In this document: piece by piece, positions 1-64,000 of the stretch
How the letters are laid out: each line of letters begins with the position of its first letter
How positions within the stretch are numbered: the stretch's first letter is position 1
Notes under the pieces: model-generated
The model's input: the letters and a program-made list of their open reading frames with translations, nothing else
Database searches by the model: none
What the model was told of the DNA's origin: nothing
Source: Candidatus Omnitrophota bacterium
GTDB taxonomy: Bacteria > Omnitrophota > Gorgyraeia > Gygaellales > Profunditerraquicolaceae
DNA: 64,000 nt
Reading direction: 5' to 3'
NCBI GenBank assembly: GCA_026387405.1
Contig: JAPLLV010000057.1
Span: 1,503 to 65,502 of the forward strand
Made by a program: the position numbers and the translations under genes

Positions 1-1
1 T

Positions 2-703
2 TGGCAGGATAACTCTAATAATGAGACTGGTTTTATTATTGAGCGCGGTATAGGATCTTCATCCCAATTCTTTTTTAAGATAGGCACCACATCCGCCAAT
101 GTTACTACCTACGTAGACTCTGGTGGTATCAACAGTACCTACTACTATCGTATCCGCGCCCAAAATACTTACGGATACTCCAGCTATTCCAATATAGTAA
201 GCGCAAAGACTGCTAGTGCGTCAAACTCGCCCCCCACAGTCGGCTCAGTTTCTCCTTCAAGTAGTTCTTGCACGGTCAATGGCTCCATTAATTTAACTAC
301 TACTTATTCCGATGCAGATGGCTGGCAGGATATTCAATCTGCCTATCTTCTTGTAAATACCTCGACCAATGGCTCAAACTGTTTTTACGGATATTACAAT
401 CGTAATACAAATCAGCTTTACTTGGGGAATGACGCTAATTCTACGTGGTTAGGAGGTTTTATCCCCGGTTCGGCAAATTCAATCGAAAATTCTTATGCCA
501 AGTTAGACTGTTCGCAGACAACCGTTTCAGGTTCTGGTACAACACTGACCATTAAGTGGAGTTTAATCTTAAAGGATGCATTTTTCGGCATTAGAAATAT
601 ATATTTATATGTAGCCGATAATTCGGGCGCTACCAATACCGGCGGTTTGGCCCAAAAAGGGGATGTGTGTATTTTTAAAACACCTATTGCGCCACCAAAC
701 TAA
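2..703 (+). CDS. 5'-truncated CDS (window edge): C-terminal part of a secreted Ser/Thr/Asn-rich protein with an Fn3-like module
   Basis: Frame 2 is open from nt 2 to the TAA at 701-703; the track only reports it from the first Met at 422. The translation contains ...YYYRIRAQNTYGYSSYSNIVSAKT..., typical of the last strands of a fibronectin-III-like domain. Product is otherwise unknown. Confidence 0.45.
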   Translation, partial: WQDNSNNETGFIIERGIGSSSQFFFKIGTTSANVTTYVDSGGINSTYYYRIRAQNTYGYSSYSNIVSAKTASASNSPPTVGSVSPSSSSCTVNGSINLTTTYSDADGWQDIQSAYLLVNTSTNGSNCFYGYYNRNTNQLYLGNDANSTWLGGFIPGSANSIENSYAKLDCSQTTVSGSGTTLTIKWSLILKDAFFGIRNIYLYVADNSGATNTGGLAQKGDVCIFKTPIAPPN

Positions 704-704
704 T

Positions 705-3700
705 ATGAAACGTAGACTCTTTAAGATACTTTCTATAGTTTTGATTTTTCTCCACTTGTGGATAGTGTGCTTGAGGGATTATAGTTTCGCTGCCAGCCAA
801 CAGGATTCTTCTCAGAATAGTTCGAATACAAACTCTACCAAATCGGAGAAGGCGCCGGCTGTTGACAAAGCAGTGTCTGCGAATTCTGCCAGTACGTCTG
901 CGGTCAGTATGAGTAGTTCTTCAGATTCAAGTATAGTTTTCCCACCAACTCCTTTTCAGGCCTCAAATTTCAATCATGTCCTTGATTCAGTTTCTCCGGA
1001 CATATTCACTGGCAGGGCGCAATTGAGCATTCCAATATCTATTCCTCGCGGGAAAAGAGATATCTCTCCCCAGTTAACAATAGCTTATCAAAGCGGCAAT
1101 GGTACTGGCGTTGTAGGGGTAGGATGGTCCCTCGACTTAGGATCAATTGCCCGTTCGACAAAAAAAGGCGTTCCCAAATATGATTCATCCGATATTTTTA
1201 TTGCGCAAGGCCAGGAATTAACGTCCATTGGTAATAGCGAATACAGAAGCCAGATAGAAGGCAGCTTTGTTAAATACGTATTTGACGGGACAACATGGCT
1301 TGCAGTAGATAAAACAGGAACTAAATATTATTTCGGTTCTACAGATGCCTCGCATGTTACAATTTCGAAAGGAACCTATTCCTGGGCATTGGATAAGATA
1401 ATGGATTTAAAAGGCAATTACCTTACGGTTACATATGACAAAAATGGGAATGAACTTTATCCTTCCAATATCTCCTATACAGCAAACGACTCCACCGGAT
1501 TACCGGCAGAATACCATATTACTTTTACCTATGAGAACAGGTTGGATACTTCAACTACTTATATTATCGGTGATTTAGTACAGTTGCTACGGAGGCTAAC
1601 AAAGATAGAAATCTCCTTTGGCAGCAATCTTATACACAAGTACGTATTCGAATATATACAAAGCCCATCTACCCAGAGAAGTCTTCTGAATAAAATTACC
1701 GAATATGGCGCAGATGGTACAACAGCGTCTCCGCCAATAATCTTTACTTACCGAACAAATACCGGCAGTTGGTCAACTGATCAGCAGAAGTGGCATGCTC
1801 CAGACGGAGATTTTATAACTTCTGGCATGGATCAAGGCAGGAGGCTGTACGATTTGAACGGTGATGGTATGGCTGATTTCGTTGTTGCATGCCACGATTG
1901 GACTCTAGCTTCCAACCGGCAACAACTGATTGAAACCTTTCTTGGTTCAAAGAACGGTTTTAGTGCTACGTCTAACTGGTTGACGGTTCCTGGGGGGTAT
2001 TTTACGTTTTATAATAGGAGTATGGGAGGTACAGGGTATTGGGATAATGGCCGGAGATTGGTAGATTTAACCGGAGATGGGATTCCCGAGCTGCTGGTGG
2101 CAAGTCCCCAGGAATGGGTAAAAGGCGGCCCCTATAAGGATACGTATGAATTTAAATATCCGACTAACTTAAATCCCCAATGGTCTGAGAGTACAAACTG
2201 GAATCTTCCTGAAGGATACTTTGTTTATAGAAATGTGGTTGATGATCCTAATAATCCTAATCCTCCTCCTTTCCCAATTGGTTGGGGGATACTCATCATT
2301 TACCAATTTGACGGTGGGATACGTTTCGCTGATTTAAACGGAGACGGTTTAAATGATTTATCTATCGCCTTAGATACACAACGCTCAGTTCCGCGCGATG
2401 TAAACACTTATATTAATACCGGAAGCGGATGGCAGCAGGATACTCGCTGGAATATTCCTGATGGTAACTACTATAGTACGGGATCAGGAGATGGCGGCGT
2501 ACGCCTGGTAGATGTTAATGGCGATGGGCTGGCCGATGTTTTAATTGCCCGCGATGGCAATAAAGCTACTTATTTAAATAATGGCTCCGGTTGGACAAGA
2601 AACGATGCCTACAATATACCAGATGGAGATTTTTGTGATGGGGGGAGAGACCAGGGAAGGATGCTCGTGGATATTAACGGCGACGGATTGCCAGATCTGG
2701 TTATTGCCCAAAATGGATACCATGCAGTTTATATAAATACGGGTTCCGGCTGGAAGCGAGACGATTCTTTTAACCTTCCTGATGGTGACTTTGTAGATGC
2801 AAATGGGAGTGATCAAGGCAGATACCTGGGAGATTTAGATGGTGACGGGGTAATTGATTCATTGGTAGCAAAAGACGGCTATAAAAAAGCCTACCTTAAC
2901 TTAACAGGTGTTCCAGATTTTCTCATCGGCGTTTCTAATGGTTTAGGCGGAAGTACTAATATCGAATATACCCCTTCAACAGCATACAATAATTACGGTG
3001 CTAATCAGACGGGAAGACTTCCTTTTGCGGTTCAGGCCGTTTCCAGGATAACAAGCAATGACGGACAGGGGAATTCATACGTAACGGCATATTCCTATAG
3101 CGGTGGTTATTATTACGCACCTGACCGGGATTACCGCGGCTTTAACTATGTTAAGGTTACCGATGCTACTGGTAATTACAAAGAAAGCTACTTTAAGCAG
3201 GATGACATCCTTAAAGGGAAACCTTATGAACAGGACACAAGCGATTCATCGGGAAAGCTTCTGGCGAAGACTGTAAATGTATGGCAAGCAACCCAGCTTT
3301 ATCAGGGCGTGAATTTCCCGTTTTTGGCAAAAACCGATAGTTTTATCTATGATGGCTCTAGCTATAAGCAGACCGAGACGCAATACCAATATGATAATTA
3401 TGGTAATACCACGACAGTTACTTCCTGCGGTGATATGAGTTTAACCGGTGATGAGAAATCACAAGTTACTGAATTCGTTTATGATGTTTCGGATTGGATA
3501 GTTGCTCTGCCAAAACACGCTAGTCTGTTAGATGCCCAGGGAAACAAGGTTTCGGAAAAATGGTTTTATTATGATTACCATGCTAATGTGGATGATTTAC
3601 CCACTCTGGGCTTATTAACCAAAGAAGAGAACTTGCTCTACAATCCCTTAACTATTCAATCGGCTAGAGTCTCTACTCAGTATACTTATGACCAGTACGG

Positions 3701-6700
3701 AAATCCTCTTTCGGTAACCGATGCTTTAGGCAGACAGGTTACTACAATGTACGATACGGTCTGTTACAGTTATCCGGTGAACCTGGCCAATGCTTTAACG
3801 CAGAACGTGGCTACGGTTTACTACGGAATAAATGAGCCTAATAATGACAGCGTTTCTGGTTTTGGTCTTGTAGGTCAGGTGAAATCCGTTCAGGATGTCA
3901 ATAATCAAAAAACTTACAACGTTTATGACGCCTTAGGCAGGCTTGTCAAGGTTATCGGGCCAAACGATACTGAAGTTAGTCCCGGTATAGTGTACGAATA
4001 TAATCTTACTCTTTCTCCCGTAAAAGTTACTAAGCGGGTTAAGATTAATTATGACGCACCTCTGCAGTATCTTTCTTCATTTCAATTCTCGGATGGCTTG
4101 AGCAGGATTGTAGAGGTTAAATCTCCCGCTCAAAGCGACATCCAAGGCCAAGCACGCCAGGTTGTCTCCGGCTTAGTAAAGTATGACTCTCGCGGCCAAG
4201 TAAAAGAAAAATATCTCCCTTATTTTGTTTCCGCTTCAGAAGATTTCGAGATTCCGGCATATGATACCCCCCACAATTCTTATGACTATGACGCCCTTGG
4301 CCGCTTAATCAAATCTACCAATCCGGACCTTTCCTATTCAACAATAAGCTATTCGCTTTGGAAAAGGACTGCAACCGATGAAAACGGCCATTCCATAACC
4401 GGGTATAGCGATGCCTATGGAAGAGTCATAAAGGTCCAGGAGCAAAACAACACGCAGATTTACAATACGAATTATCAATACGATACATTGGGTAACCTCA
4501 CGCAAGTTACCGATAACAAAAATAATATTACTCAGATGTGGTATGATTCGTTAGGCAGGAAATTAAAAATGAATGACCCTGATATGGGCATCTGTCTTTA
4601 TGCATATGATGATGTCGGCAACCTAGTTCAGCAGACAGATGCCAAGATCCAGGTTTTATCCTTTAATTATGATTCTTTGAATCGACTGACCACTAAGCTG
4701 GTTAACGGACAAACAATCGTTACTTATTCTTATGATGATTCTAGCAAGACATACTGCATGGGAAGGCTTTCCAATGTTTCTGACCAATCGGGTTCAACTG
4801 GTTTTTATTATGATAACTTAGGGAGGGAAATCAAGTCTGTTAAAACCGTTGATGGAGCTTCTTATGCCGTTGAGCGCACCTACGATGCCCTAGGCAGGAT
4901 CGTTACGTTAAAGTATCCCGACAATTCCATGGTTCAATATAGCTATAACCCTCAAGGGCTGTCCAGGGTTACCGATCTAACATCATCAGCCGATTACGTC
5001 TCTAACATTGATTATTCTGCAACAGGTCAGATAACTAGAATCCAATACGGTAATGGCACAGAAATCGACTATGCCTATGATCCGAATACCTTAAGGCTTT
5101 CTAATCTAATCACCCAATCTCCTTTCGGTAAGGTTCAGGATTTAAGCTATCAGTTTGATAAAATAGGCAACATAAGACAATTAAGCGATTACGTTAATAC
5201 CGCTACCCAATCTTTTTCCTATGATGATTTAAGTCGGCTTATCCAGGCAAGCGGATCGTACGGAACTTTTAGTTATACTTATGATTCAATCGGAAACATG
5301 CTTAGCAAAGAAGGCGTTAATTTAACTTACGGGAAAAACGGGGTATTGCCTCATGCGGTAACTAGATATGGTTCCACAGCTATTGATTATGACGCAAACG
5401 GTAACATGATCGCAAAAGGTAATTTGCAATTAACGTATGATGCTGAAAACCGCCTTATTAAGGCAGAAACTAAACCTAATGGGCAACAGACAGCAAGCGT
5501 TAATTTAACCTTAAATCCCGGGTGGAATTTCTTTTCTTTCCCGGTGGTGCCGGCTAATACGGCGGCATCTTCGGTTCTATCTTCTATAACAGGTAAATTT
5601 GTACAGGTTTCAAGGTATAATCCTTCTACTAAGAATTTCGAACATTATGTAGGGAACTCTAAATATGATCAATTTAGTACATTCGAATATGGCCGGGGTT
5701 ATCAGATTTTTATTTCTAGTTCTTCTCCGGTTACCTTAAGCGTTACCGGTACGCTTCCTTTAAGCCAATCATTAACGCTTAATTCAGGAGTTAATTTAAT
5801 TTTTGCGCCAAGCAATACAGAGTTGCCCGTTGAAAATGCTCTAAGTGGGCTAAAATTAGGAATCCACTATTCCAAAGTTTTATTCTATGATACGGCGCAA
5901 GGGGTATTCCAGGAGTATTCAGGAGTTAAGAAAGACTTTACCACCTTAAAACCGGGAGCAGCGTATTATCTTTACTGTTTAACTTCTTCTACCTGGACAA
6001 TTACTAATTCTTCACTATCATCAGATACCACGACTTTTGTCTACGATGGAGATGGGGAAAGGGTAAAGAAGACGAACACTTCTGGTTCGACCACTTACAT
6101 CGGATCTCTCTTTGAAAAAGACTATTCAGGCAAGACTACCAAATACATCTTTGCGGGCGCTAACCGTATCTGCACAGTGGATTCGACAGGGGAGAAATCT
6201 TTCTACCATTCGGATCATTTGGGTTCCTCTAACGTTATTACCGATTCCACGGGCAGGCAAACCGGCCTCACTGAGTTTACCCCATACGGTTCTGTTTCCA
6301 AGCAAACTGGATCCCATGGTCCCAAGTATAAGTTCACTGGCAAGGAGTTGGATAATACAGGGTTGTATTTCTACGGGGCAAGATATTACGACCCTACCAT
6401 AGGGCGTTTTATCACCGCGGATACGATAGTTCAAAGTCCTTACGACCCGCAAGCCCTGAATCGTTATTCGTATTGTCGAAATAACCCTATTAACTATACG
6501 GATCCTACCGGACATTCGTGGTGGAAAAAGTTTTGGGGGAAAGTGTCGGGATTCCTTGGTGCCGCTGTTGGAGTTGCTTTAGGGTTTATTAACCCATTCC
6601 TTGGAATGTTCGCTTATAGCGCTATTTCAGCCAGCGGGCAAGGTGGTAATTTTGGTCAAAACCTTGGAATCAATTTTGCTAGTAGTTTAGCAGGGTTTGT

Positions 6701-7436
6701 CGTAGGTACCGCAGCTTCGGGAATAGCTTCTAATATTTTTGGTGGGACTTTTTGGCCTGGCTTGGCAGGAGCTGCCTTAGGTGGCTCAGCGGGAGGCGCA
6801 GCCACCTCTGCGATGTTGGGAGGCAATGTCGGGATGGGAGCTTTGTCGGGATTGGCAGGCGGGACAATCGGATATATAGGCGGTTTTGTTTGGCCATTAG
6901 GAGGCGATGCGGTTGCAGGAGGTGTATCTTCTGTGGTTATGGGTGGAGATTTTGGGGAAGGTGCAGCACAAGGAGCTTACTATAATATGGCAGATACAGT
7001 TGGCGGAATACTTGGACCTATGCCAACATTAGGCGAACAAGATCCACAACCAGGCGATATCGCTTTTTTAAAGGCAAACAGTTCTCCTGGATGGGGTATT
7101 TCTTTGTTTGAAGGAGGACCGTTTTCGCATGTGGGGACGGTGACCGATAAAGGGTTAGCAAGTACTAACTTTGGGGAAGATTCTGGATATGTAGATCTGG
7201 GCAAATATAGTAATCGTGGTGCTTATGTTTCAACACGTTATCGTGGTAACCAATCAGTTATCAATGCTGCAATGGCTTTATCCAACCAATCTCCTAAAAT
7301 CCGATATGGATTCTTCTTCGGACAAAAAGTTTGTTCTACTATTACTGTCTCTGCCTTGAATAAAGGTGATAGGGGATGGTGGGGGATTGGACCTAATAGT
7401 CAATTTAATGTAATGAAAACCTATGGTGAGGAATAA
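705..7436 (+). CDS. Tc-toxin-like (TcB-TcC fusion type) RHS/YD-repeat polymorphic toxin with C-terminal variable cargo domain
   Basis: ATG at 705 follows the upstream stop; the N-terminus is a signal peptide (MKRRLFKILSIVLIFLHLWIVC). An SpvB/TcB-like motif is present (FTGRAQLSIPISIPRGKRDISPQLTIAYQSGNGTGVVGVGWSL). There are at least 6 FG-GAP/VCBS-like DxNGDGxxD propeller repeats. Many YD repeats follow (YSYDALGRL, YQYDTLGNLTQVTD, YDSLGRKL...). The RHS repeat-associated core is ...YFYGARYYDPTIGRFITADTIVQSPYDPQALNRYSYCRNNPINYTDPTGH. A ~310-aa non-repeat tail follows. Confidence 0.85.
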   Translation: MKRRLFKILSIVLIFLHLWIVCLRDYSFAASQQDSSQNSSNTNSTKSEKAPAVDKAVSANSASTSAVSMSSSSDSSIVFPPTPFQASNFNHVLDSVSPDIFTGRAQLSIPISIPRGKRDISPQLTIAYQSGNGTGVVGVGWSLDLGSIARSTKKGVPKYDSSDIFIAQGQELTSIGNSEYRSQIEGSFVKYVFDGTTWLAVDKTGTKYYFGSTDASHVTISKGTYSWALDKIMDLKGNYLTVTYDKNGNELYPSNISYTANDSTGLPAEYHITFTYENRLDTSTTYIIGDLVQLLRRLTKIEISFGSNLIHKYVFEYIQSPSTQRSLLNKITEYGADGTTASPPIIFTYRTNTGSWSTDQQKWHAPDGDFITSGMDQGRRLYDLNGDGMADFVVACHDWTLASNRQQLIETFLGSKNGFSATSNWLTVPGGYFTFYNRSMGGTGYWDNGRRLVDLTGDGIPELLVASPQEWVKGGPYKDTYEFKYPTNLNPQWSESTNWNLPEGYFVYRNVVDDPNNPNPPPFPIGWGILIIYQFDGGIRFADLNGDGLNDLSIALDTQRSVPRDVNTYINTGSGWQQDTRWNIPDGNYYSTGSGDGGVRLVDVNGDGLADVLIARDGNKATYLNNGSGWTRNDAYNIPDGDFCDGGRDQGRMLVDINGDGLPDLVIAQNGYHAVYINTGSGWKRDDSFNLPDGDFVDANGSDQGRYLGDLDGDGVIDSLVAKDGYKKAYLNLTGVPDFLIGVSNGLGGSTNIEYTPSTAYNNYGANQTGRLPFAVQAVSRITSNDGQGNSYVTAYSYSGGYYYAPDRDYRGFNYVKVTDATGNYKESYFKQDDILKGKPYEQDTSDSSGKLLAKTVNVWQATQLYQGVNFPFLAKTDSFIYDGSSYKQTETQYQYDNYGNTTTVTSCGDMSLTGDEKSQVTEFVYDVSDWIVALPKHASLLDAQGNKVSEKWFYYDYHANVDDLPTLGLLTKEENLLYNPLTIQSARVSTQYTYDQYGNPLSVTDALGRQVTTMYDTVCYSYPVNLANALTQNVATVYYGINEPNNDSVSGFGLVGQVKSVQDVNNQKTYNVYDALGRLVKVIGPNDTEVSPGIVYEYNLTLSPVKVTKRVKINYDAPLQYLSSFQFSDGLSRIVEVKSPAQSDIQGQARQVVSGLVKYDSRGQVKEKYLPYFVSASEDFEIPAYDTPHNSYDYDALGRLIKSTNPDLSYSTISYSLWKRTATDENGHSITGYSDAYGRVIKVQEQNNTQIYNTNYQYDTLGNLTQVTDNKNNITQMWYDSLGRKLKMNDPDMGICLYAYDDVGNLVQQTDAKIQVLSFNYDSLNRLTTKLVNGQTIVTYSYDDSSKTYCMGRLSNVSDQSGSTGFYYDNLGREIKSVKTVDGASYAVERTYDALGRIVTLKYPDNSMVQYSYNPQGLSRVTDLTSSADYVSNIDYSATGQITRIQYGNGTEIDYAYDPNTLRLSNLITQSPFGKVQDLSYQFDKIGNIRQLSDYVNTATQSFSYDDLSRLIQASGSYGTFSYTYDSIGNMLSKEGVNLTYGKNGVLPHAVTRYGSTAIDYDANGNMIAKGNLQLTYDAENRLIKAETKPNGQQTASVNLTLNPGWNFFSFPVVPANTAASSVLSSITGKFVQVSRYNPSTKNFEHYVGNSKYDQFSTFEYGRGYQIFISSSSPVTLSVTGTLPLSQSLTLNSGVNLIFAPSNTELPVENALSGLKLGIHYSKVLFYDTAQGVFQEYSGVKKDFTTLKPGAAYYLYCLTSSTWTITNSSLSSDTTTFVYDGDGERVKKTNTSGSTTYIGSLFEKDYSGKTTKYIFAGANRICTVDSTGEKSFYHSDHLGSSNVITDSTGRQTGLTEFTPYGSVSKQTGSHGPKYKFTGKELDNTGLYFYGARYYDPTIGRFITADTIVQSPYDPQALNRYSYCRNNPINYTDPTGHSWWKKFWGKVSGFLGAAVGVALGFINPFLGMFAYSAISASGQGGNFGQNLGINFASSLAGFVVGTAASGIASNIFGGTFWPGLAGAALGGSAGGAATSAMLGGNVGMGALSGLAGGTIGYIGGFVWPLGGDAVAGGVSSVVMGGDFGEGAAQGAYYNMADTVGGILGPMPTLGEQDPQPGDIAFLKANSSPGWGISLFEGGPFSHVGTVTDKGLASTNFGEDSGYVDLGKYSNRGAYVSTRYRGNQSVINAAMALSNQSPKIRYGFFFGQKVCSTITVSALNKGDRGWWGIGPNSQFNVMKTYGEE

Positions 7437-7440
7437 AATA

Positions 7441-7830
7441 ATGGCTCTAAAGGTAATAATTCCGATGATTATATCGTTGTCTTTACTGCTCTGTGGCTGC
7501 GTAACAACTAGTCAAGCTAAAATGCCAAATTATGAAGCTCGCAAATCTTATGTCGAGACGCATTCTGAGCTAGCGGTGGAAATAAAACAAGCCATACTTA
7601 AAGGTAAAGTGATAGAGGGCATGACTAAACAAGATGTATTAGTAGCTTGGGGTGAGCCAAGTAAAATACATAGATATAGCGAGCATAAAAGGCTTGTCGA
7701 TGAAACTGATGAGAATACTCATGATGAGAGCTGGCTTTACGATCAGCCTTTTTATTCCTTTGCGCCAAGGAAATTTGTTAGATTTGGTACCGATGGTATT
7801 GTCAATTATGTAAGCGTATATTATAATTAG
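7441..7830 (+). CDS. small lipoprotein, candidate immunity protein for the upstream RHS toxin
   Basis: ATG at 7441 lies 5 nt after the RHS stop. It has a lipoprotein signal with lipobox (MALKVIIPMIISLSLLLCGC). Position immediately 3' of an Rhs C-terminal tip is where immunity genes are found. No recognisable catalytic motif. Confidence 0.5.
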   Translation: MALKVIIPMIISLSLLLCGCVTTSQAKMPNYEARKSYVETHSELAVEIKQAILKGKVIEGMTKQDVLVAWGEPSKIHRYSEHKRLVDETDENTHDESWLYDQPFYSFAPRKFVRFGTDGIVNYVSVYYN

Positions 7831-7854
7831 CCAGTAACCTTTAATAAAGTCAAA

Positions 7855-8049
7855 ATGAGAAAAACTGAACTTTTGGTCTTTATAATTTTAATTCCTCTTT
7901 TGATTATCGGTTGTGCAACTACTCCTGAAGAAAAAGAATACCGAAAGAATAAAGAAATAGTGAATTCAGCAATTCAAGGAAGTAAACCAAAACCAGTTAT
8001 TAATTCAACAACAGCCGTTATATCCGAAACGATTCGAAGACAACACTGA
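7855..8049 (+). CDS. small lipoprotein (possible second/orphan immunity gene)
   Basis: Lipoprotein signal MRKTELLVFIILIPLLIIGCATT; 64 aa; same strand, immediately downstream. Confidence 0.35.
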   Translation: MRKTELLVFIILIPLLIIGCATTPEEKEYRKNKEIVNSAIQGSKPKPVINSTTAVISETIRRQH

Positions 8050-8364
8050 TAAGAAAATTAAGAATATAGTCTGTACAGCCTTTTACATGCTGATTATTTA
8101 TGCAAAAAGCACATCCCTTATTAACACGTATAAAATTCCTTGCAAATTTCCCTCAAATTTCTACCAAAACTGCCACCATGGTTAAGCTCTGAGTCATTCT
8201 GTTCGGTGGTGTAAAACGGCTCAAAGAGATGCGGAAGGTTCTTTGCCGGAAAACCGCAGCCAGCATCAGCTAAGTTTACTGGGGACGGGTTTACTGGAGA
8301 CGCGTCCTAAGGGGACAGGTTAGGCAAGAATAGCCTATTGAAAATAAAGAATTTAGAAGAGGAG

Positions 8365-8405
8365 TTGCGATAACAGGTTTGTAAGAAGTTATCGCAATTT
8401 TTTTT
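8365..8405 (+). terminator. Rho-independent terminator-like hairpin plus T-tract
   Basis: The stem ttgcgataac / gttatcgcaa (10 bp) with a 13-nt loop is followed by tttttttt. Confidence 0.45.
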
Positions 8406-8427
8406 ACAGCAGAGAGGCAGATTGACA

Positions 8428-8455
8428 TTGACAACGCGGAGTTTTAAGTTATAAT
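8428..8455 (+). promoter_or_regulatory. sigma70-type promoter, consensus -35 TTGACA / 16 bp / -10 TATAAT
   Basis: TTGACA at 8428-8433 and TATAAT at 8450-8455, about 140 nt upstream of the first gene of the pilus cluster (8594). A tandem TTGACATTGACA is present. Confidence 0.5.
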
Positions 8456-8593
8456 ACAATGAACTTTAAGCAAGTGGCGTCAGTGAGGTTTAAGGCAGGG
8501 AGTGCTAAGAAAACCCGGACGGCTATAAGCTTATACAATTAATTAACGCCGTCAGGCAGGGTTGTCTGCCGACAGGCAGAGAGGGAGGAAAAG

Positions 8594-9016
8594 ATGGGTC
8601 GGAGGTTGCTGGTTTGTGGGGTTCTTTGTTTTTTAGTTTTAGTTGCCGGTTGCGCTACGTCTAAAAAAGGAAATCTGTCTGGCCAGGAGCAGAATCTAAG
8701 TTCGGCTAATGCTACCGGTATAGACGCGACTGTTCCGGCTGGTCCAGCTGGTGCGGAGAGTCAAAATATTTCAACAGAGTCAAAAGCTACTGAAATGCCT
8801 AATGTTAGCCCAACCAAGAACGCAGGCGCTTTGACTAAAAAGGACATCCAGACCGCTTTAAAAAACGCCGGGTTTTATAACGGCCTCATTGATGGTAAGA
8901 TGGGTCATCACACCAGGAAAGCGATCAGAGAATTTCAGAAGGCGAACGGGTTAAAAGCGGATGGCGTTGCCGGCAAAAAGACCAAGTCTTTACTGGCAAA
9001 ATATCTGTCTAAATAG
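8594..9016 (+). CDS. lipoprotein with C-terminal peptidoglycan-binding (PG_binding_1-like) domain
   Basis: Lipobox LVLVAGCATS. C-terminal ...ALKNAGFYNGLIDGKMGHHTRKAIREFQKANGLKADGVAGKKTKSLL matches the PG-binding domain pattern. Confidence 0.65.
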   Translation: MGRRLLVCGVLCFLVLVAGCATSKKGNLSGQEQNLSSANATGIDATVPAGPAGAESQNISTESKATEMPNVSPTKNAGALTKKDIQTALKNAGFYNGLIDGKMGHHTRKAIREFQKANGLKADGVAGKKTKSLLAKYLSK

Positions 9017-9055
9017 ACCGCATACATCCGTAGGCTTATTTTAATTCAAAGCTAA

Positions 9056-10078
9056 ATGGTCATACCGTTTACTCGCCAGCTTTATATTCTCATCAAATCC
9101 GGGATCCCGCTTTTAAGAGCCCTCCAGGTTAATTCTGTTCAGCTGCCCAAAGGAAAATTCAAGGACGCCATCGATGGCGTTATCCAGGAGATCCAGGAAG
9201 GCAAAAATCTTTCCGAGGCCCTCTTGTCCAACAGGAAGTTCTTCTCCTTGTTCTATATCAATATGGTCAAGGCCGGAGAGGTCACCGGTAATTTGACCGC
9301 GGTACTCAAAGAACTTTCTGAGCATCTCGTCCAGCACGACCGCATACGCCAACAGGTGCGCGCTGCTTTTATGTACCCGATTTTTATCTTAGTCGTGGCG
9401 GTCATCATCTTGACGGTGCTTTTGATGTTCGTCCTGCCGATTTTCACCCGCATATTCGCGGACCTCGGAGGGACTCTTCCCCCGGCTACTTTATTTTTAA
9501 TCTGGCTGAGCAAGGTCACGATCCGCTGGGGGTGGTTGGTGTTTTTAATTGTTGGGTCGGCTGTTATGGGCTTAGTGATCCTAGTGCGCAAATCTCCCAG
9601 AGGCAGCTACGTGGTCAATGACCTGGTATGGAAGATCCCTCTTTTCGGCATGCTGGTAAAGACTATGGAGTTGGGCAGGTACTGTCGTACCCTGGGGACG
9701 CTATTATCTTCGGGGGTAACCCTGGTAAAGGCGCTGGAGGTTTTATTTGATACGACTGAATCTTCGGTCCTGCATAAGGCCATCGAAGACATCCGTTTCA
9801 ATATCGAACAGGGCAAAAGCCTTTCTGCGGCTATGGACGAGACAAAGGTTTTCCCCCTGACACTGGTGAGCTTGACCCAGATCGGAGAGGAGAGCGGCAA
9901 ACTCGCGGATATATTCGTTGAGGCGGCAAAGGACTACGAGGATGAAGTCGAGTATTCTATCAAAGGGCTGCTGTCGCTTCTTGAGCCGGCGCTGATATTG
10001 ATCATGGGGGCAATAGTCGGATTTATCGTGATCGCCCTATTTTTCCCGATCTTTACCATGAGCGTAATGGTGAAGTGA
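9056..10078 (+). CDS. pilC: type IV pilus / T2SS inner-membrane platform protein (GspF/PilC family)
   Basis: GspF-domain hallmarks (..NMVKAGEVTGNL.., ..TQIGEESGKLADIF..), three TM segments, 340 aa (short N-terminus). Confidence 0.8.
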   Translation: MVIPFTRQLYILIKSGIPLLRALQVNSVQLPKGKFKDAIDGVIQEIQEGKNLSEALLSNRKFFSLFYINMVKAGEVTGNLTAVLKELSEHLVQHDRIRQQVRAAFMYPIFILVVAVIILTVLLMFVLPIFTRIFADLGGTLPPATLFLIWLSKVTIRWGWLVFLIVGSAVMGLVILVRKSPRGSYVVNDLVWKIPLFGMLVKTMELGRYCRTLGTLLSSGVTLVKALEVLFDTTESSVLHKAIEDIRFNIEQGKSLSAAMDETKVFPLTLVSLTQIGEESGKLADIFVEAAKDYEDEVEYSIKGLLSLLEPALILIMGAIVGFIVIALFFPIFTMSVMVK

Positions 10079-10101
10079 GGCAGGAGCGTAATATTAATAT
10101 A

Positions 10102-10500
10102 ATGAAGAAGATACGGATCCCCGCGCTAAAATCTTTAGTGCGGGGTTTTACTTTAATAGAGATACTGATATCACTTTCTATCTTAGCTCTGGGGATCGTG
10201 ATTATGTTCAGCCTTTTTCCTTTATCTCTGCGTTCCCTGACCTATAGCCGGAAGCTCACCGAGGTTTATTTCCTGGCAGAGAAAAAGATGGAGGAGTATA
10301 AGTCCGTAGAAAATAAAACGACGATAGAAGCGGCGAGCGGCATTGACGGGGATTTACGCTGGAACGCAAATCCCAAAAGTTTGCAGCTTGGGGAGGGACT
10401 GGACGTGATTTATCTTGAGCTTGATATCAACTATGATTTTATGGGGCATGCTGAAAAGCAGAGGTTCGGCACCTACTTTTTTAAGGAGTGCAATTGTTAA
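10102..10500 (+). CDS. prepilin-type N-terminal cleavage/methylation domain pseudopilin
   Basis: MKKIRIPALKSLVRGFTLIEILISLSILALGIV: G|FTLIE class-III signal peptide motif; ATG at 10102 with upstream GGAGG-like RBS. Confidence 0.75.
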   Translation: MKKIRIPALKSLVRGFTLIEILISLSILALGIVIMFSLFPLSLRSLTYSRKLTEVYFLAEKKMEEYKSVENKTTIEAASGIDGDLRWNANPKSLQLGEGLDVIYLELDINYDFMGHAEKQRFGTYFFKECNC

Positions 10501-10859
10501 GGATGGGTAAGTCCGGTCAGGCTGTAGTGGTTGTCATAGCCATACTTTCGATTATTTTTATCGCGGGGATCGCATTTTATGTGCTCTCTCAGGCGGAGAG
10601 GACCGCGAGCATGCGGCACCTGGACAGCCTGCGCTCCAGATACATAGCTGAGGCAGGCGTGGTCTATGCCCAAAAAGTTTTGGAATTGGACAGAAAAGAA
10701 AATCTCATTGATTCAGCCAAGGACAGATGGTTTACAAATTTTGCCGGCAGCGATGTGGATATAGACGGCGATAATATCCCCGAGAGCCGCTGGATAGAGA
10801 TGCCCGACAGCGAAGGAAAGTCTTTTGGGCGTTTCCCGCCGCCCGTTGAACGCGATTGA
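10488..10859 (+). CDS. GspK/PilX-like minor pseudopilin, N-terminal portion (frame 3); probably the same gene as 10825-13179, interrupted by a frameshift
   Basis: N-terminal hydrophobic helix plus ...RHLDSLRSRYIAEAGVVYAQKVLEL... matches the GspK N-region. It stops at 10857-10859, while the adjacent frame-1 ORF has no ATG start. Confidence 0.55.
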   Translation: MQLLRMGKSGQAVVVVIAILSIIFIAGIAFYVLSQAERTASMRHLDSLRSRYIAEAGVVYAQKVLELDRKENLIDSAKDRWFTNFAGSDVDIDGDNIPESRWIEMPDSEGKSFGRFPPPVERD

Positions 10860-13179
10860 GCAGGTGGGAGCGGTCCTGGGGACAAAGGATTTTAACCTGG
10901 TCAAGGATTCTATCACCGTATATTCTAAAGACCCGGAAATAGACGTGAGCCGCAAAAGGAGGGTCTACTTAAACAGTTTATGGCCTCAAAAAGCCCTGGA
11001 ATCGTTTTTAATCAAGGGTGTCAAAGATGCATTTCAGAAAGCCGCGAACTTAAAAGACGCCATCGATACTGATCTAAGCCAAACGCAGCTGATAAAATTT
11101 TCTTTATCTAATCTTGGGCCGTCTGCTCTTGTCGAGGGAGGCGGATGGTCCAGGGTGGGGAACTATTATCAGGCCTTGCGGGGGACAGCGGAAGGTAAAT
11201 TCTCCTGGAGCGGGTTAGCGGTTGATGACGGGGAGTATTATTGTTTTTTCAATGCCCCGGATAACGAAGATACCGTGGGAGAGGTAATTGTCGATGATAG
11301 CGATACGGGCGCCTTGATCCTTTCCGGAGAAGGCCCGGGTAAAAAGGTTAAGGTATCCGGCGGGGCCTTTACCGTGCGCATCAGGCCTTCTAAAGACACG
11401 GATTGCCGGTTTTTGAATATTGAGCTGTCCGACATGATCCCGCGTAATGGCTTACAGAGAAAAGTGGTCAGCGGGACCGAGGCATTAGTGATCAATGAAC
11501 TAATGGTAAAGCTTGCAGCGGAATTTACGTCAGGGACAATTTCAATTACGCCGGGGCAGGATTATAAACATGTATTTTCCGGTGTAAGGGTGGGATCATT
11601 TCATTTACAAATAAAGGCAGGTACCGCCGGCGCGACAGTGGGCGATGTCACGGTAAACGGACAGACCGCAAGTAATATGCACGACGGAGATTATTTTCCG
11701 TCTGTGGTGCATGTGGATTGCGATGACCCAAAAAATAATACAGGGCCGCTAACGCTTGAGATAAGGAATAATTCTGTTTCGAACACCTCTTTCGGCGGCA
11801 TCAAGGTCCTGCAGGAACCCGACGCGGAATACGTCGAGATACTTAATCTTTCCGGAGACACTATTGATTTGAGCAATTTTGTCCTGGTAGTTTATAACAG
11901 TTCAGGGGATCTCGTGCCGGGGTGGCCTGCTACTATACCCAAGGGCGCCAAGATCGATCCCTACCAAGAGCTGGTGTTGGCGGTAGATAGTAATGACGGT
12001 TCTCCCGCTCCGGTTAATCTTAGGAGTAATGGGATCTCGTTTCAATCGGTATGGGGCACGACTGCCACAGGCCTTATCTTTGAAGAGCAGGGTATTATCG
12101 ATAAGCGTTTTGATGCGCTTCCCGATGCCGGAGGAATGGTTATGTTGTGCAACGCGCAGGGAGAGCGTATCGATGCGGTTAAATACGCGGCTCAGTCGCC
12201 CGGATTCACAAGCCTGGAACGCGGTGATCCCAGCGCCGCCGGTGATTCCGACGGCGACGGCCTGTTTGACTTATGGTATATCGGTTCGCAAAAAGAACTG
12301 CACGCTACGCCCGGGAGCGTGAATGAGAATGCCGGGACATACACCATTGATAAGACTACAGGCGAGGCGATTAAACATTATCCCACCGAGGTCAAGGTCT
12401 TTAACCATCCGCTTTCGAACCTTACCGACGTGTTGCAGTTATCATCCGGGCAGGCCTGGAAGAAATTTACTATTTCCGACCTGGCCCAGATGGTGGACCA
12501 TTTTGCCTATGAGGCGCTTAATTTCGATCTTGTCGGCCATTATAAAGAGGGAGATTTCCTGGAGCGCAGCGGGGCATTCGAATCGCGCCACCAGGGTGAA
12601 AGCGGAACTTGGGAGTTTACCGATATCGCGCGCGGAGATTATCTATTGACTATTCTCGGGGATGAGAGCACGCAGTTCTCGGGAAACGAGAAAGTGCAGG
12701 TTTCATTAAAGACCGGCAGCCAGCAGGACTTTACACCCGCCGCAACGATCTTCTTTACCACGCAGGGGATTATATTTTACGGCAAAATAGAATTCTTGAA
12801 AAACCCTTCGCAGCTGACTTTAAAGATTGTCAATAACACCGAAACAAGGATAGCTATAAAATCAATACAGCTTGAGCCGATTTATGTGACACCCGGCCGT
12901 ATCAATGTGAATACCGCCAGGGCCGAAGTCTTACGCGGCATCTTGGGATCGGATTCGCTGGTGCAGACGGTGATAAAAAACCGGCCTATCGGCGCTAAGG
13001 ATAGCAGGAAACTGGGGGTGGGGGACCTGTTTTTGCTGGATTCAAGTTTCCTGGCTTTTCACAACTACCTTACCGTAAAATCCGATGTCTATGAAATAAG
13101 ATGTCGGGGTGAATACCATCCCATAGATAAGATTTTGGCCACCCTGAATATCCGTTCTGTAGTAGAGCGGGGGGAATAG
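10825..13179 (+). CDS. GspK-like minor pseudopilin body with inserted lamin-tail domain (LTD) and C-terminal GspK helix-hairpin-helix region (frame 1)
   Basis: LTD signature ...PDAEYVEILNLSGDTIDLSNFVLVVYNSSGD... GspK-type C-terminus ...GRINVNTARAEVLRGILGSDSLVQTVIKNRPIG... Frame 1 is open from 10798, and the ORF has only a TTG/GTG start. Confidence 0.55.
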   Translation: MGVSRRPLNAIEQVGAVLGTKDFNLVKDSITVYSKDPEIDVSRKRRVYLNSLWPQKALESFLIKGVKDAFQKAANLKDAIDTDLSQTQLIKFSLSNLGPSALVEGGGWSRVGNYYQALRGTAEGKFSWSGLAVDDGEYYCFFNAPDNEDTVGEVIVDDSDTGALILSGEGPGKKVKVSGGAFTVRIRPSKDTDCRFLNIELSDMIPRNGLQRKVVSGTEALVINELMVKLAAEFTSGTISITPGQDYKHVFSGVRVGSFHLQIKAGTAGATVGDVTVNGQTASNMHDGDYFPSVVHVDCDDPKNNTGPLTLEIRNNSVSNTSFGGIKVLQEPDAEYVEILNLSGDTIDLSNFVLVVYNSSGDLVPGWPATIPKGAKIDPYQELVLAVDSNDGSPAPVNLRSNGISFQSVWGTTATGLIFEEQGIIDKRFDALPDAGGMVMLCNAQGERIDAVKYAAQSPGFTSLERGDPSAAGDSDGDGLFDLWYIGSQKELHATPGSVNENAGTYTIDKTTGEAIKHYPTEVKVFNHPLSNLTDVLQLSSGQAWKKFTISDLAQMVDHFAYEALNFDLVGHYKEGDFLERSGAFESRHQGESGTWEFTDIARGDYLLTILGDESTQFSGNEKVQVSLKTGSQQDFTPAATIFFTTQGIIFYGKIEFLKNPSQLTLKIVNNTETRIAIKSIQLEPIYVTPGRINVNTARAEVLRGILGSDSLVQTVIKNRPIGAKDSRKLGVGDLFLLDSSFLAFHNYLTVKSDVYEIRCRGEYHPIDKILATLNIRSVVERGE

Positions 13180-13390
13180 TAATTTCCATCCGATTCATAA
13201 CTCCTTGTAAATAAAGAAGTTTAGGTCCTCTTCAAACAAAGCCTACCATTTCTTCCGATGCATTTTTTATAGCATTAGCGTGTGCCGAATCATATTCTTC
13301 ACATCACCTGTTGCTTTTCGTTCGCGTCGGGACATTGTTCGCGCACGAATTTTTTCGCCGTGCACTACGGCTTATGGCTCGATTCTGAGT

Positions 13391-13432
13391 TCTAGACCCG
13401 CGGTGGAAAGATGCTTCCACCGCGGGTCTGGA
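13391..13432. repeat. REP-like palindromic hairpin (family CCAGACCCGCGGTGGA)
   Basis: tctagacccgcggtggaa / agatgc / ttccaccgcgggtctgga: inverted arms with one mismatch. Confidence 0.7.
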
Positions 13433-13440
13433 ACTGGTCC

Positions 13441-13555
13441 ATATTGTTCGAGCGAGCCCTGAGCGAAGCGAAGGGCGAGTCGAGAACAGGCTCTGTTACT
13501 TCTCGACTCCGGCCTCGCTTACGCTCGGCCTTCGCTCGAAGAATAAAAAAGCCGC
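13441..13555. repeat. interspersed repeat module (ttgttcgagcgag...gagtcgagaa...cttcgctcgaagaataaaa), related to copies at 49196-49290, 19966-20058 and 59931-60013
   Basis: Shares the CGCTCGAAC / TTCTTCGAGCG / TCGAGAAG sub-motifs with those loci. Confidence 0.4.
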
Positions 13556-13612
13556 CGAGTCCCTACCGGAATGACTGTTTCAAAGAAAGGAAAAACCCGC
13601 CGAAAAAAAAGC

Positions 13613-13641
13613 TTGACAAATCGTAAAAAAATACATAAGAT
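13613..13641 (+). promoter_or_regulatory. sigma70-like promoter (-35 TTGACA, 17-bp spacer, -10 TAAGAT) with downstream direct repeats
   Basis: TTGACA at 13613-13618 and TAAGAT at 13636-13641. Direct repeats TATCAAATA x2 and TTCAAAG x2 lie between the promoter and the ATG at 13703, forming a possible operator. Confidence 0.4.
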
Positions 13642-13702
13642 AGTGTCACTTCGTATCAAATATGTTCAAAGTATATCAAATAGGTTAAGAGAGGTTCAAA
13701 GC

Positions 13703-13924
13703 ATGCAAGACATTAACGATTATTTCCTAAAGGAGGTTGAGATGCAAAAGGCATACCTGTCTACACAGGAGGTCGCTAAGGTCCTGGGGATATCCAAGCA
13801 GACCCTCCTGCGCTACGAAAAGAGGAAGATCTTCCCTAAGCCGAAACGTAACCTCATCAACAAACGCAGGGAATATTCCATCCAGGATATCGAAAAGTTA
13901 AAGACGATCATAGGGAGGAGATAA
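13703..13924 (+). CDS. small helix-turn-helix DNA-binding protein (MerR/excisionase-like HTH)
   Basis: ...LSTQEVAKVLGISKQTLLRYEKRKIFPKP... is a classic HTH. ATG at 13703 is preceded by AGAGAGG. The track ORF starts further upstream at 13571. Confidence 0.6.
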   Translation: MQDINDYFLKEVEMQKAYLSTQEVAKVLGISKQTLLRYEKRKIFPKPKRNLINKRREYSIQDIEKLKTIIGRR

Positions 13925-13932
13925 TTACGCCG

Positions 13933-15453
13933 ATGGGATTCCTCCAGCAGAAGAGGATAATGAGCCTGGACATCGATGAGTCTTTCGTCGTGGCTAGAGA
14001 ATTGACAAAGAGAGGCGCTCGTATATCACTGGGGCGCCACAGCACCCTATCCAGCCTAAGCGAACTTATAAAAGACCCCTCGCTTAAGTTTAAAGATGAA
14101 GGCGTAGTCATTAACGCCCCGACCCAGATCGTATACTTTCGCAGCTTCGCTATTAACCCTGGGTTATCGAAATTATTGAAATTGAAAAACAGAAAGTCCC
14201 GGGAAAAAGAAATATCGACTTTTATTGCCCGGCAGAATCTTCCCATAAAATTAGAGGAGTGCTACTGGACCATATTCATTCTAAATGACAACTTGAATCT
14301 TGTCGCTGCCAGAAAAGAGATCATAGAGAGGCATATCGCAATAGTGGAAAACCTGGGATTGAGGGTAGTAGGGGTTATACCTTCGATCGTGTCGCTGTAC
14401 AATGTCTTTATATATAATTATCCAAAGAATAAGAACCGGTTTGCCCTTTTGAATATAAAGAGTTCCGCGAGCGATATGATCATCTATGAGGCCAGGCATT
14501 TATGGATATGCCCTATTTCTGTAGGGTCTCATACGCTAAGACAGGATGAATCTGCGGGGGAGAAATTCTCTCTGGAGATCCAGCGCACTCTCAATTCTTA
14601 CTATATACAGAATAACGCCAGGGAAAAGAGTATTCTTCCGTTTTACCTAAGCGGCCAGGATCTGTTTTCGAGCCTGGCATTCTCCCTGAAAAAGGCCCTG
14701 GGAGAGGTCGAGCTTATAGAATTCGAGCCTTTTAAAAATGTCGTCTTCCCGAAAGATTCCAAGGTTAACCGCCAGGTAAGCACCTTGAGCCTGGGGTTAG
14801 GCATTACGTATTTCCGGATGCCGCAAACGATAAATGTCAATCTCCTCCGGGAGAAGATGCTTAAGGCGCAGCATCTTAACCAGGTTAAATTATTTAAAAA
14901 GATATCCATACCGCTTATGATAATCAGTGTTTTGATCCTGGGGCTGGTGAATATCAACCTTATAAAAGATGTTAAGGATCAGATTTCATTATATAAGCAA
15001 AGTAATTTATATGTTTCTAAGATTTTGCCTGAATTGAAATTGCTAAAGTCTCAGAAGGATAAGTATCAGAAACCCCTGGATTTCCTGCGCGGCAGGCTCA
15101 ACCGCCAGATACTTTTCCTCAAGGCGCTGGCTGCTATTTCTGAAGGCAGGCCTAAGACCGCGGAGATAAGGGAATTTTCTGCCGAGGTGAAGGACGCAAA
15201 ATTGCAGGTCCTTCTTTCCGGTACCGGGCCGTCATACGCCGAGATCAACGAGTTCCTGAATAATATCAGGAAAAACGAAGAGATCAAAGAGACTAAGATC
15301 ATTGCTTCAAGCGCTGCGGGAGGCGAGAGTTCCGGAGGGCAGATTAATTTTAAATTACGTTTTGAAATGCCGGTTCCGGAACCAGTCTCGGTTAAGGCGC
15401 AGGCTGAGAATACCACAGCTGTCAAGAATGTGCAAGGAACGGCTAAGAAATGA
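13933..15453 (+). CDS. putative PilM/PilN-like fusion (cytoplasmic actin-like domain + TM + periplasmic coiled coil) of the pilus assembly platform
   Basis: 506 aa; a mid-protein TM segment (ISIPLMIISVLILGLVNINLI) is followed by a coiled coil, and the position between pilC and the secretin fits. The N-terminus is not a canonical PilM, so the assignment is tentative. Confidence 0.45.
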   Translation: MGFLQQKRIMSLDIDESFVVARELTKRGARISLGRHSTLSSLSELIKDPSLKFKDEGVVINAPTQIVYFRSFAINPGLSKLLKLKNRKSREKEISTFIARQNLPIKLEECYWTIFILNDNLNLVAARKEIIERHIAIVENLGLRVVGVIPSIVSLYNVFIYNYPKNKNRFALLNIKSSASDMIIYEARHLWICPISVGSHTLRQDESAGEKFSLEIQRTLNSYYIQNNAREKSILPFYLSGQDLFSSLAFSLKKALGEVELIEFEPFKNVVFPKDSKVNRQVSTLSLGLGITYFRMPQTINVNLLREKMLKAQHLNQVKLFKKISIPLMIISVLILGLVNINLIKDVKDQISLYKQSNLYVSKILPELKLLKSQKDKYQKPLDFLRGRLNRQILFLKALAAISEGRPKTAEIREFSAEVKDAKLQVLLSGTGPSYAEINEFLNNIRKNEEIKETKIIASSAAGGESSGGQINFKLRFEMPVPEPVSVKAQAENTTAVKNVQGTAKK

Positions 15454-15529
15454 ACCCCGCACCTTCTAAGGCATTCATCGGAGGGCTCGGAGGGATGAGT
15501 AAACTGCTGAATAAAAAAGAAGGTGCGGG

Positions 15530-16639
15530 GTGAAAGTTAAGGACGTAAGGCAGACGTTGATCATGGGGCTGGGGACGCTGAACATAGTCCTGCTGGTTGC
15601 GGCGATTTTTTTGGCCGTTCAGATAGGTCTTATGAAGAATAATATTATTAGGAATGACGAGGTTTTAAAGCAGACGTATCCCGGTTTTAATCCCCGGATT
15701 ATTCCGCAGCTAAGAGGGGAGATCGATTATGTCAAGGCAGAGCTGTCCGAGGCGTGTGATTTGTTTGACCCTCAGGATAATTCGCTGCGCAAAGATTATG
15801 ATCTGAGCATCTATTTTGTGGAAGAGCTGAGTAAGGCCAATCGGGCATTAAAGCAAAAGGCCTCTGACAAGCAGCTTAATTTCAGCGAGTTGAATTTCAA
15901 GGAAAAAGTGCCTTCCGATAGGGAGGCTTCTTCCATGATCAATCAATTGCACGGTTTAGAAAAGGCGGTGGACTTAGGGCTTGATTACGGAGTAAATTTT
16001 AAGTCTGTTGAACCGGGTGTAACGGAGAACCTGGATGCGATACCCGGGATAAGGCAGCAGAAGAGCCAGATGAAGATAATGTGTCCCGGCTCTTCCATAA
16101 TGGATTTTATCACCGGAGTAAACCAGGCGGCGCCGTATCTTTCTTTTGATTCGTTTATTTTTTCACTCAAAGGAAGTTATTTCGAAGCGGATCTAAATGT
16201 CGGCCATACTATTTGCGACCGCAAGGCCTTGGACATCGCGCAACCCGCAGAACAACCTAAAAATAAGACGTCTTCTCCCAGCCAGGCGATGAAAGAGCTT
16301 AATGCGAAACAAGAAGACCTGGCTAGGATATTGAAGATCAATAATCCTTTTATGCATGAGGGAGAGCAGAAGAATGAGTCTAAAGAGCAGCCGCAGCCTT
16401 CCGCGCAGCAAAAGAAAGAGAAAACGGATGAAGAGCGTTTTTTCTATCACGGCAAGGCGATATTAAGGTCTAAAGAAGTTGCGGTAATAGAAGATACGGA
16501 AAATCAGGAGACCATTTTTGTCGCGCGGGGAGATAATGTCGGAAATTTTACCCTGAAGGATTTTTCTGAAGATCAGGCGGTGTTAGGGGCATCCAGTCCC
16601 GGCGCTAAGGATGTAGTTATAAAACGGGCAGAAGAATGA
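15530..16639 (+). CDS. membrane-anchored protein in the PilO/PilP position of the pilus cluster (hypothetical)
   Basis: N-terminal TM (LGTLNIVLLVAAIFLAVQIGL), 369 aa, Ser/Lys/Glu-rich C-terminus; located between the PilM/N-like gene and the secretin. Confidence 0.35.
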   Translation: MKVKDVRQTLIMGLGTLNIVLLVAAIFLAVQIGLMKNNIIRNDEVLKQTYPGFNPRIIPQLRGEIDYVKAELSEACDLFDPQDNSLRKDYDLSIYFVEELSKANRALKQKASDKQLNFSELNFKEKVPSDREASSMINQLHGLEKAVDLGLDYGVNFKSVEPGVTENLDAIPGIRQQKSQMKIMCPGSSIMDFITGVNQAAPYLSFDSFIFSLKGSYFEADLNVGHTICDRKALDIAQPAEQPKNKTSSPSQAMKELNAKQEDLARILKINNPFMHEGEQKNESKEQPQPSAQQKKEKTDEERFFYHGKAILRSKEVAVIEDTENQETIFVARGDNVGNFTLKDFSEDQAVLGASSPGAKDVVIKRAEE

Positions 16640-19600
16640 GATATAAAAGCTATCTAAATTTTCGTCATTGCGAGCCCCGAAGGGGCGAAGCAATCAAATC
16701 TGAGATTGCTTCGTTTCGCTCGCAACCTTCGGGATTGCTTCGTCGCCTGCGGCTCCTCGCAATGACGATACCGATAATTTTCTCCCTGTTGTTAGGCCAT
16801 TCTGCGGCAGTTGAGAATGTGGCGACTGGTGATAATGTGACAGAGCTTAAGTTGGCCAAGGAGTTGGCCAGGCAGGAAACTCAAACCAAGAAAGAAGATC
16901 TGCGCCGCCAAAAAGAGGACGAGAAGAGGCGTAAGCTCCAGGCGCAGGCCAAAGAAAAACAAGAATTGCGTAGACAAAAGATATCGCAAAAGAAACGGCA
17001 GCAGGAAGAATTGCAGGCTAAAAAAGAACAGCAGAAAAGGCAATTAGAAGAGTCTAAGGAAGAGGAGTTGGCGCGGGAACGCGAGCGCCAGTGGCAATTG
17101 GCCGAGGAGCAACGGCAGCTGCAGGAGGATCTCGAAGAGAGAGGCCTGCAGGAAAAGAGGCACAAAGATGCGCAGGAGCAGCTAAAAGAAGATGTCCGGC
17201 AGGCAGACAAGCAAAAAGCAGAGGAGCTCCGGCAGCAGTTGGCTGATCAAAAGAAATATGAGCAGTATGAATTAATGCAACAAAAAGATGAAGAGGCGAA
17301 GAGGCTGGAGGAGCTCAGGGAACAGATAAAGGTCAGGGACGAAAGGCATATCTGGCAATTGGCCCAGGATAGAAAAGAATTAGAGCACCAGTTAGCCGCC
17401 GCGGATCTGGAGCGGCAGTTAAAACAGGAGGCGGCGCAAAAGGCAAAGGAACAGGCCAGGTTAGAAGCCCGGGTCAGGGAAGAAGACCGCCGGAAGCAAG
17501 AGGAGATCCAAAGACAGCAAAGGATAGATCAGCTGGCCGGGCAGAAGAAGCTGCAAGAGAAGAAGCAGCAGGAATTAAAGGCCGAGGTCGGCCTTAAAGA
17601 AGAGGTGCGCCGCAGCAGGGAGATGGAAGAGAGGCAACATACTTATGATGAGCTGGCCCAACGGCGCGTAGCGCAGTTAAATAGATTGGAATTCGCCCGG
17701 CTGAGCAGGGAAGAGGCCGAAGCCGAATTAAAGATCAAACATGAAGAGAAGTTAAAAGCGGAGGTTTTAGAGAAGCTGCGCAGGGAAGAAGGACAGGGAC
17801 AGATAGTCCAGGAGCGCTTGCAAAAAGAAGAAACGGCGAGGCAGAAGAGGGAGATTGGGCTGTCTGTTACCAAAGAAGAAGCCGCTAAAACTATTAAAGA
17901 GGCAAAGGCCGGGGAAGAAGAACGCTTGAAAAATATAACAGAAGAAAAAAAGCGCCGGTCGGAAGAAGCTGTCCAGAAGAAACAAGAAGAGCTAAAAATT
18001 TTGGCTGCCGCCAGAGAGCGCCGGGAGCGGGAATTGAAGGCAAAACAAGGGGGGTTGGCCGCGAAAGAGAAAGAACTACAGGAGAAACTCAAAGCCTCTG
18101 CCCTTGAAGCAGTGCAGGGCAAGGCCATGACCGAGGTGATGCTGGCCAAACAACGCGAGGACAACGCCAAGATAAATAAAATCGAGCATCTCTGGCGTAA
18201 ATCCAGGAAACTCTACGCCGAAGCGAAATACGAAGAGGCCATAAAAATGTTCCAGGAGATCATAGTCCTTGAAGGAAACCCGCGCGTAAAATACACCCCT
18301 TACGCCAAGATGTATTTAGAGAAGGCCCAGCAGAAGATCGAAGAACAAAAGAAATACGCGGCCGAACAGAATATAGCGCTGATGGATAATGAAATGAGCC
18401 GCCAGGTGCTCACCAAACAGATGCCTCCATACCTCGAACCTCCGCAGAAGACCGAGATCAAGGGTTTCACGGACGAGGAGCGCCTGATCGAGATGTCGCC
18501 TGTCAGGAAGACACTGCAGAAGAAGATCACCTTGGATTTCGACAAGTTAGATTTAAAAACGGTGATTGCCTTTTTATCGCAGGAGTCCGGGGTAAATATT
18601 ATCGCCTCGCAGAAAGTTCTGGAGATGGGGCTTAAGGTGACCGCGCGTTTCAAGGATACCGCCGCCGAGGAGGCGGTAAAATATATAACCAAGAGTTTAG
18701 GCCTTATCTACCGTATTGATAAAGACCTGATTTGGATCGCCCACCCGGAGGAGATCGCCAAGGAACCCCTTGAGACCCGGGTATATTATCTGAATAAGGG
18801 GGCGGGTTTATTTACGGAATTTTCCCCTATCTCGTCAGGTTCTTCAAGCGGCGAAACAAGCCTTGGAGGCAGTTCCGCGCAGATCACCAAAGTCCGCACC
18901 CTGGAAGATACCCTGAAGGACGCGATCCCCTGGCCTTCGGATTCCAAGCTTGTTTATGACAAGCGCGTGAACGCGCTCCTGGCGCGTAATACCCCGCAGA
19001 ATTTGCAGATGCTGGAAGATATACTTTTCAGCGTAGATGTCACGCCCTACCAGATCCTTATCGAGGCCAGGTTCATTGAAGTCGAAGTCGACGATACCAA
19101 GGAGTTTGGTTTGGAATGGCAATTCAACAACGATTTCGCGCTCACGTCCGCGTCTAATAAAGGCGGCAAAGCCAAAACCGTTATTACGAAGAATAGCGGT
19201 GTTGATTTCTCTACTTTCGCCCGCGCCGCAGAAGGATTAAACTTTACTTATCAGGGGTTGTTGACTAACCCGCAATTCCAGACCGTCTTACACGCGCTTT
19301 CAGAATCAAAGAAGATCAAGACCCTTTCTTGTCCGCGCATAACTACCTTGAACAATCAGCTGGCTACGATGAAGGTGGTTGACGAATGGATCTATCCCAC
19401 GCGGTATGAGTATGAAATTGTCCAGGTGGATTTAAACGGCGACGGGCTTTTTACCGGGGCGGGTGAGACGACATACAAAAACGTGCCCAAGGATTTCTTG
19501 CGGCGCGATGTGGGTATCCTGCTTAAGGTGGTTCCTTCCATGGGCTCGGATAGAAAGACCATCAGCCTTTCCTTGATCCCGGAAGTAAGCGAAGGTACTG

Positions 19601-19890
19601 CCGATGGGTTCACTTATGCCGGAGACGTAACGCTTCCAAAATTCACCTCGCGCAACCTTTCAACGACGGTTGTGGTCCAGAGCGGGGATACGGTAGTTTT
19701 GGGAGGACTAATTAAAGAGAGCCGCACGAAGACAACGACCAAGGTTCCGCTCTTGGGAGACGTGCCCTTTCTGGGTAATTTTTTTAGGAAGAACACCGAC
19801 AGCATTGCGCGCAAGAACCTGATAATTTTTGTGACCGCGAAAGTCCTTTCTCCCTCCGGGGAAGAAGTGGTAATGGCGCAGAAGAGATGA
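16636..19890 (+). CDS. pilQ: secretin (PilQ/GspD family) with a long ER/K-rich charged alpha-helical N-terminal extension
   Basis: C-terminal secretin signature ...VVVQSGDTVVLGGLIKESRTKTTTKVPLLGDVPFLGNFFRKNTDSIARKNLIIFVTAKVL. A secretin N-domain is present (...TLDFDKLDLKTVIAFLSQESGVNIIAS...). Residues ~70-600 are an almost pure E/K/R/Q/L coiled coil. The likely true start is ATG 16762 (MTIPIIFSLLLGHSAAVEN signal peptide), within the MITE terminus. Confidence 0.8.
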   Translation: MRYKSYLNFRHCEPRRGEAIKSEIASFRSQPSGLLRRLRLLAMTIPIIFSLLLGHSAAVENVATGDNVTELKLAKELARQETQTKKEDLRRQKEDEKRRKLQAQAKEKQELRRQKISQKKRQQEELQAKKEQQKRQLEESKEEELARERERQWQLAEEQRQLQEDLEERGLQEKRHKDAQEQLKEDVRQADKQKAEELRQQLADQKKYEQYELMQQKDEEAKRLEELREQIKVRDERHIWQLAQDRKELEHQLAAADLERQLKQEAAQKAKEQARLEARVREEDRRKQEEIQRQQRIDQLAGQKKLQEKKQQELKAEVGLKEEVRRSREMEERQHTYDELAQRRVAQLNRLEFARLSREEAEAELKIKHEEKLKAEVLEKLRREEGQGQIVQERLQKEETARQKREIGLSVTKEEAAKTIKEAKAGEEERLKNITEEKKRRSEEAVQKKQEELKILAAARERRERELKAKQGGLAAKEKELQEKLKASALEAVQGKAMTEVMLAKQREDNAKINKIEHLWRKSRKLYAEAKYEEAIKMFQEIIVLEGNPRVKYTPYAKMYLEKAQQKIEEQKKYAAEQNIALMDNEMSRQVLTKQMPPYLEPPQKTEIKGFTDEERLIEMSPVRKTLQKKITLDFDKLDLKTVIAFLSQESGVNIIASQKVLEMGLKVTARFKDTAAEEAVKYITKSLGLIYRIDKDLIWIAHPEEIAKEPLETRVYYLNKGAGLFTEFSPISSGSSSGETSLGGSSAQITKVRTLEDTLKDAIPWPSDSKLVYDKRVNALLARNTPQNLQMLEDILFSVDVTPYQILIEARFIEVEVDDTKEFGLEWQFNNDFALTSASNKGGKAKTVITKNSGVDFSTFARAAEGLNFTYQGLLTNPQFQTVLHALSESKKIKTLSCPRITTLNNQLATMKVVDEWIYPTRYEYEIVQVDLNGDGLFTGAGETTYKNVPKDFLRRDVGILLKVVPSMGSDRKTISLSLIPEVSEGTADGFTYAGDVTLPKFTSRNLSTTVVVQSGDTVVLGGLIKESRTKTTTKVPLLGDVPFLGNFFRKNTDSIARKNLIIFVTAKVLSPSGEEVVMAQKR
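16663..16767. repeat. RPE-like MITE, copy A (GTCATTGCGAG...CTCGCAATGAC family)
   Basis: Bounded by tcgtcattgcgag and ctcgcaatgacg, with internal hairpins ccccgaagggg and gaagcaatc...gattgcttc. The ATG inside the right terminus (16762) is in frame with the secretin signal peptide. Confidence 0.7.
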
Positions 19891-19892
19891 AA

Positions 19893-20058
19893 TTGTCATT
19901 GCGAACCCCCAAAGGGGGTGAAGCAATCACGTTTGAGATTGCCGCGTCGCCTGCGGCTCCTCGCTCGAACAATATAGTTTATTCTTCGAGCGGAGCGAAC
20001 GAAGTGAGCGTAGTCGAGAAGATAAAATTGTCGGTTCGCTCGAACAGTATTCTTGGGG
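19893..20058. repeat. composite repeat: RPE-like MITE copy B plus a TTCTTCGAGCGG...TCGAGAAG module
   Basis: ttgtcattgcgaacccccaaagggggtgaagcaatcacgtttgagattgc... is ~90% identical to copy D (23461-23555). Its 3' part matches 59931-60013. Confidence 0.65.
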
Positions 20059-20096
20059 TTAAGCAACAAATTCTATGATTAGGAGATTTCATAACG

Positions 20097-21758
20097 ATGC
20101 CGGAATTAAGCCTTGAAGAAAGCATTATAAAAGAAGGAATACTGTCGGCCCCGCAGCTGCAGACTGTAAAGATAGAATTGCAGCGCAGCTCTATCACTTT
20201 GGTAGAAGCGATACGCCGCCTGCGGTTTGTCCCGGAAGACACGCTGATAAATTTTTTGAGCAGCAAGCTGCATCTGAAAGTATTCAGCGCCGCAGGCTAT
20301 TCGCCTTCTCAGGATATACTTGCCCTTTTGCCGGTTGAATTTCTGTGGGAGAAAAAGGTTGCGCCGCTATTGAAAGAAAACGATGAACTTACGGTAGGGG
20401 TGCTGGATCCTTTGAATACCGCGCTATTGGAAGAGGTGCGTTTTCGCACCGGCTTCTTTATTCGTCCCTGTTTGATCAAAGAAGAGGATTTAAACAGCGT
20501 TTTAGCCAAATATTATAACCGTAGAAGCGGCTTGCGTGCCGCGGCTAAGGAAGAGAAAGTAATAGAGCAAATAAGAGAAGAGGGCGCCGAGCCTTCGGCA
20601 ATTGAGGCAGCCAATCTTTTACTCATCCAGGCTATTAAATTCAATGCCTCGGACGTGCATATTGAACCGCAAAGCAAGGATAAGATGTCTTTGCGTTTAC
20701 GCATAGACGGCGTACTCAAAGAGATCAGCCCTCCCGATCCCAAGATATTCAATGCTTTTATTTCCCGTATCAAAATAATGTCTAACCTGGATATTGCCGA
20801 GAGGCGCCTGCCGCAAGACGGAAGGTTTAGTTTCACTACAGAAGACAGCGCTCTGGATGTGCGCGTCTCGGTAATCCCCACCATACAGGGAGAGAGTATT
20901 GTTTTAAGGCTTTTGAAACAAAACAAGAAATTACTCTCTCTCCAGGAGTTGGGCATGTCTAAAGATAACTTCGAGAAGTATAGAAAATTCATTCAGAGGC
21001 CCTCCGGGATCATCCTTGTTACAGGTCCCACCGGAAGCGGAAAAAGCACCACTCTCTACGCGTCATTATTATCCTTGCAGAGCGTGGAAAAGAATATTAT
21101 TACCATTGAGGATCCCGTAGAGTATCAATTGGATTTTTGCCGCCAGATCCAGGTTAATCACAAAATAAATCTCGTATTTGCCACGGGCCTGCGCTCGATA
21201 TTAAGGCATGACCCGGATATAATAATGGTGGGCGAAATAAGGGACCTTGAGACCGCCACTATCGCTATCCAGGCCGCGCTTACCGGGCACCTGGTGCTTT
21301 CTACCTTGCATACCAATGACGCCGCCTCGGCAGTCACGCGCTTGATCGATATGGGGATTGAACCTTTTTTGATCGCTTCTTGTTTGAACGGCGTGGTGGC
21401 CCAGCGATTGATCAGGGTCCTCTGCCCAAAATGTAAAAAGCCGAAAGTCTATACTTCCAATGACCCTGCGTTCTCCGCGATTTCTTCTGAAGCCACGGCT
21501 GCGGGGTATGAGACAGTGGGCTGCCAGGATTGCCTGAACACCGGCTTTTCAGGACGCCTGGGCATATTCGAAGTCATGGAGATGAGTCCCGAGATCGGGC
21601 GCAAGAGCGTTGATAAGGCCTCTTCCGATGTGATCAATGATTTGTGCCGCAAGGAAGGTATGAAATTCTTGCATGACGACGGACTCCAGAAGGTTCTTGC
21701 CGGATTGACAACACCGCAGGAATTATTACGCGTGATCGGCACAAAGTTGAAGAGTTAA
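20097..21758 (+). CDS. pilB: type IV pilus assembly / T2SS ATPase (GspE/PilB family)
   Basis: Walker A motif LVTGPTGSGKSTTLYASL. Also ..MVGEIRDLETA.., ..LSTLHTNDAA.., and a C-terminal CxxC zinc motif (CPKCKK ... CQDC). N-terminal GSPII_E_N-like domain. Confidence 0.9.
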   Translation: MPELSLEESIIKEGILSAPQLQTVKIELQRSSITLVEAIRRLRFVPEDTLINFLSSKLHLKVFSAAGYSPSQDILALLPVEFLWEKKVAPLLKENDELTVGVLDPLNTALLEEVRFRTGFFIRPCLIKEEDLNSVLAKYYNRRSGLRAAAKEEKVIEQIREEGAEPSAIEAANLLLIQAIKFNASDVHIEPQSKDKMSLRLRIDGVLKEISPPDPKIFNAFISRIKIMSNLDIAERRLPQDGRFSFTTEDSALDVRVSVIPTIQGESIVLRLLKQNKKLLSLQELGMSKDNFEKYRKFIQRPSGIILVTGPTGSGKSTTLYASLLSLQSVEKNIITIEDPVEYQLDFCRQIQVNHKINLVFATGLRSILRHDPDIIMVGEIRDLETATIAIQAALTGHLVLSTLHTNDAASAVTRLIDMGIEPFLIASCLNGVVAQRLIRVLCPKCKKPKVYTSNDPAFSAISSEATAAGYETVGCQDCLNTGFSGRLGIFEVMEMSPEIGRKSVDKASSDVINDLCRKEGMKFLHDDGLQKVLAGLTTPQELLRVIGTKLKS

Positions 21759-21792
21759 CATCGTCATTCAGACTATGTCAGAATACCATTTT

Positions 21793-21897
21793 TCGTCATT
21801 GCGAGCGACCAACGGGAGCGAAGCAATCTCAAAAACGTGATTGCTTCTCCGCCTTCGGCGGATCGCAATGACAACATGTTTGTGTCTCGCAATGACA
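21793..21897. repeat. RPE-like MITE, copy C
   Basis: tcgtcattgcgagcgaccaacgggagcgaagcaatctcaaaaacgtgattgcttc...gatcgcaatgacaacatgtttgtgtctcgcaatgacaag, with a duplicated right terminus. Confidence 0.7.
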
Positions 21898-21907
21898 AGT
21901 TGAAAAA

Positions 21908-23452
21908 GTGATCAGAACTAATCAATTACCCACAATGATTTTTGGCAGAAGATGGCTGTACGGAATACTGGCAGTGATCTGTATCATAATTTATGCCAAT
22001 TCTCTGGGGGGCGCTTTTGTTTCCGATGATATCCCGGGCATAGTAAAAAATCCCGGCCTTTCCCGGCCGGGGGATTTTATCCTTAATCCCCCGGTATTCC
22101 TGGCTTCTTTAAATTATATATCGGCAAAGTTCAACCCCCTGTCGTATCACTTAACCAATCTTTTCCTGCACATCCTTAATTCCATCCTGGCCTTCATATT
22201 CTTGGGACTGTTTTTTAAAACCGAACCCGCATTCCTGGGGGCTTGTTTATTTGCCGCTCATCCCGTTCATGCCGAGGCAGTGTCCTGGATCTCAGGCAGG
22301 CCGTATCTTACGCTGGGGCTCTTTATATTCGCCGCTTATCTTTTTTATCATCGCGCAGTGCGGGATGACCGAAAGGTCTCAATCAAGTTTTATGTTTTAA
22401 GCCTGGTTACGTTCTCATACTACCTGGTTGATTCTTACTCATTCTACGCTATGTTCGTTTTTTTTCTGGTATTGTGCGATCTGACGTTGGAGAGGTGCAG
22501 AAGGACATGGAGATTATGGCTCCCGTTCTTTTTTATCCTGCTGGCAAGGTTGGTATTGGCCAAATCCGCCATAGGCGCAAGGCTGCATTTTGTGACAAAA
22601 GAAATGGGCCTTAACCATGCAGAATGGACAAATCCCATCAATAATATGGCTTATTCACTCTTTTCACATTTTAGCCTGCTTGTAGTGCCGGCTAAATTAA
22701 GTCTTTACCATGAGCCGGCGGTCATCTCTTCATTAATACTTAAAATATTGCTCTGCATTTTATTACTCCTCTTGATTATTTCACCTTTTATATATAAAAG
22801 GGCCAGGAGGATCTTCCTGGCTATGGGTATTTTTGTCCTTTTCCTTGTTCCTACGTATAGCCCTTTTCCTTTTAGTTGGTTGGTTGCGGAAAGGTATGTT
22901 TATTTTTCAGCTATCTCTTTATGCATGATCTTAGCCTTTTTATATGAAAAATACGCACAGAAATGTCCAAACAGGATACATTATGCCCTGGTAGTTTTTC
23001 TCCTTATAGTGGCCGCATACGCGGCAAGGACCGTGGCCAGAAATGAAGACTGGCAGTCTCCCGGAAGGTTATGGAGGCAGACAGTAGCGGTATCGGATCT
23101 ATCTCCGCGGGCGCACAACAATATGGGCGACGCCTATGGGCAGGAGGGCAATACCGACGGGGCGATCAGAGAATTCAAGCGGGCAATCGCATTAAAGCCC
23201 GACTATGCCGACGCGTATCACAATCTGGCTAATACTTACGAGGGGCAAGGCTCGTCGGAAGAGGCGATAAAATACTATCTCCAGGCGGTAAATTTTAACC
23301 CCGGGCTTTTTGAGTCCCAGTATAACCTGGGGGTGATTTATTTGAATAAGGGACAGAATATTGAGGCCATAAAGTATCTTACCAGGGCAAAAGAGCTTCG
23401 TCCCGACGATGCCGGGGTAAACGCAGCCTTAAATATAGCTTACAAAAGGTAA
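21908..23452 (+). CDS. polytopic membrane protein with C-terminal TPR repeats (TMTC/PMT_2-like glycosyltransferase architecture)
   Basis: At least 8 TM segments are followed by TPR motifs (...ADAYHNLANTYEGQGSSEEAIKYYLQAVNFNPGLFESQYNLGVIYLNKGQNIEAIKYL...). The real start is probably ATG 21935 (MIFGRRW...). Confidence 0.55.
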   Translation: MIRTNQLPTMIFGRRWLYGILAVICIIIYANSLGGAFVSDDIPGIVKNPGLSRPGDFILNPPVFLASLNYISAKFNPLSYHLTNLFLHILNSILAFIFLGLFFKTEPAFLGACLFAAHPVHAEAVSWISGRPYLTLGLFIFAAYLFYHRAVRDDRKVSIKFYVLSLVTFSYYLVDSYSFYAMFVFFLVLCDLTLERCRRTWRLWLPFFFILLARLVLAKSAIGARLHFVTKEMGLNHAEWTNPINNMAYSLFSHFSLLVVPAKLSLYHEPAVISSLILKILLCILLLLLIISPFIYKRARRIFLAMGIFVLFLVPTYSPFPFSWLVAERYVYFSAISLCMILAFLYEKYAQKCPNRIHYALVVFLLIVAAYAARTVARNEDWQSPGRLWRQTVAVSDLSPRAHNNMGDAYGQEGNTDGAIREFKRAIALKPDYADAYHNLANTYEGQGSSEEAIKYYLQAVNFNPGLFESQYNLGVIYLNKGQNIEAIKYLTRAKELRPDDAGVNAALNIAYKR

Positions 23453-23460
23453 AATAAAGC

Positions 23461-23555
23461 TCGTCGGGTCATTGCGAACCCCCGAAGGGGGTGAAGCAAT
23501 CACGTTTGAGATTGCGTCGTCGCCCGCCTGCGGCGGGCTCCTCGCAATGACGGGG
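23461..23555. repeat. RPE-like MITE, copy D
   Basis: tcgtcgggtcattgcgaacccccgaagggggtgaagcaatcacgtttgagattgcgtcg...ctcctcgcaatgacgg. Confidence 0.7.
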
Positions 23556-23587
23556 AGATAAGGAAGTGTAAATAAACGGCATTTTTT

Positions 23588-23616
23588 TTGCATTGGCTTG
23601 TTTTATCGGCTATAGT
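23588..23616 (+). promoter_or_regulatory. candidate promoter in the AT-rich spacer between MITE copies D and E (-35 TTGCAT, 17 bp, -10 TATAGT)
   Basis: TTGCAT at 23588-23593, TATAGT at 23611-23616, upstream of the pseudopilin gene at 23797. Confidence 0.3.
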
Positions 23617-23660
23617 TTATATAGAGGTTCATATTATATATAGGAAGGAATTTTAATTAA

Positions 23661-23752
23661 CGTCATTGCGAGCGAAGCGAAGCAATCCCATTTTAGATTG
23701 CCTGCCTGCCGGACAGGCAGGCTTCGGCACTTCGTGCCTCGCAATGACAAGA
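23661..23752. repeat. RPE-like MITE, copy E (contains the ctgcctgccggacaggcagg hairpin module)
   Basis: cgtcattgcgagcgaagcgaagcaatcccattttagattgcctgcctgccggacaggcaggcttcggcacttcgtgcctcgcaatgacaag. Confidence 0.7.
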
Positions 23753-23796
23753 TGTTCATGGTTCTCAATGACCGTTTGGAAATAGAAAATTTAATT

Positions 23797-24347
23797 ATGA
23801 AGAAAAATTTAACAAGGGGTTTCACATTGATTGAAGTGATGATCGCAGTTTCCATTTTTACGGTGCTTATGGCCATTATGGCCGGCATTATTTTCGGGCT
23901 CTTTAAGACCATGCGCCAGGGAGAAGATATATTGAATAAGGAACAGAGACAGAGGATGTGTTTTTCGCGTATAAGCAGAGACATCTCCAGCTTATCTAAG
24001 GCAGCGCCGCCAAATTTATCTTTTAAGGGCGAACAAAACAGTTTTTTTTTATCTCGGCGCGGGAGGATAGCGTGGTGGAAGCCAGGTATAGCTTTATTCC
24101 CGGCGTTTCAAGTATTATGCGTTATTATGACACGGCGGTGGACTATGATGAAACCACATACCAGTCAAGCGACGTCTGCCTGGACAAGCTGGCGGACTGT
24201 AAATTTAGCTACAATGACGGCACTGCCTGGAGGGATACCTGGGATAAGGATGCAGGGAGCCATCCGAGCATGGTAAAGATAACTTTCAGGTTCAATGATG
24301 AGGAAAAAGAGAGAGATTTTGAGGTTAATATACCGGTGAGCCCATGA
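23797..24347 (+). CDS. prepilin-type pseudopilin (GspJ-like C-terminus) with apparent frameshift at a T9 homopolymer (24042-24050)
   Basis: N-terminal class-III signal MKKNLTRGFTLIEVMIAVSIF (ATG 23797, frame 1). After the T9 run the protein continues only in frame 3 (...ARYSFIPGVSSIMRYYDTAVDYDETTYQ...AWRDTWDKDAGSHPSMVKITFRFND...), ending at 24347. Confidence 0.6.
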
Positions 24348-25936
24348 AAAAATATAAACGCCGCAGCCGCATAGGGGGCCAATCGCCCGCCATTCTGAAA
24401 AGGATGGCGGGCTTTTTATTTGCCTGTTTAAACAGGAATAAAACATTAATTATATTAATAAGTTATGTATTTTTAACGAGTTATCTGGTTTACATTGTTG
24501 ATTCCGGTTTTACCGCCGAGACAAGCAGCGCTTCGTACACAGTAGGCCTGCTTACCTTTGTCAACGGCTCGGGGAGCGCCTCTTCGACTAATATCCTGCT
24601 GGAACATTCGATCCTCGGGGATATTGTGGCTACGACTCAGATGTCCAGCGATAAATACGGAGTGGATACCGGCCAGGTTTCTTTGATGCAGCCATTAGGC
24701 AAGGAGAAAATAGAGCTGATTTCCGATTTGAGGGCGCTCACAGGTGTCGCGGGGGTCACCATAAAAGAAGCGGCTTGGCAGAAGCATAATGCCCCTTATT
24801 TTTACTGGCACATAGATACCGCGCGTTCGAGCCTGCTTAAAGGCGTTTCTGTGGCTTTAGACAGGACGCCCGATGAGACCATTGATACCGATAATGATTT
24901 TTATCAATTTGCCGATAATAGTATTTCTTCCGGCAAGCACACCTTTTATGTTATGCCGATTATCGCAAGCGGCCCATACACGGATAATACGCTTAAGTTC
25001 GATATCTGGGTGGATACCGAACCGCCGGTAATACGCAACGCCTTACCGGTGGCCGGTTCTCTTACATCTAACGGAAAAATCCCGATAAGCTGTTTATTGT
25101 CCGACCCTGATTCCGGATTGGATATGAATCTGACCAGACTAAGCTTAAACGGGTCCAACGCCGCGTTCACTTATGACGACAAAAAACAAACCCTTAGCTA
25201 CGCGCCTGATTCCGGTTATCCGGAAGGGAGGAACGCGGTCCTTTTGACCGCTTATGATCTAGTAGGGAATTATATTACGAAGGGTTGGGATTTTATTGTG
25301 GATACGCAGCCGCCGTCAGGAAGCATTTTGATTAATAACGGCGAAGCAGTGACTTCTTCACCTCATGTCTTTTTAAACCTTGACACGCAAGATGTGGTTT
25401 CGGGAGTAAGAAATGTTTATATTTCCAATGACGGAGTGTTCGATACGGAACTAAACCATCCGTATCCTTATAGCGCGATAATTTCTGATTGGCTCCTCAA
25501 CGAGCCGGCTGTTGACGGCCCCAAGACCGTATATGTGAAATTTGATGATCAGGCCGGTAATCTCTCCGAGACTTATAGCGCCGGAATTGAGCTTAAGCTT
25601 CTCGTTCCGCGCACCAGGATCATTTCCGGTCCGGCGAGCGTTACTAATGAGACAACCGCAGAATTTAGATATGAGGCCACAAAGCAAAATTGTAAATTCA
25701 GCTATAAGCTGGATAACGGCGAATGGTCTGTCTGGTCGACCGAGCAGGCAATCGATTTTACGGGCCTGCCCCTGGGTAACCACTATTTTTACGTTAAGAG
25801 CGGACTGGACCTAAACGGCAACGGTGAGATAGGCCTTGATGAAGAGGATCCTACGCCCGCGCAGTGGGTGTGGACCATTACCAACGAAGACGAATTAGGA
25901 AAACAAAAACGTAAGACGTTATTCTGGCGTCGTTAA
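24344..25936 (+). CDS. membrane-anchored surface protein with Ig/Fn3-like repeats (hypothetical; pilus-associated position)
   Basis: N-terminal TM LIILISYVFLTSYLVYIV. Repeated ~100-aa modules begin DTEPPVI / DTQPPSG. 530 aa. Confidence 0.45.
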   Translation: MKKYKRRSRIGGQSPAILKRMAGFLFACLNRNKTLIILISYVFLTSYLVYIVDSGFTAETSSASYTVGLLTFVNGSGSASSTNILLEHSILGDIVATTQMSSDKYGVDTGQVSLMQPLGKEKIELISDLRALTGVAGVTIKEAAWQKHNAPYFYWHIDTARSSLLKGVSVALDRTPDETIDTDNDFYQFADNSISSGKHTFYVMPIIASGPYTDNTLKFDIWVDTEPPVIRNALPVAGSLTSNGKIPISCLLSDPDSGLDMNLTRLSLNGSNAAFTYDDKKQTLSYAPDSGYPEGRNAVLLTAYDLVGNYITKGWDFIVDTQPPSGSILINNGEAVTSSPHVFLNLDTQDVVSGVRNVYISNDGVFDTELNHPYPYSAIISDWLLNEPAVDGPKTVYVKFDDQAGNLSETYSAGIELKLLVPRTRIISGPASVTNETTAEFRYEATKQNCKFSYKLDNGEWSVWSTEQAIDFTGLPLGNHYFYVKSGLDLNGNGEIGLDEEDPTPAQWVWTITNEDELGKQKRKTLFWRR

Positions 25937-25944
25937 GCGTGTAA

Positions 25945-25988
25945 TTCCAGACCCGCGGTGGATGCATGCTTCCACCGCGGGTCTGGAA
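25945..25988. repeat. REP-like palindromic hairpin, perfect (ttccagacccgcggtgga / tgcatgc / ttccaccgcgggtctggaa)
   Basis: Lies between the stop of the upstream gene (25936) and the ATG of the giant gene (26003). Confidence 0.8.
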
Positions 25989-26002
25989 AACGGAGGCTTA
26001 AA

Positions 26003-29000
26003 ATGAAAAACATATTCACGAAACCCAGCGGTTTCAAATCGGTAATGACCTTCTGTTTTTTTATCATCGCGCTCTTATTTTTCTGGGATACCGTTTTCGG
26101 CGAAATGGCCCGGCAGATATCCTTCCAGGCCAGGATCACCAATAAGGATAAGACGGTACTATCCGGCAGTTTGAGCGTAACCTTCCGTCTTTACTCCGCG
26201 GAAACCGACGGGACTGCCCTCTGGACAGAAACCCAGACTGTTACCGCGGATAGCTCGGGTATAATTTCCTGTTACCTGGGCAGCGTAACGCCGTTTCCCG
26301 ATTCCGTAGATTTCAATACTACATATTACATCTCGCTGGAAGTTAGCGGCGATGGAGAGATGTCTCCGCGTATTAAAGTGGTGCCGACTCCCGCGGCTTT
26401 AAACTCAAGGCTCTTCGACGGCTTGTTATCTTCTCAATTCTTACAGGCAGGAGTACTGACAGTATCCGGATATTTCGCTCAAGATTACACTGGAATTGAC
26501 CACAACGCCATGACTATAAGCTATAGTCCCGCATCAGGCAGTTACAACGCGGTGGATATTTCCTATGGTTCCGCGGGAGGGACCGGCGTTGCCCTTCAGG
26601 TTACCCAGAACGGCACCGGCAATATTATGCAATTGAATTACGACGGCACTCCGCGCATGGTCGTGGAGATGAATGGTAATGTCGGTATCGGCACAACCAG
26701 CCCTTCCCAGGCATTGGAAGTTAACGGGACTGTAAAAGCAACCACTTTCCTGGGAGATGGGAGCAGTTTGAGCGGCCTTTCAGGCGTGATCAGCGGTCTG
26801 ACTACGGGAAAGATTCCTAAGGCAGCCAGCACCACCTCGATAGCTGATTCCGTGATTTACGAAACAAGCAGCAATATAGGCATAGGAACTACGAATCCAG
26901 GTTCAAAGTTAGATGTTTTAGGAACGTTACGTTTATCCGGCTCAACATCGGGATATGTCGGCCTTGCGCCGGCGGCGGCAGCCGGAGCAGCCACATATAC
27001 CTTACCGTCTTCATCAGCGAATGGCTTATTGAAAAATACAGATGGAGCTTTATCCTGGGATACCACAAATTATCTTACCTCAGGCACTATCGCTTCGGGC
27101 ATTACTAATTATTTAGCCAAATATACAGGGACCAGCGCTATCGGCGCTTCCACAATGATCTATGATGACGGCTCAAACATCGGCATTGGCACCACTAATC
27201 CTTTGCAGAAATTACAGGTAGGGGGCGATATTAATATTGAAGGTGGTTCCGGCCTTATGATAAATAATACCGCCGCTTCCGGGCAGTATTTGCGCGGAAA
27301 TGGCACAAGGTTCGTAGATGCGAGCATAGCGGCAGGCGATCTACCAACCGCTATTGATGCGGCAAAGATAGCCGATGGTTCGGTATCAAATGGGGCATTC
27401 CAATATTTGTCCGGCGTGACTTCTGCTGTGCAGACACAGCTTGATAGTAAGGCGCCTAAGGCCGGCCCGATTTTTAGCGGGACCGTTACGGTAGGCAGTA
27501 TGTCCAGCGCCGGTTTTGTAAAAAATGATGCAGCAGGAGTTTTATCCGGAGGCAATACCCTTACCCCCGGCACGGATTTTACCACTGCGAATCTAGTCAA
27601 TGGGACCGGCATTAATATGGGCGGCACTCTGACCAACAGGATCGTTGGTTCAGCAGGTAATGTGACCGTAAATGTATCATCGGGCGTTCCTACATCAGTA
27701 ACAAGCGATACTAATGTCACAGGCTCCATTGCCGACAATGCCTTAACCTTGGGTTGGTCAGGGCAACTTCCTGTATCCAGAGGAGGCACCGGCGCTTATA
27801 CCCTTACCGGCATCCTTAAAGGTAATGGCACCGACGCTTTCACGGCCGCGGTTTCCGGGACAGATTATCTTACTCCCGCAGGGACCCTCACCGGATTAGT
27901 GCAATCTATCGTATCAGGGACTTCTTATATAACCGGCGGTAATTTAGGAATTGGGACTACCGCTCCTTCCGCAAAATTAGAGATCAAGGCCGCAGGCACA
28001 GGCCCGGATGGTTTTGCCTTGCGCGTAACCGATGCGGAGGGCACAGACAAATTAGCTCTTTTAGATAACGGCAATCTCGGTATTGGCACCACCGCGCCCG
28101 GAGCAGCTTTAGAGATCGGCGGGCAAATTAAAATTACCGGAGGCGCTCCCGGGGAAAATAAGGTTTTGATTTCTAATGCCTTAGGGCTTGCCAGCTGGTC
28201 GAGCGCGGCTTCTATTATTGACGCTAATTCTTTGGACTATGATAAATTCAAGGATGCCATGACCCTGGATGCCTCTACCACTGTGAGTTTTGGGAATTAT
28301 GATTATATCTTTGATCTTACCGGTACCGGAAATTTCCGCGCGCAAGATAACGGCAGCGATGTATTTACCGTGAAGAACACCGGCAACGTCGGCATCGGCA
28401 CTACTAATCCCATATCTAAACTCGCGGTTACCGGAAAGATCACGGTTGCCGATGATGCTAATGCCAATGATTCCAACGGCAAGATCTATATCGGCAAAGA
28501 CAGCGGCGGTTCCACCGAAGGCGCCCCGGAAAACGGCTCGCAGTATATTATGTGGAATGACTCTTTTAACGCCGGCGGCAAGACCGGCTGGATGTATGTC
28601 TCAGGCGGTCTGTCCGCGACCAGCATTAATATCCGCAATACCAACACTCTGGTATTCGGCGATACCAACGATACTCCTCAAACGGTGAGTTACAGCCCTA
28701 CCGGCGGCGTAGGCGGTGTAGGCGCGTTTACCTTTTCCAAGGAAATTGTTACTCAGGCGTCAAGCCCTTCCTATCTGACTTTTTCCAAAGCCAATAACAA
28801 CACTTTGTATTCATTGGAGTTCAATCCGGATTCCTCCCCACAGACTTTGCGTTTAGTCAAGAAAGTCAGCGGGGGTTCCATTATTCCTTTGTTTGAATTT
28901 GATACAGCCGGCAGTTTCGGCGTTTTTGATGAGTCCGGCAATAAGAGCACTATTATCAGCCAGGGCCGCCAGTGGCAGCAGGAGTTTAACAACCTGATTT

Positions 29001-32000
29001 TTAACGGTTCCTTTGAGTCCTTTAGCGGCGGCATCTCAGAAGCTCCGACAGGTATGGGGGCTACGCAATACCAAAGCAGTGTTATTGACGGCTGGTTCAA
29101 TTTGGGTGGAGCAAGTATTAGCCGTATCTACGCGCCTTCATTCGGTTACGCGGCCTCCGGCAATGTTAAATTCGGCTATGCCGCAGTCAATGTGTCGGAC
29201 GTATCTTCTTCAGCGGCGCAGGCAATCCAGCAGGAGATCCAGCCGTTTGCTTTACGTGATATTCTTGGTAAACAGATTACCCTTTCAGTTTTTGCCAGGA
29301 ATGGAAATACAGGTTCGGCCACCACGACAATAGGTTTTGAGGCCCAGGATTCCGCAGGCAATAGTATCACTACTAATTTCATCGGTCTTAAGAACAGCCT
29401 GAGCATACTTGATTCAGGTTTTACTTTGTTGAGTTACACCGTTACTGTGCCCACCAATACTTCCAGGTTATTTGTCCGCTTATTCGGCGCTGATGCCTCC
29501 AACGTCACGAACACCGGGGTAGTCATTTATGACGGCGTTAGTCTTGTGTCAGGATCCTTGGTTTCGCCCTTCAGGCCCACGCCGATCGTGGACAGCGGGA
29601 CCCAGACCCAGAAGATCTACGGCGATATGGAAATAGATATGAGCGGCCCCTCAGGCGACATGGCAAATTACGGTGTATCCTCCGGCGGTAACTTGGGTAT
29701 TCAGGGCCAGTTGGCGGTAGGCGGAGGAATTCAAGTCTTCGGCGGTTCAATGACCTTAGGCCGCGGCGGCGCTAATAGCGGTATCTGGGCCTATCCTATG
29801 GGAAACACAAGCGGAACTACTGCCTATAAATACGTAGTTACCTCGGTGAATTCCGGTACTATAGAATCTATGCCCCATCAGGTATATCTTTCTAATGGCC
29901 CGTCAGCACTTACTACGTCTAACTCTATAAATATAGGTTGGAATGTTGATTCCAACGCCTCCAGCTATAAACTGTATGGTCGTTCTCCCAGCAGCTTGGG
30001 ATTAATTGCTTCTGGTTTGACCTCAACCTACTATAATGATAATGGCAGCGTTTCGCCTAATACCGGTGTCCAGCCGCCTACTTTTTATCAAAATGCCTGG
30101 ACCCCACCGGGTTCTTTGACTATGGAAGGCGGCCTGCGCGTCGGAACCGGCGGCAATCCTAGTTATGTCGGCAGCGGCTCCGCCGTATCTTTCGGCAATG
30201 CCTATATCGTCGGCAACCTTGAGGTGGGCGGCACCATCTATGGCGACATTTCCGGAGCGGTAGCCGGCTGGAACAAAGTTGGGACAAATGTCCAATTGAA
30301 AAACATAGGAGATAACGTCGGCATCGGGACGACGGATCCCGGAGCGAAACTGGAAGTTGCGGGGCAGATCAAGATGACCGGCAGTACGCCCGGCGCTGGA
30401 AAAGTTTTGACCTCCGATGCTAATGGTCTTGCGAGTTGGCAGAATGCGACCGGGAATGTGGCATCTGTTTTTGGACGCGCCGGCGCAGTGACCGCTCAGG
30501 CCAATGATTACACCTGGGCGCAGATCGATAAAACGACATCGAGCCTTGCGGATATCACCACGCGGTCTGCCGGAGATTTGAGTTCCGGGAATCTCGCGAT
30601 CGCACGTATGCCCACAGGCGGCGACTGGGGCCTTTCTTCGAATTTGAGCATCAGCGGAGGCAACGTCGGCATCGGGACGACGAGTCCGAGCGCGAAGTTA
30701 GAAATCAGGAGTGATAACAACGGCGGTATCGGTCCTACCTTGATTTTGAGTAATAAAACCGGCGGCGCATTTGGGACATTGGGAAATGCAGCTCAGATTA
30801 ATTTTGGGCTGGATATCTCAGAAGCGCTTACCGAGCCAAATGCGGCTATCCAGGCAATTCTAGAAGATGATTCTAATGCTGCCTCTGGTCTAAGGTTTTT
30901 CACCTTTAATGGTACTGCCAGCGGCGAAAGGGTTAGGATAGCAAATAGCGGCAATGTCGGCATTGGGACGACGGCGCCGGGGAGCAAGCTACATTTACAT
31001 GCCACAGCGATTTCTGGAAGAGAATCGTTGATGAAAGCGACGGTTTCAGATGCTGGGACAGACGCCTTTTACATTGGGAATATTACGAGTGCCGATAATT
31101 GGTTTGTTCCTGCTTTTGCAGGCATGGTTAATTCAACTAACGCAAGGCAAAGTTTGACATTTGCTGGTTTTGTAACTGCGGCTAACGATGCTTCTAATAC
31201 ATCGCCAGTCGTGGATTTCTTAGCTGCAAGAAGCACCTCTACGACTGACCCGCTCAATGGAACTCTTACGGGAATAGCGAACAGAGATTTGTTTGCATTC
31301 AGGACTCTTGATGGTTCTGGTAACAGCGTTTACAAAATGGTTATGAATAGCTCAGGCAACGTCGGCATCGGGACGACCAGCCCTGCCTACAAATTAGACG
31401 TCAACGGCACCCTTAATGCCACTAATATAAATCAAGGGGGAACTGGGCTTATAGATGGGACAGGGACAACAAACTACCTGCCGAAATGGAGTGACAGTAA
31501 TACTCTGACAGGGACCAGCCTTGTTTATGACACCGGCACCAACGTAGGCATCGGGACGACGAGCCCCTCGGCAAACCTCCAGGTTTCTGACGGAAGTTTA
31601 GTCAACTCAGCTCTTATCTCAACGGATAAAATACTTTTAACTTATCAGAATACCGCTCCAGGATTGAGCATTATTTCTGCCGATAATACAACGGCGTCCA
31701 ACAGGGCAGTGTTTAAGGGTGTTCGGTCACGAGGGACATTAGTTTCTCCTCTAGCTCCGTCTACAGATGACGACGTGCTGTCCTTTTTAGGTGCTATATA
31801 CGATGGAACAGCTACGCAAGCAACGGCAATGGTGGGGTTTAAGGTTGATGGGGCGGTTTCTTCGGGCGTGGCTCCGCAAAGAATAAGCTTTATCACATCG
31901 GAAACGACAGGGGCAGCAAGACAGGAAAGGTTAACAATAAAAGCAAACGGCAACGTCGGCATCGGCACTACCAATCCCACTGCCACCCTGCATATAGCTA

Positions 32001-35000
32001 CTGGAGGGATCAGATTTCCTGATAATTCCTATCAGACTAGCGCTACAGCAGGAGGGAGCGTTACTAACATAGCCACTACAGCTCCCATCACCGGCGGCAC
32101 TATCACCAACACCGGCACCATCGGCTTAAGTTATGCCAATGGCCTGAAACTCTCAGGTAACGACCTTGTCCCTGACTATGGCTCAAGCGCAAATACCGTT
32201 GCCCAGGGTAATACTGCCGTCAATGTCAATACTACCGGCAACCTCTCAGGTGGAGCTACCGGCACTGCCGGAGGCGGCCTGAATGTTACCTTAAATACGG
32301 TAAACAATCCCACATTCTCTACTTCTGTTACCACACCCATACTCCAGAATGCCTCTAGCGACTTAACCTTACAGACTACTACTTCTGGGAATATACTCTT
32401 ATCCCCTTCAGGTAATATAGGTATAGGAACTACTTTGCCTCAGGCTAAGCTGGAAATCAAAGCCGCAGGCACCTCAACCGGCTTTGCCTTAAAGGTGCAG
32501 GATTCAACCGGAGCCGATAAGCTTGCCTTCCTTGATAACGGTTCTCTTGGTATAGGCACTACCTCACCCGGTTCCTACAAACTCTATGTGGCAGGGGATG
32601 CCTACTTAGGCGGCCTGACTTTATCCAACGGCAGTATTAACTTCGGCAATGACTTAGATATGCAGAACCATCTGCTCCTAAATATCGGCAATGCCGCAAC
32701 AGACTTTACCACCGGCGGCGGCCTGAACTTAGCCGGCAACCTCGCAGTAAATTCCACCAAGCTCTTTGTAGATGCCACTAACGGCAACGTCGGCATCGGA
32801 ACAACCTCACCAACGGCAGCACTTACCTTTCCAGCAGCATCAACAGGAATTGTGCTCCACAATGCGGCAGACCAAACAACAAATACAGAAACAGGATTTG
32901 CGAGGTGGTCAGGCAATAGCTTTCAAATTGGAACAAATAAAACTGGAACGGGGACGGCTCGCAGTTTAGAGTTCTTTACTGGCGGTGTATCACGATTTAC
33001 TCTCACCGGTGCGGGAGATTATTCTCCAACGTCAGATAATACTTTGTTTATGGGGCTATCCAACAAAAGATTTTATACTGCATATTTTTCAAATTCCATA
33101 AATATCGGCACTGGCACCAGCCCGCAAGTATATCTTGCCGCTTCGGGTAATAGTTGGCTAACAGGCGGCAACGTCGGCATCGGGACGACAGGGCCGATAT
33201 ATAAGATAGATATGTTGTTTTCAAATAATCTTGCCGTTGGTGATGGGATTAGAATCGTAAACTCAAACACAGGAAATTTAGCGGCTGCTATGATTAGAGT
33301 GGAAAACAATACTGGTTCTGACGGTAGGCTTTTCAAACTCGGTTCTGGTTATAGTGCGTATAAGACAATCGTGGGAAATGATTTGGGTTTTTACAACTAT
33401 ACTTCTGGCAACATATCTATTTTGAATGATGTCGCCACTGGCAAAATACTTTTTGCCGCAGGTGCGGCTAATACGGCACAAATGTTAATCGATACGAACG
33501 GCAACGTCGGCATCGGCACAACTGCTCCATTAGGCCTGCTGCAGGTAGGTACTTCGCCTAATGCGCCTTTGGTGGTCTTGGCAAGCGGCAACGTCGGCAT
33601 CGGGACTACGAGTCCTGGGGCAAAACTAGATATTGGCACAGGAACAAGTGCCGATATTATATTTGGGGCTAATACGACCTACACTACTTACAACATTATT
33701 TCTACCAACGGAGTTATGACAGATGCAGGCTTTCAAGGTTTTGGCGGAGGCGGAAGTGCAGAATTTTATATGCAAGCTCCAGCTACTGGAGGATTACACT
33801 TTAGAACAAATGGGAATAGTGAAAAAGTAACAATATTAAGCGGCGGCAACGTGGGCATCGGGACGGCGGCACCTTTAGGTCTCCTGCAGGTAGGCACTTC
33901 TCCTAATGCTCCTCTGGTAGTCCTGGCTAACGGTAACGTAGGAGTAGGTACTACTTCTCCTGCTCAAACCTTAGATGTTACCGGCACCGCCCGCATCACC
34001 GGCAATGTCGGTATAGGCACTACAGCCTCTTCCACCTACGGCCTCTATGTGGTGGGCAATGCCTACTTAGGCGGCCTCACCCTTGCCAACGGCGGTATTA
34101 ACTTCGGCAATGACTTAGATATGCAGAACCATATGATCCTGAATATCGGCGATGCCGCAACAGACTTTACCACCGGAGGCGGCCTGAACTTAGTCGGTAA
34201 CCTCGCAGTAAATGCCACTAAGCTCTTTGTAGATGCCACTAACGGCAACGTAGGCATAGGCACTTCCACTCCAGGCACAGCAGCCTTAGCAATAATGAAT
34301 GGCAACGTCGGCATCGGGACGACGAGTCCGGGGAGTATTTTCTATGTTAATGGCTCAAGTGGCGCACCGTCAACCCTTAATTCTTTGATGACTCTAAGGG
34401 ATAATAATACAAATATAGGTTTTCAAATGGGTGCTACAACGGGTTATGGATGGATACGTTCGGCAGATATTTTAAGCACAGCATATAGTGGAATTAAGGT
34501 AGGCAATGGTTATGTTTCCGTAATGGATGGGTCAACGAATGACAAAGTCTATGTAAATACAACAACTGGCAACGTGGGCATCGGCACGACGAACCCGGGG
34601 GCAAAGTTTCAAATTTCTGGAACAGGTGTATATGATGCAAGTGGTGCTGCAAGATTTGATTTGCTCAATACAACTTACGGGACATCTTGGTTTACTCACG
34701 TTGGAGATACTGGAAATTGGCAAGTTGCGAATGGGGCGGCAACAAAATTACGTATATCTCCGACTACGAATGGGAATATGGATTTTTTTAATGGAACGGG
34801 TAATGTCATTGTCAATGGCACAGGCAACGTCGGCATCGGCACGACCAGCCCTGTCTACAAATTAGACGTCAACGGCACCCTTAATGCCACTGCTATAACT
34901 CAAGGGGGGGTTGGGCTTATAGATGGGGCAGGGACAGCAAACTACCTGCCGAAATGGAGTGACAGTAATACCCTGACAGGGACCAGCCTTGTTTATGACA

Positions 35001-38000
35001 ACGGCACCAACGTCGGCATCGGGACGACGAGTCCGGTTCAGGCTTTACAGGTTGCGAATGATTTTGCTATTGATACGGTTAATCATCGCGTGGGTTTGGG
35101 ATTAACTAATCCAGCTTATCAATTTACCATTGGCAGTAACTTGAGTAATGAAGCGACAAGGGGAATTACTGTCTTGCAGGGTTCTGACTCTGCAAGTGCG
35201 GCTAATTTGAATTTCAGAAAATCCAGAGGGACATTTGCTTCTCCAGAGACAGTTTCGAATCATGACTATCTAAACCTTACAACTTTTTATGCTTATACCA
35301 ACCAATGGCAATCGCCAGCCGCCTTTGGTACTTTTGTTGATGGTACAGTAAGCTCGGGAGTGAATCCTGTCAGCATGTTATTTTCGACGGGTTCAGCTAA
35401 TGAAGCATATAATCCTTTTACGAATAATTCAGTAAGAATGTATTTAAAGCCCGATGGCTCTGTTGGTTTGGGTGGTTCAATGGGCACAATGGGAAGTTTT
35501 GCAGGATCAAAAATGGTTATAGATACTGCCGGCAACGTCGGCATCGGCACGACAAACCCAACGAGTCTTTTATATGTAGCAGGCGACGCTAATATCACCG
35601 GCACGTTCAACGCGGGGATATTTTCGCCATTTACGCTCTCGGTTCCAGGGGCAGCGTACCTGGCTTATAGCTCCGGCAACGTCGGCATCGGAACGACGAA
35701 TCCGGGGACGAAACTTACCGTTTCAGGTTCAGGATTTAACGGCGGCTACGGCACATTTATTTCAACCGATAGCGGCAACGGGGTTTTGGTTCAAGGAGTA
35801 GATGGTGCGGGAATAAACGATACTGCGTACTATGCTTTTTCTGACGGTAATTCGGCGCATAACGCTTTCATTGGATTGGTTGGTACGGCTGGTAAAGGAA
35901 GCGGGAATGTTGGTGATTTGCGGTTTGCGGCAGGCAATAATACCGAGAGAATGAGAATATCTACCGGCGGCAACGTCGGCATCGGGACGGTGAGTCCCGC
36001 ATATAGGCTGAATGTTGCAGATGTTGCCGAGAATACATTTGGCCGGGACATCGTCATACGCAACGGCGATGAGACCAATTACTGGCGTTTGAGCCAAGGT
36101 ATCAATACATCAGGATCGGCTTCTGCAGGCGTTCCGAATAGCAGTAGTTACCTGCTGTGGGAGCAGGGGGGTGGTTATGGCCAAAGCGGAGGACTTGCCG
36201 TAGGTACGAACAATGCATATGCCGGACCACTCATGCTTGTTTCGGGCGGGTCTGAAGCGGTAAGAGTATTGAACAACGGCAACGTCGGCATCGGCACGAC
36301 GAGTCCGAACGCGCCACTTTCAATTGTTAATGCCGTTGGAAGAAGATTCATACTAAATGACTCTGCTACCAGTTATGCCATGGGATTAGGGATAAACCTT
36401 GGACAGGCAGCAAATTCTATGGGTGCATTTATAGGATATGGGGATGGTACTGCCGGGTCATCTAATTTTGAGATTGTTTCAGCAGACCAGGCGTGGCCAT
36501 ATACTTCTTACACAACTCGATTTGTCGTTCAGCGCGGCGGAAATGTCGGCATCGGGACTACGGGGCCGGGGGCTAAACTTGAAGTTGCGGGAACCGGCGT
36601 GGGATCTGGCTGGGGGACCAACTTATCTACTGCTCTAGTTGTTGACGGCGGGGGTTTGGGTACTACGGCAGGAAGTTATGTCTATCCTGCCGAAATCCAA
36701 AATACCGCGGGCAACCGGTTGCGGCTCCAATTTGCTCCATACCGCAGAGTAGCAGGCGCGTCTTGGCAAGGTTCTGCATACCGGATGCAATACGCGGTAG
36801 ATAATTCGTTTACTGACGGAGGCAAGGCATACATTGAACTTGGAGGCGACGATTCTACGTCTTCAGGCGGCGGCTTCGTCTCTCTCGGCACCAACGGTAC
36901 GGACCGTTTGTCCATTCTGGACAACGGCGCCGTCGGCATCGGCATAATCACTCCGTATAGTTCACTGCATATTTCGAACACGAACCCGTCAAATGCTATT
37001 TTGACTCTGGGAGGAGGTTTTGCCGGCACGGTTGATACCGGAGGTCAGATAGTATTCAGGACTGATTTCGGCTCAACCGATACTGTCGGCGGAGCCTCGA
37101 TCAGAGGTTTGAACCAATGGGGCGGTGAGAGCAGCGGACAAGCTATGGATCTCGCCTTTTATACGAATCAGAGGACCGGAGCCAACGCATACACAGGATT
37201 AACCGAACGGATGAAGATCACTCAGGCAGGCTACGTCGGCATCGGGACGACCGCACCCCAAGGCAGGTTAGATGTGTCTGGTATTACGGATGCAGGTTCG
37301 GTCTATTTCCGCAGTACGGGGCGGCCTTTCCTGGATATAAAAGGTGGGGCGAACAGCTATAGTACTCTTAGATTCTCTGATGGTTCTGATGGGACATATC
37401 GCTGGGACATAAATGTTAATCCTGGCAATGATGCTCAACCGAATGCCCTTGGCTTTTGGAGTACGACGCTTAGCGCGCCGGCACTCACGATTCTGCAGAG
37501 TGGCTACGTCGGCATCGGGACGACAAGCCCAACGAGCCTTTTAGATGTAGCAGGCAATCTTAACGTCACCGGCACGTTCAGTATGGGGGCATTCTCGCCA
37601 TCTACGCTCTCGGTTCCAGGGGCAGCGTACCTGGCTTATAGTTCCGGCAACGTCGGCATCGGGTTAACAAATCCTGGAGCAAAATTGGATATCCAAACAT
37701 CAGTGTTAACTGCCCCAGTACTTCGAGTTATGAATTATGGTAATACTGGTAATTCTAACTTTACAATGACTATTCACACCGATCAACCCGCTAATGTAGG
37801 AGGTGCCTATCCGCAATATACCGGGGCTGCTTTGAAAGTGACTGCGTTTCCAAACGCTTCCGCAGATAATGCCGGGTATGTTTTGAAGGTTGGGAGTGAT
37901 GATTCTTCGGGTTCTAGTTTTTCTCCGTATTTGGTTGTAAAGGCAGCTAACGGCAACGTCGGCATCGGGACGGCGAGCCCGGATGCAAAATTAACAATCA

Positions 38001-41000
38001 ATTCTAATACGGTCGCTTCTCCAGGTATTTTATCTAGTGGTACCGTTAGCCACATTGTCGGAGCAGACGCCGCAGTTAGTCGGATGCTTATTGATGTGTT
38101 TGCTAATACCGCATCTGTTACATTGCGCAAGGCAGACGGGACTGCCGCTAGCCCAACCGCGTTGGCAGCTAATGACCTCATAGGGCAATTTGCTTTTCAG
38201 GGATATGGCACAACTGCTTATTCTACGGCAGCCAAGGCGGCAATGAACGGCTTTGCATCCGAAAATTGGACTGATACAGCACAAGGAACTTATTTAACAT
38301 TTAATACTACACTAAACGGGGCAGCGGGGGCTTCCGAGAGAGTAAGGATAGATAATGCCGGCAACGTCGGCATCGGGACGACAAGTCCAGGATATCCGCT
38401 TCAAGTCGGTAACTATGCATATTTAACAAACGATGGTACTAACGAGTTTGCTATTTTAGGGGCAAAGACAGCAAGTGGTGGTTTAGAACGATTGTTCTTA
38501 GATGCAAATTGGGTTCGTATCGGGACAAATTATTCAAGCCCCGATATAGAGATAAAATCAGGCTACGTCGGTATCGGGACGACGAGCCCGGGATATCTTC
38601 TTGAACTTTACAATGCAGCTAATCCTATCATAAATCTAAAAACGGCCAATTATAGCACTGGTTTTTCTCAATATGAAGGAAGCTGGTACGGTGTTTCAAA
38701 TCCAACGATCATTCAACCGTTGGCTCCAGCGACCTCGCACGATGTTGTAATCACGGGAGTTCAAAATGGCCCGTTATCAGGGATTGTAATTAAATCGACC
38801 GGCAACGTGGGCATCGGGACGACGAGTCCCCAAACCAGCCTTGAGATTGGCTATAAAACACAACGCTATTTGATGTTCTCCGATTCAAGGCTGGCGCATG
38901 GCGTCACCAATTTCGTTCCGACCAATGTCTTTGGTTCATTTGAGCAGTACACCTCCGACGGCCTCGGCGGGTTCATCTTCCGCGGCGTGACCGGCGACGT
39001 TGACCGAACGGCGCTCTATTTCGTCGGCGTCAGCGGCAACGCGGCTCCCACCAACGCTCCGATTGTCTTCCGCGGGGCAAAAAAGAGCGGGGCCGGATAC
39101 ACCGACATGGCGAACAATGAACCGGTGATCCAGTTCCAGTCCGGTTCCACGCCGTTGAACATTATGACGTTCATGGGGAGCGGCAACGTCGGCATCGGGA
39201 CGACGGGTCCTCTGCAGATGTTACAAGTAGGGCAGTTAAGCGGTTCGGCGGTCAGCGATGGACAGTTAGTATTGGCAAAATCCAACGGCGGTCCTAATCG
39301 CGCTTTCAAGATCGGCCTAGACAGCAATTATGCGCTTTCCATCGGTGATTACGGATACCATGCAGGTATTGCATATACTCCGTATTTGACCATGTCCTAT
39401 GCGACCGGCAACGTCGGCATCGGGACGACGGACCCGCAGTATAAATTAGACGTTAATGGAACCGCCAGAATTAGCGGCGTGACTCTGCTATCAGGCGGTT
39501 TATCAGACCTTTCCACCTTGACTGTGACAGGAAATACGAACCTTGCGACAACTTCCGGCAACGTCGGCATCGGGACGACGGCACCCGGAACAAAACTTCA
39601 GGTATCCGGGGATGGAAATGCTAATACATATAGAGGGGTTATAAGAATAGATGATACGGGTACTTCAAAATGGGGAGGAATCGCATTTCCAGATAGCGTA
39701 GGCGCTGCTGATAGTGCCGCGAATAATTATTATTTTATAGGGCGTGGAGATGCTATAGCTAATAGAACTTTCACTATCCATATACCTACAGCAGCTAATT
39801 ATGGCAGTGGCGGGCAGCCGATTTTTGGAGTCTATTCCACAGGGTCGGACCAATTATTTAGAGTTCAGGCTTCTACGGGCGAAACATATATAAAGGGCAG
39901 CCTTGGCATCGGGACGACGAGCCCCGGCTTTACATTGGATGTCAACGGCACGGTTGCTCGTGTGGGTCCGACTGGCAGCGGAGTTGCCTATACTCAATAT
40001 GGAAATAGTGCGACTGATGCTAATAATTATTTAGTAGGTGACGAAAATGGTGATTTTGAATTCTATCAAGGTAAATATGGAGGAACAGGTAACGATCGTA
40101 TGCGTATCAAAGCTGGCGTCAACGTCGGCATAGGGACTGCGAGCCCAAGTGCTAAATTGCATGTAAAAGGAGATGCATATGTCGGCGTTCCTTATTTAGA
40201 TAGCGATACATCCGATAAGACCTTGACTATCGCGACTATGACTACCGGCAAGCCCTATTTATCATTCCAGCAAGGCGGCAATAGCGGTTCTGAAATTTAC
40301 CACGATAATACGTATTTAAACTTCGGAGAAAATAGCGGAGGTTCCCGTTCTGGTCCTTATATGGTAATTAAAACCGCAGGTGCCGGCCAGGGCAGTGTCG
40401 GCATCGGGACGACGACGCCAGTGGCTCCTCTGCAAGTCGTTGGTCGGGCTACCGCCGATTATCTGGACCAGGGACACAGCGATCTTGGAACGAGCGCTTC
40501 ACAATCGGCGCTTTCAACATGGGTCGCGATGGCAAGCGCGACGGTTTCTTACGGCACGGTGGAGGCGAACACGCGCATATATAAAAATGGCGATCTGGTC
40601 GCGGAAAAAGCAACGGCCGGGGCCGGCACATTCAACGTTGTCGCGGGCGACATCATTACCACCAACAATAAACCGGTGGGTCTTGTAGCAGAAGGCGCGC
40701 AGTACAGTATCGTGCCGCTGACCCTTTCCGGCACGCAGTTCGGTTTCTACAGCAGTCGCGACGACCCGCAGATAGTATACGTGTATGCGCCCTACGGTAC
40801 AGCGTATGTTGAGTTCTATCAGGACGCTTATAAAGGCGGCACACCGGCCGCCACGGCCACTGTGGCGCAAGGCCAGATAGCAACACTGACAGGAACAGCA
40901 ACCGTAGCTGCCCATTACAACCGCGTTTATGCTTCATCGCCTGTTATTATGACCAAAGCAGGCACCGGCGGCGACTACGATATCGTATCGCCGGCAAGCC

Positions 41001-44000
41001 ACGAGTTAATTACAGCCCGAGGTTTTTCGAGCTATAGCGGGATGACGGCGGCTACGACAATGACATTGTCGTCCAGTGGCTTATATCTGCACTCCGACAA
41101 CGGGCTTGTCTTTGGCAATGCTATTGGCGACGGCGCGGGTGGAGATACAGATATGGCATTGCCATGGAAAGCTGCGGGCGATACCTATATTATCCCTCAC
41201 GCGGTGTCCGATTTCGGTCTTATATCCCTTGAACCAACGACTGTGCGCGTGTATTACTTAAGTTCCGGTGTATGGACGCTCTATAACTCATATGACCTTA
41301 CTTCCGCTTCGCGCACTACCCCCGCTTATATCACAGTGGGTACGCAGTCGGGTGCTGACGCATACATCATTGCAAGCGGTCCCGTTCTTGTGGTTGGCGA
41401 CAGGCCGTTTTACATACGCCTTAATGACACTGCTGATGATGAATATGCGGCTTTGGGTTATATGTCAGGTTCTCGCTCTCTATTCGGGGGTGTTGACGAT
41501 TGGAATGCGACAGGCGCCAATATGTATTACAACGGCACAGGCAACGTCGGCATCGGGACGACGAATCCGCAGTATAAATTAGACGTTAATGGAACCGCCA
41601 GAATTAGCGGCGTGACTCTGCTATCAGGCGGTTTATCAGACCTTTCCACCTTGACTGTGACAGGAAATACGTACCTTGCGACAACTTCCGGCAGCGTCGG
41701 CATCGGGACGGCGAGCCCGGGAGGTAAGCTTGAAGTTCAAGGCGGGAGAAGTTTCTTCTCGGCATCTAATGAACAGTATGGGGTAGGTGTGAAATATTCT
41801 TCATCTGGCGGTGCCGTCTACTTCGGCGCTACCAGCAGTTCCGGTACTCCTGACGCTGCAATTTCTAATGCTGGTGGCGGTACACTTATGACTTTACAGA
41901 ATGGCGGCAACGTCGGCATCGGGACGGCGACACCTCTGCAGTCTCTATCTTTGGGTATTTTTGCATCACCGAGCGGTGCTTTATTAGGATATGCCAATTC
42001 CGACCAAGCCGGATTAAGTTATTATTCAGCTCAAAACTTTCCAACTGCTGGACAATATGATCGTGTTCTAGACATCAATGCCGGAGGCGGTAATGCCGGG
42101 AGTCATATCAATTTTTTAACGCAGCCGGTTAATGGTTCTTCGGTCATACGAATGAGTATAGATGACACCGGCAACGTCGGCATCGGGACGACAGCGCCGG
42201 GGGCAAAATTGGATATTGAATCGACTACAGCAGATAATCAGATTTATGTCGGAAGTGTCGCACCGAGCATTAGGCTTTCAAACAATGCGGTATTAGCATC
42301 AAGAACCAATGAAGGCGTCATCGCTCTAACGACGACCGCAAACCAGTATATTCCTGGGAGTGTTGTAGGGGATTTGAATATCTATTCAGCAGCCCCAAAT
42401 TCTGGAACCGTCGGAGGAATTTTATTTGGTACTGGCGCTTCACAAGTGGCACGGATGTATATTAAATCAGACGGCAATGTCGGCATCGGGACAACAGGAC
42501 CAATATTCACACTTCAAACTGCAGGTGCTGCTAATGCGGGCGATGGAACATTTATATTAAATGGGGGGGCACAATCGACAACCTTCTTCGACGCATATGT
42601 CGATGGGACCAGCGCTTATCAGCATACGCCAGGTATGATGGTGCGCAAGGATAGTAGTGGCACGCGCATTGACCAAGCGCCGGCCGCGCTCACGCTATTT
42701 AATAATAACGGTACGAATAATACCTGGGTAAAGTTGGTATTAGCGAACAGGGAAGCTTCAGGGACAGGAAATCCCGTGAGCATTGCAGGCATCGCAGCGC
42801 AAAAGACCTCAGGAGCTGCTGCTGCATGGGCATCGGGTGATCTCGTTCTCTGGGCAAAAAACGTTGGATCGCAGGTTGAAGTTTTGAGGGCAACAAGCGG
42901 CGGCAACGTGGGCATGGGGACGACGGCGCCAGGAGCTAAATTGGAAATAAATCTAGGAGGGATTGATCTCTTGCCGGGCGGGAATCCAGCAACTGCAAAT
43001 ATGGTACGTTTCTTCGGCGGCCAAAGTGGTACGATTTGGGGACAACAATGGGATATGAATATTGCAGGAATAAATGTTAATAATAGTAGATTAACGTTTG
43101 CGGGGGGTAATAATTCAGGTAGTTTGCCACAGGCTAATATTCTAACTCTTGTGAATAATGGCAACGTCGGCATCGGCACCACCGCGCCCAATGACCCTCT
43201 GCATATTTATAAGAGCAGCGGCAATGCATATCTTCGTACTGAAGCAAATAATGGAGCGGGGTCGGTTAGGGCTTATACATTCGGCCCGAATACTACTGAC
43301 TGGAATCTTCACGTCAGGGATGCGACTGGGAATTACGATATCATTACAGCCCTATGGTCAAACGGCAACGTGGGCATCGGGACGACAAACCCGGGAGCAA
43401 AATTGGAGGTCAATGGCACGATCACCGCAACCAGTTTCTCCGGAACCTCATCCAATGTTTCACCATACTATTATGTCACTGCTGGTAATGGATATGGAAT
43501 CGGATATTGGTCTGCTGCTCCATCAACCTATGGGACATTTATGAGTAATTCCGCAACATATCAGTATGGAGATGTAAATGACTACTATATTGCCAATGTG
43601 ATGAGTTCGGGCACAGGCAGGGGTTTTACTTGGTCATATGAGACAACTCCCAGCATGGCGTTAAATGCCAGTAGCGGTAATCTTGCTATTAAAGGCATTT
43701 TTAAAGCTAATGGAACAGGAAATAACTATTTCGCCGGTAACGTCGGCATCGGCACGGCGGCGCCGGGTCAAAAACTCACTATTTATGATACTGCTGTTGC
43801 TGGTGTTGCGCTAAGATTGGGGTATTCGGATACTGCTTATTTCGATTTTGCAAGAAATTATTCTACGGGAACGTTATCAATTCAAGGTAATCAAACTGGT
43901 ACTAACAATATTGTGTTAGCACCAACTAGCGGCAACGTCGGCATGGGGATAGCCGCTCCACTTACGGGAGCAAAGCTTGACGTTAGTAATTTACCCGCGG

Positions 44001-46048
44001 CATGGACGGCGCTGGCCAATACCTATGGCGCGACTGCCTTTACGTACCCCTATAGTTCCGATGAAACGACAGCGGCAGATTACGCCGCATTCTTAGGAAG
44101 GGTTGGTTGGTATGGGGGAGCGAACGGTAATACAAGCGTCTATGCCTTCAAAGCGGATGTTGGCAATGGGTCAGCGTCGTGGGGGCACCCTAAAGCTATG
44201 TATTCATTCTACGGAAAGTTGAATACAAACGTTGTAACCCAGGCATATCAGAAGTACTACGGCCTGTATCTTGATTCTGTGACAAAGGATGCCACTACTT
44301 CTCTTGCAGAGAACTGGGGGATCTATCAGGCTGATACGACTGCCAAGAGCTATTTTGCAGGCAACATTGGCATCGGGACGACTGCGCCGGAGGCAAAATT
44401 AGATATTCATGCCGGAGATTCCGGAGCTGACGTTGAAAATATAAGGTTTAGTCGGGGAGACCCTTGGAGGTATAACTCCATTCACAGTTGCTCTTGGACA
44501 GGAGGGAATGCTTTTATATCATTTTTAGTGCATGACGGAGTTGGAGATACTACTCAGGCAACTGTCATGACATTAAAAGGAAACGGCTACGTCGGCATCG
44601 GGACGACGGGGCCGGGGTATAAACTCGATGTGTACCAGGATTCGGATGTGTGGCATGCAAGTTTCGGTGGAAGCACGGGAAGAGTAAAAATAGGCGGGCA
44701 AACTACAGGAAACCGAGGCGTTATACAGGCGACGACCGACCTATTATTGCAACGAGACGGCGGCAACGTCGGCATCGGCACGGCGAGCCCGACACAGAAG
44801 CTCCAGGTCCATGGCAATGTGTACATTGATACGTACGGCCAAATAAAGATGCTTACTGGTAATGCTTGGGGCAGATTTATCGGTCAGTATGCGCAAACCG
44901 GAGCGAACGACGCGCTCTTTATTTCTGATAACTACGATAGAGTTGCGGGAACGATAGACCACACATCGCTTGGCACCGCGGAAATAGAGTTACGCGGAGC
45001 CAATGCCGGCCCGGGAGCGATCTATCTGCGCAGCGGTGCCGTAAATACCGCTCCGACTGATACGCTCACTGTTACCGGCGGCAACGTCGGCATCGGGACG
45101 GCGGCACCGCGGACATCTTTGGACATTCTGACTTCTGGTACTGCGAATGTAAATGGAGATGTACCTCATGGCCTTGTGCTGCAAGGTCCGTCCTATGGTC
45201 TCGGAACATACACTGGCCAGCTGGTCGTGCAATCCAACGATGCTCAAGCCGCAAATATGGGCGGGTCCATTGCATTGGGCGGCAGGTATGTTGATTCGAA
45301 TTCTACGGGCGCTTATTTTGCAGGCATTCAAGGCGCAAAAGAGAATAGCACTTCCGGAAATCTAGCCGGATATTTGGCGTTCAGAACGCGCACTACCGGT
45401 AATGCAGACACGGAAAAAATGCGAATCGACAGCGCTGGTAATATCGGCATCGGGATGGCGGCGCCCGTTGAGCCCCTTCAGGTACATCTTGCCACCGGTA
45501 AGAATGTGGGTTTTTTCAACAGTACACTTCCTGCAGTCGGGTCATTCAATGATAACTTCAGTAGTTGGGGAGATTTACAAGTTGGTCTCAATCTGTACTC
45601 TATGGCCAGCGGCAACGTCGGAATCGGGACGACGGCGCCCGGGGCAAAACTGGAAATTGTGGGCACGAATTCACTGATCAGCAACAATTCCGGGAATATC
45701 ACAATTACGCCCAATACCAATTTAAAAGTGACAACGCAGTATTATTCCGCGAAATATTCGTGCACCACCACATTGAGTTGGGATAACGGCAACGTGCAGT
45801 ACATCCAGCTTGCCGGCGGGGGCAATACGTTTACTTTTGCCAATCCTCAAGGGGGGGGGCGATATCTCCTTATCTTAAAACAGCCGTCCTCTGGTTCTGC
45901 CGGCACCGTGACCTGGCCTGCGGCGGTTTTGTGGTCGGCCGGAACAGCGCCGACGTTAACAGCGACGAACAGTAAAGTAGACATCATTACTTTTGTTTAT
46001 GACGACACGAACAGTAAGTATTACGGCGGCTCGAGTTTGAATTATTAG
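26003..46048 (+). CDS. giant (6,681 aa) secreted tail-fibre-like repeat protein
   Basis: Single uninterrupted reading frame of 20,046 nt. ATG at 26003 is preceded by GGAGG. N-terminal signal anchor (VMTFCFFIIALLFFW). About 60 copies of GNVGIGTTxPxxKLxV are spaced irregularly, with a unique ~110-aa C-terminus. The minus-strand ORFs inside are mirror readings of the repeat. Confidence 0.85.
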   Translation: MKNIFTKPSGFKSVMTFCFFIIALLFFWDTVFGEMARQISFQARITNKDKTVLSGSLSVTFRLYSAETDGTALWTETQTVTADSSGIISCYLGSVTPFPDSVDFNTTYYISLEVSGDGEMSPRIKVVPTPAALNSRLFDGLLSSQFLQAGVLTVSGYFAQDYTGIDHNAMTISYSPASGSYNAVDISYGSAGGTGVALQVTQNGTGNIMQLNYDGTPRMVVEMNGNVGIGTTSPSQALEVNGTVKATTFLGDGSSLSGLSGVISGLTTGKIPKAASTTSIADSVIYETSSNIGIGTTNPGSKLDVLGTLRLSGSTSGYVGLAPAAAAGAATYTLPSSSANGLLKNTDGALSWDTTNYLTSGTIASGITNYLAKYTGTSAIGASTMIYDDGSNIGIGTTNPLQKLQVGGDINIEGGSGLMINNTAASGQYLRGNGTRFVDASIAAGDLPTAIDAAKIADGSVSNGAFQYLSGVTSAVQTQLDSKAPKAGPIFSGTVTVGSMSSAGFVKNDAAGVLSGGNTLTPGTDFTTANLVNGTGINMGGTLTNRIVGSAGNVTVNVSSGVPTSVTSDTNVTGSIADNALTLGWSGQLPVSRGGTGAYTLTGILKGNGTDAFTAAVSGTDYLTPAGTLTGLVQSIVSGTSYITGGNLGIGTTAPSAKLEIKAAGTGPDGFALRVTDAEGTDKLALLDNGNLGIGTTAPGAALEIGGQIKITGGAPGENKVLISNALGLASWSSAASIIDANSLDYDKFKDAMTLDASTTVSFGNYDYIFDLTGTGNFRAQDNGSDVFTVKNTGNVGIGTTNPISKLAVTGKITVADDANANDSNGKIYIGKDSGGSTEGAPENGSQYIMWNDSFNAGGKTGWMYVSGGLSATSINIRNTNTLVFGDTNDTPQTVSYSPTGGVGGVGAFTFSKEIVTQASSPSYLTFSKANNNTLYSLEFNPDSSPQTLRLVKKVSGGSIIPLFEFDTAGSFGVFDESGNKSTIISQGRQWQQEFNNLIFNGSFESFSGGISEAPTGMGATQYQSSVIDGWFNLGGASISRIYAPSFGYAASGNVKFGYAAVNVSDVSSSAAQAIQQEIQPFALRDILGKQITLSVFARNGNTGSATTTIGFEAQDSAGNSITTNFIGLKNSLSILDSGFTLLSYTVTVPTNTSRLFVRLFGADASNVTNTGVVIYDGVSLVSGSLVSPFRPTPIVDSGTQTQKIYGDMEIDMSGPSGDMANYGVSSGGNLGIQGQLAVGGGIQVFGGSMTLGRGGANSGIWAYPMGNTSGTTAYKYVVTSVNSGTIESMPHQVYLSNGPSALTTSNSINIGWNVDSNASSYKLYGRSPSSLGLIASGLTSTYYNDNGSVSPNTGVQPPTFYQNAWTPPGSLTMEGGLRVGTGGNPSYVGSGSAVSFGNAYIVGNLEVGGTIYGDISGAVAGWNKVGTNVQLKNIGDNVGIGTTDPGAKLEVAGQIKMTGSTPGAGKVLTSDANGLASWQNATGNVASVFGRAGAVTAQANDYTWAQIDKTTSSLADITTRSAGDLSSGNLAIARMPTGGDWGLSSNLSISGGNVGIGTTSPSAKLEIRSDNNGGIGPTLILSNKTGGAFGTLGNAAQINFGLDISEALTEPNAAIQAILEDDSNAASGLRFFTFNGTASGERVRIANSGNVGIGTTAPGSKLHLHATAISGRESLMKATVSDAGTDAFYIGNITSADNWFVPAFAGMVNSTNARQSLTFAGFVTAANDASNTSPVVDFLAARSTSTTDPLNGTLTGIANRDLFAFRTLDGSGNSVYKMVMNSSGNVGIGTTSPAYKLDVNGTLNATNINQGGTGLIDGTGTTNYLPKWSDSNTLTGTSLVYDTGTNVGIGTTSPSANLQVSDGSLVNSALISTDKILLTYQNTAPGLSIISADNTTASNRAVFKGVRSRGTLVSPLAPSTDDDVLSFLGAIYDGTATQATAMVGFKVDGAVSSGVAPQRISFITSETTGAARQERLTIKANGNVGIGTTNPTATLHIATGGIRFPDNSYQTSATAGGSVTNIATTAPITGGTITNTGTIGLSYANGLKLSGNDLVPDYGSSANTVAQGNTAVNVNTTGNLSGGATGTAGGGLNVTLNTVNNPTFSTSVTTPILQNASSDLTLQTTTSGNILLSPSGNIGIGTTLPQAKLEIKAAGTSTGFALKVQDSTGADKLAFLDNGSLGIGTTSPGSYKLYVAGDAYLGGLTLSNGSINFGNDLDMQNHLLLNIGNAATDFTTGGGLNLAGNLAVNSTKLFVDATNGNVGIGTTSPTAALTFPAASTGIVLHNAADQTTNTETGFARWSGNSFQIGTNKTGTGTARSLEFFTGGVSRFTLTGAGDYSPTSDNTLFMGLSNKRFYTAYFSNSINIGTGTSPQVYLAASGNSWLTGGNVGIGTTGPIYKIDMLFSNNLAVGDGIRIVNSNTGNLAAAMIRVENNTGSDGRLFKLGSGYSAYKTIVGNDLGFYNYTSGNISILNDVATGKILFAAGAANTAQMLIDTNGNVGIGTTAPLGLLQVGTSPNAPLVVLASGNVGIGTTSPGAKLDIGTGTSADIIFGANTTYTTYNIISTNGVMTDAGFQGFGGGGSAEFYMQAPATGGLHFRTNGNSEKVTILSGGNVGIGTAAPLGLLQVGTSPNAPLVVLANGNVGVGTTSPAQTLDVTGTARITGNVGIGTTASSTYGLYVVGNAYLGGLTLANGGINFGNDLDMQNHMILNIGDAATDFTTGGGLNLVGNLAVNATKLFVDATNGNVGIGTSTPGTAALAIMNGNVGIGTTSPGSIFYVNGSSGAPSTLNSLMTLRDNNTNIGFQMGATTGYGWIRSADILSTAYSGIKVGNGYVSVMDGSTNDKVYVNTTTGNVGIGTTNPGAKFQISGTGVYDASGAARFDLLNTTYGTSWFTHVGDTGNWQVANGAATKLRISPTTNGNMDFFNGTGNVIVNGTGNVGIGTTSPVYKLDVNGTLNATAITQGGVGLIDGAGTANYLPKWSDSNTLTGTSLVYDNGTNVGIGTTSPVQALQVANDFAIDTVNHRVGLGLTNPAYQFTIGSNLSNEATRGITVLQGSDSASAANLNFRKSRGTFASPETVSNHDYLNLTTFYAYTNQWQSPAAFGTFVDGTVSSGVNPVSMLFSTGSANEAYNPFTNNSVRMYLKPDGSVGLGGSMGTMGSFAGSKMVIDTAGNVGIGTTNPTSLLYVAGDANITGTFNAGIFSPFTLSVPGAAYLAYSSGNVGIGTTNPGTKLTVSGSGFNGGYGTFISTDSGNGVLVQGVDGAGINDTAYYAFSDGNSAHNAFIGLVGTAGKGSGNVGDLRFAAGNNTERMRISTGGNVGIGTVSPAYRLNVADVAENTFGRDIVIRNGDETNYWRLSQGINTSGSASAGVPNSSSYLLWEQGGGYGQSGGLAVGTNNAYAGPLMLVSGGSEAVRVLNNGNVGIGTTSPNAPLSIVNAVGRRFILNDSATSYAMGLGINLGQAANSMGAFIGYGDGTAGSSNFEIVSADQAWPYTSYTTRFVVQRGGNVGIGTTGPGAKLEVAGTGVGSGWGTNLSTALVVDGGGLGTTAGSYVYPAEIQNTAGNRLRLQFAPYRRVAGASWQGSAYRMQYAVDNSFTDGGKAYIELGGDDSTSSGGGFVSLGTNGTDRLSILDNGAVGIGIITPYSSLHISNTNPSNAILTLGGGFAGTVDTGGQIVFRTDFGSTDTVGGASIRGLNQWGGESSGQAMDLAFYTNQRTGANAYTGLTERMKITQAGYVGIGTTAPQGRLDVSGITDAGSVYFRSTGRPFLDIKGGANSYSTLRFSDGSDGTYRWDINVNPGNDAQPNALGFWSTTLSAPALTILQSGYVGIGTTSPTSLLDVAGNLNVTGTFSMGAFSPSTLSVPGAAYLAYSSGNVGIGLTNPGAKLDIQTSVLTAPVLRVMNYGNTGNSNFTMTIHTDQPANVGGAYPQYTGAALKVTAFPNASADNAGYVLKVGSDDSSGSSFSPYLVVKAANGNVGIGTASPDAKLTINSNTVASPGILSSGTVSHIVGADAAVSRMLIDVFANTASVTLRKADGTAASPTALAANDLIGQFAFQGYGTTAYSTAAKAAMNGFASENWTDTAQGTYLTFNTTLNGAAGASERVRIDNAGNVGIGTTSPGYPLQVGNYAYLTNDGTNEFAILGAKTASGGLERLFLDANWVRIGTNYSSPDIEIKSGYVGIGTTSPGYLLELYNAANPIINLKTANYSTGFSQYEGSWYGVSNPTIIQPLAPATSHDVVITGVQNGPLSGIVIKSTGNVGIGTTSPQTSLEIGYKTQRYLMFSDSRLAHGVTNFVPTNVFGSFEQYTSDGLGGFIFRGVTGDVDRTALYFVGVSGNAAPTNAPIVFRGAKKSGAGYTDMANNEPVIQFQSGSTPLNIMTFMGSGNVGIGTTGPLQMLQVGQLSGSAVSDGQLVLAKSNGGPNRAFKIGLDSNYALSIGDYGYHAGIAYTPYLTMSYATGNVGIGTTDPQYKLDVNGTARISGVTLLSGGLSDLSTLTVTGNTNLATTSGNVGIGTTAPGTKLQVSGDGNANTYRGVIRIDDTGTSKWGGIAFPDSVGAADSAANNYYFIGRGDAIANRTFTIHIPTAANYGSGGQPIFGVYSTGSDQLFRVQASTGETYIKGSLGIGTTSPGFTLDVNGTVARVGPTGSGVAYTQYGNSATDANNYLVGDENGDFEFYQGKYGGTGNDRMRIKAGVNVGIGTASPSAKLHVKGDAYVGVPYLDSDTSDKTLTIATMTTGKPYLSFQQGGNSGSEIYHDNTYLNFGENSGGSRSGPYMVIKTAGAGQGSVGIGTTTPVAPLQVVGRATADYLDQGHSDLGTSASQSALSTWVAMASATVSYGTVEANTRIYKNGDLVAEKATAGAGTFNVVAGDIITTNNKPVGLVAEGAQYSIVPLTLSGTQFGFYSSRDDPQIVYVYAPYGTAYVEFYQDAYKGGTPAATATVAQGQIATLTGTATVAAHYNRVYASSPVIMTKAGTGGDYDIVSPASHELITARGFSSYSGMTAATTMTLSSSGLYLHSDNGLVFGNAIGDGAGGDTDMALPWKAAGDTYIIPHAVSDFGLISLEPTTVRVYYLSSGVWTLYNSYDLTSASRTTPAYITVGTQSGADAYIIASGPVLVVGDRPFYIRLNDTADDEYAALGYMSGSRSLFGGVDDWNATGANMYYNGTGNVGIGTTNPQYKLDVNGTARISGVTLLSGGLSDLSTLTVTGNTYLATTSGSVGIGTASPGGKLEVQGGRSFFSASNEQYGVGVKYSSSGGAVYFGATSSSGTPDAAISNAGGGTLMTLQNGGNVGIGTATPLQSLSLGIFASPSGALLGYANSDQAGLSYYSAQNFPTAGQYDRVLDINAGGGNAGSHINFLTQPVNGSSVIRMSIDDTGNVGIGTTAPGAKLDIESTTADNQIYVGSVAPSIRLSNNAVLASRTNEGVIALTTTANQYIPGSVVGDLNIYSAAPNSGTVGGILFGTGASQVARMYIKSDGNVGIGTTGPIFTLQTAGAANAGDGTFILNGGAQSTTFFDAYVDGTSAYQHTPGMMVRKDSSGTRIDQAPAALTLFNNNGTNNTWVKLVLANREASGTGNPVSIAGIAAQKTSGAAAAWASGDLVLWAKNVGSQVEVLRATSGGNVGMGTTAPGAKLEINLGGIDLLPGGNPATANMVRFFGGQSGTIWGQQWDMNIAGINVNNSRLTFAGGNNSGSLPQANILTLVNNGNVGIGTTAPNDPLHIYKSSGNAYLRTEANNGAGSVRAYTFGPNTTDWNLHVRDATGNYDIITALWSNGNVGIGTTNPGAKLEVNGTITATSFSGTSSNVSPYYYVTAGNGYGIGYWSAAPSTYGTFMSNSATYQYGDVNDYYIANVMSSGTGRGFTWSYETTPSMALNASSGNLAIKGIFKANGTGNNYFAGNVGIGTAAPGQKLTIYDTAVAGVALRLGYSDTAYFDFARNYSTGTLSIQGNQTGTNNIVLAPTSGNVGMGIAAPLTGAKLDVSNLPAAWTALANTYGATAFTYPYSSDETTAADYAAFLGRVGWYGGANGNTSVYAFKADVGNGSASWGHPKAMYSFYGKLNTNVVTQAYQKYYGLYLDSVTKDATTSLAENWGIYQADTTAKSYFAGNIGIGTTAPEAKLDIHAGDSGADVENIRFSRGDPWRYNSIHSCSWTGGNAFISFLVHDGVGDTTQATVMTLKGNGYVGIGTTGPGYKLDVYQDSDVWHASFGGSTGRVKIGGQTTGNRGVIQATTDLLLQRDGGNVGIGTASPTQKLQVHGNVYIDTYGQIKMLTGNAWGRFIGQYAQTGANDALFISDNYDRVAGTIDHTSLGTAEIELRGANAGPGAIYLRSGAVNTAPTDTLTVTGGNVGIGTAAPRTSLDILTSGTANVNGDVPHGLVLQGPSYGLGTYTGQLVVQSNDAQAANMGGSIALGGRYVDSNSTGAYFAGIQGAKENSTSGNLAGYLAFRTRTTGNADTEKMRIDSAGNIGIGMAAPVEPLQVHLATGKNVGFFNSTLPAVGSFNDNFSSWGDLQVGLNLYSMASGNVGIGTTAPGAKLEIVGTNSLISNNSGNITITPNTNLKVTTQYYSAKYSCTTTLSWDNGNVQYIQLAGGGNTFTFANPQGGGRYLLILKQPSSGSAGTVTWPAAVLWSAGTAPTLTATNSKVDIITFVYDDTNSKYYGGSSLNY

Positions 46049-46088
46049 GCGTCAAGTTTTTTAGCAGCGCTTTCGCGAGGTTCTTATT

Positions 46089-46628
46089 ATGAAAAAACTG
46101 TGCGCGTTCATAGTTTTATTTTGCGCAATGTGTTGTGCCTGTCGGCTTGGCTATGCCGAGACACCCCTTCAGACCTGCCCTCCGGCTGGTTATACAACTA
46201 ATAATGCCTGGGACTATTCAATGGGATATAGATTTACGCCGAATGTGAATGGCCAGATCACGAAACTCGGCGGTTACTTCTCCGGCACAAAATGGGTCAG
46301 GCTTTACGATGCTTCATACACACTGCTTGCCAGTGCGCAGGTCATGAGTGCCTATAACTGGGTATACACCTCGATCACTCCGGTCAGCGTGACCAGTGGC
46401 GCAACATATTATGTCGTGGTTGAAGTAGCCAGTAGCGGCGGTGTCTTTAATACCTACACAACGCCTAATACCTGCGGTAATGTTACGATGAATGCCTCTA
46501 CATATCAGACTCCCAGTGGTACGTTTAATTCCGGCCATGCCGAAACCCCAAGTTATATGTATGGTCTGGTCGATGTGGAATTTACTGTTGGAGGGGGAGC
46601 CAGCGCTTTTTTGTTGGGGGGAGATTAA
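46089..46628 (+). CDS. small secreted protein, DUF4082-like domain
   Basis: Signal peptide MKKLCAFIVLFCAMCCAC. ...GYRFTPNVNGQITKLGGYFSGTKWVRLYDASYTLLASAQV...TSITPVSVTSGATYYVVVEV... matches the DUF4082 pattern (from memory). Confidence 0.5.
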   Translation: MKKLCAFIVLFCAMCCACRLGYAETPLQTCPPAGYTTNNAWDYSMGYRFTPNVNGQITKLGGYFSGTKWVRLYDASYTLLASAQVMSAYNWVYTSITPVSVTSGATYYVVVEVASSGGVFNTYTTPNTCGNVTMNASTYQTPSGTFNSGHAETPSYMYGLVDVEFTVGGGASAFLLGGD

Positions 46629-46755
46629 GCGGATTTATACGTGCGCAACAAGAAAACCCCGCCATTTATGGCGGGGATGAACAAAGGTTGCGCAGTATCA
46701 ACCATAGCAAACCTCGGGTTTTAGCCCGAGGTAGCCGTAGGTTGATTTAAATGAT

Positions 46756-47868
46756 GTGATGACTATGAACAGGACAAATAAATTCATTCGCTCATTATTT
46801 TTTTGCAGCGCGGTGTTTTACGCGTCTGTTCAGACGGCTTATGCTGTCACAGATAACTATTCTTATATCGGAGGACAGCAGTCTTGGACTGTTCCAGTTA
46901 CTGTCAGTTCTATCACTGTTGATGTTCAGGGAGCACAGGGAAGTGATAACCTGTACGCCGGCGGTAGTGTCGGAGCCATTGGTGGGAATGGCGGCCGGGT
47001 TCAGGCGACGGTAGCTGTCACTTCCGGAACCACTATTTATATCTATGTCGGCGGAAGAGCCGGCTATAACGGCGGCGGTCCAGCCACAGGGTATGTTATT
47101 GCGGGAGGAGGAGCATCTGATATCAGGATCGGCGGAACAACGTTGACTGATAGAAAGGTTGTTGCCGGCGGCGGCGGCGGTTCAGGAGCGTATTATGGTC
47201 TTGGTTTGCAGGGCGGCGCCGGAGGAGACACAACCGGAGGTACATATACTAATAGCGGCGGCGGCGGGACACAATCTGCCGGAGGAGGGGGTCCGACTTC
47301 GGGAAGTTGGGGGCAAGGAGCAACAGGAACCGGCGATGGTACTTGCGGCTGGGGCGGTAGTGGCGGCGGTGGTTACTATGGCGGTGGCAGCGGGTATTAT
47401 AACTGTTATTACTCAGGTTCCGGCGGCGGCGGCGGCGGTTCCTCCTGGACTGACAGTGGGATTGTTTCAGGCGTTACCCATACACAAGGATATCGAGCGG
47501 GAGATGGATTGATAAGCATTACTTATTCCCTGTCAGCACCGTCGGCGCCAACTTTATCTTCGCCTTCAAACGGGGCAACCAATGTGGCTATAAGCTCGAG
47601 CCTGAGTTGGAGTGATTCCAGCGGAGCGACGTCCTACAATTTACAGGTAGCCACGGATTCGGGTTTTTCAAATAAGATATACGATCTTACCGGTATCGTG
47701 CCTGCTTCCTATCTTGTAAGTTTAGTGATTAATACGACTTATTACTGGCGTGTGAGCGCAACAAACGCAGCGGGCACGAGCAGTTGGACTTCAGCATGGA
47801 GTTTTACGACCTCGACTGTCAAAATTCAGTTTGAAGGAGTAAAAATGGAAGGGGTGAAGGTAGACTAG
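46756..47868 (+). CDS. secreted glycine-rich protein with C-terminal Fn3-like domain
   Basis: Signal peptide; long GGxGG stretches (...GGGGGSGAYYGLGLQGGAGGDTTGG...). C-terminus ...SYNLQVATDSGFSNKIYDLTGIVPASYLVSLVINTTYYWRVSATNAAGTSSWTSAWSFTT is Fn3-like. Confidence 0.6.
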   Translation: MMTMNRTNKFIRSLFFCSAVFYASVQTAYAVTDNYSYIGGQQSWTVPVTVSSITVDVQGAQGSDNLYAGGSVGAIGGNGGRVQATVAVTSGTTIYIYVGGRAGYNGGGPATGYVIAGGGASDIRIGGTTLTDRKVVAGGGGGSGAYYGLGLQGGAGGDTTGGTYTNSGGGGTQSAGGGGPTSGSWGQGATGTGDGTCGWGGSGGGGYYGGGSGYYNCYYSGSGGGGGGSSWTDSGIVSGVTHTQGYRAGDGLISITYSLSAPSAPTLSSPSNGATNVAISSSLSWSDSSGATSYNLQVATDSGFSNKIYDLTGIVPASYLVSLVINTTYYWRVSATNAAGTSSWTSAWSFTTSTVKIQFEGVKMEGVKVD

Positions 47869-47880
47869 CTCATTTTAATT

Positions 47881-48677
47881 AGGGACAGCGACTATTTTTC
47901 CCGGCATTCTTTGGTAATTACTGAAATATTTCCGTTAGATTTTCCTTCCTTTTGCGTCTGTTAATAGTAGAAGGGAGGGATATACCATGCCTCGGATTGG
48001 CAGAGTAGTAGCTGTGGGTTTACCCCATCACATTACGCAAAGAGGAAACTATCAGCAAGATGTATTTCTTGAGCCAGATGACAGGAGGCAATACCTTAGC
48101 TGGATTAGAGAATATAGTCTAAAGTACAGCCTTTCCATTTTGGTCTATTGCCTGATGCAGAATCACGTGCACTTTATCGCTATCCCAAATGAAATTGATT
48201 CCCTGGCTAAGACATTCAATGCCGCTCATATGCGTTATTCGCAGTACTTTAACAAGAAGCTGAAGCAGCGAGGGCATCTCTGGCAAGGGCGTTTCTATTC
48301 TTGCGTATTAGACGAACCTCATCTTTTGCTTGCCGCCCGCTACATTGAAAGGAACCCTGTGCGCGCCGGCCTTGTAAAAAAACCGTGGCAGTGGCCTTGG
48401 TCAAGCGCGATAAGCCATGTCAATGGGAAAGAGAACGGTCTTATTGAACTTGGCGATCTTCTTGGGATTATAGGCATGTCATGTCCTTCATGGGAAAAAT
48501 ACATTGATTCCCCAGAAGAGAATAATTCCTTGCAGCGTATAAGAAAACATACCCTTACCGGGCATCCTTTGGGAACAATAGCATTTATAGAAAAACTGGA
48601 AGCAAAATTCGGCAGAAGGTTGTGTGCATTACCGATAGGCAGGCCGAAGAAAAACTAAGAAAATAGTCGCTGTCCCT
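47881..48677 (+). mobile_element. RAYT/IS200-like unit bounded by 18-bp perfect inverted repeats
   Basis: The left arm agggacagcgactatttt (47881-47898) and right arm aaaatagtcgctgtccct (48660-48677) are exact reverse complements. They enclose the transposase gene 47987-48658. Confidence 0.65.
47987..48658 (+). CDS. REP-associated tyrosine transposase / IS200-like Y1 HUH transposase (COG1943 family), copy 1
   Basis: ...GLPHHITQRGNYQQDVFL...ILVYCLMQNHVHFIAIP... (HxH motif) ...RYSQYFN... (catalytic Y region), similar to E. coli YafM-type RAYTs. Confidence 0.85.
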   Translation: MPRIGRVVAVGLPHHITQRGNYQQDVFLEPDDRRQYLSWIREYSLKYSLSILVYCLMQNHVHFIAIPNEIDSLAKTFNAAHMRYSQYFNKKLKQRGHLWQGRFYSCVLDEPHLLLAARYIERNPVRAGLVKKPWQWPWSSAISHVNGKENGLIELGDLLGIIGMSCPSWEKYIDSPEENNSLQRIRKHTLTGHPLGTIAFIEKLEAKFGRRLCALPIGRPKKN

Positions 48678-48756
48678 ATGTACCAATTGCAAATAAGGCT
48701 TTGGCAGAGCAGGATTAAAAAAGGTTCAATTATGCGCAAAGCGTTAATTCCGCCGT

Positions 48757-48772
48757 CACCGCGGGTCTGGAG
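48757..48772. repeat. REP-like motif, single arm (caccgcgggtctggag)
   Basis: 99 nt downstream of RAYT copy 1, immediately upstream of ORF 48775. Confidence 0.6.
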
Positions 48773-48774
48773 CT

Positions 48775-49194
48775 ATGATTAAAAAAATCACCGCAGAGAA
48801 TTTTAAACATTATGGCAGGGTAATTGAATATGCAGGCAAGCCAAAAAGCGGCCGGCATAGCCTTTTTCGCATTATAATGAGAGAGCCGCGGGAGTCTGGC
48901 TGGAGAATAGCCTATCTGTTGGTGCGGGATAAGGCCATCAGGCGGCTGGAGCAGCACCTGCATACCTACGAGAGCTTTGAACCGGTCAAAGGCAGAGCGC
49001 TTTTGTATCTATCTGCAACTAAAGACCTCCGGAAAATAGAGTGTTTTCTCCTGGATAAACCGGTGGTGCTATATAAAGGCATCTGGCACGGCGTGGTGAC
49101 GTTGGGCAGGGAATCAGAGATAAAGATAACCGAGAATGCCCGGGTGAGGTCGTCTTACTGGAGTGTCGGAACTGTTCTAGGCGGGAGAAGGTAA
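48775..49194 (+). CDS. cupin-fold protein resembling ureidoglycolate lyase (AllA-like); function uncertain
   Basis: ...FKHYGRVIE...LEQHLHTYESFEPVKGRALLYLS...VLYKGIWHGVV... parallels AllA motifs (YGDVIE / LERHPLGTQAFIPMKG / NYHRNVWHH). Confidence 0.4.
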   Translation: MIKKITAENFKHYGRVIEYAGKPKSGRHSLFRIIMREPRESGWRIAYLLVRDKAIRRLEQHLHTYESFEPVKGRALLYLSATKDLRKIECFLLDKPVVLYKGIWHGVVTLGRESEIKITENARVRSSYWSVGTVLGGRR

Positions 49195-49195
49195 G

Positions 49196-49290
49196 ATATT
49201 GTTCTCCCTGCCTGCCTGCCTGCAGGCAGGGACTCGGTAAAAAATATTCTTCGAGTGAAATCGAGAAGAAGATTTTTTACCTCGCTCGAA
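49196..49290. repeat. composite interspersed repeat (ctgcctgcc..ggcaggcagggactcgg hairpin + ttcttcgagtg..tcgagaag + cctcgctcgaacaata)
   Basis: Near-copy of 59896-60013; sits just upstream of tRNA-Pro. Confidence 0.55.
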
Positions 49291-49392
49291 CAATAACACC
49301 TATCGTGCTTCGTGCCCTTCCGTGCCATTTTCGTGCCCCTTTTCGTTTGCCAACCCAAAAAATTTCTGTTATACTAATTAAACATTATTTTT

Positions 49393-49470
49393 CGGGGAGT
49401 AGCTCAGTTTGGCTAGAGCGTTTGGTTCGGGACCAAAAGGTCGTGGGTTCAAGTCCCACCTCCCCGACCA
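49393..49470 (+). tRNA. tRNA-Pro (anticodon CGG)
   Basis: Cloverleaf folds by hand: acceptor cggggag/ctccccg, D-stem gctc/gagc, anticodon stem tttgg/ccaaa with loop ttCGGga, T-arm gtggg-ttcaagt-cccac, discriminator A, encoded CCA. Confidence 0.85.
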
Positions 49471-49498
49471 TTCTAAAACGCCGCCTTTTATAGATCCG

Positions 49499-52315
<2,817 letters not shown>

Positions 52316-52324
52316 GAAAAATTT

Positions 52325-52430
52325 ACGTCATTGCGAGGGCGCCTTTTGCCCGAAGCAATCCCTCCTGAAAGCGAGATTGCTTCCCGCCACGCTTCGCTCG
52401 CGGCTTCGGCTCTGACCGCTCGCAATGACA
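52325..52430. repeat. RPE-like MITE, copy F
   Basis: acgtcattgcgagggcgcc...gaagcaatccctcctgaaagcgagattgcttc...gctcgcaatgacaac. Confidence 0.7.
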
Positions 52431-52439
52431 ACTGTGACT

Positions 52440-53075
52440 ATGATCCTGGAAACCCTTAGTTTAGGCGCGATAGAGACTAATTGCTATGTCCTGGCGGTTC
52501 AAGAAGGGGCCGGCGCTGTAATCATCGACCCCGGGGCAGAGGAGCGCAAAATAAGGGCAGTGCTGGCAAGGTATGATCTGCATCCGGAGCTGGTGGTAAA
52601 TACCCACGGCCATTATGACCATATAGGCTGCGACGACAAATTCAATGTGCCGGTTGCGATACACAAAGACGATGTCTCTTTTTTGAAAGATCCCATGCTT
52701 AACCTGTCCGGGATGTTTTCTGTTCCTTATAAAACAGATGCCGAGATAATACCCCTGGAGGATAAACAGGTTATAGAGCAGGGCGGGATAACCTTAGAGG
52801 CCTTGCATATACCCGGACATACGCCTGGAGGCATCGCTCTTTTATTGAAGAGCCCGCAGAATAATATCGTTTTCACCGGGGATACATTATTTTGCCGGGG
52901 AATAGGCAGGTCCGATTTAGACGGGGGAGATGGGGCGCTGCTTATTCGCAAGATAAAAGAAAAATTGTTCAGCCTCCCCGACAATACGATGGTTTATCCC
53001 GGCCACGGTCCATCTACTACGATCGGCGAAGAAAAACAGCACAATCCCTATTTCCAGACCCGCGGTGGAGGTTAG
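52440..53075 (+). CDS. MBL-fold metallo-hydrolase (hydroxyacylglutathione hydrolase-like)
   Basis: Metal-binding motif VNTHGHYDHIG, later HIPGHTPG and PGHG. The track start 52425 lies inside MITE F; ATG 52440 is more likely. The last 8 codons overlap a REP arm. Confidence 0.75.
   Translation: MILETLSLGAIETNCYVLAVQEGAGAVIIDPGAEERKIRAVLARYDLHPELVVNTHGHYDHIGCDDKFNVPVAIHKDDVSFLKDPMLNLSGMFSVPYKTDAEIIPLEDKQVIEQGGITLEALHIPGHTPGGIALLLKSPQNNIVFTGDTLFCRGIGRSDLDGGDGALLIRKIKEKLFSLPDNTMVYPGHGPSTTIGEEKQHNPYFQTRGGG
53052..53069. repeat. REP-like motif, single arm, overlapping the 3' end of the MBL hydrolase gene
   Basis: ttccagacccgcggtgga. Confidence 0.6.
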
Positions 53076-53157
53076 AACGTGGTAAAAAAGGAAAGAATCT
53101 GAAAAAAAGGCGTTAGATTTCATCACTCCTTACGTCTTGTAATATAGGGGGTGATAT

Positions 53158-53793
53158 ATGTCTTATAGAAAAACGCCTTTGGTTGAAGGTAATGTTTATC
53201 ATGTTTACACTAGAAGCATTGCAGGGTATGTAGTTTTCAGCGGCGAACGCGAGTATCATCGTGCGTTGGAGACAATAAATTTCTACGTTGCAGAACATCC
53301 GCCTAGTAAATTTTCTTCCAGACCCGCGGTGGAAGTGGATAAAGGAGAAAAGCTGGCTCGGATAATCGCCTATTGCTTGATGCCTACACACATACATTTG
53401 GTTCTGCAGCAGTTGAAAAAGAATGGAATTTCTCGGTTGATGAATTTGGCGTTTAACAGTTACAGTTCCTATTTCAATAAAAAACATAACAGGAGGGGCC
53501 CGCTTTGGGAAAGCAGGTTTAAAGTCGTGCCTGTAGAAAGCGACGAACAGTTACTACATCTGACCAGGTATATTCATTTAAACCCGGTGACTGCTTTTTT
53601 GGTAAACAGTCCTGAAGGATGGACATATTCCTCTTATCGTGAATACCTCGGTCTTGTGGAAGAAAGACAAAGAATCTGTGAATTCTCCAATTGTCTTGAG
53701 ATTAATGCTCTGGAGTATCAGCGTTTTGTTTGCGATCGCATCGGTTATCAACGGGAATTGGCCAGGATAAAAAATCTACTTATTGACGAATAA
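53158..53793 (+). CDS. REP-associated tyrosine transposase / IS200-like Y1 HUH transposase (COG1943 family), copy 2
   Basis: ...YHVYTRSIAGYVVF...IIAYCLMPTHIHLVLQ... (HxH) ...SYSSYFNKKHNRRGPLWESRF... It carries an internal in-frame REP arm at 53316-53335 (peptide SRPAVE). Confidence 0.85.
   Translation: MSYRKTPLVEGNVYHVYTRSIAGYVVFSGEREYHRALETINFYVAEHPPSKFSSRPAVEVDKGEKLARIIAYCLMPTHIHLVLQQLKKNGISRLMNLAFNSYSSYFNKKHNRRGPLWESRFKVVPVESDEQLLHLTRYIHLNPVTAFLVNSPEGWTYSSYREYLGLVEERQRICEFSNCLEINALEYQRFVCDRIGYQRELARIKNLLIDE
53316..53335. repeat. REP-like motif, single arm, inside the RAYT copy 2 coding sequence
   Basis: ttccagacccgcggtggaag, shares the extended form ...ggaagtgg with the copy at 53808. 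Confidence 0.6.
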
Positions 53794-53807
53794 ACCTTTA
53801 TTTTTCC

Positions 53808-53826
53808 TCCAGACCCGCGGTGGAAG
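53808..53826. repeat. REP-like motif, single arm, just 3' of RAYT copy 2
   Basis: ctccagacccgcggtggaagtgg. Confidence 0.6.
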
Positions 53827-53852
53827 TGGGGAAATAACCCATTTTTAACGGT

Positions 53853-54740
53853 ATGAAAGAATTTATTGAGATGTTTCTGAACTATCTTTCCGTGGAGCGG
53901 GGCCTGGCCCGTAACACGATACTCTCTTATAAGGATGACCTTAATATCTATATGGATTTCCTGGCTAAAAAGAATATCGACGCCCTCGCCCGGACTACCC
54001 GCAGCGATATCACTAATTTCATGCTTGACCAGAAGGATAAGAGCATGGCGGCTAATTCCATTGCCCGGCGCCTGGCGGCGATAAAATCCTTCCACCGTTT
54101 TTTATTCCGGGAGAGGATTCTGCAGGCCGACCCGACCAGCCTTATTGAATCTCCCAAGCTTTGGAAAAAGATACCCGACGCGCTCTCGCTCAGCGAGGTG
54201 GAGTCGCTGCTTAGTCGGCCAAACCTGCGGCAGACACAGGGGATCCGCGATAAAGCTATCCTGGAAACTCTTTACGCCACGGGCATGCGTGTTTCCGAGG
54301 CAGTAAACTTGAGGGTCGACGGCGTTAATCTAGACATAGGTTTTTTGCGCTGTATCGGCAAAGGCAACAAAGAGCGCGTGATCCCTTTGGGGAGAAAAGC
54401 CATTATCAGTATCCAGCGTTATCTGAAAGTTTGCCGTCCTCGGCTATTAAAGCAAAGGGAGTGCGAATTTTTGTTTGTCAGCCGGCTGGGCAAGAAGATC
54501 TCGCGGCAGTCCATCTGGAAACTCATAAAAAGATATGCCAAAGACGCCAGGATAAAAAAGACGATTAAGGTGCACACCCTGAGACACTCCTTTGCCACGC
54601 ATCTTTTAGAGAGAGGCGCGGACTTGCGTTCTGTCCAGGAGATGCTCGGGCATGCGAATATCTCCACTACGCAGATCTACACGCATATAAATAAGGACAG
54701 GCTTAAGGCTATACACAAGATGTTCCACCCCAGGCCGTAG
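53853..54740 (+). CDS. site-specific tyrosine recombinase XerC/XerD family
   Basis: ...HTLRHSFATHLLERGADLRSVQEMLGHANISTTQIYTHI... with catalytic R..H..R..Y; N-terminal SAM-like domain. Confidence 0.85.
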   Translation: MKEFIEMFLNYLSVERGLARNTILSYKDDLNIYMDFLAKKNIDALARTTRSDITNFMLDQKDKSMAANSIARRLAAIKSFHRFLFRERILQADPTSLIESPKLWKKIPDALSLSEVESLLSRPNLRQTQGIRDKAILETLYATGMRVSEAVNLRVDGVNLDIGFLRCIGKGNKERVIPLGRKAIISIQRYLKVCRPRLLKQRECEFLFVSRLGKKISRQSIWKLIKRYAKDARIKKTIKVHTLRHSFATHLLERGADLRSVQEMLGHANISTTQIYTHINKDRLKAIHKMFHPRP

Positions 54741-54742
54741 AT

Positions 54743-55504
54743 ATGGAAAAACATTTAAAAAGATTACCCAAGGAAATCCTGGATTTGATCTATTTGGCGC
54801 GGGATATCTCAACCAAGGAAGGCGTCCCTGCGTATCTGGTGGGCGGCTGCGTCAGGGATTTGTTTTTGGGGACGAGCCACCTTGATTTGGATATCGTGGT
54901 TGAGGGCGATGCTATCAGTTTTGCCGATGAATTCGGCCGCAGGCTGGGAGTAAAGGTTATCCACCACCGCAGGTTCGGCACGGCTGCCGTGCCTCTGGCC
55001 GGGCATCTCAAGGTAGATTTTGCTACCAGCCGGAAGGAATATTATCCGCACCCCGCAGATCTGCCGGTGGTCAGCCCCAGCTCTTTAAAGGACGACCTTT
55101 TCCGCCGGGATTTCAGCATCAATGCCATGGCCATTAATATCACCGCGCGTAATTTCGGCAAAGTAGTGGATTTATTCGGGGGAAAAGCCGACCTGGATAA
55201 GCGTATCATCCGGGTGATGCATGTAAGAAGCTTTATTGACGACCCCACGCGTATTCTTCGGGCGATCCGTTTTGAACAACGGTTAGGTTTCCGCATTGAA
55301 GCGCATACCTTAAGATATATTAAGGAAGCCATAAAACATCATAATATCTTTGCGCACATTAAACCATCCAGAGTTGTCCGGGAATTAGAGTTGATACTTA
55401 AGGAAGATAGGGCTATTGATTGTCTGCTGCGCCTAAATCAGTTATGCGGGCTTAAAGTTGATGAATGGATAGCTAAGAGGAGTCAGCATGTCAAGACACG
55501 ATAA
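54743..55504 (+). CDS. tRNA nucleotidyltransferase / poly(A) polymerase head-domain protein (short, 253 aa)
   Basis: ...PAYLVGGCVRDLFLG...DLDIVVEG... is the Pol-beta-like head domain of the CCA-adding/PAP family. Confidence 0.6.
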   Translation: MEKHLKRLPKEILDLIYLARDISTKEGVPAYLVGGCVRDLFLGTSHLDLDIVVEGDAISFADEFGRRLGVKVIHHRRFGTAAVPLAGHLKVDFATSRKEYYPHPADLPVVSPSSLKDDLFRRDFSINAMAINITARNFGKVVDLFGGKADLDKRIIRVMHVRSFIDDPTRILRAIRFEQRLGFRIEAHTLRYIKEAIKHHNIFAHIKPSRVVRELELILKEDRAIDCLLRLNQLCGLKVDEWIAKRSQHVKTR

Positions 55505-55892
55505 GGTTACGAAGGCATTACAGAGAGAGATCAGCAGTATCATTCACGATGAGTTAAAAGACCCGCGTCTGGGGTTTGTTACGATAACCAAGGTCGAGCT
55601 TTCCAATGACCTGAGGTTTGCCAAGGTATTTTTCAGCGTCCTGGGCAAGGAGCAGGATTATAAGAAGACCCAGGAGGCCTTGGATTCGGCATCGGGTTTT
55701 ATCAAAAAACTCATCTGCGAAAGGATCGCCTTGCGCTTTGCGCCGGAAATAATTTTTCGCGACGATCACTCCGTGGAATATAGCGTTCGGATAGAAGAGA
55801 TACTCAACCAGATAAAGAAGGAAGAAACAGGGGAAAAGGAAGAGGAGCAGGATGCAACTAAAAAAATTAGCCGCCGCGCTAAGAAAAAATAA
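55488..55892 (+). CDS. rbfA: ribosome-binding factor A
   Basis: ...RLGFVTITKVELSNDLRFAKVFFSVLG... is the RbfA KH-like fold signature; acidic tail. Confidence 0.85.
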   Translation: MSRHDKVTKALQREISSIIHDELKDPRLGFVTITKVELSNDLRFAKVFFSVLGKEQDYKKTQEALDSASGFIKKLICERIALRFAPEIIFRDDHSVEYSVRIEEILNQIKKEETGEKEEEQDATKKISRRAKKK

Positions 55893-56829
55893 AAGATTCC
55901 TCATTACCACCCATATCAGTATGGAACCGGATGCCTTGGGTTCAGAGCTCGCCTTATATTTTTTACTGCGCAGGCTGGGCAAAGAAGCGATAATCGTGAA
56001 TGACGACAAGGTTATTGGAGAATACGCATTCCTTCCCGGGTTAAGGTATGTCAAGAGGCTCGACAGCCGGATAAAGAATATCCGCTTTGATTGTTTTGCG
56101 ATCTTGGATTGTTCGGACCTAAGCCGCTGCGGTGAGGTGGCAAACCTTAAGGCTAATTCCCGGCTCACGCTTAATATCGACCATCATATAAGCAATGCTC
56201 TTTTCGGCAATATAAATTGGGTGGAACCCGGCATGTCTTCGGCCTCCGAAATGATATATAAATTGTACAAAAAAATGCGCGTCCCCATCAATAAGGATGT
56301 GGCTCTGCTTTTATTTTCCGGCATTGCCACAGACACGGGATTTTTCCGTTATGCCAACACCTCAAGCGATACCCACAAGGCGGCGGCGGAATTGTTAGGG
56401 CACGGGGTAAACTCAAGCTCGGTTTACCGGCATGTCTATGAAGACGTGCCCTTTAGAGATGCCATTATTTTAGCCGGAGAGCTCTCCAAGATAAAGTCTG
56501 ATTGTCAGGGCAGGGTAGTATGGTCCAGTATCAGGAAGGCGACTGTTAAAAGGACAAGCGGGGAGTTTGACCTGGGGGATCATTTTTTGAGTTTTATGCG
56601 CGCGATAAAAGGAGTAGAAGTAGCGGTATTGTTCAAGGAGAACTTCGGCAGAGACAGGAAAGAGATCAAGGTGAACTTCCGTTCGCAAGGCAAGGTTGAT
56701 GTGAACAGCATCGCCAAATTTTTTGGAGGAGGAGGACACAGGACTGCCAGCGGCGCAACTATTGCCGGCAGCCTGGACGCAGTGAAGAAAAGGGTGTTGG
56801 CAAAGATAAGGGGGACACTTCTGTCATAA
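55852..56829 (+). CDS. nrnA: DHH-family phosphoesterase (NrnA-like bifunctional oligoribonuclease/pAp phosphatase)
   Basis: DHH motifs (..LNIDHHISN..), DHHA1-type C-terminus (..GGGGHRTASGA..). The rbfA-nrnA pairing is conserved in many bacteria. Confidence 0.75.
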   Translation: MQLKKLAAALRKNKRFLITTHISMEPDALGSELALYFLLRRLGKEAIIVNDDKVIGEYAFLPGLRYVKRLDSRIKNIRFDCFAILDCSDLSRCGEVANLKANSRLTLNIDHHISNALFGNINWVEPGMSSASEMIYKLYKKMRVPINKDVALLLFSGIATDTGFFRYANTSSDTHKAAAELLGHGVNSSSVYRHVYEDVPFRDAIILAGELSKIKSDCQGRVVWSSIRKATVKRTSGEFDLGDHFLSFMRAIKGVEVAVLFKENFGRDRKEIKVNFRSQGKVDVNSIAKFFGGGGHRTASGATIAGSLDAVKKRVLAKIRGTLLS

Positions 56830-56868
56830 CTCAATATACCACAGCATGTTATCTAGAAACGGTCTACT

Positions 56869-57978
56869 ATGAAGGTAATAAGGGGAATTTCAAATATCAG
56901 GCGTTTTCCGCTGCCGGTGGTGGCATTAGGCGTATTTGACGGCGTGCACCTGGGGCACAGGAGTATTCTTTCGGCGGCGGTTGAGACTGCCAAAGAAATA
57001 AGAGGGACCAGCGTTGCCGTGACCTTCTGGCCGCACCCGCAAAATAGGAAGAGCCTTTATTCTCTTGAACATCGCCTGCGCATAATCGGCGAATTGGGGC
57101 TTCAGGCGGCGATCGTAATAAAGTTTACCGGGGCGTTCTCGCGCCTTTCGGCAGAGCGTTTTGTCAAAGACATCCTCGTGGATCGCATTTCGGCCCGTTA
57201 TATCTTCATAGGAAAAAATTTCCATTTCGGTAAAGATAGAAAGGGTGATTACCGCCTTTTGCAAAGATCCTCCGCGCGAAATAATTTTAAAGTAAGGGTA
57301 TTTGAGATCATACGGCGTAAAGATATGCCCATAAGCAGCACGTTGTTGCGCGAGCTGATAAGCCGAGGAGAATTATCCCGGGCAAGGCAATTATTGCTGC
57401 GGCCGGTGAGTGTTCTGGGCACAGTGATCAAGGGGGAGTCCAGAGGTTCTTCCCTGGGATTTCCCACGGCCAATATCGACCCACATCATGAGGTGCTTCC
57501 TCCTGACGGGATTTACGCGGTGCGCGTTATCCTGGGAGGGAAAAAGTTTAAAGGCGTTTGTTATATAGGTAAAAAGCCTACTTTTAGAAAGCATCTATCC
57601 AATAATCGTCATTGCGAGGAGGCTGAAGAGATTCCTCGCCTGTCATTGCGAGGCACCGCAGGTGCCGAAGCAATCTCTATAACAGGCTCGGAACAGGCTG
57701 CGCAATCTCAAAAACAGGATTGCTTCGCCCCCTGCCTTGCCGGCAGGCAGGCTTCGGGGCTCGCAATGACGGTTGCCGGGCAGTTTCCGAGGCGCCGAGA
57801 GTCAACAGGCATTGAGGTGCATATCCTGGGTTTTCACAGGAATATTTACGCTAAGACGTTAGAGATACAATTTATAAAAAAAATAAGGGAGGACAGGAAA
57901 TTCAGTTCCGCATTAAAGCTCTCCGGCCAGATAAAAAAAGATATATCCCGCGCAAAAAACATTTTTTCCCACACCTGA
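56869..57978 (+). CDS. ribF: bifunctional riboflavin kinase / FMN adenylyltransferase, carrying an in-frame MITE insertion (~56 codons)
   Basis: N-terminal ...VVALGVFDGVHLGHRSIL... The kinase region ...GVCYIGKKPTF... is separated from ...GIEVHILGFHRNIYAKTLEIQFIKKIREDRKF... by the translated MITE (SNNRHCEEAEEIPRLSLRGTAGAEAISI...GLAMTVAG). Confidence 0.85.
   Translation: MKVIRGISNIRRFPLPVVALGVFDGVHLGHRSILSAAVETAKEIRGTSVAVTFWPHPQNRKSLYSLEHRLRIIGELGLQAAIVIKFTGAFSRLSAERFVKDILVDRISARYIFIGKNFHFGKDRKGDYRLLQRSSARNNFKVRVFEIIRRKDMPISSTLLRELISRGELSRARQLLLRPVSVLGTVIKGESRGSSLGFPTANIDPHHEVLPPDGIYAVRVILGGKKFKGVCYIGKKPTFRKHLSNNRHCEEAEEIPRLSLRGTAGAEAISITGSEQAAQSQKQDCFAPCLAGRQASGLAMTVAGQFPRRRESTGIEVHILGFHRNIYAKTLEIQFIKKIREDRKFSSALKLSGQIKKDISRAKNIFSHT
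57605..57772. repeat. RPE-like MITE, copy G (compound: two left termini), inserted in-frame within ribF
   Basis: tcgtcattgcgaggaggctgaagagattcctcgcctgtcattgcgaggcaccgcaggtgccgaagcaatctc...gattgcttcgccccctgccttgccggcaggcaggcttcggggctcgcaatgacgg. Confidence 0.75.
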
Positions 57979-58122
57979 TTACCCACTATATCTTGAAGTA
58001 CGGTTAATAAAATTACACTACGGATAGTGTTTAATTTATCAAGGTAAATTTTTGTCTTGACAAAAAAAGCATTTCTCCCTATACTTGGGATACTAGTGGT
58101 ATAAAGTGGAGTAAAGTGGATT

Positions 58123-58560
58123 ATGTTCTACGGAGAATACCTACATACTATCGACCGTAAAGGCCGCCTGATTTTGCCTGCCAAATTTCGCGAAGTAGCC
58201 AAGGCAAATTTTATCGAAAAGTTTTATATTACCCGAGGCCTGGATAAATGCCTCTTTATGTTTTCGGAAGAGGAGTGGCGTACGCAGGAATCCAAATTCA
58301 AGAATCTCTCTTTTACCAAACAGGAATCGCGCACCTTTAACCGGCTTTTTTTCTCCGGCGCCATGGAGCTGGCCGCGGACAGGCAGGGGAGGATATTGTT
58401 CGCGCAGTACCTGAAGGATTACGCCGAGATAAAGAGAGACGTGGTGATCGTGGGGGTATCCAATCGTATTGAGATTTGGGCAAAGGCAAAATGGCAAGAA
58501 TTTTATGGCGCCTGGCGGCCTTCTTTCGAGGAGATCGCCGAGAAACTGATAGATGTTTGA
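58123..58560 (+). CDS. mraZ: transcriptional regulator MraZ
   Basis: Two MraZ-type repeats (DRKGRLILPAKFRE... and DRQGRILFAQYLKDY...). First gene of the dcw cluster. Confidence 0.9.
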   Translation: MFYGEYLHTIDRKGRLILPAKFREVAKANFIEKFYITRGLDKCLFMFSEEEWRTQESKFKNLSFTKQESRTFNRLFFSGAMELAADRQGRILFAQYLKDYAEIKRDVVIVGVSNRIEIWAKAKWQEFYGAWRPSFEEIAEKLIDV

Positions 58561-58639
58561 GAGCGGACTTTTGCCCCGCCTGCGGCGGGATGTCGCTGGA
58601 TGGGCAAGCCCGTTGGGTGCTCCATGTGTTGAAGAGATA

Positions 58640-59533
58640 GTGGAAACTAAATTGCACACCCCGGTAATGCTGGGGGAGATTTTAGAGTATTTAGACCTGG
58701 CCCCGGGGAAGACAGTCGTTGACGCCACAGTGGGTACTGCCGGCCATGCCCTGGAGGTGCTTAAGAAAATAACCCCTGGAGGCAGGCTCATAGGTATTGA
58801 CCGGGATGAGGATGCGCTGGCGATAGCCAGACACCAGCTGGAACATTACGGGAAGAATAGCCGGTTAGTCTACGGCAGTTTCGCGGATATAGATAATATT
58901 TTAAAAGATTGCGGCATTAGAAAGGTGGACGGTATTTTATTTGACCTGGGAGTTTCCTCCCTTCAGCTGGGAGACCCGGAAAGGGGTTTTAGTTTCAATA
59001 AGGACGGGCCGCTGGATATGCGCATGGATAAGAAGAGCTATATATCCGCGTATGACCTGATGAATAACCTTAACGAACAGGAGATATCCACTATCCTCTG
59101 GAATTTCGGACAGGAGAGGTGGCACAGGCGTATTGCCCGCCTCTTGGTCCGGGAGAGAGAAAAGCATCCTATCACTACCACGTCGCAATTATCCGATATC
59201 GTCTTTCGGGCTATGCCCTACAAACATAAATACCAGCGCATACATCCCGCGACCCGGACATTTCAAGCCGTGCGCATAGCCGTAAACAGGGAATTGGAAT
59301 CTTTGGAAAGCGCCATCACAAAATCCGTGGATCTACTGGCAAAAGGCGGCAGGATCTGCGTAATATCGTTCCACTCCCTGGAGGACCGTATCGTAAAATG
59401 GCGTTTCCGCGAGTTCGCCTCCAACGGGTTGGTGCGCATTATCACGCCAAAACCATTGACGCCTTCATGGGGAGAGGCCAAGGAAAACCCTTCCAGCCGT
59501 TCAAGTAAGCTGCGGGTAGCGGAGAGGCTATAG
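58640..59533 (+). CDS. rsmH: 16S rRNA (cytosine1402-N4)-methyltransferase RsmH
   Basis: ...HTPVMLGEILEYLDLAPGKTVVDATVGTAGHALEVL... ...GIDRDEDAL... ...FDLGVSSLQLGDPERGFSF... The start is uncertain: GTG 58640 is preferred over track start 58553, which overlaps mraZ. Confidence 0.8.
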   Translation: METKLHTPVMLGEILEYLDLAPGKTVVDATVGTAGHALEVLKKITPGGRLIGIDRDEDALAIARHQLEHYGKNSRLVYGSFADIDNILKDCGIRKVDGILFDLGVSSLQLGDPERGFSFNKDGPLDMRMDKKSYISAYDLMNNLNEQEISTILWNFGQERWHRRIARLLVREREKHPITTTSQLSDIVFRAMPYKHKYQRIHPATRTFQAVRIAVNRELESLESAITKSVDLLAKGGRICVISFHSLEDRIVKWRFREFASNGLVRIITPKPLTPSWGEAKENPSSRSSKLRVAERL

Positions 59534-59534
59534 T

Positions 59535-59903
59535 ATGAAACTATCAAGGTTCTTATTATTGGTGCTTCTTTTTACCGTCGTATCGCTTTTGTATGTGTTT
59601 CAGCAAACGGAGATCATTCGCCTGGCGTATCTGGAGCAGAAACGGTCTACGGTATTCCAGGGGCTTTTGGATAAAAATACGGTCTTGCAATACAACATTA
59701 AAAAGAGCGCTTCGCTTGTGCGTATAGGCAGCAGGATCTCCAAGGATGGGGATTTTCAGATGCCTAATAGTTACCAGCTGGTCAGGCTGGAGCGTCCCGC
59801 TTCGCAATCAAGGGCGATCGCGCGCCTGTTCAATAGGCCCAATGTCTTCTCGCGTATCTTTGCGGTAAAGAGAGAGGCAGAGGCATATACCATTAATCCC
59901 TAG
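59535..59903 (+). CDS. ftsL: cell division protein FtsL-like (small bitopic membrane protein)
   Basis: MKLSRFLLLVLLFTVVSLLYVFQQ TM plus a short coiled coil, in the canonical position between rsmH and ftsI. Confidence 0.55.
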   Translation: MKLSRFLLLVLLFTVVSLLYVFQQTEIIRLAYLEQKRSTVFQGLLDKNTVLQYNIKKSASLVRIGSRISKDGDFQMPNSYQLVRLERPASQSRAIARLFNRPNVFSRIFAVKREAEAYTINP

Positions 59904-60013
59904 CGTTCTCCCTGCCTGCCGGCAGGCAGGGACTCGGCGCCTGCGGCGCCTCGCTCGAACGATACGTTTTATTCTTCGAGCGGAGCGAACGAAGTGAGCG
60001 TAGTCGAGAAGAA
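59896..60013. repeat. composite interspersed repeat (ccctgcctgccggcaggcagggactcgg + cctcgctcgaacgata + ttcttcgagcggagcgaacgaagtgagcgtagtcgagaag)
   Basis: Near-copy of 49196-49290 and of the 3' half of 19893-20058. Confidence 0.6.
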
Positions 60014-60062
60014 AAAGCCTGGGATTTCGGATTTAATACGTTAATAAGGTTACTATAAATTA

Positions 60063-61793
60063 GTGCATATTAGCGACTACCACCGCCGCTTCAATGCGGT
60101 ATTCTTCCTATTCTTCCTATTTTTCTTTTTCTGCATAGCCCGTCTTTTGTTCATCCAGTTTTTTCGCGGCCGCTACCTTGCCGGCGTAGCCAAAAAACAA
60201 CAGAATTTATTCGTGGAATTGGAGGCGCGCCGGGGAGCTGTCTTCGATGTGAACCTCAAGCCCCAGGCCGTGAATGTTTCGGTAGATTCCCTCTACGCCT
60301 CAAGCAGCGAGATACCGGACAAGATAAAACCCGCGCTCATCAGGCAGCTTGGCGCTATCTTGGGCGTGGATCAGGGTTATCTAAAGGATAAGTTATTCCG
60401 TAATAAATCTTTTGTCTGGCTGGCGCGAAAAATACCTTCGGCCGAGAGCGAGTCCGTGAGGCGCTTAAATGTAAGGGGCCTGGATTTTATCAAAGAGAGC
60501 AAACGCTGTTATCCTAACGGCTATTTGAGCAGCCACGCTTTAGGCTTCGCGGGATTGGATAATACGGGTCTCGAGGGGCTCGAGCTGCATTATAATAAAT
60601 ATTTAAAGGGCGAACCCGGGTGGACCTTTATCCTGCGGGACGCGCGCCAGAAAAAACTGGATCTCTCCGACAGGGTGCTTATGCCGAAGGACGGGTATAA
60701 CCTTGTCCTGACCATCGACGAAGTCATCCAGTACATAGCCGAGAGGGAACTGGACAAGGCCTTCCGCGAGCATCATGCCAAGGGTGCCAGCATCGTGGTG
60801 ATGAATCCGCATACCGGGGCGATCCTCGCCATAGCAAACCGGCCTACCTATGATCTAAATGAATATTCTTCTTCAGCTAAGGATGCCCGGCGTAACCGCG
60901 CGATCTGCGATATGTTTGAGCCCGGTTCGGTATTCAAGATCGTTACCTGTTCAGCAGTGCTTGAAGAAGGCAAGGTTAAGGAGAGCGATAGATTTTTCTG
61001 CGAGAACGGGGCCTGGCAGGTGGCAGGGCATGTCCTTCACGACCACCAGCCGCATGGCTGGCTTAGCTTTGCCGAGGTGATCGAGGAGTCCAGCAATATC
61101 GGCACCGTAAAGGCAGCCCAGATCCTGGGGCAGGAATTACTTTATAAATACGCGCGGCTTTTTGGATTCGGGTCCAGGTCCGGTATCGACCTGCCGGGAG
61201 AGATCGGGGGGATGTTGAAGCCGACTAGGTTCTGGTCTAAGACATCGATCACCGCCGTGCCTATGGGGCAGGAGGTGGCGGTTACGGCGTTACAATTAGT
61301 CACGGCCATCTCGGTGATCGCCAACGGCGGACAACTGATGAAACCTTACGTGGTAGATCAGATACGGGATAAATATGAAGAGCCGATCAAAAGATTCTCT
61401 CCGCAGTTAGTGCGTAAGGTTATTTCTGTGGATACCGCAAGCCGTGTCAAGGCAATACTTACGGCGGTAGTGGAGAGCGGCACGGGAAAAATGGCGAAAG
61501 TCCCCGGTTATTCCGCGGCAGGTAAGACCGGCACGGCCCAGAAATTAGAGCCAAATGGCGCTTATTCGCACAATAAATTCACCGCCTCATTCATAGGCTT
61601 TGCTCCGGCAGAAGACCCGGTAATAGCAGTGGCTGTGGTATTGGATGAGCCGCATCCTTACTATTTCGGCGGTGTGGTGTCTGCGCCGGTGTTTAAAAAC
61701 GTCTGCGCGGATGTATTACGCTATCTAAGGGTAAAAGAGACTCAAAATCCGACCCCGGCACTTGTCTTAAATGAGACTAACACATCTGATTAA
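60063..61793 (+). CDS. ftsI: penicillin-binding protein (class B transpeptidase, FtsI/PBP3-like)
   Basis: N-terminal TM; SxxK (SVFKIVT), SxN (EESSNIGT) and KTG (KTGTAQK) motifs. Confidence 0.9.
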   Translation: MHISDYHRRFNAVFFLFFLFFFFCIARLLFIQFFRGRYLAGVAKKQQNLFVELEARRGAVFDVNLKPQAVNVSVDSLYASSSEIPDKIKPALIRQLGAILGVDQGYLKDKLFRNKSFVWLARKIPSAESESVRRLNVRGLDFIKESKRCYPNGYLSSHALGFAGLDNTGLEGLELHYNKYLKGEPGWTFILRDARQKKLDLSDRVLMPKDGYNLVLTIDEVIQYIAERELDKAFREHHAKGASIVVMNPHTGAILAIANRPTYDLNEYSSSAKDARRNRAICDMFEPGSVFKIVTCSAVLEEGKVKESDRFFCENGAWQVAGHVLHDHQPHGWLSFAEVIEESSNIGTVKAAQILGQELLYKYARLFGFGSRSGIDLPGEIGGMLKPTRFWSKTSITAVPMGQEVAVTALQLVTAISVIANGGQLMKPYVVDQIRDKYEEPIKRFSPQLVRKVISVDTASRVKAILTAVVESGTGKMAKVPGYSAAGKTGTAQKLEPNGAYSHNKFTASFIGFAPAEDPVIAVAVVLDEPHPYYFGGVVSAPVFKNVCADVLRYLRVKETQNPTPALVLNETNTSD

Positions 61794-63264
61794 AATATTA
61801 GAGGCAAATCCGAGTATCCCGGAGGCCTGTGATTTTCAGGTCAGGGGCATCGCCTGCGACTCCAAAAAGGTGGGTGAGGATTTTGTCTTTGTGGCTATAA
61901 AGGGGGCAAGGGCAGACGGCCACAAATTCATCGAGGAAGCTATACAGAGAGGCGCGCGCTTTATCGTGGTCCAGAATTCCAGACCCGCGGTGGAAGAAAA
62001 AAGGGGGATATTTTCGTATAAAGATAATAAAAAAGTAATATTCATAGAAGTTAGCGATACAAGAAAGGCGCTTGCGGACCTGGCAGCGCGTTTTTATGAT
62101 CAGCCTTCGCAAAAACTTAAGGTCATCGGCATTACCGGCACCAATGGCAAGACTACGATCTCGTATTTATTGGAAGCCATATTGAAAAAAGCGTCCTTCA
62201 GTTCCGCGGTAGTCGGGACTATCAATTATCATTTTAAGGATAAGATCATTGCTGCCAAAAACACCACTCCCGGGCCGCTTGAACTTCAGGCGCTGCTTGC
62301 CGAGATGCTTAAAGAGAAAACGGAGTACGTGGCTATGGAGGTTTCTTCGCACGCGCTGGACCAGAGGCGCGTTGAAGGCATAAATTTTCATGCCGCGGTG
62401 TTTACCAACCTGACCCAGGATCACCTTGATTACCATCTGACTTTAGAGGAATATTTTTTGGCCAAGGCAAAATTATTTCAGGGTCTTAGTCCCGGGGCAT
62501 TGGCCATAGTGAATAATGATGATCCTTATGGCCGCAGGATAAGAGATCTCACCCCCGCCAGATTTATCGGTTACGGCATAGATAGTCCGGCAGAGGTCAT
62601 GGCCGTTGATCTGGAATGCGATATTAACAGGACGCGGTTTAAGATCAGGACGGATAAACAAACCATAACTTTAGAAAGCCGCCTGATCGGCAAACACAAT
62701 GTCTACAATATATTAGCAGCGGCAGCCTTTAGTCTGGAAGAGGGCATAGAAGTAAAAAACATAAAAGCGGCAATTGAGGATTTCGTTCTTGTCCCGGGCA
62801 GGCTGGAGAGGATAGAAACTCCTGCGGGATTTTCGGTGTTTGTGGATTACGCGCATACTCCGGACGCGCTTTTTAACGTGCTTACGGCATTGCGCAATGT
62901 ATCTTCAGGCAGGTTGATCCTGGTCTTTGGCTGCGGCGGCGACCGCGATAAGACCAAAAGAGCGAAAATGGGTCAGGTGGCCTCTGAGCTCGCAGATCAC
63001 GTTTTTATTACCAGCGATAACCCGCGCTCAGAGGCCCCGGAGGCTATTATCTCTGATATTATAAAAGGGGTGAAAAAAGAGAACTATGCGGCAGTCGTGG
63101 ACCGCCGTCAGGCCATAGAGAAGGCCCTGGGGACAGCCAGGGAAGGGGATATTGTGCTTCTGGCAGGTAAAGGCCATGAGGATTATCAGATATTTAAAGA
63201 CAAGACCATTCATTTTAGCGACCAGGAAGTAGTGCGTGAATGCTTAAGGGCGCTTAATAAATAA
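61771..63264 (+). CDS. murE: UDP-N-acetylmuramoyl-tripeptide synthetase
   Basis: ...GITGTNGKTT... P-loop, ...HFKDKIIAAKNTTPGPLELQALLAEM..., ...AMEVSSHAL... Mur ligase domains. A REP arm is embedded in-frame at 61977-61996. Confidence 0.9.
   Translation: MRLTHLIKILEANPSIPEACDFQVRGIACDSKKVGEDFVFVAIKGARADGHKFIEEAIQRGARFIVVQNSRPAVEEKRGIFSYKDNKKVIFIEVSDTRKALADLAARFYDQPSQKLKVIGITGTNGKTTISYLLEAILKKASFSSAVVGTINYHFKDKIIAAKNTTPGPLELQALLAEMLKEKTEYVAMEVSSHALDQRRVEGINFHAAVFTNLTQDHLDYHLTLEEYFLAKAKLFQGLSPGALAIVNNDDPYGRRIRDLTPARFIGYGIDSPAEVMAVDLECDINRTRFKIRTDKQTITLESRLIGKHNVYNILAAAAFSLEEGIEVKNIKAAIEDFVLVPGRLERIETPAGFSVFVDYAHTPDALFNVLTALRNVSSGRLILVFGCGGDRDKTKRAKMGQVASELADHVFITSDNPRSEAPEAIISDIIKGVKKENYAAVVDRRQAIEKALGTAREGDIVLLAGKGHEDYQIFKDKTIHFSDQEVVRECLRALNK
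61977..61996. repeat. REP-like motif, single arm, inside murE coding sequence (translated SRPAVE)
   Basis: ttccagacccgcggtggaag. Confidence 0.6.
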
Positions 63265-63276
63265 TACCAAATATCA

Positions 63277-63355
63277 TCGTCATTGCGAGGGAGCGAAGCT
63301 ACCGAAGCAATCTCAAAGACGGGATTGCTTCGCCCCTTCGGGGCTCGCAATGACG
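63277..63355. repeat. RPE-like MITE, copy I (murE-murF intergenic)
   Basis: tcgtcattgcgagggagcgaagctaccgaagcaatctcaaagacgggattgcttcgccccttcggggctcgcaatgacg. Confidence 0.75.
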
Positions 63356-63370
63356 TTAACTCGGACAGCA

Positions 63371-64000
63371 ATGTTTACCATATCAGAACTATTACAGGCT
63401 ACAAAAGGTAAATTAATCCGCGGGCGCGCCGATATCAGCGTTAGGGGTATCTCTATTGACTCACGCACTATCGAGCCTTCTTATGCCTTTATCGCCATAA
63501 AAGGGGATAATTTCGACGGCCATGATTTTATTGCCCGGGCAATAGCTAAAGGAGCTAAGGCCATAGTCTACCAATCGTCATTGCGAGGGAGATGTTCTCC
63601 TGTCATTGCGAGGAGCGATTTTTGCGACGAAGCAATCTCTAAAAGCGTGATTGCTTCAGCGCCTGCGGCGCTTCGCAATGACGGCGGGGCTCGCAATGAC
63701 AGTAGAAAAGTAGCATTTATTGAAGTCAGGGATACGGTAAAGGCGCTGGGAGATATTGCTAATTTTCACCGTATGCGGTTTGATATTCCGGTGATCGCGG
63801 TTAGCGGTTCTTCGGGCAAGACCACCGCCAAAGAGATGATCGCCCACGTTTTGGCGTTTAAGTTTAAGGTGCTAAAGTCAGAGGGCACAAAAAACAATAA
63901 TATCGGCCTGCCGCTTACCTTACTGCGGCTAACCCCCAAGCATGAGGCGGTAGTCCTAGAGATAGGCACTAACCATTTCGGCGAGGTAAGGAACCTGGTT
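63371..64000 (+). CDS. murF: UDP-N-acetylmuramoyl-tripeptide--D-alanyl-D-alanine ligase, 3'-truncated by window edge, carrying an in-frame MITE insertion (~42 codons)
   Basis: ATG at 63371. Hand translation is open to the window end: MFTISELLQATKGKLIRGRADISVRGISIDSRTIEPSYAFIAIKGDNFDGHDFIARAIAKGAKAIVYQ [SSLRGRCSPVIARSDFCDEAISKSVIASAPAALRNDGGARNDS] RKVAFIEVRDTVKALGDIANFHRMRFDIPVIAVSGSSGKTT... It is not in the ORF track because no stop falls inside the window. Confidence 0.8.
   Translation, partial: MFTISELLQATKGKLIRGRADISVRGISIDSRTIEPSYAFIAIKGDNFDGHDFIARAIAKGAKAIVYQSSLRGRCSPVIARSDFCDEAISKSVIASAPAALRNDGGARNDSRKVAFIEVRDTVKALGDIANFHRMRFDIPVIAVSGSSGKTTAKEMIAHVLAFKFKVLKSEGTKNNNIGLPLTLLRLTPKHEAVVLEIGTNHFGEVRNLV
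63577..63703. repeat. RPE-like MITE, copy J (compound), inserted in-frame within murF
   Basis: tcgtcattgcgagggagatgttctcctgtcattgcgaggagcgatttttgcgacgaagcaatctctaaaagcgtgattgcttcagcgcctgcggcgcttcgcaatgacggcggggctcgcaatgacag. Confidence 0.75.

Follow-up and report, generated by a model that had tools for sequence, protein, structure and literature searches.

A family of CGTC-tagged hairpin repeats, probably of REP type, in a Candidatus Omnitrophica genome

The closest described relatives of the repeats reported here are the CGTC REPs, divided into families CGTC-1 to CGTC-4 by Di Nocera, De Gregorio and Rocco (2013, BMC Genomics 14:522). In the sections of that paper drawn on here (PMC3733652), these repeats have a CGTC tag, a stem starting with AT and a short tail, form dimers with outward tags, lie downstream of ORFs, include in-frame copies and have no transposase. 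The same sections place the Rickettsia elements RPE-4 and RPE-6 in the CGTC-tagged superfamily and identify Neisseria dRS3 as CGTC-1 (PMC3733652). The DNA analyzed here, referred to as the window, is a 64-kb stretch of a Candidatus Omnitrophica metagenome-assembled genome, which was compared with a sister genome (GCA_041643015.1) and an outgroup (GCA_026387515.1). Element coordinates are given without strand.

Searching both strands of the 64-kb window with GTCATTGCGAG at no more than one mismatch gave 22 matches compared with 0.74 ± 0.84 in shuffles, and all of them, with the exception of one chance match at 51711, are located inside nine element intervals. An nhmmer profile built from the copies returned the same nine loci and no others in the window at E<0.1. 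The shuffle test and the profile search confirm the hairpin repeat family that a sequence-only reading had placed at these coordinates; its count of at least 10 copies becomes nine loci, which contain approximately 11–12 units. Each element is comprised of an outer stem of 11–12 bp, a central GAAGCAATC-loop-GATTGCTTC hairpin and variable GC-rich side hairpins such as CCCCGAAGGGG, CGCCTGCGGCG and CTGCCTGCCGGCAGGCAG, so that the terminal inverted repeat, conserved internal hairpin and GC-rich sub-hairpins described earlier are all seen in the sequences. The side hairpins vary in sequence with self-complementarity kept, and small modules recur between elements. The predicted fold is a four-way junction with highly stable hairpins and minimum free energies of −43 to −83 kcal/mol. 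The true element ends lie one base outside the reported ones, giving (C/T)GTCATT...AATGAC(G/A); C accounts for 74% and T for 22% at position −1, G for 76% and A for 23% at position +1, and further out the flanking sequence is random. The termini of these family-1 elements read YCGTC...GACGR, and the units are paired with their tags outward, as (Y)CGTC-ATTGCGAG-[mini-hairpin]-GAAGCAAT-C ... G-ATTGCTTC-[mini-hairpin]-CTCGCAAT-GACG(R). The element has strict two-fold symmetry, with two blocks of 9–12 nt conserved across phyla, and the consensus arm includes d(GCGAAGC), which forms a hyperstable DNA mini-hairpin. A stem of five perfect pairs (ATTGC/GCAAT), with an internal loop and an apical mini-hairpin of 6–16 nt, makes up the half unit, which in this strays from the published CGTC template, which has a stem of 8–9 bp and a loop of 4–5 nt.

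The central loop is found in both orientations relative to transcription, with TCAAAAACGT-like loops in copies C, G, H and J and the reverse complement, ACGTTTGA, in B and D. Copies B and D are approximately 92% identical when one 9-nt indel is set aside, close to the 90% estimated earlier; recombination or gene conversion among existing copies could yield some near-identical copies without transposition. The doubled termini noted previously in C, G and J represent nested or tandem units. None of the nine copies has any protein-coding capacity, which agrees with the earlier statement that no copy encodes a transposase. The stop-free frames also noted are present, with at least one stop-free + frame in every copy, but they are not statistically unusual, as 23 of 54 frames are open compared with 16 in shuffles, barely over chance.

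Six of the nine copies occupy short spacers separating co-directional genes, and five of these six begin 3–35 nt past a stop codon. Copy B (19894-19965) starts 3 nt past the stop codon of the secretin gene and is a chimera of two repeat families, combining a family-1 left half and core with the family-2 right terminus CTCGCTCGAACAATA; its site is empty in L124, with a 2-nt gap, and holds a different half copy in L123. Copy C (21794-21897) consists of an inner element (21794-21873) followed by a second right terminus and is positioned 35 nt past the stop of a T2SS/T4P ATPase gene and 10 nt ahead of a TPR gene, a site that is empty in L123 (15-nt spacer). Copy D (23467-23552) starts 15 nt past the stop of the TPR gene, near a CGTC-like tract, TCGTCGG, that begins 9 nt past the same stop; an unrelated palindrome is found at this site in L123. 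Copy E (23661-23749), also not present in L123, lies 5' of a pilin-like gene and carries a CTGCCTGCCGGACAGGCAG module in its right arm. In ORF 23698-24276 the N_methyl motif (Pfam) starts at residue 39, indicating that the real start of the pilin-like gene is downstream of E. Copy F (52326-52430) follows a 169-aa ORF that stops at 52315 and precedes a metallo-beta-lactamase-fold gene, with an ATG in its right terminus (52425) in frame with the latter, and its site is empty in both L121 (8-nt spacer) and L122 (13-nt spacer). Copy H (63278-63355) starts 13 nt past the murE stop and parts murE from murF, two genes that overlap in the sister genome, where H is missing.

The remaining three copies form part of a reading frame and are translated, one each in the N-terminus of the secretin, in ribF and in murF, as the sequence-only reading had proposed for insertions into genes. 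Copy A (16662-16768) contributes 105 nt as in-frame codons 10–44 of the secretin gene (16636-19890), and the additional residues of the 1084-aa secretin, relative to 1050 aa in the sister (L123), match this copy; its right terminus also contains an in-frame ATG (16762) that could be an alternative secretin start. Copy G (57607-57771), which combines a short unit with a full element and has ~32 nt duplicated internally, adds ~56–57 in-frame codons within the riboflavin-kinase domain of ribF (56869-57978). The Flavokinase domain of RibF is broken into two stretches by Pfam, and the alignment to a PDB RibF structure covers residues 17–218 and 309–366. Most of the RibF orthologues listed are ~300–310 aa long, the closest insert-free ones (P0003 and P0004) are without G, and the loop that holds G still has a decayed remnant, GGAGCTCGCAATG, in the L121 RibF. 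Copy J (63577-63701), an inner element (63601-63683) nested in outer termini, lies in the reading frame of murF (start at 63371), and the window MurF has 43 residues at this site where the L121 MurF has 10. G sits in a surface loop of RibF and J in a loop of MurF, and two of the three genes with in-frame copies are essential. Copies survive only at permissive places, either short co-directional spacers, mostly just past stops, or in-frame loops and an N-terminus.

The related module reported at 13441-13555, 49196-49290 and 59896-60013 is real and is also found at 19955-20050, giving four window sites for this family 2, which has TTCGAGCGAG/CTCGCTCGAA termini. The element at 13441-13555 has the same plan as family 1: TATTGTTCGAGCGAG/CTTCGCTCGAAGAATA forms the outer stem and GAGTCGAGAA/TTCTCGACTC the central hairpin, and side hairpins are present too. 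The units at 19955-20050, next to B, include a 44-nt stretch, TTATTCTTCGAGCGGAGCGAACGAAGTGAGCGTAGTCGAGAAGA, identical to 59968-60011. The element at 49196-49290 carries a CCCTGCCTGCCTGCCTGCAGGCAGGG module also present in E and G and is missing at the orthologous L121 site. The modules at 59896-60013 occupy the ftsL-ftsI spacer, which in L121 holds a family-1 element instead (L121 12936-13005).

Comparison of orthologous loci, as the sequence-only reading had suggested, revealed a clear presence/absence polymorphism, in keeping with mobility. Eight of the nine element sites differ between the window and the sister, which show 80–86% identity at third codon positions (8–12% nucleotide divergence overall, 14–20% at third positions); filled and empty sites are too diverged for base-level insertion junctions. 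GCA_041643015.1 has no C, D, E, F or H at the orthologous sites. The outgroup GCA_026387515.1 likewise has neither B nor F, and its RibF (P0003) is without the G insertion; sister genomes contain very different numbers of elements. The right half of C is identical at 56 of 59 positions to the half copy at the B site in L123. The lack of most copies at orthologous sites in the sister, together with this half copy at a different site, indicates that the gains are recent, and the family appears to have proliferated recently in this Omnitrophica lineage. Among the matches listed are elements of the same build in Bradyrhizobium, Novosphingobium, Pedobacter, Chloroflexi, cyanobacteria, Patescibacteria, Helicobacter and viral contigs; the family-1 architecture extends to at least 10 phyla, plus viral contigs and megaplasmids, and the family occurs in only some species. 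The earlier remark on an unrelated lineage with a different sequence, if read as lineage-specific, is not borne out, as the identical termini and core are present in many phyla and in viral contigs. Viral contig L139 has 6–8 single half units in one orientation just 5' of ribosome-binding sites, which could mean a role at the RNA level.

It is unlikely that the elements are functional RNA hairpins kept by selection as 3'-end stabilizers, processing sites or attenuators, as proposed for E. coli REPs. The five intergenic copies that start just past stop codons inside operons, a family-1 copy of N. aromaticivorans located 13 nt past a stop between co-directional genes, the shared orientation of the L139 units, and the very stable hairpins, whose sense strand has C(UUCG)G-type loops, are all consistent with such a role, but the polymorphic sites between genomes so little diverged, the mixed loop orientation in the window and the three copies inside coding sequences are not, and the overlap of murE and murF in the relative implies that H was inserted into a working junction. 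No U-tract terminator or terminator-like call was found on any copy, and none matched Rfam even at E≤1. The least probable of the readings weighed here is that the elements are binding sites for a dimeric host protein (a nucleoid protein, gyrase or an IHF-like protein, as for BIMEs) or recombination targets as in Neisseria dRS3; the two-fold symmetry and the cross-phylum conservation of the two blocks would suit this, whereas the widely different copy numbers in sister genomes, the presence in only some species and the in-frame copies fit a site-specific role poorly, and no candidate protein was found.

A RAYT had been named earlier as a possible partner, and the window has two RAYT-like Y1 HUH genes on the + strand, at 53158-53793 (RAYT-1) and 47987-48658 (RAYT-2), both matching Y1_Tnp and the NCBIfam REP-associated tyrosine transposase, under the NCBIfam cut-off. 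If one of them moved the elements, this genome would hold the long-sought enzyme for CGTC-type repeats, and the two relatives, in which elements are few or lacking, have no RAYT-1 at the orthologous spacer. The missing target-site duplication would suit HUH chemistry. This is nevertheless rather improbable. The two genes, which are not part of the family, are bordered by repeats other than the present ones, a separate one for each: RAYT-1 by CCAGACCCGCGGTGG (11 matches vs 0.05 expected) and RAYT-2 by a ~20-bp perfect inverted repeat with core GGGACAGCGACTAT. The RAYT-2 repeat core GGGACAGCGAC also flanks homologues in 44 of 80 metagenomic loci, and the RAYT-2 homologue loci (329 kb) contain only 9 family-1 termini. 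No homologue of either gene was found in 2.0 Mb (244 loci, nearly all taken around elements elsewhere), and the sections of Di Nocera et al. drawn on here describe the same for other CGTC families (PMC3733652). A classical MITE, that is, an IS deletion derivative whose 11–12 bp terminal inverted repeats are recognized by a DDE transposase, is highly unlikely. Small size, terminal inverted repeats, lack of coding capacity and dispersed polymorphic copies favor it, but no offset shows a target-site duplication in 82 elements, and there is no recurrent neighbor gene or transposase near elements in ~240 loci and no IS with matching ends in the element flanks, the sole IS between two elements (L046, Mutator-family) having its own unrelated ends. 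Near-identical termini across phyla are also unlike IS ends, and lone half units exist. With YCGTC...GACGR termini, no target-site duplication and no associated IS or RAYT nearby in 2.0 Mb of flanks, the strict MITE label proposed earlier is less apt than that of a CGTC-tagged REP.

We therefore favor, with a probability of roughly 0.6, the reading that the elements are non-autonomous CGTC-tagged REP-type palindromic units, selfish or nearly neutral, that proliferated recently, with the enzymatic step assigned by analogy. An element would be extruded as a hairpin or cruciform in single-stranded DNA, cut beside the CGTC tag and then pasted or copied by a trans-acting enzyme, which may be of the Y1 HUH type by analogy with GTAG REPs and IS200/IS605; selection would then purge every gene-breaking insertion. 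As RNA, the hairpins probably do not act as terminators but ride along in operons as tolerated passengers.

Bacterial MITEs (Correia, Nezha, Chunjie and the Coxiella QMITEs) resemble the present elements in size, terminal inverted repeats, occasional in-frame insertion and non-coding nature but differ in that the present family has neither target duplication nor parent IS. Neisseria dRS3/NIME likewise has CGTC-type inverted units that bracket variable modules, giving mosaic intergenic elements, and form inter-family chimeras, with a different sequence; dRS3 is an integration target of filamentous prophages, and prophage integration was not observed at the present elements. The REP-BIMEs of E. 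coli and Pseudomonas, GTAG REPs accompanied by RAYTs in REPtrons, share inverted hairpin pairs, module mosaics, lack of target-site duplication and a location in operon spacers, but their tag is GTAG rather than CGTC, and no RAYT gene is flanked by the present units, the two REPtron-like genes of the window being associated with other repeats. Rickettsia RPEs (Ogata et al.) are palindromes of ~100–150 bp found in frame in housekeeping proteins as well as between genes; their proliferation is followed by decay, which the ribF remnant in L121 parallels, and RPE-4 and RPE-6 have the same CGTC tag. Core sequence and host phylum differ, and RPEs are genus-restricted where the present family is pan-bacterial. 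The RPE likeness drawn by the sequence-only reading holds for behavior, and the CGTC tag puts the family in a superfamily already holding RPE-4 and RPE-6. Judged on sequence features, the elements fit this CGTC-tagged REP superfamily, including RPE-4 and RPE-6, better than a classical MITE. As far as the published sections drawn on here go, shared features are an unpaired (C/T)GTC outer tag, a stem that begins AT(T), a short tail behind the stem, which is GCAAT-CCA in alphaproteobacterial copies, mostly paired tag-outward units with a variable spacer, a location mostly 3' of ORFs between co-directional genes, in-frame copies within genes, cell-wall and replication/repair genes among them, occurrence in several phyla and no associated transposase. 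The peptides given there (VIPAKAGI, VIAGLDPAI, VIPWLDHGI and RHSELVSGS/VILDGRNIEF) differ from VIASEAKQS, CHCEERSDEAIS and LRFARNDG of the present family, and the five-pair stem of the half unit, the four-way junction into which the Omnitrophica copies fold and the phyla are further differences. N. aromaticivorans, listed there under CGTC-2, carries the present family, which may be CGTC-2, although the peptides listed in those sections set it apart. What is new is a member of a known palindromic class, in the phyla recorded here.

The palindromic repeat under study, family 1, is present in the window in nine copies (A–H and J) between positions 16662 and 63701. A search of both strands for the outer-stem sequence GTCATTGCGAG, allowing at most one mismatch, gave 22 matches compared with 0.74 expected from dinucleotide shuffles, and all of these are inside the nine intervals except one chance match at 51711. 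An nhmmer profile made from the copies returned exactly nine window loci and no others, which confirms all nine intervals of the dense repeat family that had been described in a sequence-only reading. The hairpin plan proposed in that reading is also borne out by the sequences and their folds. The terminal inverted repeats are CGTCATTGCGAG and CTCGCAATGACG, with (C/T)GTCATTGCGAG pairing with CTCGCAATGAC(G/A) in the outer stem, and the central hairpin, GAAGCAATC-loop-GATTGCTTC, has a GC-rich hairpin on either side, resulting in a predicted four-way junction with MFE values of -43 to -83 kcal/mol. Sequence variation between copies in the side hairpins leaves their self-complementarity intact (CCCCGAAGGGG, GCACCGCAGGTGC, GGGCGCCTTTTGCCC, CCGCCTTCGGCGG, and GCGCCTGCGGCGC), and small modules such as CGCCTGCGGCG and CTGCCTGCCGGCAGGCAG are reused in different elements. 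Copies C, G, and J, correctly described before as compound, owe their extra termini to nested or tandem units, and the near-identity of B and D, given as approximately 90%, is approximately 92%. The related module reported at 13441-13555, 49196-49290, and 59896-60013 is real and has a further copy at 19955-20050. This family 2 follows the same plan with different termini (TTCGAGCGAG/CTCGCTCGAA), and copy B is a chimera of families 1 and 2.

The left ends of the nine window copies read CGTC in seven, TGTC in B, and GGTC in D. Of 82 distinct elements, 74% have a C directly before GTCATT and 22% a T; directly after AATGAC, 76% have a G and 23% an A. The next base outward of this C/T is a pyrimidine, the right side mirrors the left, and the flanks beyond are random. 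The same 82 elements have no target-site duplication, as indicated by no excess of 2-5 nt direct repeats at offsets 0-2, and no target motif was found in them beyond the YCGTC/GACGR ends. The stem of the half unit starts with ATT and pairs perfectly only over ATTGC/GCAAT (5 bp); beyond this come GAG/GAA mismatches and then 6-16 nt of apical sequence. Read across the end of the stem, alphaproteobacterial copies have GCAAT-CCAG and the window copies GCAAT-C plus a variable base. Each window copy has at least one stop-free forward frame, as had been stated, but this property is unremarkable, with 23 of 54 frames open compared with 16 in shuffles. Relative to transcription, the central loop points one way in C, G, H, and J and the other way in B and D, which argues against a strand-specific RNA role in the genome of the window. 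The motif d(GCGAAGC) is found in the consensus arm, and C-GAA-G or C-TTCG-G loops in the side hairpins of Omnitrophica copies. These are exceptionally stable DNA hairpin motifs (as UUCG, also in RNA), and their presence fits selection for hairpin extrusion.

The window was compared with a sister genome, GCA_041643015.1 (loci L121 and L123; 88–92% nucleotide identity, 80–86% at third codon positions), and with a more distant outgroup, GCA_026387515.1 (L122 and L124). At the orthologous sites, the sister genome lacks copies F (8-nt spacer), C (15-nt spacer), D, E, and A, as well as H, where murE and murF overlap; in the outgroup, the B and F sites are empty (spacers of 2 and 13 nt, respectively), and ribF has no insertion. 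These absences indicate that most copies are gains in the window's lineage. In total, eight of the nine sites were gained or changed within approximately 10% nucleotide divergence from the sister; the spacers are too diverged between the genomes for base-exact insertion junctions. The presence/absence comparison suggested by the sequence-only reading thus did not return the same sequence at every site, so mobility is not refuted. A decayed remnant, GGAGCTCGCAATG, is found in the same RibF loop of the sister genome, and the ribF insertion is older than the other gains. At the B site of the sister, a half element is identical at 56 of 59 positions to the right half of window copy C, located across the ATPase gene from the B site; this identity, non-consensus spacer included, is above that of neutral sites. 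The ftsL-ftsI spacer contains a family-1 element in the sister versus family-2 modules in the window, and the same spacers hold different repeat repertoires in related genomes. The D/E spacer of the sister (L123, 13240-13500) contains another palindrome family, CCCCGTTAGAGA...TCTCTAACGGGG, with no member in the window.

All credible genes of the 64 kb are on the forward strand, and the cumulative GC skew climbs almost monotonically across the window. The genes include a type II secretion/type IV pilus cluster, ligA, an xerC-like gene, ribF, and the dcw cluster mraZ-rsmH-ftsL-ftsI-murE-murF. Two giant ORFs are located at 663-7436 (2257 aa) and 25958-46048 (6696 aa); the latter is free of family-1 elements, and the first family-1 copy in the window is at 16663. 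Six of the nine copies are positioned in short spacers separating co-directional genes, with B, C, D, F, and H beginning 3–35 nt past a stop codon and E upstream of a pilin-like gene. The other three, A in the secretin gene, G in ribF, and J in murF, are intragenic and in frame, and the open frames and flanking domains of these proteins are intact despite the inserts. Copy G accounts for approximately 57 extra residues in the riboflavin-kinase domain of RibF, which is split by Pfam, and the window protein can be aligned with solved RibF structures over residues 17-218 and 309-366. Among the RibF orthologues listed, most have approximately 300–310 residues, P0003 and P0004 being the closest without an insert. 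The window RibF itself is identical to a protein encoded on a 69-kb contig of a "Candidatus Omnitrophica bacterium" MAG. Copy J corresponds to 43 residues in MurF (gene start 63371) compared with 10 in the sister genome, and copy A occupies codons 10-44 of the secretin gene, the protein being 1084 aa in the window versus 1050 aa in the sister genome.

Within the right terminus CTCGCAATGAC of copies A and F, an ATG (16762-16764 and 52425-52427, respectively) is in frame with the downstream gene, so that the element can donate an alternative start codon and, in annotation, a false N-terminal extension. The ATG in A may be a new secretin start. Two RibF homologues from other Omnitrophica, P0027 and P0036, have unrelated inserts of 20–30 residues in the loop that carries the window insertion, between CYIG.KPTF and IEVHI, and insertions seem to recur at this loop. 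In the Mur ligase paralogues, murE (61979-61993) and murF (63577-63701) contain two different repeat families in a homologous loop of the N-terminal domain, after ...IVVQ or ...IVYQ and before KKV.FIEV, which appears to be a permissive insertion hotspot.

A species-genome collection was scanned with the pattern GTCATTGCGAG-N4-20-GAAGCAATC, which has 20 fixed bases, and at least 120 matches were obtained against an estimated chance expectation of approximately 18 for the whole collection. The matches listed include ones from Bradyrhizobium, Sphingomonas, Novosphingobium, Rhodospirillales, Rickettsiales, and Gammaproteobacteria. Also listed are matches from Desulfobacterota, Pedobacter, Mucilaginibacter, Flavobacterium, Chryseobacterium, Chloroflexi, Microcoleus, and Melainabacteria, together with Patescibacteria, Planctomycetota, Ignavibacteria, Zixibacteria, Latescibacterota, Helicobacter, and Sporomusa. 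The same pattern was also matched in the separate IMG/VR collection of viral contigs, and among the matches listed there are contigs that carry genes for capsid, portal, and terminase. Unannotated occurrences of the pattern were found on megaplasmids from Novosphingobium, Methylosinus, Methylocystis, Methylobacterium, Halomonas, and Legionella; in N. aromaticivorans, pNL2 has a copy 13 nt past the stop codon of a dioxygenase gene. A single replicon of Novosphingobium resinovorum holds at least 40 copies. The 79 complete elements in the listed species-genome loci have the common architecture CGTCATTGCGAG-(CGAAGC or GAGCGAAGCGAC)-GAAGCAATCC-variable spacer-GGATTGCTTC-...-CTCGCAATGACG. Inverted pairs with outward tags and a variable spacer are thus found as 79 full pairs in the 120 genome loci listed and at nine of nine window loci, and unpaired single units also exist, for example in the sister genome and in viral contig L139. 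With matches in many phyla, viral contigs, and megaplasmids, family 1 is not peculiar to the Omnitrophica lineage, and its earlier description as lineage-specific does not hold.

In the viral contig L139 (3339-12744), half units (GTCATTGCGAG...GAAGCAATC) occur singly, six to eight in number, in short spacers of co-directional phage genes. All of them point the same way, and each directly precedes AGGGCTAAAGAAGG and a start codon in the sense direction. This uniform orientation upstream of ribosome-binding sites may reflect an RNA-level or replication-strand effect. On another IMG/VR contig, L170 (2695-2826), four 33-nt half units (GTCATTGCGAGCCTGCGAAGCAATCTGGTCGTC) are arranged in tandem adjoining a terminase-like gene, with a 33-nt period that would be in frame if translated.

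The window encodes two RAYT-like Y1 HUH proteins, and a RAYT had been suggested as the partner of the repeats. RAYT-1 (53158-53793, forward strand) is 211 aa long, with THIHLV as its HUH motif and RYIHLNP as its tyrosine motif. It is part of a REPtron-like cassette at 53045-53830 that has direct copies of the CCAGACCCGCGGTGG repeat as its boundaries, and both relatives lack the whole cassette between the MBL-fold gene and xerC. The repeat represents a third family, (T)TCCAGACCCGCGGTGGA(A/G)G, with 11 matches in the window compared with 0.05 expected and no match in the four loci from the relatives. It is located at 13392-13431, 25947-25986, 48756-48770, 49780-49794, 53054-53068, 53318-53332, 53809-53823, and 61979-61993, forming two inverted pairs (21–22 bp hairpins) and single copies; the single copies form translated, in-frame parts of murE (SRPAVE), of the C-terminus of a metallo-beta-lactamase-fold protein, of the ligA start, and of the RAYT-1 ORF. 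A perfect inverted repeat of approximately 20 bp with the core GGGACAGCGACTAT brackets RAYT-2 (47987-48658, forward strand, in region 47882-48681; 223 aa). Of 80 metagenomic loci with RAYT-2 homologues (L245-L324), 44 have the GGGACAGCGAC core on the flanks of the homologue, with extra paired copies nearby, and the homologue loci (329 kb) have only nine family-1 termini. RAYT-2 and its repeat belong to a distinct RAYT/repeat system that is conserved in metagenomes from groundwater and sediment. No homologue of RAYT-1 or RAYT-2 was found in 244 loci (2.0 Mb), nearly all of them around elements elsewhere. Given their own different flanking repeats and the lack of homologues near elements elsewhere, the window RAYT genes were rejected as the specific partner.

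All-against-all BLAST of ORFs within 1–2 kb of elements, with repeats masked, gave no recurrent neighbour family in 120 and then 240 loci. The clusters of neighbour ORFs were artefacts only, comprised of ORFs reading through the repeat and phage structural genes common to related viral contigs. Small GIY-YIG nucleases were considered as companions, and no such cluster is present among the neighbour ORFs of up to 240 loci; likewise, no autonomous IS with family-1 ends is found in approximately 240 element-bearing loci. The composite transposon arrangement (left unit ... ORF ... right unit) yielded three candidates, including an IS (L046) and an actin-like gene (L222), neither of which is a partner. 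The former, at 556-1840 of a Patescibacteria MAG contig, belongs to the Mutator family (IS256-like), has inverted repeats of its own (TAATTAGTACCCTAATGG...) that are unrelated to the family-1 ends, and is the only transposase found between two elements. It sits exactly between elements with altered facing termini (CTCGCAATGgg/ccCATTGCGAG), and family-1 repeats may be insertion targets for such an IS.

Several functional and mobile readings of the copies can be weighed against these results. As intrinsic terminators, the hairpins would be expected to carry a T-run, and none is found at the flanks of any copy; terminator-like sites in 13000-26000 miss copies A–E. A known structured RNA is not supported either, because Rfam 15 returned only a tRNA-Pro at the gathering threshold for the whole window and nothing at E<=1 for 16500-24000. 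Family 1 resembles MITEs in its terminal inverted repeats, but the strict MITE reading fails because there is neither a target-site duplication nor a parent IS with the same ends. The RPE-like mobile interpretation of the sequence-only reading is retained in substance, for the recent gains and in-frame copies, with the MITE label removed. Family 1 combines recent gain, nesting, and chimerism with no target-site duplication, no linked enzyme, and survival only at permissive positions. Spread would proceed via a hairpin or cruciform single-stranded intermediate and, by analogy with GTAG REPs/RAYT and IS200/IS605, a trans-acting enzyme would cut next to the CGTC tag. We assign a probability of about one in five to the more specific reading that the single-strand-DNA enzyme moving family-1 elements is either broadly conserved or phage-carried, which would explain near-identical 30-nt arms in more than 10 phyla and viral contigs without a linked transposase. 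In a weaker variant, one of the window RAYT-like genes would cross-mobilise family-1 elements.

The value of the family-1 burst is mainly as a clean, recent case that could help find the missing CGTC enzyme. The burst genome can be set against a sister approximately 10% diverged with almost no copies, and a search for genes confined to burst genomes could lead to the enzyme; such genome pairs are material for finding an enzyme that has been missing since 2013, and can also show how proteins take up 35–57 additional residues in surface loops. As a natural experiment the window is clean, with eight of nine sites gained or changed and three translated inserts, two of them in the essential proteins RibF and MurF. 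MAG annotation is affected in practice, as the repeats produce spurious N-terminal extensions, ORFs that are fused or lengthened, and "hypothetical proteins" with peptides such as CHCEERSDEAIS and LRFARNDG.

The longer family-1 motif strings are absent from a corpus of 8 million papers, and the short strings match only unrelated primers. The GTAG REP/REPtron system differs in its tag, that of family 1 being CGTC, and the window RAYT-like genes are flanked by other repeats. The CGTC-tagged REPs described by Di Nocera et al. (PMC3733652) have an unpaired CGTC/TGTC tag, an AT-starting stem of 8–9 bp, a loop of 4–5 nt, and a short tail (consensus CCA); they are mostly paired with variable spacers, are located downstream of ORFs with some in-frame intragenic copies, occur in several phyla, and have no associated transposase. 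Family 1 shares the C/T-GTC tag, the ATT stem start, the outward-tag pairs, the post-ORF and in-frame positions, and the lack of a nearby transposase. In contrast to the published 8–9 bp stem and 4–5 nt loop, its half unit has a 5-bp stem and a 6–16 nt apex, and the peptides listed for CGTC-1 to CGTC-4 (Additional file 3, PMC3733652) differ from the family-1 peptides VIARSDFCDEAIS, HCEE..., LAMT, and ARND. Family 1 is therefore treated as a further CGTC family, set apart by its peptides and its half-unit structure. It may possibly equal CGTC-2, as N. aromaticivorans, cited there for CGTC-2, carries family 1. This orphan class, which includes two Rickettsia RPE families, is thereby extended to Omnitrophica, with one sequence family common to many phyla, megaplasmids, and viral contigs. 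Like RPEs, family 1 is inserted in frame in conserved proteins with frames undisrupted, and its CGTC tag is common to RPE-4 and RPE-6. Because Di Nocera, De Gregorio, and Rocco equate R. conorii RPE-6 with CGTC-1 and RPE-4 with CGTC-4 (PMC3733652), the resemblance of family 1 to RPEs is a superfamily relationship that goes beyond analogy.

Follow-up and report, generated by a model that had tools for sequence, protein, structure and literature searches.

A giant MAT-type fiber gene beside a T2SS/T4P-like cluster in a Candidatus Omnitrophota bacterium, probably encoding a trimeric adhesin

The mosaic adhesive trimer (MAT) fibers of Bdellovibrio are displayed on the cell surface, and one of them binds prey glycans (Caulton 2024, PMC10769870). 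They are described there as having a signal peptide and, right behind it, a conserved, beta-rich N-terminal domain of ~130 aa, a fiber trimerized over its full length and a variable adhesive C-terminal tip that folds independently. Solved MAT structures show a fiber about 4 nm wide, and the capping loops of its shaft follow the consensus V-G-G/N-pi-x-x-P-x-x-x-L. The same paper names relatives from further lineages of predators or host-dependent bacteria, with one Omnitrophica protein among them, while its authors state that the surface element holding the N-domain and the interplay with type IV pili are still unknown (PMC10769870).

Omnitrophota have cells of ~0.2 um, and their T4aP clusters and giant ORFs have been linked to host dependence (Seymour 2023, PMC10066038). 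The functions of the giant ORFs of ultra-small, host-dependent bacteria, including Omnitrophota, are called obscure, with few annotated domains (PMC10066038). Most giant proteins described from this phylum are 30-147 kaa long and have many TM helices, and SecA/DEAD, dockerin, enzyme or Pfam-repeat content is frequent in them; the two preprints that describe them do not mention tail fibers or MAT (10.1101/2023.11.21.568195; 10.64898/2026.06.07.730766).

The window analyzed in this study is a stretch of 64,000 nucleotides from a Candidatus Omnitrophota genome. It contains one giant fiber gene, which is organized as follows:

25992..25996, + strand: Shine-Dalgarno-like GGAGG, 6 nt upstream of ATG 26003 (read from the sequence)
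26003..46048, + strand: giant fiber gene, 6,681 aa plus stop, identical to MCX5697582.1 (NTU54_06430)
26003..26101, + strand: Sec-type signal peptide, aa 1-33, probable cleavage at VFG/EM (hydrophobicity; AxA-like sites at the same position in relatives)
26102..26452, + strand: conserved N-terminal domain, aa ~34-150 (found in bacterial loci, absent from viral contigs)
26453..45733, + strand: fiber shaft of ~60 modules, each closed by GNVGIGTTxPxxKL[DEQH][VI] (homology to trimeric beta-helix regions of solved MAT fibers and to PHROG tail-fiber families)
28445..30307, + strand: insert 1, motif-free, aa 815-1435 (620 aa; no match in sequence and profile searches)
40487..41479, + strand: insert 2 domain, aa ~4829-5159, all-beta, ~330 aa (predicted structure and fold matches)
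45734..46045, + strand: C-terminal tip, aa ~6578-6681, a ~105-aa beta-sandwich of the phage tail-fiber C-terminal type (AF2 model, fold and sequence matches)

The reading frame is open from 25958 to 46048 and holds a single intact ORF of 20,046 nt (26003-46048) with no internal stop, as the first-pass annotation of this DNA had reported. Translation likely starts at ATG 26003. The product is identical over its full length, start included, to NCBI entry MCX5697582.1, which is annotated as a “hypothetical protein” and comes from a MAG of Candidatus Omnitrophica. The chain has a mass of 677 kDa, a pI of 4.9 and four Cys, and the Gly/Thr/Asn/Ser-rich make-up noted earlier for the segments between the motifs is reflected in its composition (Gly 14.8%, Thr 11.3%, Ala 9.8%, Ser 9.5%, Asn 7.7%). 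Pfam and NCBIfam profiles gave no match to the protein, either entire or in parts, even at E<=10.

The first-pass annotation had described about 60 copies of a tail-fiber-like GNVGIGTTxPxxKL motif at an irregular spacing of 70-150 aa, and had proposed a remote-homology search of the repeats. We count 57 copies with a loose pattern, 60 with the core [VIL]G[IVM]G[TILAS] and 41 with the strict form GN[VIL]GIGT; shuffled sequence yields 0.2 on average and never more than 2. The counts agree with the original estimate. The spacing is indeed irregular (median 88 aa, range 19-643 aa), but the proposed range holds for only 31 of the 56 gaps, 17 being shorter and eight longer. The two longest gaps are inserts that lack the motif and lie at about aa 815-1435 and 4725-5175. 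The homology search returned both tail-fiber and MAT beta-helix matches, so the resemblance to tail fibers stands, and the motif itself is the capping loop of MAT/S74 beta-helix fibers, belonging to the sequence set published for MAT capping loops (NVGIGATAPTAKLE, NVGIGATSPSAKLQ, AVGIGTTNPSGILH, and others). Segments of the shaft match the solved MAT chains 8oml and 8on4 (Bd1334), 8ond (Bd2133), 8ol4 (Bd2439) and 8ojn (Bd3182) with E-values of about 7e-13 to 1e-4, and the module of ~105 aa that precedes a motif aligns with the Bd1334 beta-helix. Among the PHROG tail-fiber families, the repeats match phrog_9942 (E 1.8e-90), phrog_18345 (E 3.7e-66) and also phrog_3269. BLAST links 55 of the 61 inter-motif modules to one another, and the whole shaft is thus one module family; the all-against-all comparison yields one single-linkage cluster, indicating common ancestry, and defines no subfamilies. 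We also considered whether the uniformity of the motif at the nucleotide level reflects a universal DNA signal. This was ruled out, as its codons are mixed in relatives, and homogenization within the gene is favored.

The N-terminus carries the sole hydrophobic segment of the protein (aa 8-36), all other 19-aa windows lying below a Kyte-Doolittle value of 1.6. A hydrophobic N-terminal signal had been proposed before, under the name of signal anchor. The signal is present, but an anchoring role is not retained: judged from the sequence, a cleavable Sec signal is more likely than a permanent anchor, given the site VFG/EM and the AxA-like sites AFA/E, FAA/P and ADA/G at the putative cleavage position of relatives. 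The signal segment is directly followed by the N-domain of ~115 aa, which matches the MAT N-domain in position and size when compared by published description, and which presumably forms the cell-proximal docking end of the fiber. More than 517 bacterial loci encode this domain, among them loci from Bdellovibrionales, Saccharibacteria and Omnitrophota, and a search of 2.9 million viral contigs yielded no copy. Complete N-domain proteins most often end in Peptidase_S74 (7/35), their commonest Pfam domain, or in other adhesive domains, namely the YadA head, CBM_4_9, beta-helix, propellers and Gly_rich_2. Two of the carriers are labeled Bdellovibrionales (L068, L080), the former with one motif and no clear MAT tip.

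The C-terminal end had been singled out as a unique domain of ~110 aa deserving a remote-homology search. It proves to be a confidently predicted, independently folding unit of ~105 aa (AF2 model, pLDDT 90.8), and the search identified a phage tail-fiber-type beta-sandwich. At E<=1e-3, 195 viral predicted structures match the tip, the best being annotated as ‘Tail fiber protein’ (TM 0.83). Its sequence homologues are located in siphophage tail-fiber modules, two of which are clear phage tail modules (L081, L082), while a third carrier (L083) has only weak tail matches; the highest identity, 66%, is to a protein from a contig that is probably of phage origin. The complete orthologue L006 lacks this tip, indicating that tips are swapped. 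The tip presumably represents the receptor-binding end. Peptidase_S74 (PF13884; SDxxxK) has no match in the whole protein or in its C-terminal 152 aa, even at E<=10, and this, together with the different C-terminal beta-sandwich, places the protein in a non-S74 class. The C-terminal intramolecular chaperone, mentioned earlier for fibers with this kind of motif, is thus a feature of the family, but not of the giant protein itself.

Compared with the MATs of Bdellovibrio bacteriovorus (Bd2133, Bd1334, Bd2439, Bd3182), the giant protein appears to share the layout of a signal peptide followed by a conserved N-domain of about 115-130 aa, and it has the same capping-loop motif in a shaft with direct matches to solved beta-helices, and an independent, swappable tip. 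It differs in size, having 6,681 aa against ~600-1,150 aa for the HD100 MATs and 417-1,915 aa for the relatives named in the MAT paper (~3.5 times the longest), and in having ~60 capping loops where solved MAT fragments have a few. It further bears two large lateral inserts, and its tip is a phage tail-fiber sandwich rather than an S74, TNF-like, C-type lectin or Bd2133/Bd1334 sandwich domain. Encoding by a T2SS/T4P-like operon is unreported for MATs. With phage fibers (T5 pb1, K1F endosialidase; PHROG 9942, 18345, 3269, 9017), the protein has in common the motif, the shaft modules, the fold and family of the tip and, by homology, the trimeric beta-helix logic. In contrast to these, it contains a Sec signal and a cell-specific N-domain instead of a virion-attachment domain, has no S74, exceeds the typical length more than 10-fold and lies in a chromosomal gene context. 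YadA/BadA trimeric autotransporters and RTX/Bap-type adhesins are likewise very long, repetitive and probably trimeric with an adhesive distal end, and YadA-head domains occur in some N-domain proteins. The giant protein, however, has no C-terminal anchor beta-barrel, T1SS signal, RTX or Ig repeats or Pfam match, and its polarity would be reversed, with the N-terminus at the cell.

We therefore put forward, with a probability of roughly 60%, that the gene encodes a giant, non-S74 MAT-type trimeric adhesin that is exported and/or anchored by a co-encoded T2SS/T4P-like machine. The earlier proposal of a long surface fiber or adhesin for prey or host gains from the MAT homology and from the conserved gene neighborhood, although it stays a sequence-based reading. 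The genes of this neighborhood are located upstream of the giant gene, on the same strand:

9056..10078, + strand: GspF/PilC-like platform protein (profile match)
10075..10500, + strand: prepilin-type minor (pseudo)pilin, RGFTLIEIL (sequence/profile)
10825..13179, + strand: large GspK-like protein with a lamin-tail domain (weak T2SSK match)
13933..15453, + strand: PilM/PilN-like assembly protein (profile match; the Amuc_1101 family also matches)
16636..19890, + strand: secretin, 1,084 aa, with a Lys/Glu-rich coiled-coil N-terminal extension of ~600 aa (GspD best model, PilQ next)
20097..21758, + strand: GspE/PilB-like ATPase with an MshEN domain (profile match)
21908..23452, + strand: polytopic membrane protein with C-terminal TPR repeats (profile match)
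23698..24347, + strand: GspJ-like pseudopilin gene, split over two frames at a conserved T9 run (24042-24050)
24344..25936, + strand: signal-anchored protein with Ig-like domains (weak Big_13 match)
25947..25986, no strand: REP-type perfect hairpin without a T-tail, between the Big_13 gene and the giant gene

A T2SS/T4P-like cluster that includes gspD, gspE and gspF homologues thus immediately precedes the giant gene. The cluster could not be assigned to T2SS, T4aP or MSHA, with the GspD/E/F models scoring best, PilQ/B/C close, and all of them under the curated cut-off. The first-pass annotation had placed a pilus/secretion cluster upstream with a REP hairpin alone in between, and this arrangement is what we find: the 66-nt gap upstream of the giant gene contains the perfect hairpin, and neither a terminator nor a strong promoter was found in it. 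The hairpin arm occurs 11 times in the window (0.05 expected) and, having no T-tail, does not represent a canonical terminator. That giant genes lie beside T2SS/T4P genes in Omnitrophota, as the first-pass annotation had noted, is stated in the literature, which places such ORFs next to T2SS/T4P/Tad clusters, and the source organism is indeed a Candidatus Omnitrophica.

In the six closest Omnitrophota loci, with N-domains 48-59% identical to that of the giant protein, the fiber gene adjoins a homologous secretin cluster in 6/6. Three of them (L001-L003) show the order secretin-ATPase-TPR-pilin-Big13-fiber, with the Big_13 protein gene directly preceding the fiber gene as in the window; two (L004, L005) show secretin-fiber and one (L006) secretin-fiber-ATPase. 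The secretins of the syntenic loci share 48-72% identity. Among the best 80 of the more than 517 N-domain loci, the remaining 74 have no PilB or secretin homologue within 10 kb, which makes the linkage between fiber and cluster specific to this clade and not a property of the family. These 74 loci also feed the explanation that survives best next to the preferred one, namely that the protein is a MAT-type fiber but the neighboring machine has no part in its export or anchoring, the synteny reflecting co-regulation or shared descent within a clade and the fiber reaching the surface by another route, as in Bdellovibrio. The six syntenic loci come from related genomes and hence do not count as six independent events, the export route of the Bdellovibrio MAT fibers is likewise not established, and three copies of the ~330-aa insert 2 and the 620-aa insert 1, once folded, are by estimate perhaps too bulky for a secretin. 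Nevertheless, we consider this explanation unlikely, since adjacency has been kept despite the divergence of both secretin and N-domain and despite a variable gene order (after Big13, after the secretin, or in the interval between secretin and ATPase), and the stretch between cluster and gene holds neither a terminator nor a strong promoter.

Another reading is that the fiber is also enzymatic, with a depolymerase, lysin or toxin in insert 1 that would make it a weapon degrading cell wall or capsule. Insert 1 leaves room for such an activity: a word-index search among 5.8 billion proteins gave no homologue, no Pfam family was matched, and the single match in the PDB (E 0.35) is not significant. 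Furthermore, phage fibers commonly bear depolymerases, cell-wall degradation has been linked to giant Omnitrophota proteins in the literature, and the orthologue L006 contains a pretoxin-HINT domain. Against this, no catalytic family or fold was detected in the giant protein with Pfam, NCBIfam, PHROGs, PDB sequences and two fold searches, and by eye insert 1 contains putative binding modules, a jelly-roll-like stretch (NLIFNGSFE...VIYDGVSLV) and an FN3-like stretch. Insert 2 is modeled with a pLDDT above 90 over ~330 aa, comprising three small sandwich/jelly-roll subdomains; in the fold search it comes closest to TM1070, the Anabaena sensory rhodopsin transducer, CBMs and parts of phage fibers, and no catalytic fold was seen. 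In the predicted structure, it is composed of three carbohydrate-binding-module-like sandwiches, and its homologues are accompanied by S74, Laminin_G_3, pentaxin and Gly_rich_2 domains. An enzymatic weapon is therefore improbable in our view.

A structural role without specific recognition, as a coat, matrix, S-layer-like fiber or free T2SS substrate (envelope, aggregation, biofilm scaffold), is slightly less probable again. The Gly/Thr/Ser/Asn-rich, acidic and nearly Cys-free composition also suits a matrix protein, and a T2SS substrate, a class that shares no defining sequence signature, would be consistent with the Sec signal and the linkage to the operon. The polar build of the protein, with a conserved, cell-specific N-end opposite a swappable tip of the phage receptor-binding type, follows the logic of a directional adhesin rather than that of a lattice; a characterized MAT relative binds prey glycans and the lateral domains are CBM-like. 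The mosaic design is directly visible in the conserved N-end, the independently folding tip and the many different tips found on N-domain proteins.

It is very unlikely that the 20-kb ORF is an assembly artefact, either a chimera or a mis-joined repeat array. The 17-nt core does occur in 26 exact copies within the gene, the longest exact internal repeat measures 105 nt, and the orthologous ORFs in L001-L005 run off contig ends, which shows that such genes break short-read assemblies. No tandem arrays and no long near-identical repeats were found within the gene, however, and the diverged duplicates that extend furthest span 183-248 nt (84-92% identity); with repeats this short, collapse appears unlikely from the sequence. 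Every module sequence is distinct, the frame is unbroken across 20 kb and is bounded by a regular signal and N-domain on one side and a tip on the other, and a complete orthologue of 3,143 aa is present on a 1.57-Mb contig. The idea of a prophage, tailocin or otherwise phage-derived tail-fiber gene in place of a cellular adhesin, suggested by the PHROG matches of the shaft and a tip common to phage fibers, is hardly tenable given a Sec signal peptide, an N-domain missing from viral contigs, a position within a conserved cellular secretion operon and flanks that hold secretion, pilus and housekeeping genes, without phage structural, packaging or lysis genes or a tailocin module.

The giant protein resembles the published Omnitrophota giants in phylum, in a gene of ~20 kb or more, in its few annotations, in its location downstream of a secretin/GspE/GspF-type cluster and in the proposed role in attachment to other cells. 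In contrast to them, it has a signal peptide alone, no TM helix, no Pfam domain, and MAT/tail-fiber modules. We rejected its classification as a TM-rich, enzyme-laden giant (Archaeovorin/dockerin/multi-enzyme), based on the single hydrophobic segment and the lack of a Pfam or NCBIfam domain.

For the adhesin that we favor, the following mechanism can be envisaged. The fiber gene would be co-transcribed with a divergent machine of GspF, pseudopilins, PilM/N, secretin and GspE. The 677-kDa chain would cross the inner membrane via Sec, after which the signal peptide would be removed, and three chains would intertwine into a thin fiber of ~60 stacked beta-helix-type modules, each closed by a capping loop. 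The machine may then move the fiber through the secretin across the outer membrane, anchor its N-domain, or both, such that the conserved, cell-specific N-domain would remain at the cell and dock the fiber. The phage-type tip and probably the lateral sandwiches of insert 2 would bind surface molecules of a host or prey, most likely glycans. The predicted fiber would be ~0.2-0.5 um long and would form a long-range tether at least the length of the ~0.2-um Omnitrophota cell, its length being scaled, and its trimer state carried over, from solved MAT structures whose homologous fragments cover ~2-5% of the protein. A more tentative elaboration is that the N-domain docks the fiber at the pseudopilus tip or at the secretin, and that a ‘fishing line’ of 0.2-0.5 um is extruded, and perhaps reeled in, to catch host or prey. 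In this elaboration, the fiber system could be switched through the T9 recoding site that is conserved in the neighboring pseudopilin gene.

With this analysis, one Omnitrophota giant ORF becomes readable from end to end, as a phage-like adhesion fiber with a defined polarity, module count and probable binding tip, and the location of the fiber gene within a secretin/GspE/GspF/pseudopilin operon in all six orthologous loci provides a specific candidate partner for the MAT N-domain. If the docking reading is true, the long-sought export or anchoring partner of MAT fibers in general would be identified, and one class of unannotated Omnitrophota giant ORFs would gain a concrete structure and mechanism. 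The spread of the N-domain over Omnitrophota, Saccharibacteria/Patescibacteria and Bdellovibrionales tentatively suggests, within a biased top-80 sample, a common attachment toolkit of predators and epibionts. Finally, the tip shared with phages, at up to 66% identity, suggests that receptor-binding modules are exchanged between phages and cellular predators or symbionts, an exchange that could help to predict attachment partners in uncultured communities.

The longest open reading frame in the window, revealed by an ORF scan, runs from 25958 to 46048, with a probable ATG start at 26003 and GGAGG six bases before it. Translation from this start gives a giant protein of 6,681 aa without internal stops (computed mass 677 kDa, pI 4.9). 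It is identical over its full length to NCBI entry MCX5697582.1 (on a 69,246-bp contig), and in the public protein collections the 90% cluster of this entry has the giant itself as sole member. Pfam and NCBIfam searches gave no matches. A DNA-level repeat search of the gene found no tandem arrays, and the repeats present are short (longest exact repeat 105 nt; longest diverged duplications 183-248 nt at 84-92% identity), making collapse or expansion during assembly unlikely as judged from the sequence alone.

The first-pass annotation described about 60 irregularly spaced copies of a GNVGIGTTxPxxKL-type motif and likened them to tail fibres. We counted 57 copies with a loose pattern and 60 with the core [VIL]G[IVM]G[TILAS], against a mean of 0.2 in the shuffled sequence, so the repetition is real, and the spacing is indeed irregular (median 88 aa, range 19-643 aa). 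The shaft matches the PHROGs families phrog_9942 (E 1.8e-90) and phrog_18345 (E 3.7e-66), both annotated as “tail fiber protein,” and also phrog_3269. A sequence search of the PDB matched a single group, the Bdellovibrio bacteriovorus fibres 8oml/8on4, 8ond, 8ol4, and 8ojn (E-values of 7e-13 to 1e-4). These fibres are the mosaic adhesive trimer (MAT) proteins described by Caulton et al. 2024. The predator displays these phage-like trimeric fibres, which bear diverse adhesive tips, on its surface, one of them binds prey glycans, and a “capping loop” has been defined on the edges of their trimeric beta-helices (PMC10769870). The motif of the giant is the same as the capping loops aligned in that study (NVGIGATAPTAKLE, NVGIGATSPSAKLQ, AVGIGTTNPSGILH, RVGVGTTAPTSALH, and others), which, together with the PHROG families, bears out the likeness to tail fibres. 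Residues 4034-4140, a stretch of about 105 aa ahead of a motif, align with the portion of 8oml that represents the full beta-helix of Bd1334. BLAST links 55 of the 61 inter-motif segments to one another; the shaft thus consists of about 60 variations on one module, which we infer to be stacked, probably as beta-helix-type modules in a trimer. Two long inserts (aa ~815-1435 and ~4725-5175) are free of the motif, and homologue, Pfam, and PDB searches with the first (620 aa) returned no match. The giant also carries CBM-like lateral domains.

The codons within the 39 strict motif copies (window 26003-46045) are nearly uniform (GGC AAC GTC GGC ATC GGG ACG). AAC accounts for 79% of Asn in the motif versus 34% gene-wide, with corresponding values of ~80% versus 22% for GTC (Val), 87% versus 34% for ATC (Ile), and 67% versus 21% for ACG (Thr). 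Within the window, the 17-mer GGCAACGTCGGCATCGG is confined to the giant gene, with 26 occurrences, and relatives use mixed codons for the same amino-acid motif. This pattern implies homogenisation within the gene, which may have occurred by gene conversion or recent segmental duplication. The motif cores represent many short recombination substrates for reshuffling modules.

The giant has only one hydrophobic segment (aa 8-36), previously interpreted as a signal anchor. The N-terminal hydrophobic segment itself stands, but relatives show AxA-type sites at the place corresponding to the signal end, and we therefore read it as a probable cleavable Sec signal rather than an anchor. The following ~115 aa form an N-domain with its closest relatives in Candidatus Omnitrophota MAGs (44-59% identity), all of them incomplete and located on short contigs. 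Scanning one genome per species with sequence patterns yielded more than 517 confirmed loci with this domain, and 2.9 million viral contigs scanned in the same way yielded none. The best 80 of these loci belong to Omnitrophota, Saccharibacteria and other Patescibacteria, Planctomycetia, Bdellovibrionales, Margulisiibacteriota, and others, a taxonomic picture shaped by the search patterns and ranking. ORFs headed by the N-domain are between 130 and more than 3,400 aa long. In the 35 complete proteins, the Pfam domain seen most often is Peptidase_S74 (7/35), while the rest contain a YadA head, CBM_4_9, beta-helix, propellers, Kelch, or Gly_rich_2. In all 21 MATs, a beta-rich, conserved domain measuring ~130 aa sits right behind the signal peptide, and the superfamily is defined by this cell-proximal domain combined with swappable adhesive tips (PMC10769870). 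The N-domain of the giant, which likewise comes after a signal peptide and goes with varied tips, may be the counterpart of this MAT domain.

The C-terminal tip (last ~105 aa) is predicted to fold into a ten-strand beta-sandwich (pLDDT 90.8, pTM 0.80), and the C-terminus matches phrog_24774 and phrog_9017 (“tail fiber protein”). Comparison of the tip with predicted viral structures gave 195 matches at E<=1e-3, the top one being a “Tail fiber protein” (TM 0.83, 36% identity). Some of its sequence relatives are fragments with the capping-loop motif just ahead of the tip; others are proteins of 154-230 aa in siphophage tail-fibre modules (Phage_tail_L, NlpC/P60, GpJ, Peptidase_S74, Phage_tail_APC), some of the small ones being annotated as PF26209, Phage_phiTE_241_C. 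A Pfam search detected no S74 domain in the giant, which thus falls in the non-S74 class. Separately, a 206-aa protein (P0025, 10001-10621) on a 39-kb, probably phage contig (L083) shares 66% identity with the tip, which suggests either a recent exchange of a receptor-binding module between phage and Omnitrophota fibre or a common target.

The giant gene follows, on the same strand, a cluster of secretion and pilus genes.

Gene order upstream of the fibre gene (all forward strand, window positions)
GspF/PilC-like gene
prepilin-type minor pilin
GspK-like protein with a lamin-tail domain
PilM/N-like gene
369-aa protein without assigned function
16636-19890, secretin, 1,084 aa
GspE/PilB-like ATPase with an MshEN domain
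21908-23452, membrane protein with TPR repeats
23698-24347, GspJ-like pseudopilin
Ig-domain protein (weak Big_13 match)
26003-46048, giant fibre protein

GspD/E/F models score highest for this machine, followed by PilQ/B/C. None reaches its curated cut-off, indicating a divergent T2SS/T4P-like system. Between the Ig-domain gene and the giant gene are 66 nt, which, as initially noted, hold only a REP-type hairpin, the arm of which is repeated in the window; a scan of this gap sequence detected neither a terminator-like site nor a strong promoter-like one.

The fibre gene directly follows a homologous cluster in all six loci with the most similar N-domain (48-59% identity; all Omnitrophota), which are related genomes and not independent events. 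Secretin identity lies between 48 and 72%.

Gene order in the six closest Omnitrophota loci
L001-L003: secretin, ATPase, TPR protein, pilin, Big_13 protein, fibre (as in the window)
L004, L005: secretin, fibre
L006 (1.57-Mb contig): GspF...secretin, fibre (3,143 aa), ATPase

The adjacency of fibre and cluster is thus kept though the local order varies. Within 10 kb of the other 74 of the best 80 N-domain loci, neither a PilB nor a secretin homologue occurs, which makes the linkage clade-specific. The fibre ORFs of L001-L005 run off the contig ends, as such genes can be expected to do when assembled from short reads, and these loci do not give full orthologue sizes. L006 encodes the sole complete orthologous fibre, which lacks the tip of the giant, indicating that tips are exchanged. 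This fibre (9749-19180, 3,143 aa; Omnitrophota MAG STB_25) contains a pretoxin-HINT/intein-like domain mid-shaft (aa 988-1105), which hints at an autoprocessing or toxin-delivery variant.

Several neighbouring genes have features of their own. The secretin is unusually long, with a Lys/Glu/Gln-rich, coiled-coil-like N-terminal extension of ~600 aa ahead of its N-domains and secretin domain (1,084 aa versus 824 aa in the L006 orthologue). The TPR protein, kept beside the ATPase in L001-L003, has a polytopic membrane N-terminal half of ~390 aa that resembles GT-C/PMT-type glycosyltransferases by eye; a family search with this half gave no match. It could glycosylate pilins or the Thr/Ser/Asn-rich fibre, which contains 103 NxS/T sequons. 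The GspJ-like pseudopilin gene is split into two frames at a T9 run (24042-24050, CAG TTT TTT TTT ATC). Both the T9 and the -1 frame break recur identically in the orthologous genes of L001 (4863) and L003 (7951), and in L002 (5881) the T9 lies inside one continuous ORF. That the run is conserved between species (33-42% aa identity) speaks against a sequencing error and in favour of programmed -1 frameshifting (T_TTT_TTA heptamer) or transcriptional slippage, and the site could act as a switch for the pilus/fibre system.

The REP-like arm CCAGACCCGCGGTGG has 11 copies in the window versus 0.05 expected, two of them as full hairpins.

REP-like sites and transposase genes (window positions)
13392-13431, 25947-25986, 48756, 49780, 53054, 53318, 53809, 61979: REP-like sites
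47987-48658 and 53158-53793: IS200/Y1-transposase (RAYT-like) Y1_Tnp genes, downstream of the giant

Together, these elements resemble a REP/RAYT system, here in an Omnitrophota genome. A 2,257-aa Rhs/TcdB/SpvB-type polymorphic toxin (663-7436) with SpvB, FG-GAP, TcdB_toxin_midN, and RHS repeat domains and a C-terminal region without annotation is encoded directly upstream of the secretion cluster; its presence fits an antagonistic lifestyle. Directly downstream of the giant, two small proteins with signal peptides are encoded, one of 179 aa with DUF4082 (46089-46628) and one of 370 aa with an ALK/LTK-type glycine-rich domain and an FN3-like end (46756-47868). No homologues of either were seen in the related loci.

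Part of this picture has precedents. Supplementary Table S3 of the MAT study lists relatives of 417-1,915 aa in other predators, including one 713-aa Candidatus Omnitrophica protein (PMC10769870), so neither the family nor its occurrence in Omnitrophota is new. Omnitrophota ORFs of more than 20 kb adjoining T2SS/T4P/Tad clusters have also been described (PMC10066038; 10.1101/2023.11.21.568195; 10.64898/2026.06.07.730766), in agreement with the first-pass annotation. The described giants are TM-rich and have SecA/DEAD, dockerin, enzyme, or Pfam-repeat content, whereas this one has a single hydrophobic segment and no Pfam match. Neither 10.1101/2023.11.21.568195 nor 10.64898/2026.06.07.730766 mentions tail fibres or MATs, and none of the papers searched links MATs to giants of Omnitrophota or to a secretin operon. 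New are therefore the size and module count of the giant (~3.5 times the longest listed MAT relative, ~60 capping loops), the placing of one unannotated giant of Omnitrophota in a family whose structure is understood, and the conserved embedding of the fibre gene in a secretion/pilus operon.

The giant combines a Sec-type N-terminus, a cell-specific N-domain, MAT-type shaft modules, and a phage-type tip, and its gene is linked at operon level to a secretin machine. We are fairly confident that the giant is an adhesive fibre of the MAT type; export or anchoring by the adjacent machine is close to an even bet, if slightly short of one. For the explanation as a whole, a MAT-type fibre exported or anchored by the co-encoded machine, we estimate a probability of roughly 0.6. 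Three 677-kDa chains would intertwine into a fibre of ~2 MDa in total, with the N-domain remaining at the cell and the tip and lateral domains binding surface molecules of another cell. The machine would most plausibly move the fibre through the secretin across the outer membrane, or hold its base. The MAT authors state that the partner of the MAT N-domain is unidentified and express interest in how MATs and type IV pili might interact (PMC10769870). Scaling by 0.28-0.72 A per residue, from the dimensions of Bd1334, Bd2133, and Bd3182 (PMC10769870), gives an estimated fibre length of 186-479 nm. Since Omnitrophota cells are ~0.2 um across (PMC10066038), the fibre would roughly match or exceed the cell in length, and would provide a long-range tether to an organism presumed to rely on contact with hosts or prey.

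Follow-up and report, generated by a model that had tools for sequence, protein, structure and literature searches.

A shared 23-base word at the module boundaries of a giant Omnitrophota fibre gene: a candidate homology junction for in-frame module exchange

Introduction

One short DNA word marks about 45 module boundaries within a single giant fibre gene of a Candidatus Omnitrophota bacterium, and the same word recurs in many uncultured bacteria and phages. The gene lies in the window analyzed here, a stretch of 64,000 nucleotides (NCBI GenBank assembly GCA_026387405.1, contig JAPLLV010000057.1, positions 1,503 to 65,502 of the forward strand), from whose first letter all coordinates below are counted. 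The identity between copies is limited to the word itself, patches of duplicated sequence and an indel end at the motif that the word encodes, the word is shared across genomes, and equally GC-rich alternatives to it are nearly absent. With moderate confidence, the word may be read from these sequence patterns as a minimal homology junction for the in-frame exchange of modules, the uniformity of which would be maintained by gene conversion, probably together with selection for compatibility.

Receptor-binding fibres determine which cells a phage or a predatory bacterium attacks, and they evolve by the swapping of modules, a process whose physical basis has been worked out only in a small number of cultured phages. 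If the word does act as such a junction, then it explains how very long fibres can be built and rebuilt without loss of frame or fold, it gives metagenome surveys an easy marker by which exchangeable adhesin modules can be recognised, and it suggests a design rule for engineered fibre chimeras. No mention of the peptide (GNVGIGT or NVGIGT) or of the DNA word was found in the literature searched.

Results

The fibre gene and its locus

The giant fibre gene (26003..46048, + strand) is contained in an ORF that is listed from a GTG at 25958 (25958-46048, +, 6696 aa). Its true start is likely to be the ATG at 26003 (MKNIFTKPSGF...), which is followed by a putative hydrophobic signal or anchor segment; MKNIFTKPSGF is also present in the orthologues carried by two contigs from related Omnitrophota, L128 and L129, the first of which opens with it. 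The gene has no Pfam match, and its phmmer matches are to the Bdellovibrio MAT fibre structures 8OND (Bd2133), 8OML, 8OJN and 8ON4 (E 8.5e-10 to 2e-3), in alignments that run through GN[VL]G[IV]G..P..KL segments of the motif-bearing beta-helix. Directly after the signal segment there is an N-terminal beta-rich domain (26075..26314, +) with a weak likeness to the MAT N-terminal domain: the NCBIfam model NF053851 (Bdello_MAT_N) matches fibre residues 25-104 with 21.3 bits (E 1.9e-4), below the 60-bit cutoff, and a weak BLASTP alignment of the domain to a B. bacteriovorus ORF is not significant (E 1.2) but positionally consistent. The C-terminal tip (102 aa; 45740..46045, +) is a predicted beta-sandwich (AF2 pLDDT 87) which is 74% identical to the tip of protein P0005 and gives weak fold matches to phage tailspike domains. 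A seven-sequence alignment of the tip was too divergent for searching, and a three-sequence version recovered only five genome loci. The S74 chaperone domain is absent from the fibre protein, as judged by a Pfam scan with no Peptidase_S74 match. The product is best read as a fibre like those of MAT proteins and phage tails, predicted to form a trimeric beta-helix and to be secreted or displayed on the cell surface.

The whole gene carries 63 motif copies and about 60 modules. Six N-terminal copies (26675..28405, +; GNVGIGTT, SNIGIGTT, GNLGIGTT) have mixed codons, with 2-5 synonymous differences each from the word, and stand outside the homogenised set; the sixth, at 28382, differs from the word by no more than 2 mismatches. 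They are followed by a motif-free region of 626 aa (28430..30307, +), an orthologue of which is partly present in L129 and for which a protein database search returned no relatives. The central and C-terminal array (30311..45633, +) then contributes 57 motif copies at spacings of 57 to 1149 nt (19-383 codons) in a single reading frame, and 46 of these copies match GGCAACGTCGGCATCGGGACGAC with no more than 3 mismatches. Inside this array there are two islands of drifted copies, one with two copies at 5-6 synonymous differences (32411..32563, +), whose modules resemble the N-terminal modules at 27938 and 28070 at the protein level, and one with three copies at 4-5 synonymous differences (33932..34267, +). 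The longest gap between copies of this array, of 383 codons, is produced by a motif-free insert of 375 aa in mid-array (40415..41539, +), for which neither a tblastn-confirmed search of the JGI metagenomes nor NCBIfam gave a relative. No orthologue of the central array was found by tblastn of this insert against the JGI metagenomes or by a search with the residues encoded by 39155-41857, which gave partial matches only (25-62% identity). Near the end of the array, a module (45209..45455, +; match to protein P0001) is 77% identical at the nucleotide level to the tail-fibre gene of an AT-rich phage contig (L002/L003), and the right end of this match falls inside a motif copy.

Upstream of the gene there is a T2SS / type IV pilus-like locus (9056..24276, +) with genes for GspF, an LTD/GspK-like protein, a PilN-like protein, a secretin, GspE, a TPR protein and a prepilin-like protein, followed by a Big_13 protein (24344-25936) that directly precedes the fibre gene. 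The same gene order is found in L128 and L129. The only recombinase near the fibre gene is XerC/D-like (53853-54740), about 7.8 kb downstream among housekeeping genes.

Counts, codons and limits of the word

There are 10 exact copies of GGCAACGTCGGCATCGGGACGAC and 14 with one mismatch, or 24 at no more than one mismatch; a further 18 copies have two mismatches and 5 have three, which brings the number within three mismatches to 47, while shuffled sequences used as a control give 0 matches. All 47 lie in one ORF, on the + strand and in frame, from 28382 to 45633. The original prediction, that roughly 45 cores from 30,300 onward are identical or differ by one base, was too high, since only the 24 qualify; 46 copies from 30,300 onward lie within 3 mismatches. 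Its statement that the first five copies encode the peptide with different codons holds for all five exactly as quoted. Some mismatches alter a residue (as in GYVGIGTT). Among copies that retain at least 6 of the 7 canonical residues, the number of synonymous differences per copy is bimodal (none in 23 copies, one in 13, two in 10, three in 1, four in 1, five in 5 and six in 1), and the drifted copies sit clustered together.

The codon usage of the fibre gene and its neighbours is unbiased (AAC 32%, GTC 20%, ATC 30%, GGG 19%, ACG 21%; GC3 0.44-0.52). Under the gene's codon usage, the probability that one copy is canonical at all 7 codons is 8.9e-5, and the pairwise synonymous difference, for which 4.8 is expected, is observed to be about 2. 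The word has G or C at each of its seven synonymous sites, and GC3 is 0.84 in the motif codons against 0.44 outside them. Nucleotide conservation is confined to the 23-25 nt of the word and drops to the background level one codon outside it. Even the nearby residues that are strongly conserved (Pro at +9, 96%; Leu at +13, 84%) share their commonest third base in only 30-39% of copies, and beyond the word the modules are near-random at both the protein and the synonymous level.

The uniformity of the word might be attributed to codon bias or to translational selection on a critical loop, acting on accuracy or decoding speed, and by inspection every codon of the word (NNC or NNG) does form a Watson-Crick pair at its wobble base; AAC and ATC are commonly preferred codons. 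Codon bias, which the original prediction had named, together with an identical array structure in strain variants, as what would make homogenisation by recombination unnecessary, is nevertheless excluded by the unbiased usage of the gene and its neighbours. In addition, Gly takes fixed codons that differ by position (GGC, GGC and GGG at the three Gly positions), other NNC or NNG spellings are essentially absent, and in the N-terminal copies, as in entire arrays elsewhere, the codons of this peptide are free. The orthologous N-terminal copies in L128 and L129 vary freely at synonymous sites, and the arrays of contigs L133 and L002 likewise encode the same peptide with free codons, so the protein does not need the word, in agreement with the original prediction. 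Of all the readings weighed here, codon selection is the one to which we attach the smallest probability.

Internal duplications and break points

Just five pairs of modules can be recognised as young or fairly young (78-97% nucleotide identity). They are the five duplicated pairs that had been pointed out previously, all of which could be confirmed, and every one of them spans the distance from a motif to the next motif (start offsets -9 to +9 nt, ends -7 to +19), with unrelated sequence outside the patches; motif neighbourhoods make up only about 15% of the array. The pairs, all on the + strand, are 31346-31566 and 34814-35034 (93% identity), 32549-32825 and 34010-34288 (85%), 35531-35691 and 37502-37662 (88%), 39404-39580 and 41537-41713 (97%, with 0 synonymous and 4 non-synonymous codon differences), and an older duplicated module at 33499-33617 and 33844-33962 (offset 345; 78%, with 19 synonymous and 3 non-synonymous codon differences), which, as had been noted, is alike mainly at the protein level.

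These five pairs are what would be expected from a recent amplification in which the central repeats are young copies, identical by descent. As an explanation of the word, amplification is highly improbable, because the remaining copies, roughly 45 in number, have flanks that cannot be aligned even at the protein level, the synonymous sites of the nearby conserved Pro and Leu are randomised, and the same word occurs in unrelated contexts of other genomes (33% flank identity). The original prediction of recent expansion and/or gene conversion or recombination therefore survives in its second part, since the patches are motif-bounded, but not in its first as a general cause, since the modules are near-random outside the word.

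The predicted mosaic character of the array is observed between related species. Modules amounting to about 1.4 kb of the window (26699..28093, +) are absent at this position in L128 and L129, where what comes after the first motif is the module found after the window's fifth motif. Upstream of the junction motif these contigs are 84-89% identical to the window at 26675; downstream, their identity is 75-76% with the module after 28070 but only 40-44% with the one after 26675, and in both contigs the switch of context from 26675 to 28070 falls within the motif. The junction motif between the species is a drifted N-terminal copy, not the canonical word, and the longest identical run among the N-terminal junction copies is only a few bases (by inspection).

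Break points between contigs were evaluated in an analysis limited to inter-contig patches near motifs, at 85% identity or more. Within 10 nt of a motif lie 56 of the 130 internal patch end points, compared with 10.9% in shifted controls (p = 8e-21), and 9 of the 54 patches are motif-bounded on both sides, compared with 0.64 expected. Assembler mis-joins at a shared 23-mer could in principle inflate this between-contig mosaic signal; mis-joined contigs cannot create conservation of the word. A first all-against-all run of the end-point analysis was diluted by unrelated tandem repeats in flanking genes.

Six Logan contigs from other sequencing runs come from the same strain. Over the part that they cover, the last 1.6-5.0 kb, their identity to the window is 99.95-100%, and neither a recombinant nor the predicted strain variation in array length was directly seen there; independent assemblies reproduce the last 4.4 kb of the fibre gene. 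All six contigs begin in or beside a motif copy. The word fragments short-k assemblies of such fibre genes (the Logan contigs were presumably assembled with k = 31), and this is one possible reason why the fibre-gene orthologues in related Omnitrophota end at contig ends.

The word in other genomes and phages

The exact word was found at at least 120 loci in metagenome contigs, where it lies in long ORFs, and at at least 120 loci in viral contigs. Among the metagenome matches listed, the background GC3 of the word-bearing ORFs ranges from 0.15 to 0.90, the flanks of the word average 33% pairwise identity, and the figure for the third base of the Pro codon is 36% across 179 non-redundant contexts. 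One viral contig (L280) carries a major head protein gene together with five exact copies of the word in an ORF with GC3 0.37. A two-motif module gave a match in just one cultured phage, Thermus phage YS40. Since the word is common to many other genomes and phages, homogenisation within one gene cannot explain everything.

The spelling is specific. Three synonymous spellings that are equally GC-rich occur at 0, 3 and 1 loci, where the canonical word has at least 120, and in an unbiased sample of 245 motifs obtained by degenerate pattern the canonical word ties as the commonest spelling (6 of 245, where 0.07 would be expected from per-codon frequencies). In a first set of 19 arrays, the mean pairwise synonymous difference within arrays is 0.4-4.3, against a mean of 4.6 between arrays, and in a larger set the diversity within arrays is reduced to a varying degree (observed/expected 0 to 1.04), with no homogenisation in some arrays of the same peptide (L133, L210, L005). 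Graded dialects and a cloud of one-step mutants surround the word across arrays, and dialects that are AT-rich are homogenised too (L082, L399, L438).

A GC-rich word of this kind could be a neutral by-product of GC-biased gene conversion or biased repair in ectopic heteroduplexes, shared by descent and occasional transfer. This model would account for the G or C at all seven synonymous sites in surroundings with a GC3 of 0.44, for the enrichment of the canonical codons over each ORF's own usage in the unbiased viral sample, and for the large share of variants ending in C or G, such as GTG and GGC (20 codons), relative to those ending in A or T (48), given an AT-leaning background. It also predicts that many GC-rich spellings should be found, against which stand the near absence of the three that were tried and the homogenisation of the AT-rich dialects. 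We consider it unlikely, though less so than the other alternatives; since the word is still used as a recombination substrate in this model, it is a sub-case of the homology-junction explanation rather than an alternative to it.

The dominance of a single spelling over equally GC-rich ones is also the specificity expected of a recognition site, whether for a nuclease, a site-specific recombinase, a methylase or a retroelement, or of a signal at the RNA level, in which case the word would be unrelated to homology and conserved through the factor that reads it; its persistence in ORFs with GC3 as low as 0.23-0.29 points in the same direction. No candidate factor adjoins the gene, however, the only recombinase being the XerC/D-like gene about 7.8 kb downstream, and an invertase-type system is excluded because all copies are direct repeats. 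By inspection, the word can pair with itself in a stem of no more than 4 bp, and Rfam matches nothing inside the fibre gene, its sole match in the window being a tRNA outside that gene. The free-codon copies in the same protein and its orthologues indicate that a factor for expression or folding is not required, and the graded dialects with their cloud of one-step mutants fit homology matching better than a fixed binding site. A recognition site is on these grounds improbable.

Two known mechanisms of variation were also examined as candidates and rejected: site-specific inversion (Gin/Cin/Min invertases, Rci shufflon), because all 47 copies are direct on the + strand and there is no adjacent dedicated recombinase, and a DGR target, because the scanned window ORFs of 150 aa or more contain no reverse-transcriptase domain and the repeats are not a TR/VR pair.

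Discussion

The possibility that the 23-mer is a recombination substrate, which was raised in the original prediction, is the best reading of the data, given that the patch ends and the inter-species junction are located at the motif. Each module of the chain of about 60 opens with the loop peptide GNVGIGTT, which in the central and C-terminal 15 kb is spelled by one word of about 23-25 nt. Under the homology-junction explanation, the word may be just long enough to provide the homology for strand exchange; a point against this is that RecA-type recombination in E. coli is efficient only down to about this length. With the word in frame and at a point where one structure could take the place of another, a whole module could be copied, replaced, deleted or imported by crossovers, or by conversion tracts, that are anchored in two copies, with frame and fold intact. 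The heteroduplex between two copies would be confined to the word because the flanks are non-homologous, and new single-base variants of the word would be repaired back to the majority, while a copy with more than about three differences would leave the exchange and then drift. A junction that matches the commonest spelling would have the most exchange partners, from which one dominant "standard" word and a few local dialects are predicted in a gene pool shared by phages and bacteria.

We infer the mechanism of exchange, which may be of the RecA type or template switching, as well as the role of conversion as the homogeniser and that of selection for compatibility. Copies are made alike by unbiased conversion, but their consensus drifts no more slowly for it, so an extra force is needed for the identity across genomes, and this force would be selection for compatibility, biased repair or frequent transfer.

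A more far-reaching proposal, which we advance only tentatively and think less likely to be right than wrong, is that the word is a natural "standard connector", that is, a DNA-level convention of a pool of fibre modules which circulates between phages and bacteria of a predatory or episymbiotic way of life (Omnitrophota, CPR and others) and which would be kept by positive frequency-dependent selection for recombinational compatibility. Flanks with the commonest spelling would let a module swap in frame into any fibre, and one spelling with its dialects would win regardless of GC content.

Comparison with known systems

It is a general principle that repeats within a gene can evolve in concert through gene conversion or unequal crossing-over, and the arrays described here resemble such cases in that similarity within arrays exceeds similarity between arrays and conversion-like patches are present. 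They differ in that, of a unit of 57-1149 nt, only 23-25 nt are homogeneous, and in that this homogeneity extends across genomes. The modular theory of phage evolution associated with Botstein and Susskind reportedly postulated short homologous "linker" sequences at the boundaries of phage modules; these linkers are said to have concerned boundaries between genes and to have received little direct support. Common to that theory and the present case is short conserved DNA at module boundaries that directs homologous exchange in a shared gene pool, whereas the candidate linker found here is intragenic, in frame and countable. If the connector proposal is true, then the connector is a countable, testable case of the postulated linkers.

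Among proteins, the closest likeness is to the MAT fibres, whose published capping-loop consensus, V-G-G/N-pi-x-x-P-x-x-x-L (Caulton et al. 2024, PMC10769870), the fibre loop motif resembles. The MAT fibres are likewise chimeric, with variable tips, and belong to bacteria thought to attack other cells. They are defined by an S74 tip or, in the NS74 subgroup, another beta-rich tip, and the fibre described here has an NS74-like arrangement; they are also defined by a beta-rich domain of about 130 aa after the signal peptide, for which the fibre gives the 21.3-bit match against a cutoff of 60 bits. The present protein differs in being about 6-7 times longer and in coming from a different phylum. 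The available main text of the MAT paper does not mention nucleotide-level conservation or recombination at the motif ("recombination" appears only in its methods, and "shuffling" is not used).

Giant genes of Omnitrophota that adjoin T2SS-like loci have been described (West-Roberts et al. 2023, bioRxiv 10.1101/2023.11.21.568195, in the text available), and the fibre gene agrees with them in encoding a very long extracellular protein right after a secretin/GspE/GspF/pseudopilin locus in an Omnitrophota MAG. At 6,696 aa it is far shorter than the examples quoted in that text, which have at least 30,000 aa, and, whereas those are of the Archaeovorin or Dockerin type, it is neither, having no HEAT, TPR, dockerin or any other Pfam match. 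The words "recombination", "codon" and "tail fiber" do not occur in the available part of that text.

The nearest parallel for the exchange itself is provided by gp37/gp38 of the T-even phages, in which conserved glycine-rich motifs flank hypervariable segments and exchanges take place in or near the motifs (Tetart 1996/1998, as related in the available text of Trojet 2011, PMC3157838). Both systems consist of receptor-binding genes in which variable segments are parted by short conserved motifs, and in both, break points at the motifs create chimeras, in the present case within the gene, between species and between contigs. According to the same text, the T-even exchanges were shown by crosses, whereas those proposed here are deduced by sequence comparison. 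There is no sequence relationship between gp38 and the present fibre, in which, moreover, the junction is a single DNA word of 23-25 nt that is synonymously fixed, that is repeated about 45 times in one gene, and that is common to bacteria and phages of very different base composition.

Copies of the word in the giant fibre gene

A peptide search of the giant fibre protein finds 63 copies of the GNVGIGTT-type motif, the loop peptide that opens each module, and many of these copies share one fixed DNA spelling of 23 nt (the canonical word), which is present in 10 exact and 14 one-mismatch copies. Copies within three mismatches number 47, all of them on the + strand and in frame between 28382 and 45633, and no match to the 23-mer was obtained in shuffled sequences, so that the pattern is genuine and chance cannot account for it. 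The original prediction, that the central repeats are identical at the codon level, is confirmed with corrected counts: of the roughly 45 cores described as identical or one base off, 24 have at most one mismatch, and the larger figure is recovered (46 copies from 30,300 on) when three mismatches are allowed. The five different spellings quoted for the N-terminal copies are correct on peptide search. Among copies with at least six canonical residues, synonymous differences from the word are absent in 23, one in 13 and two in 10. Exact runs of 23 nt or more are shared by 80 pairs of copies, in which 34 different copies take part.

Codon bias, which had been named as the alternative cause of a fixed spelling, was checked and is excluded, because codon usage in the giant gene and its neighbours is near even (AAC 32%, GTC 20%, ATC 30%, GGG 19%, ACG 21%; GC3 0.44-0.52), the probability computed from this usage that one copy is canonical at all seven codons is 8.9e-5, the motif codons have a GC3 of 0.84 compared to 0.44 for their surroundings, and the three glycines of the word use position-specific codons (GGC, GGC and GGG).

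The suggestion that the central repeats reflect recent expansion is not upheld. In an alignment of 57 central motif copies (array 30311-45633), conservation collapses one codon beyond the word, and the flanks are unalignable, even at the protein level. Proline at +9 and leucine at +13 are conserved as residues in 96% and 84% of the copies, with the commonest third base of their codons found in just 30-39%. The collapse of conservation outside the word and these randomised third bases exclude recent amplification for most copies, in which identity is confined to the word.

The word in other genomes and phages

The finding is larger than originally stated, because the word is widely shared beyond the giant gene. 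An exact-match scan places it at at least 120 loci in metagenome contigs. The matches listed include 179 non-redundant metagenome contexts, always inside long ORFs, whose background GC3 ranges from 0.15 to 0.90 (median 0.40) and whose flanks have a mean pairwise identity of 33%, with 36% at the proline third base. The word is retained in ORFs of low GC3, as in L166 (GC3 0.23-0.24; 5/5 copies canonical) and L252 (GC3 0.29; 6/7 exact 23-mers). Three contigs found by protein similarity also use it: an Omnitrophota contig (L004) has all four of its canonical-peptide copies within one mismatch of the word, a phage contig with capsid and adaptor genes (L007) has a one-base variant three times, and the third (L001) has a GC content of 57%. 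Among viral contigs, L280, which encodes a major head protein, has five exact copies in an ORF with a GC3 of 0.37.

A scan of the viral collection finds the canonical word at at least 120 loci and the all-T-ending spelling at 71, compared to 0, 3 and 1 loci for GC-matched alternatives with 5, 3 and 2 C/G swaps respectively. Spellings were also sampled without bias by means of a fully degenerate pattern, which gave 245 motifs from 119 loci. Here the canonical word shares first place among the spellings, with 6 occurrences when 0.07 are expected from per-codon frequencies, and its one-step neighbours are the next commonest.

The canonical word is not universal. The same peptide is written with free codons in an Omnitrophota fibre whose base composition is similar (L133) and in the AT-rich phage fibre of L002. 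Two other spellings, GGCAACGTAGGTATTGGTACT (L399, L421 and L111) and GGTAATGTTGGTATAGGTACA/T (L082, L438, L375 and L397), recur over several AT-rich contigs with reduced diversity within arrays. These resemble local dialects of the word and may belong either to separate exchange pools or simply to related genomes. The exact word is also present on two IMG/VR contigs labelled GVMAG, from giant-virus MAG bins (L108 and L313), which may be due to mis-binning or may mean that bins of eukaryotic viruses do contain it. No mention of the DNA word or the peptide was found in the literature searched.

Module copies and mosaic structure

The five internal duplications described originally are all borne out by sequence comparison: 31346-31566 with 34814-35034 (93% identity), 32549-32825 with 34010-34288 (85%), 35531-35691 with 37502-37662 (88%), 39404-39580 with 41537-41713 (97%), and an older pair, 33499-33617 with 33844-33962 (78%). 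Each duplicated patch starts at most 9 nt from a motif start and ends at most 19 nt from the end of the next motif, and the sequence beyond is unrelated. Since the offsets between partners differ (345 to 3468 nt), the patches are isolated one-module copies rather than remnants of a single large tandem duplication. Synonymous and non-synonymous codon differences number 19 and 3 in the older pair. In the four young pairs they number 0 and 4 (the 97% pair), 4 and 7, 7 and 11, and 14 and 17, a non-synonymous excess which suggests relaxed or diversifying selection just after module copying.

Two related Omnitrophota contigs, L128 (86-90% identity to the window in most flanking genes, 78-93% overall) and L129 (about 74%), are syntenic and carry the N-terminal part of the orthologous giant gene. 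In each of them, the module next after the first motif is the one that in the window stands after the fifth. The switch lies inside the motif: identity upstream is 84-89% to window position 26675, and downstream it is 75-76% to the module after 28070 compared to 40-44% to the module after 26675. This makes the array an interspecies mosaic. The idea that recombination shapes the gene is thus supported both by patches that run from motif to motif and by an interspecies switch within a motif. The orthologous N-terminal motif copies vary freely at synonymous sites, so that the word is not needed for the peptide as such.

For the central array, database searches gave no orthologue. Six contigs of the same strain from other sequencing runs cover the last 1.6-5.0 kb and are identical there, so that they show no variation at the strain level. 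The left ends of all six of these Logan contigs fall at motif copies, which we attribute to the behaviour of a k = 31 assembly at repeated 30-mers rather than to biology.

Mosaic blocks between different contigs were collected near motifs, with a minimum length of 100 nt and a minimum identity of 85% (54 patches, 130 internal end points). Within 10 nt of a motif lie 56/130 end points, compared to 10.9% in controls shifted by up to 300 nt (p = 8e-21), a test open to assembler mis-joins at the shared 23-mer, a caveat from which the conservation of the word itself is free. A motif stands on both sides of 9/54 patches, compared to 0.64 expected, and several patches are 97-99% identical internally but cannot be aligned beyond their ends.

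The fibre protein and its neighbourhood

The giant ORF (25958-46048, + strand) encodes 6696 aa from a mechanical GTG start at 25958. The true start is probably ATG 26003, giving a protein 15 residues shorter (about 6,681 aa), because MKNIFTKPSGF is present in the orthologues on the two related contigs and begins that of L128. A Pfam scan of the protein gives no domain, and it contains no S74 chaperone. Its motif-bearing regions match structures of the mosaic adhesive trimer (MAT) fibres of Bdellovibrio (8OND, 8OML, 8ON4, 8OJN) in a PDB sequence search, and in the MAT structures loops of related consensus cap the edges of trimeric beta-helix domains (PMC10769870). The fit of the N-terminal domain to the MAT N-domain model is weak (21 bits against a 60-bit cutoff), and the last 102 residues are predicted to form a beta-sandwich (pLDDT 87) with weak fold matches to phage tailspike. 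The module at 45209-45455 has 77% DNA identity to the tail-fibre gene (5863-6109) of L002, a phage contig with a terminase and a GC content of 37.6%, in which the flanking motif copies are drifted, with AT-ending codons; in this pair the module body is better conserved than the junctions. From these similarities the protein is classed as a putative very long adhesin, MAT-like and phage-fibre-like; the evidence that it belongs to the MAT family itself is partial.

According to NCBI proteins MCX5697578.1 and MCX5697601.1, the window is a chromosome fragment of a Candidatus Omnitrophota MAG. Upstream of the giant gene is a type II secretion / type IV pilus-like locus (GspF, secretin, GspE, prepilin-like), and directly upstream of that locus is a gene for a Rhs/TcdB/SpvB/FG-GAP toxin-like protein of 2257 aa (663-7436), which might be another effector that this system exports. 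For Omnitrophota, the placement of a long extracellular gene behind a T2SS-like locus has been reported before (West-Roberts et al. 2023, 10.1101/2023.11.21.568195). Directly 3' of the fibre gene, a DUF4082 protein and a protein with an ALK/LTK-type glycine-rich domain (46089-47868) may be partner or accessory proteins of the fibre; Gly_rich_2 proteins also adjoin the related fibre P0003 on its own contig. LigA and cell-wall genes lie downstream as well, with two IS200-like transposase genes (Pfam Y1_Tnp; 47987-48658 and 53158-53793) a few kb from the giant gene, the protein of the first occurring on 6 contigs in the protein collection. Because of these genes, two GC-rich hairpins in the spacer after the DUF4082 gene, 46652-46680 (CCCCGCCAT-TTA-TGGCGGGG) and 46707-46735 (CCTCGGG-TTTTAG-CCCGAGG), could be REP-like elements, or else terminators. 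The right ends of 6/6 independent Logan contigs fall at 46664, the centre of the first hairpin. The sole Rfam or ARAGORN match in the window is a tRNA-Pro (CGG) at 49393-49470.

A possible homology junction

The reading with most support, to which we give a slightly better than even chance, is that the word serves as a minimal homology junction for module exchange. It would be suited to this role by lying in frame at a structurally interchangeable loop, and every observed end point of a copy, indel or exchange lies on a motif copy. A heteroduplex formed between two copies would stop at the non-homologous flanks, and its repair would therefore homogenise the word alone. Synonymous differences per copy are bimodal (0-2 and 4-6), with the drifted copies clustered, a distribution which fits a homology threshold below which a copy would drop out of exchange and then drift.

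Conversion alone fails to explain one dominant spelling across genomes. Because equally GC-rich spellings are nearly absent while this one dominates, the data point to an added force, for which our preferred candidate is selection that rewards a match to the most frequent spelling; GC-biased repair and the transfer of modules may assist it.

The principle, modular exchange at motifs together with concerted evolution, is already known; here it would be accompanied by an unusually sharp DNA signature, which is testable as well as countable. The nearest known case is the fibre and adhesin locus of T-even phages, for which exchanges in or near conserved motifs have been described (PMC3157838).
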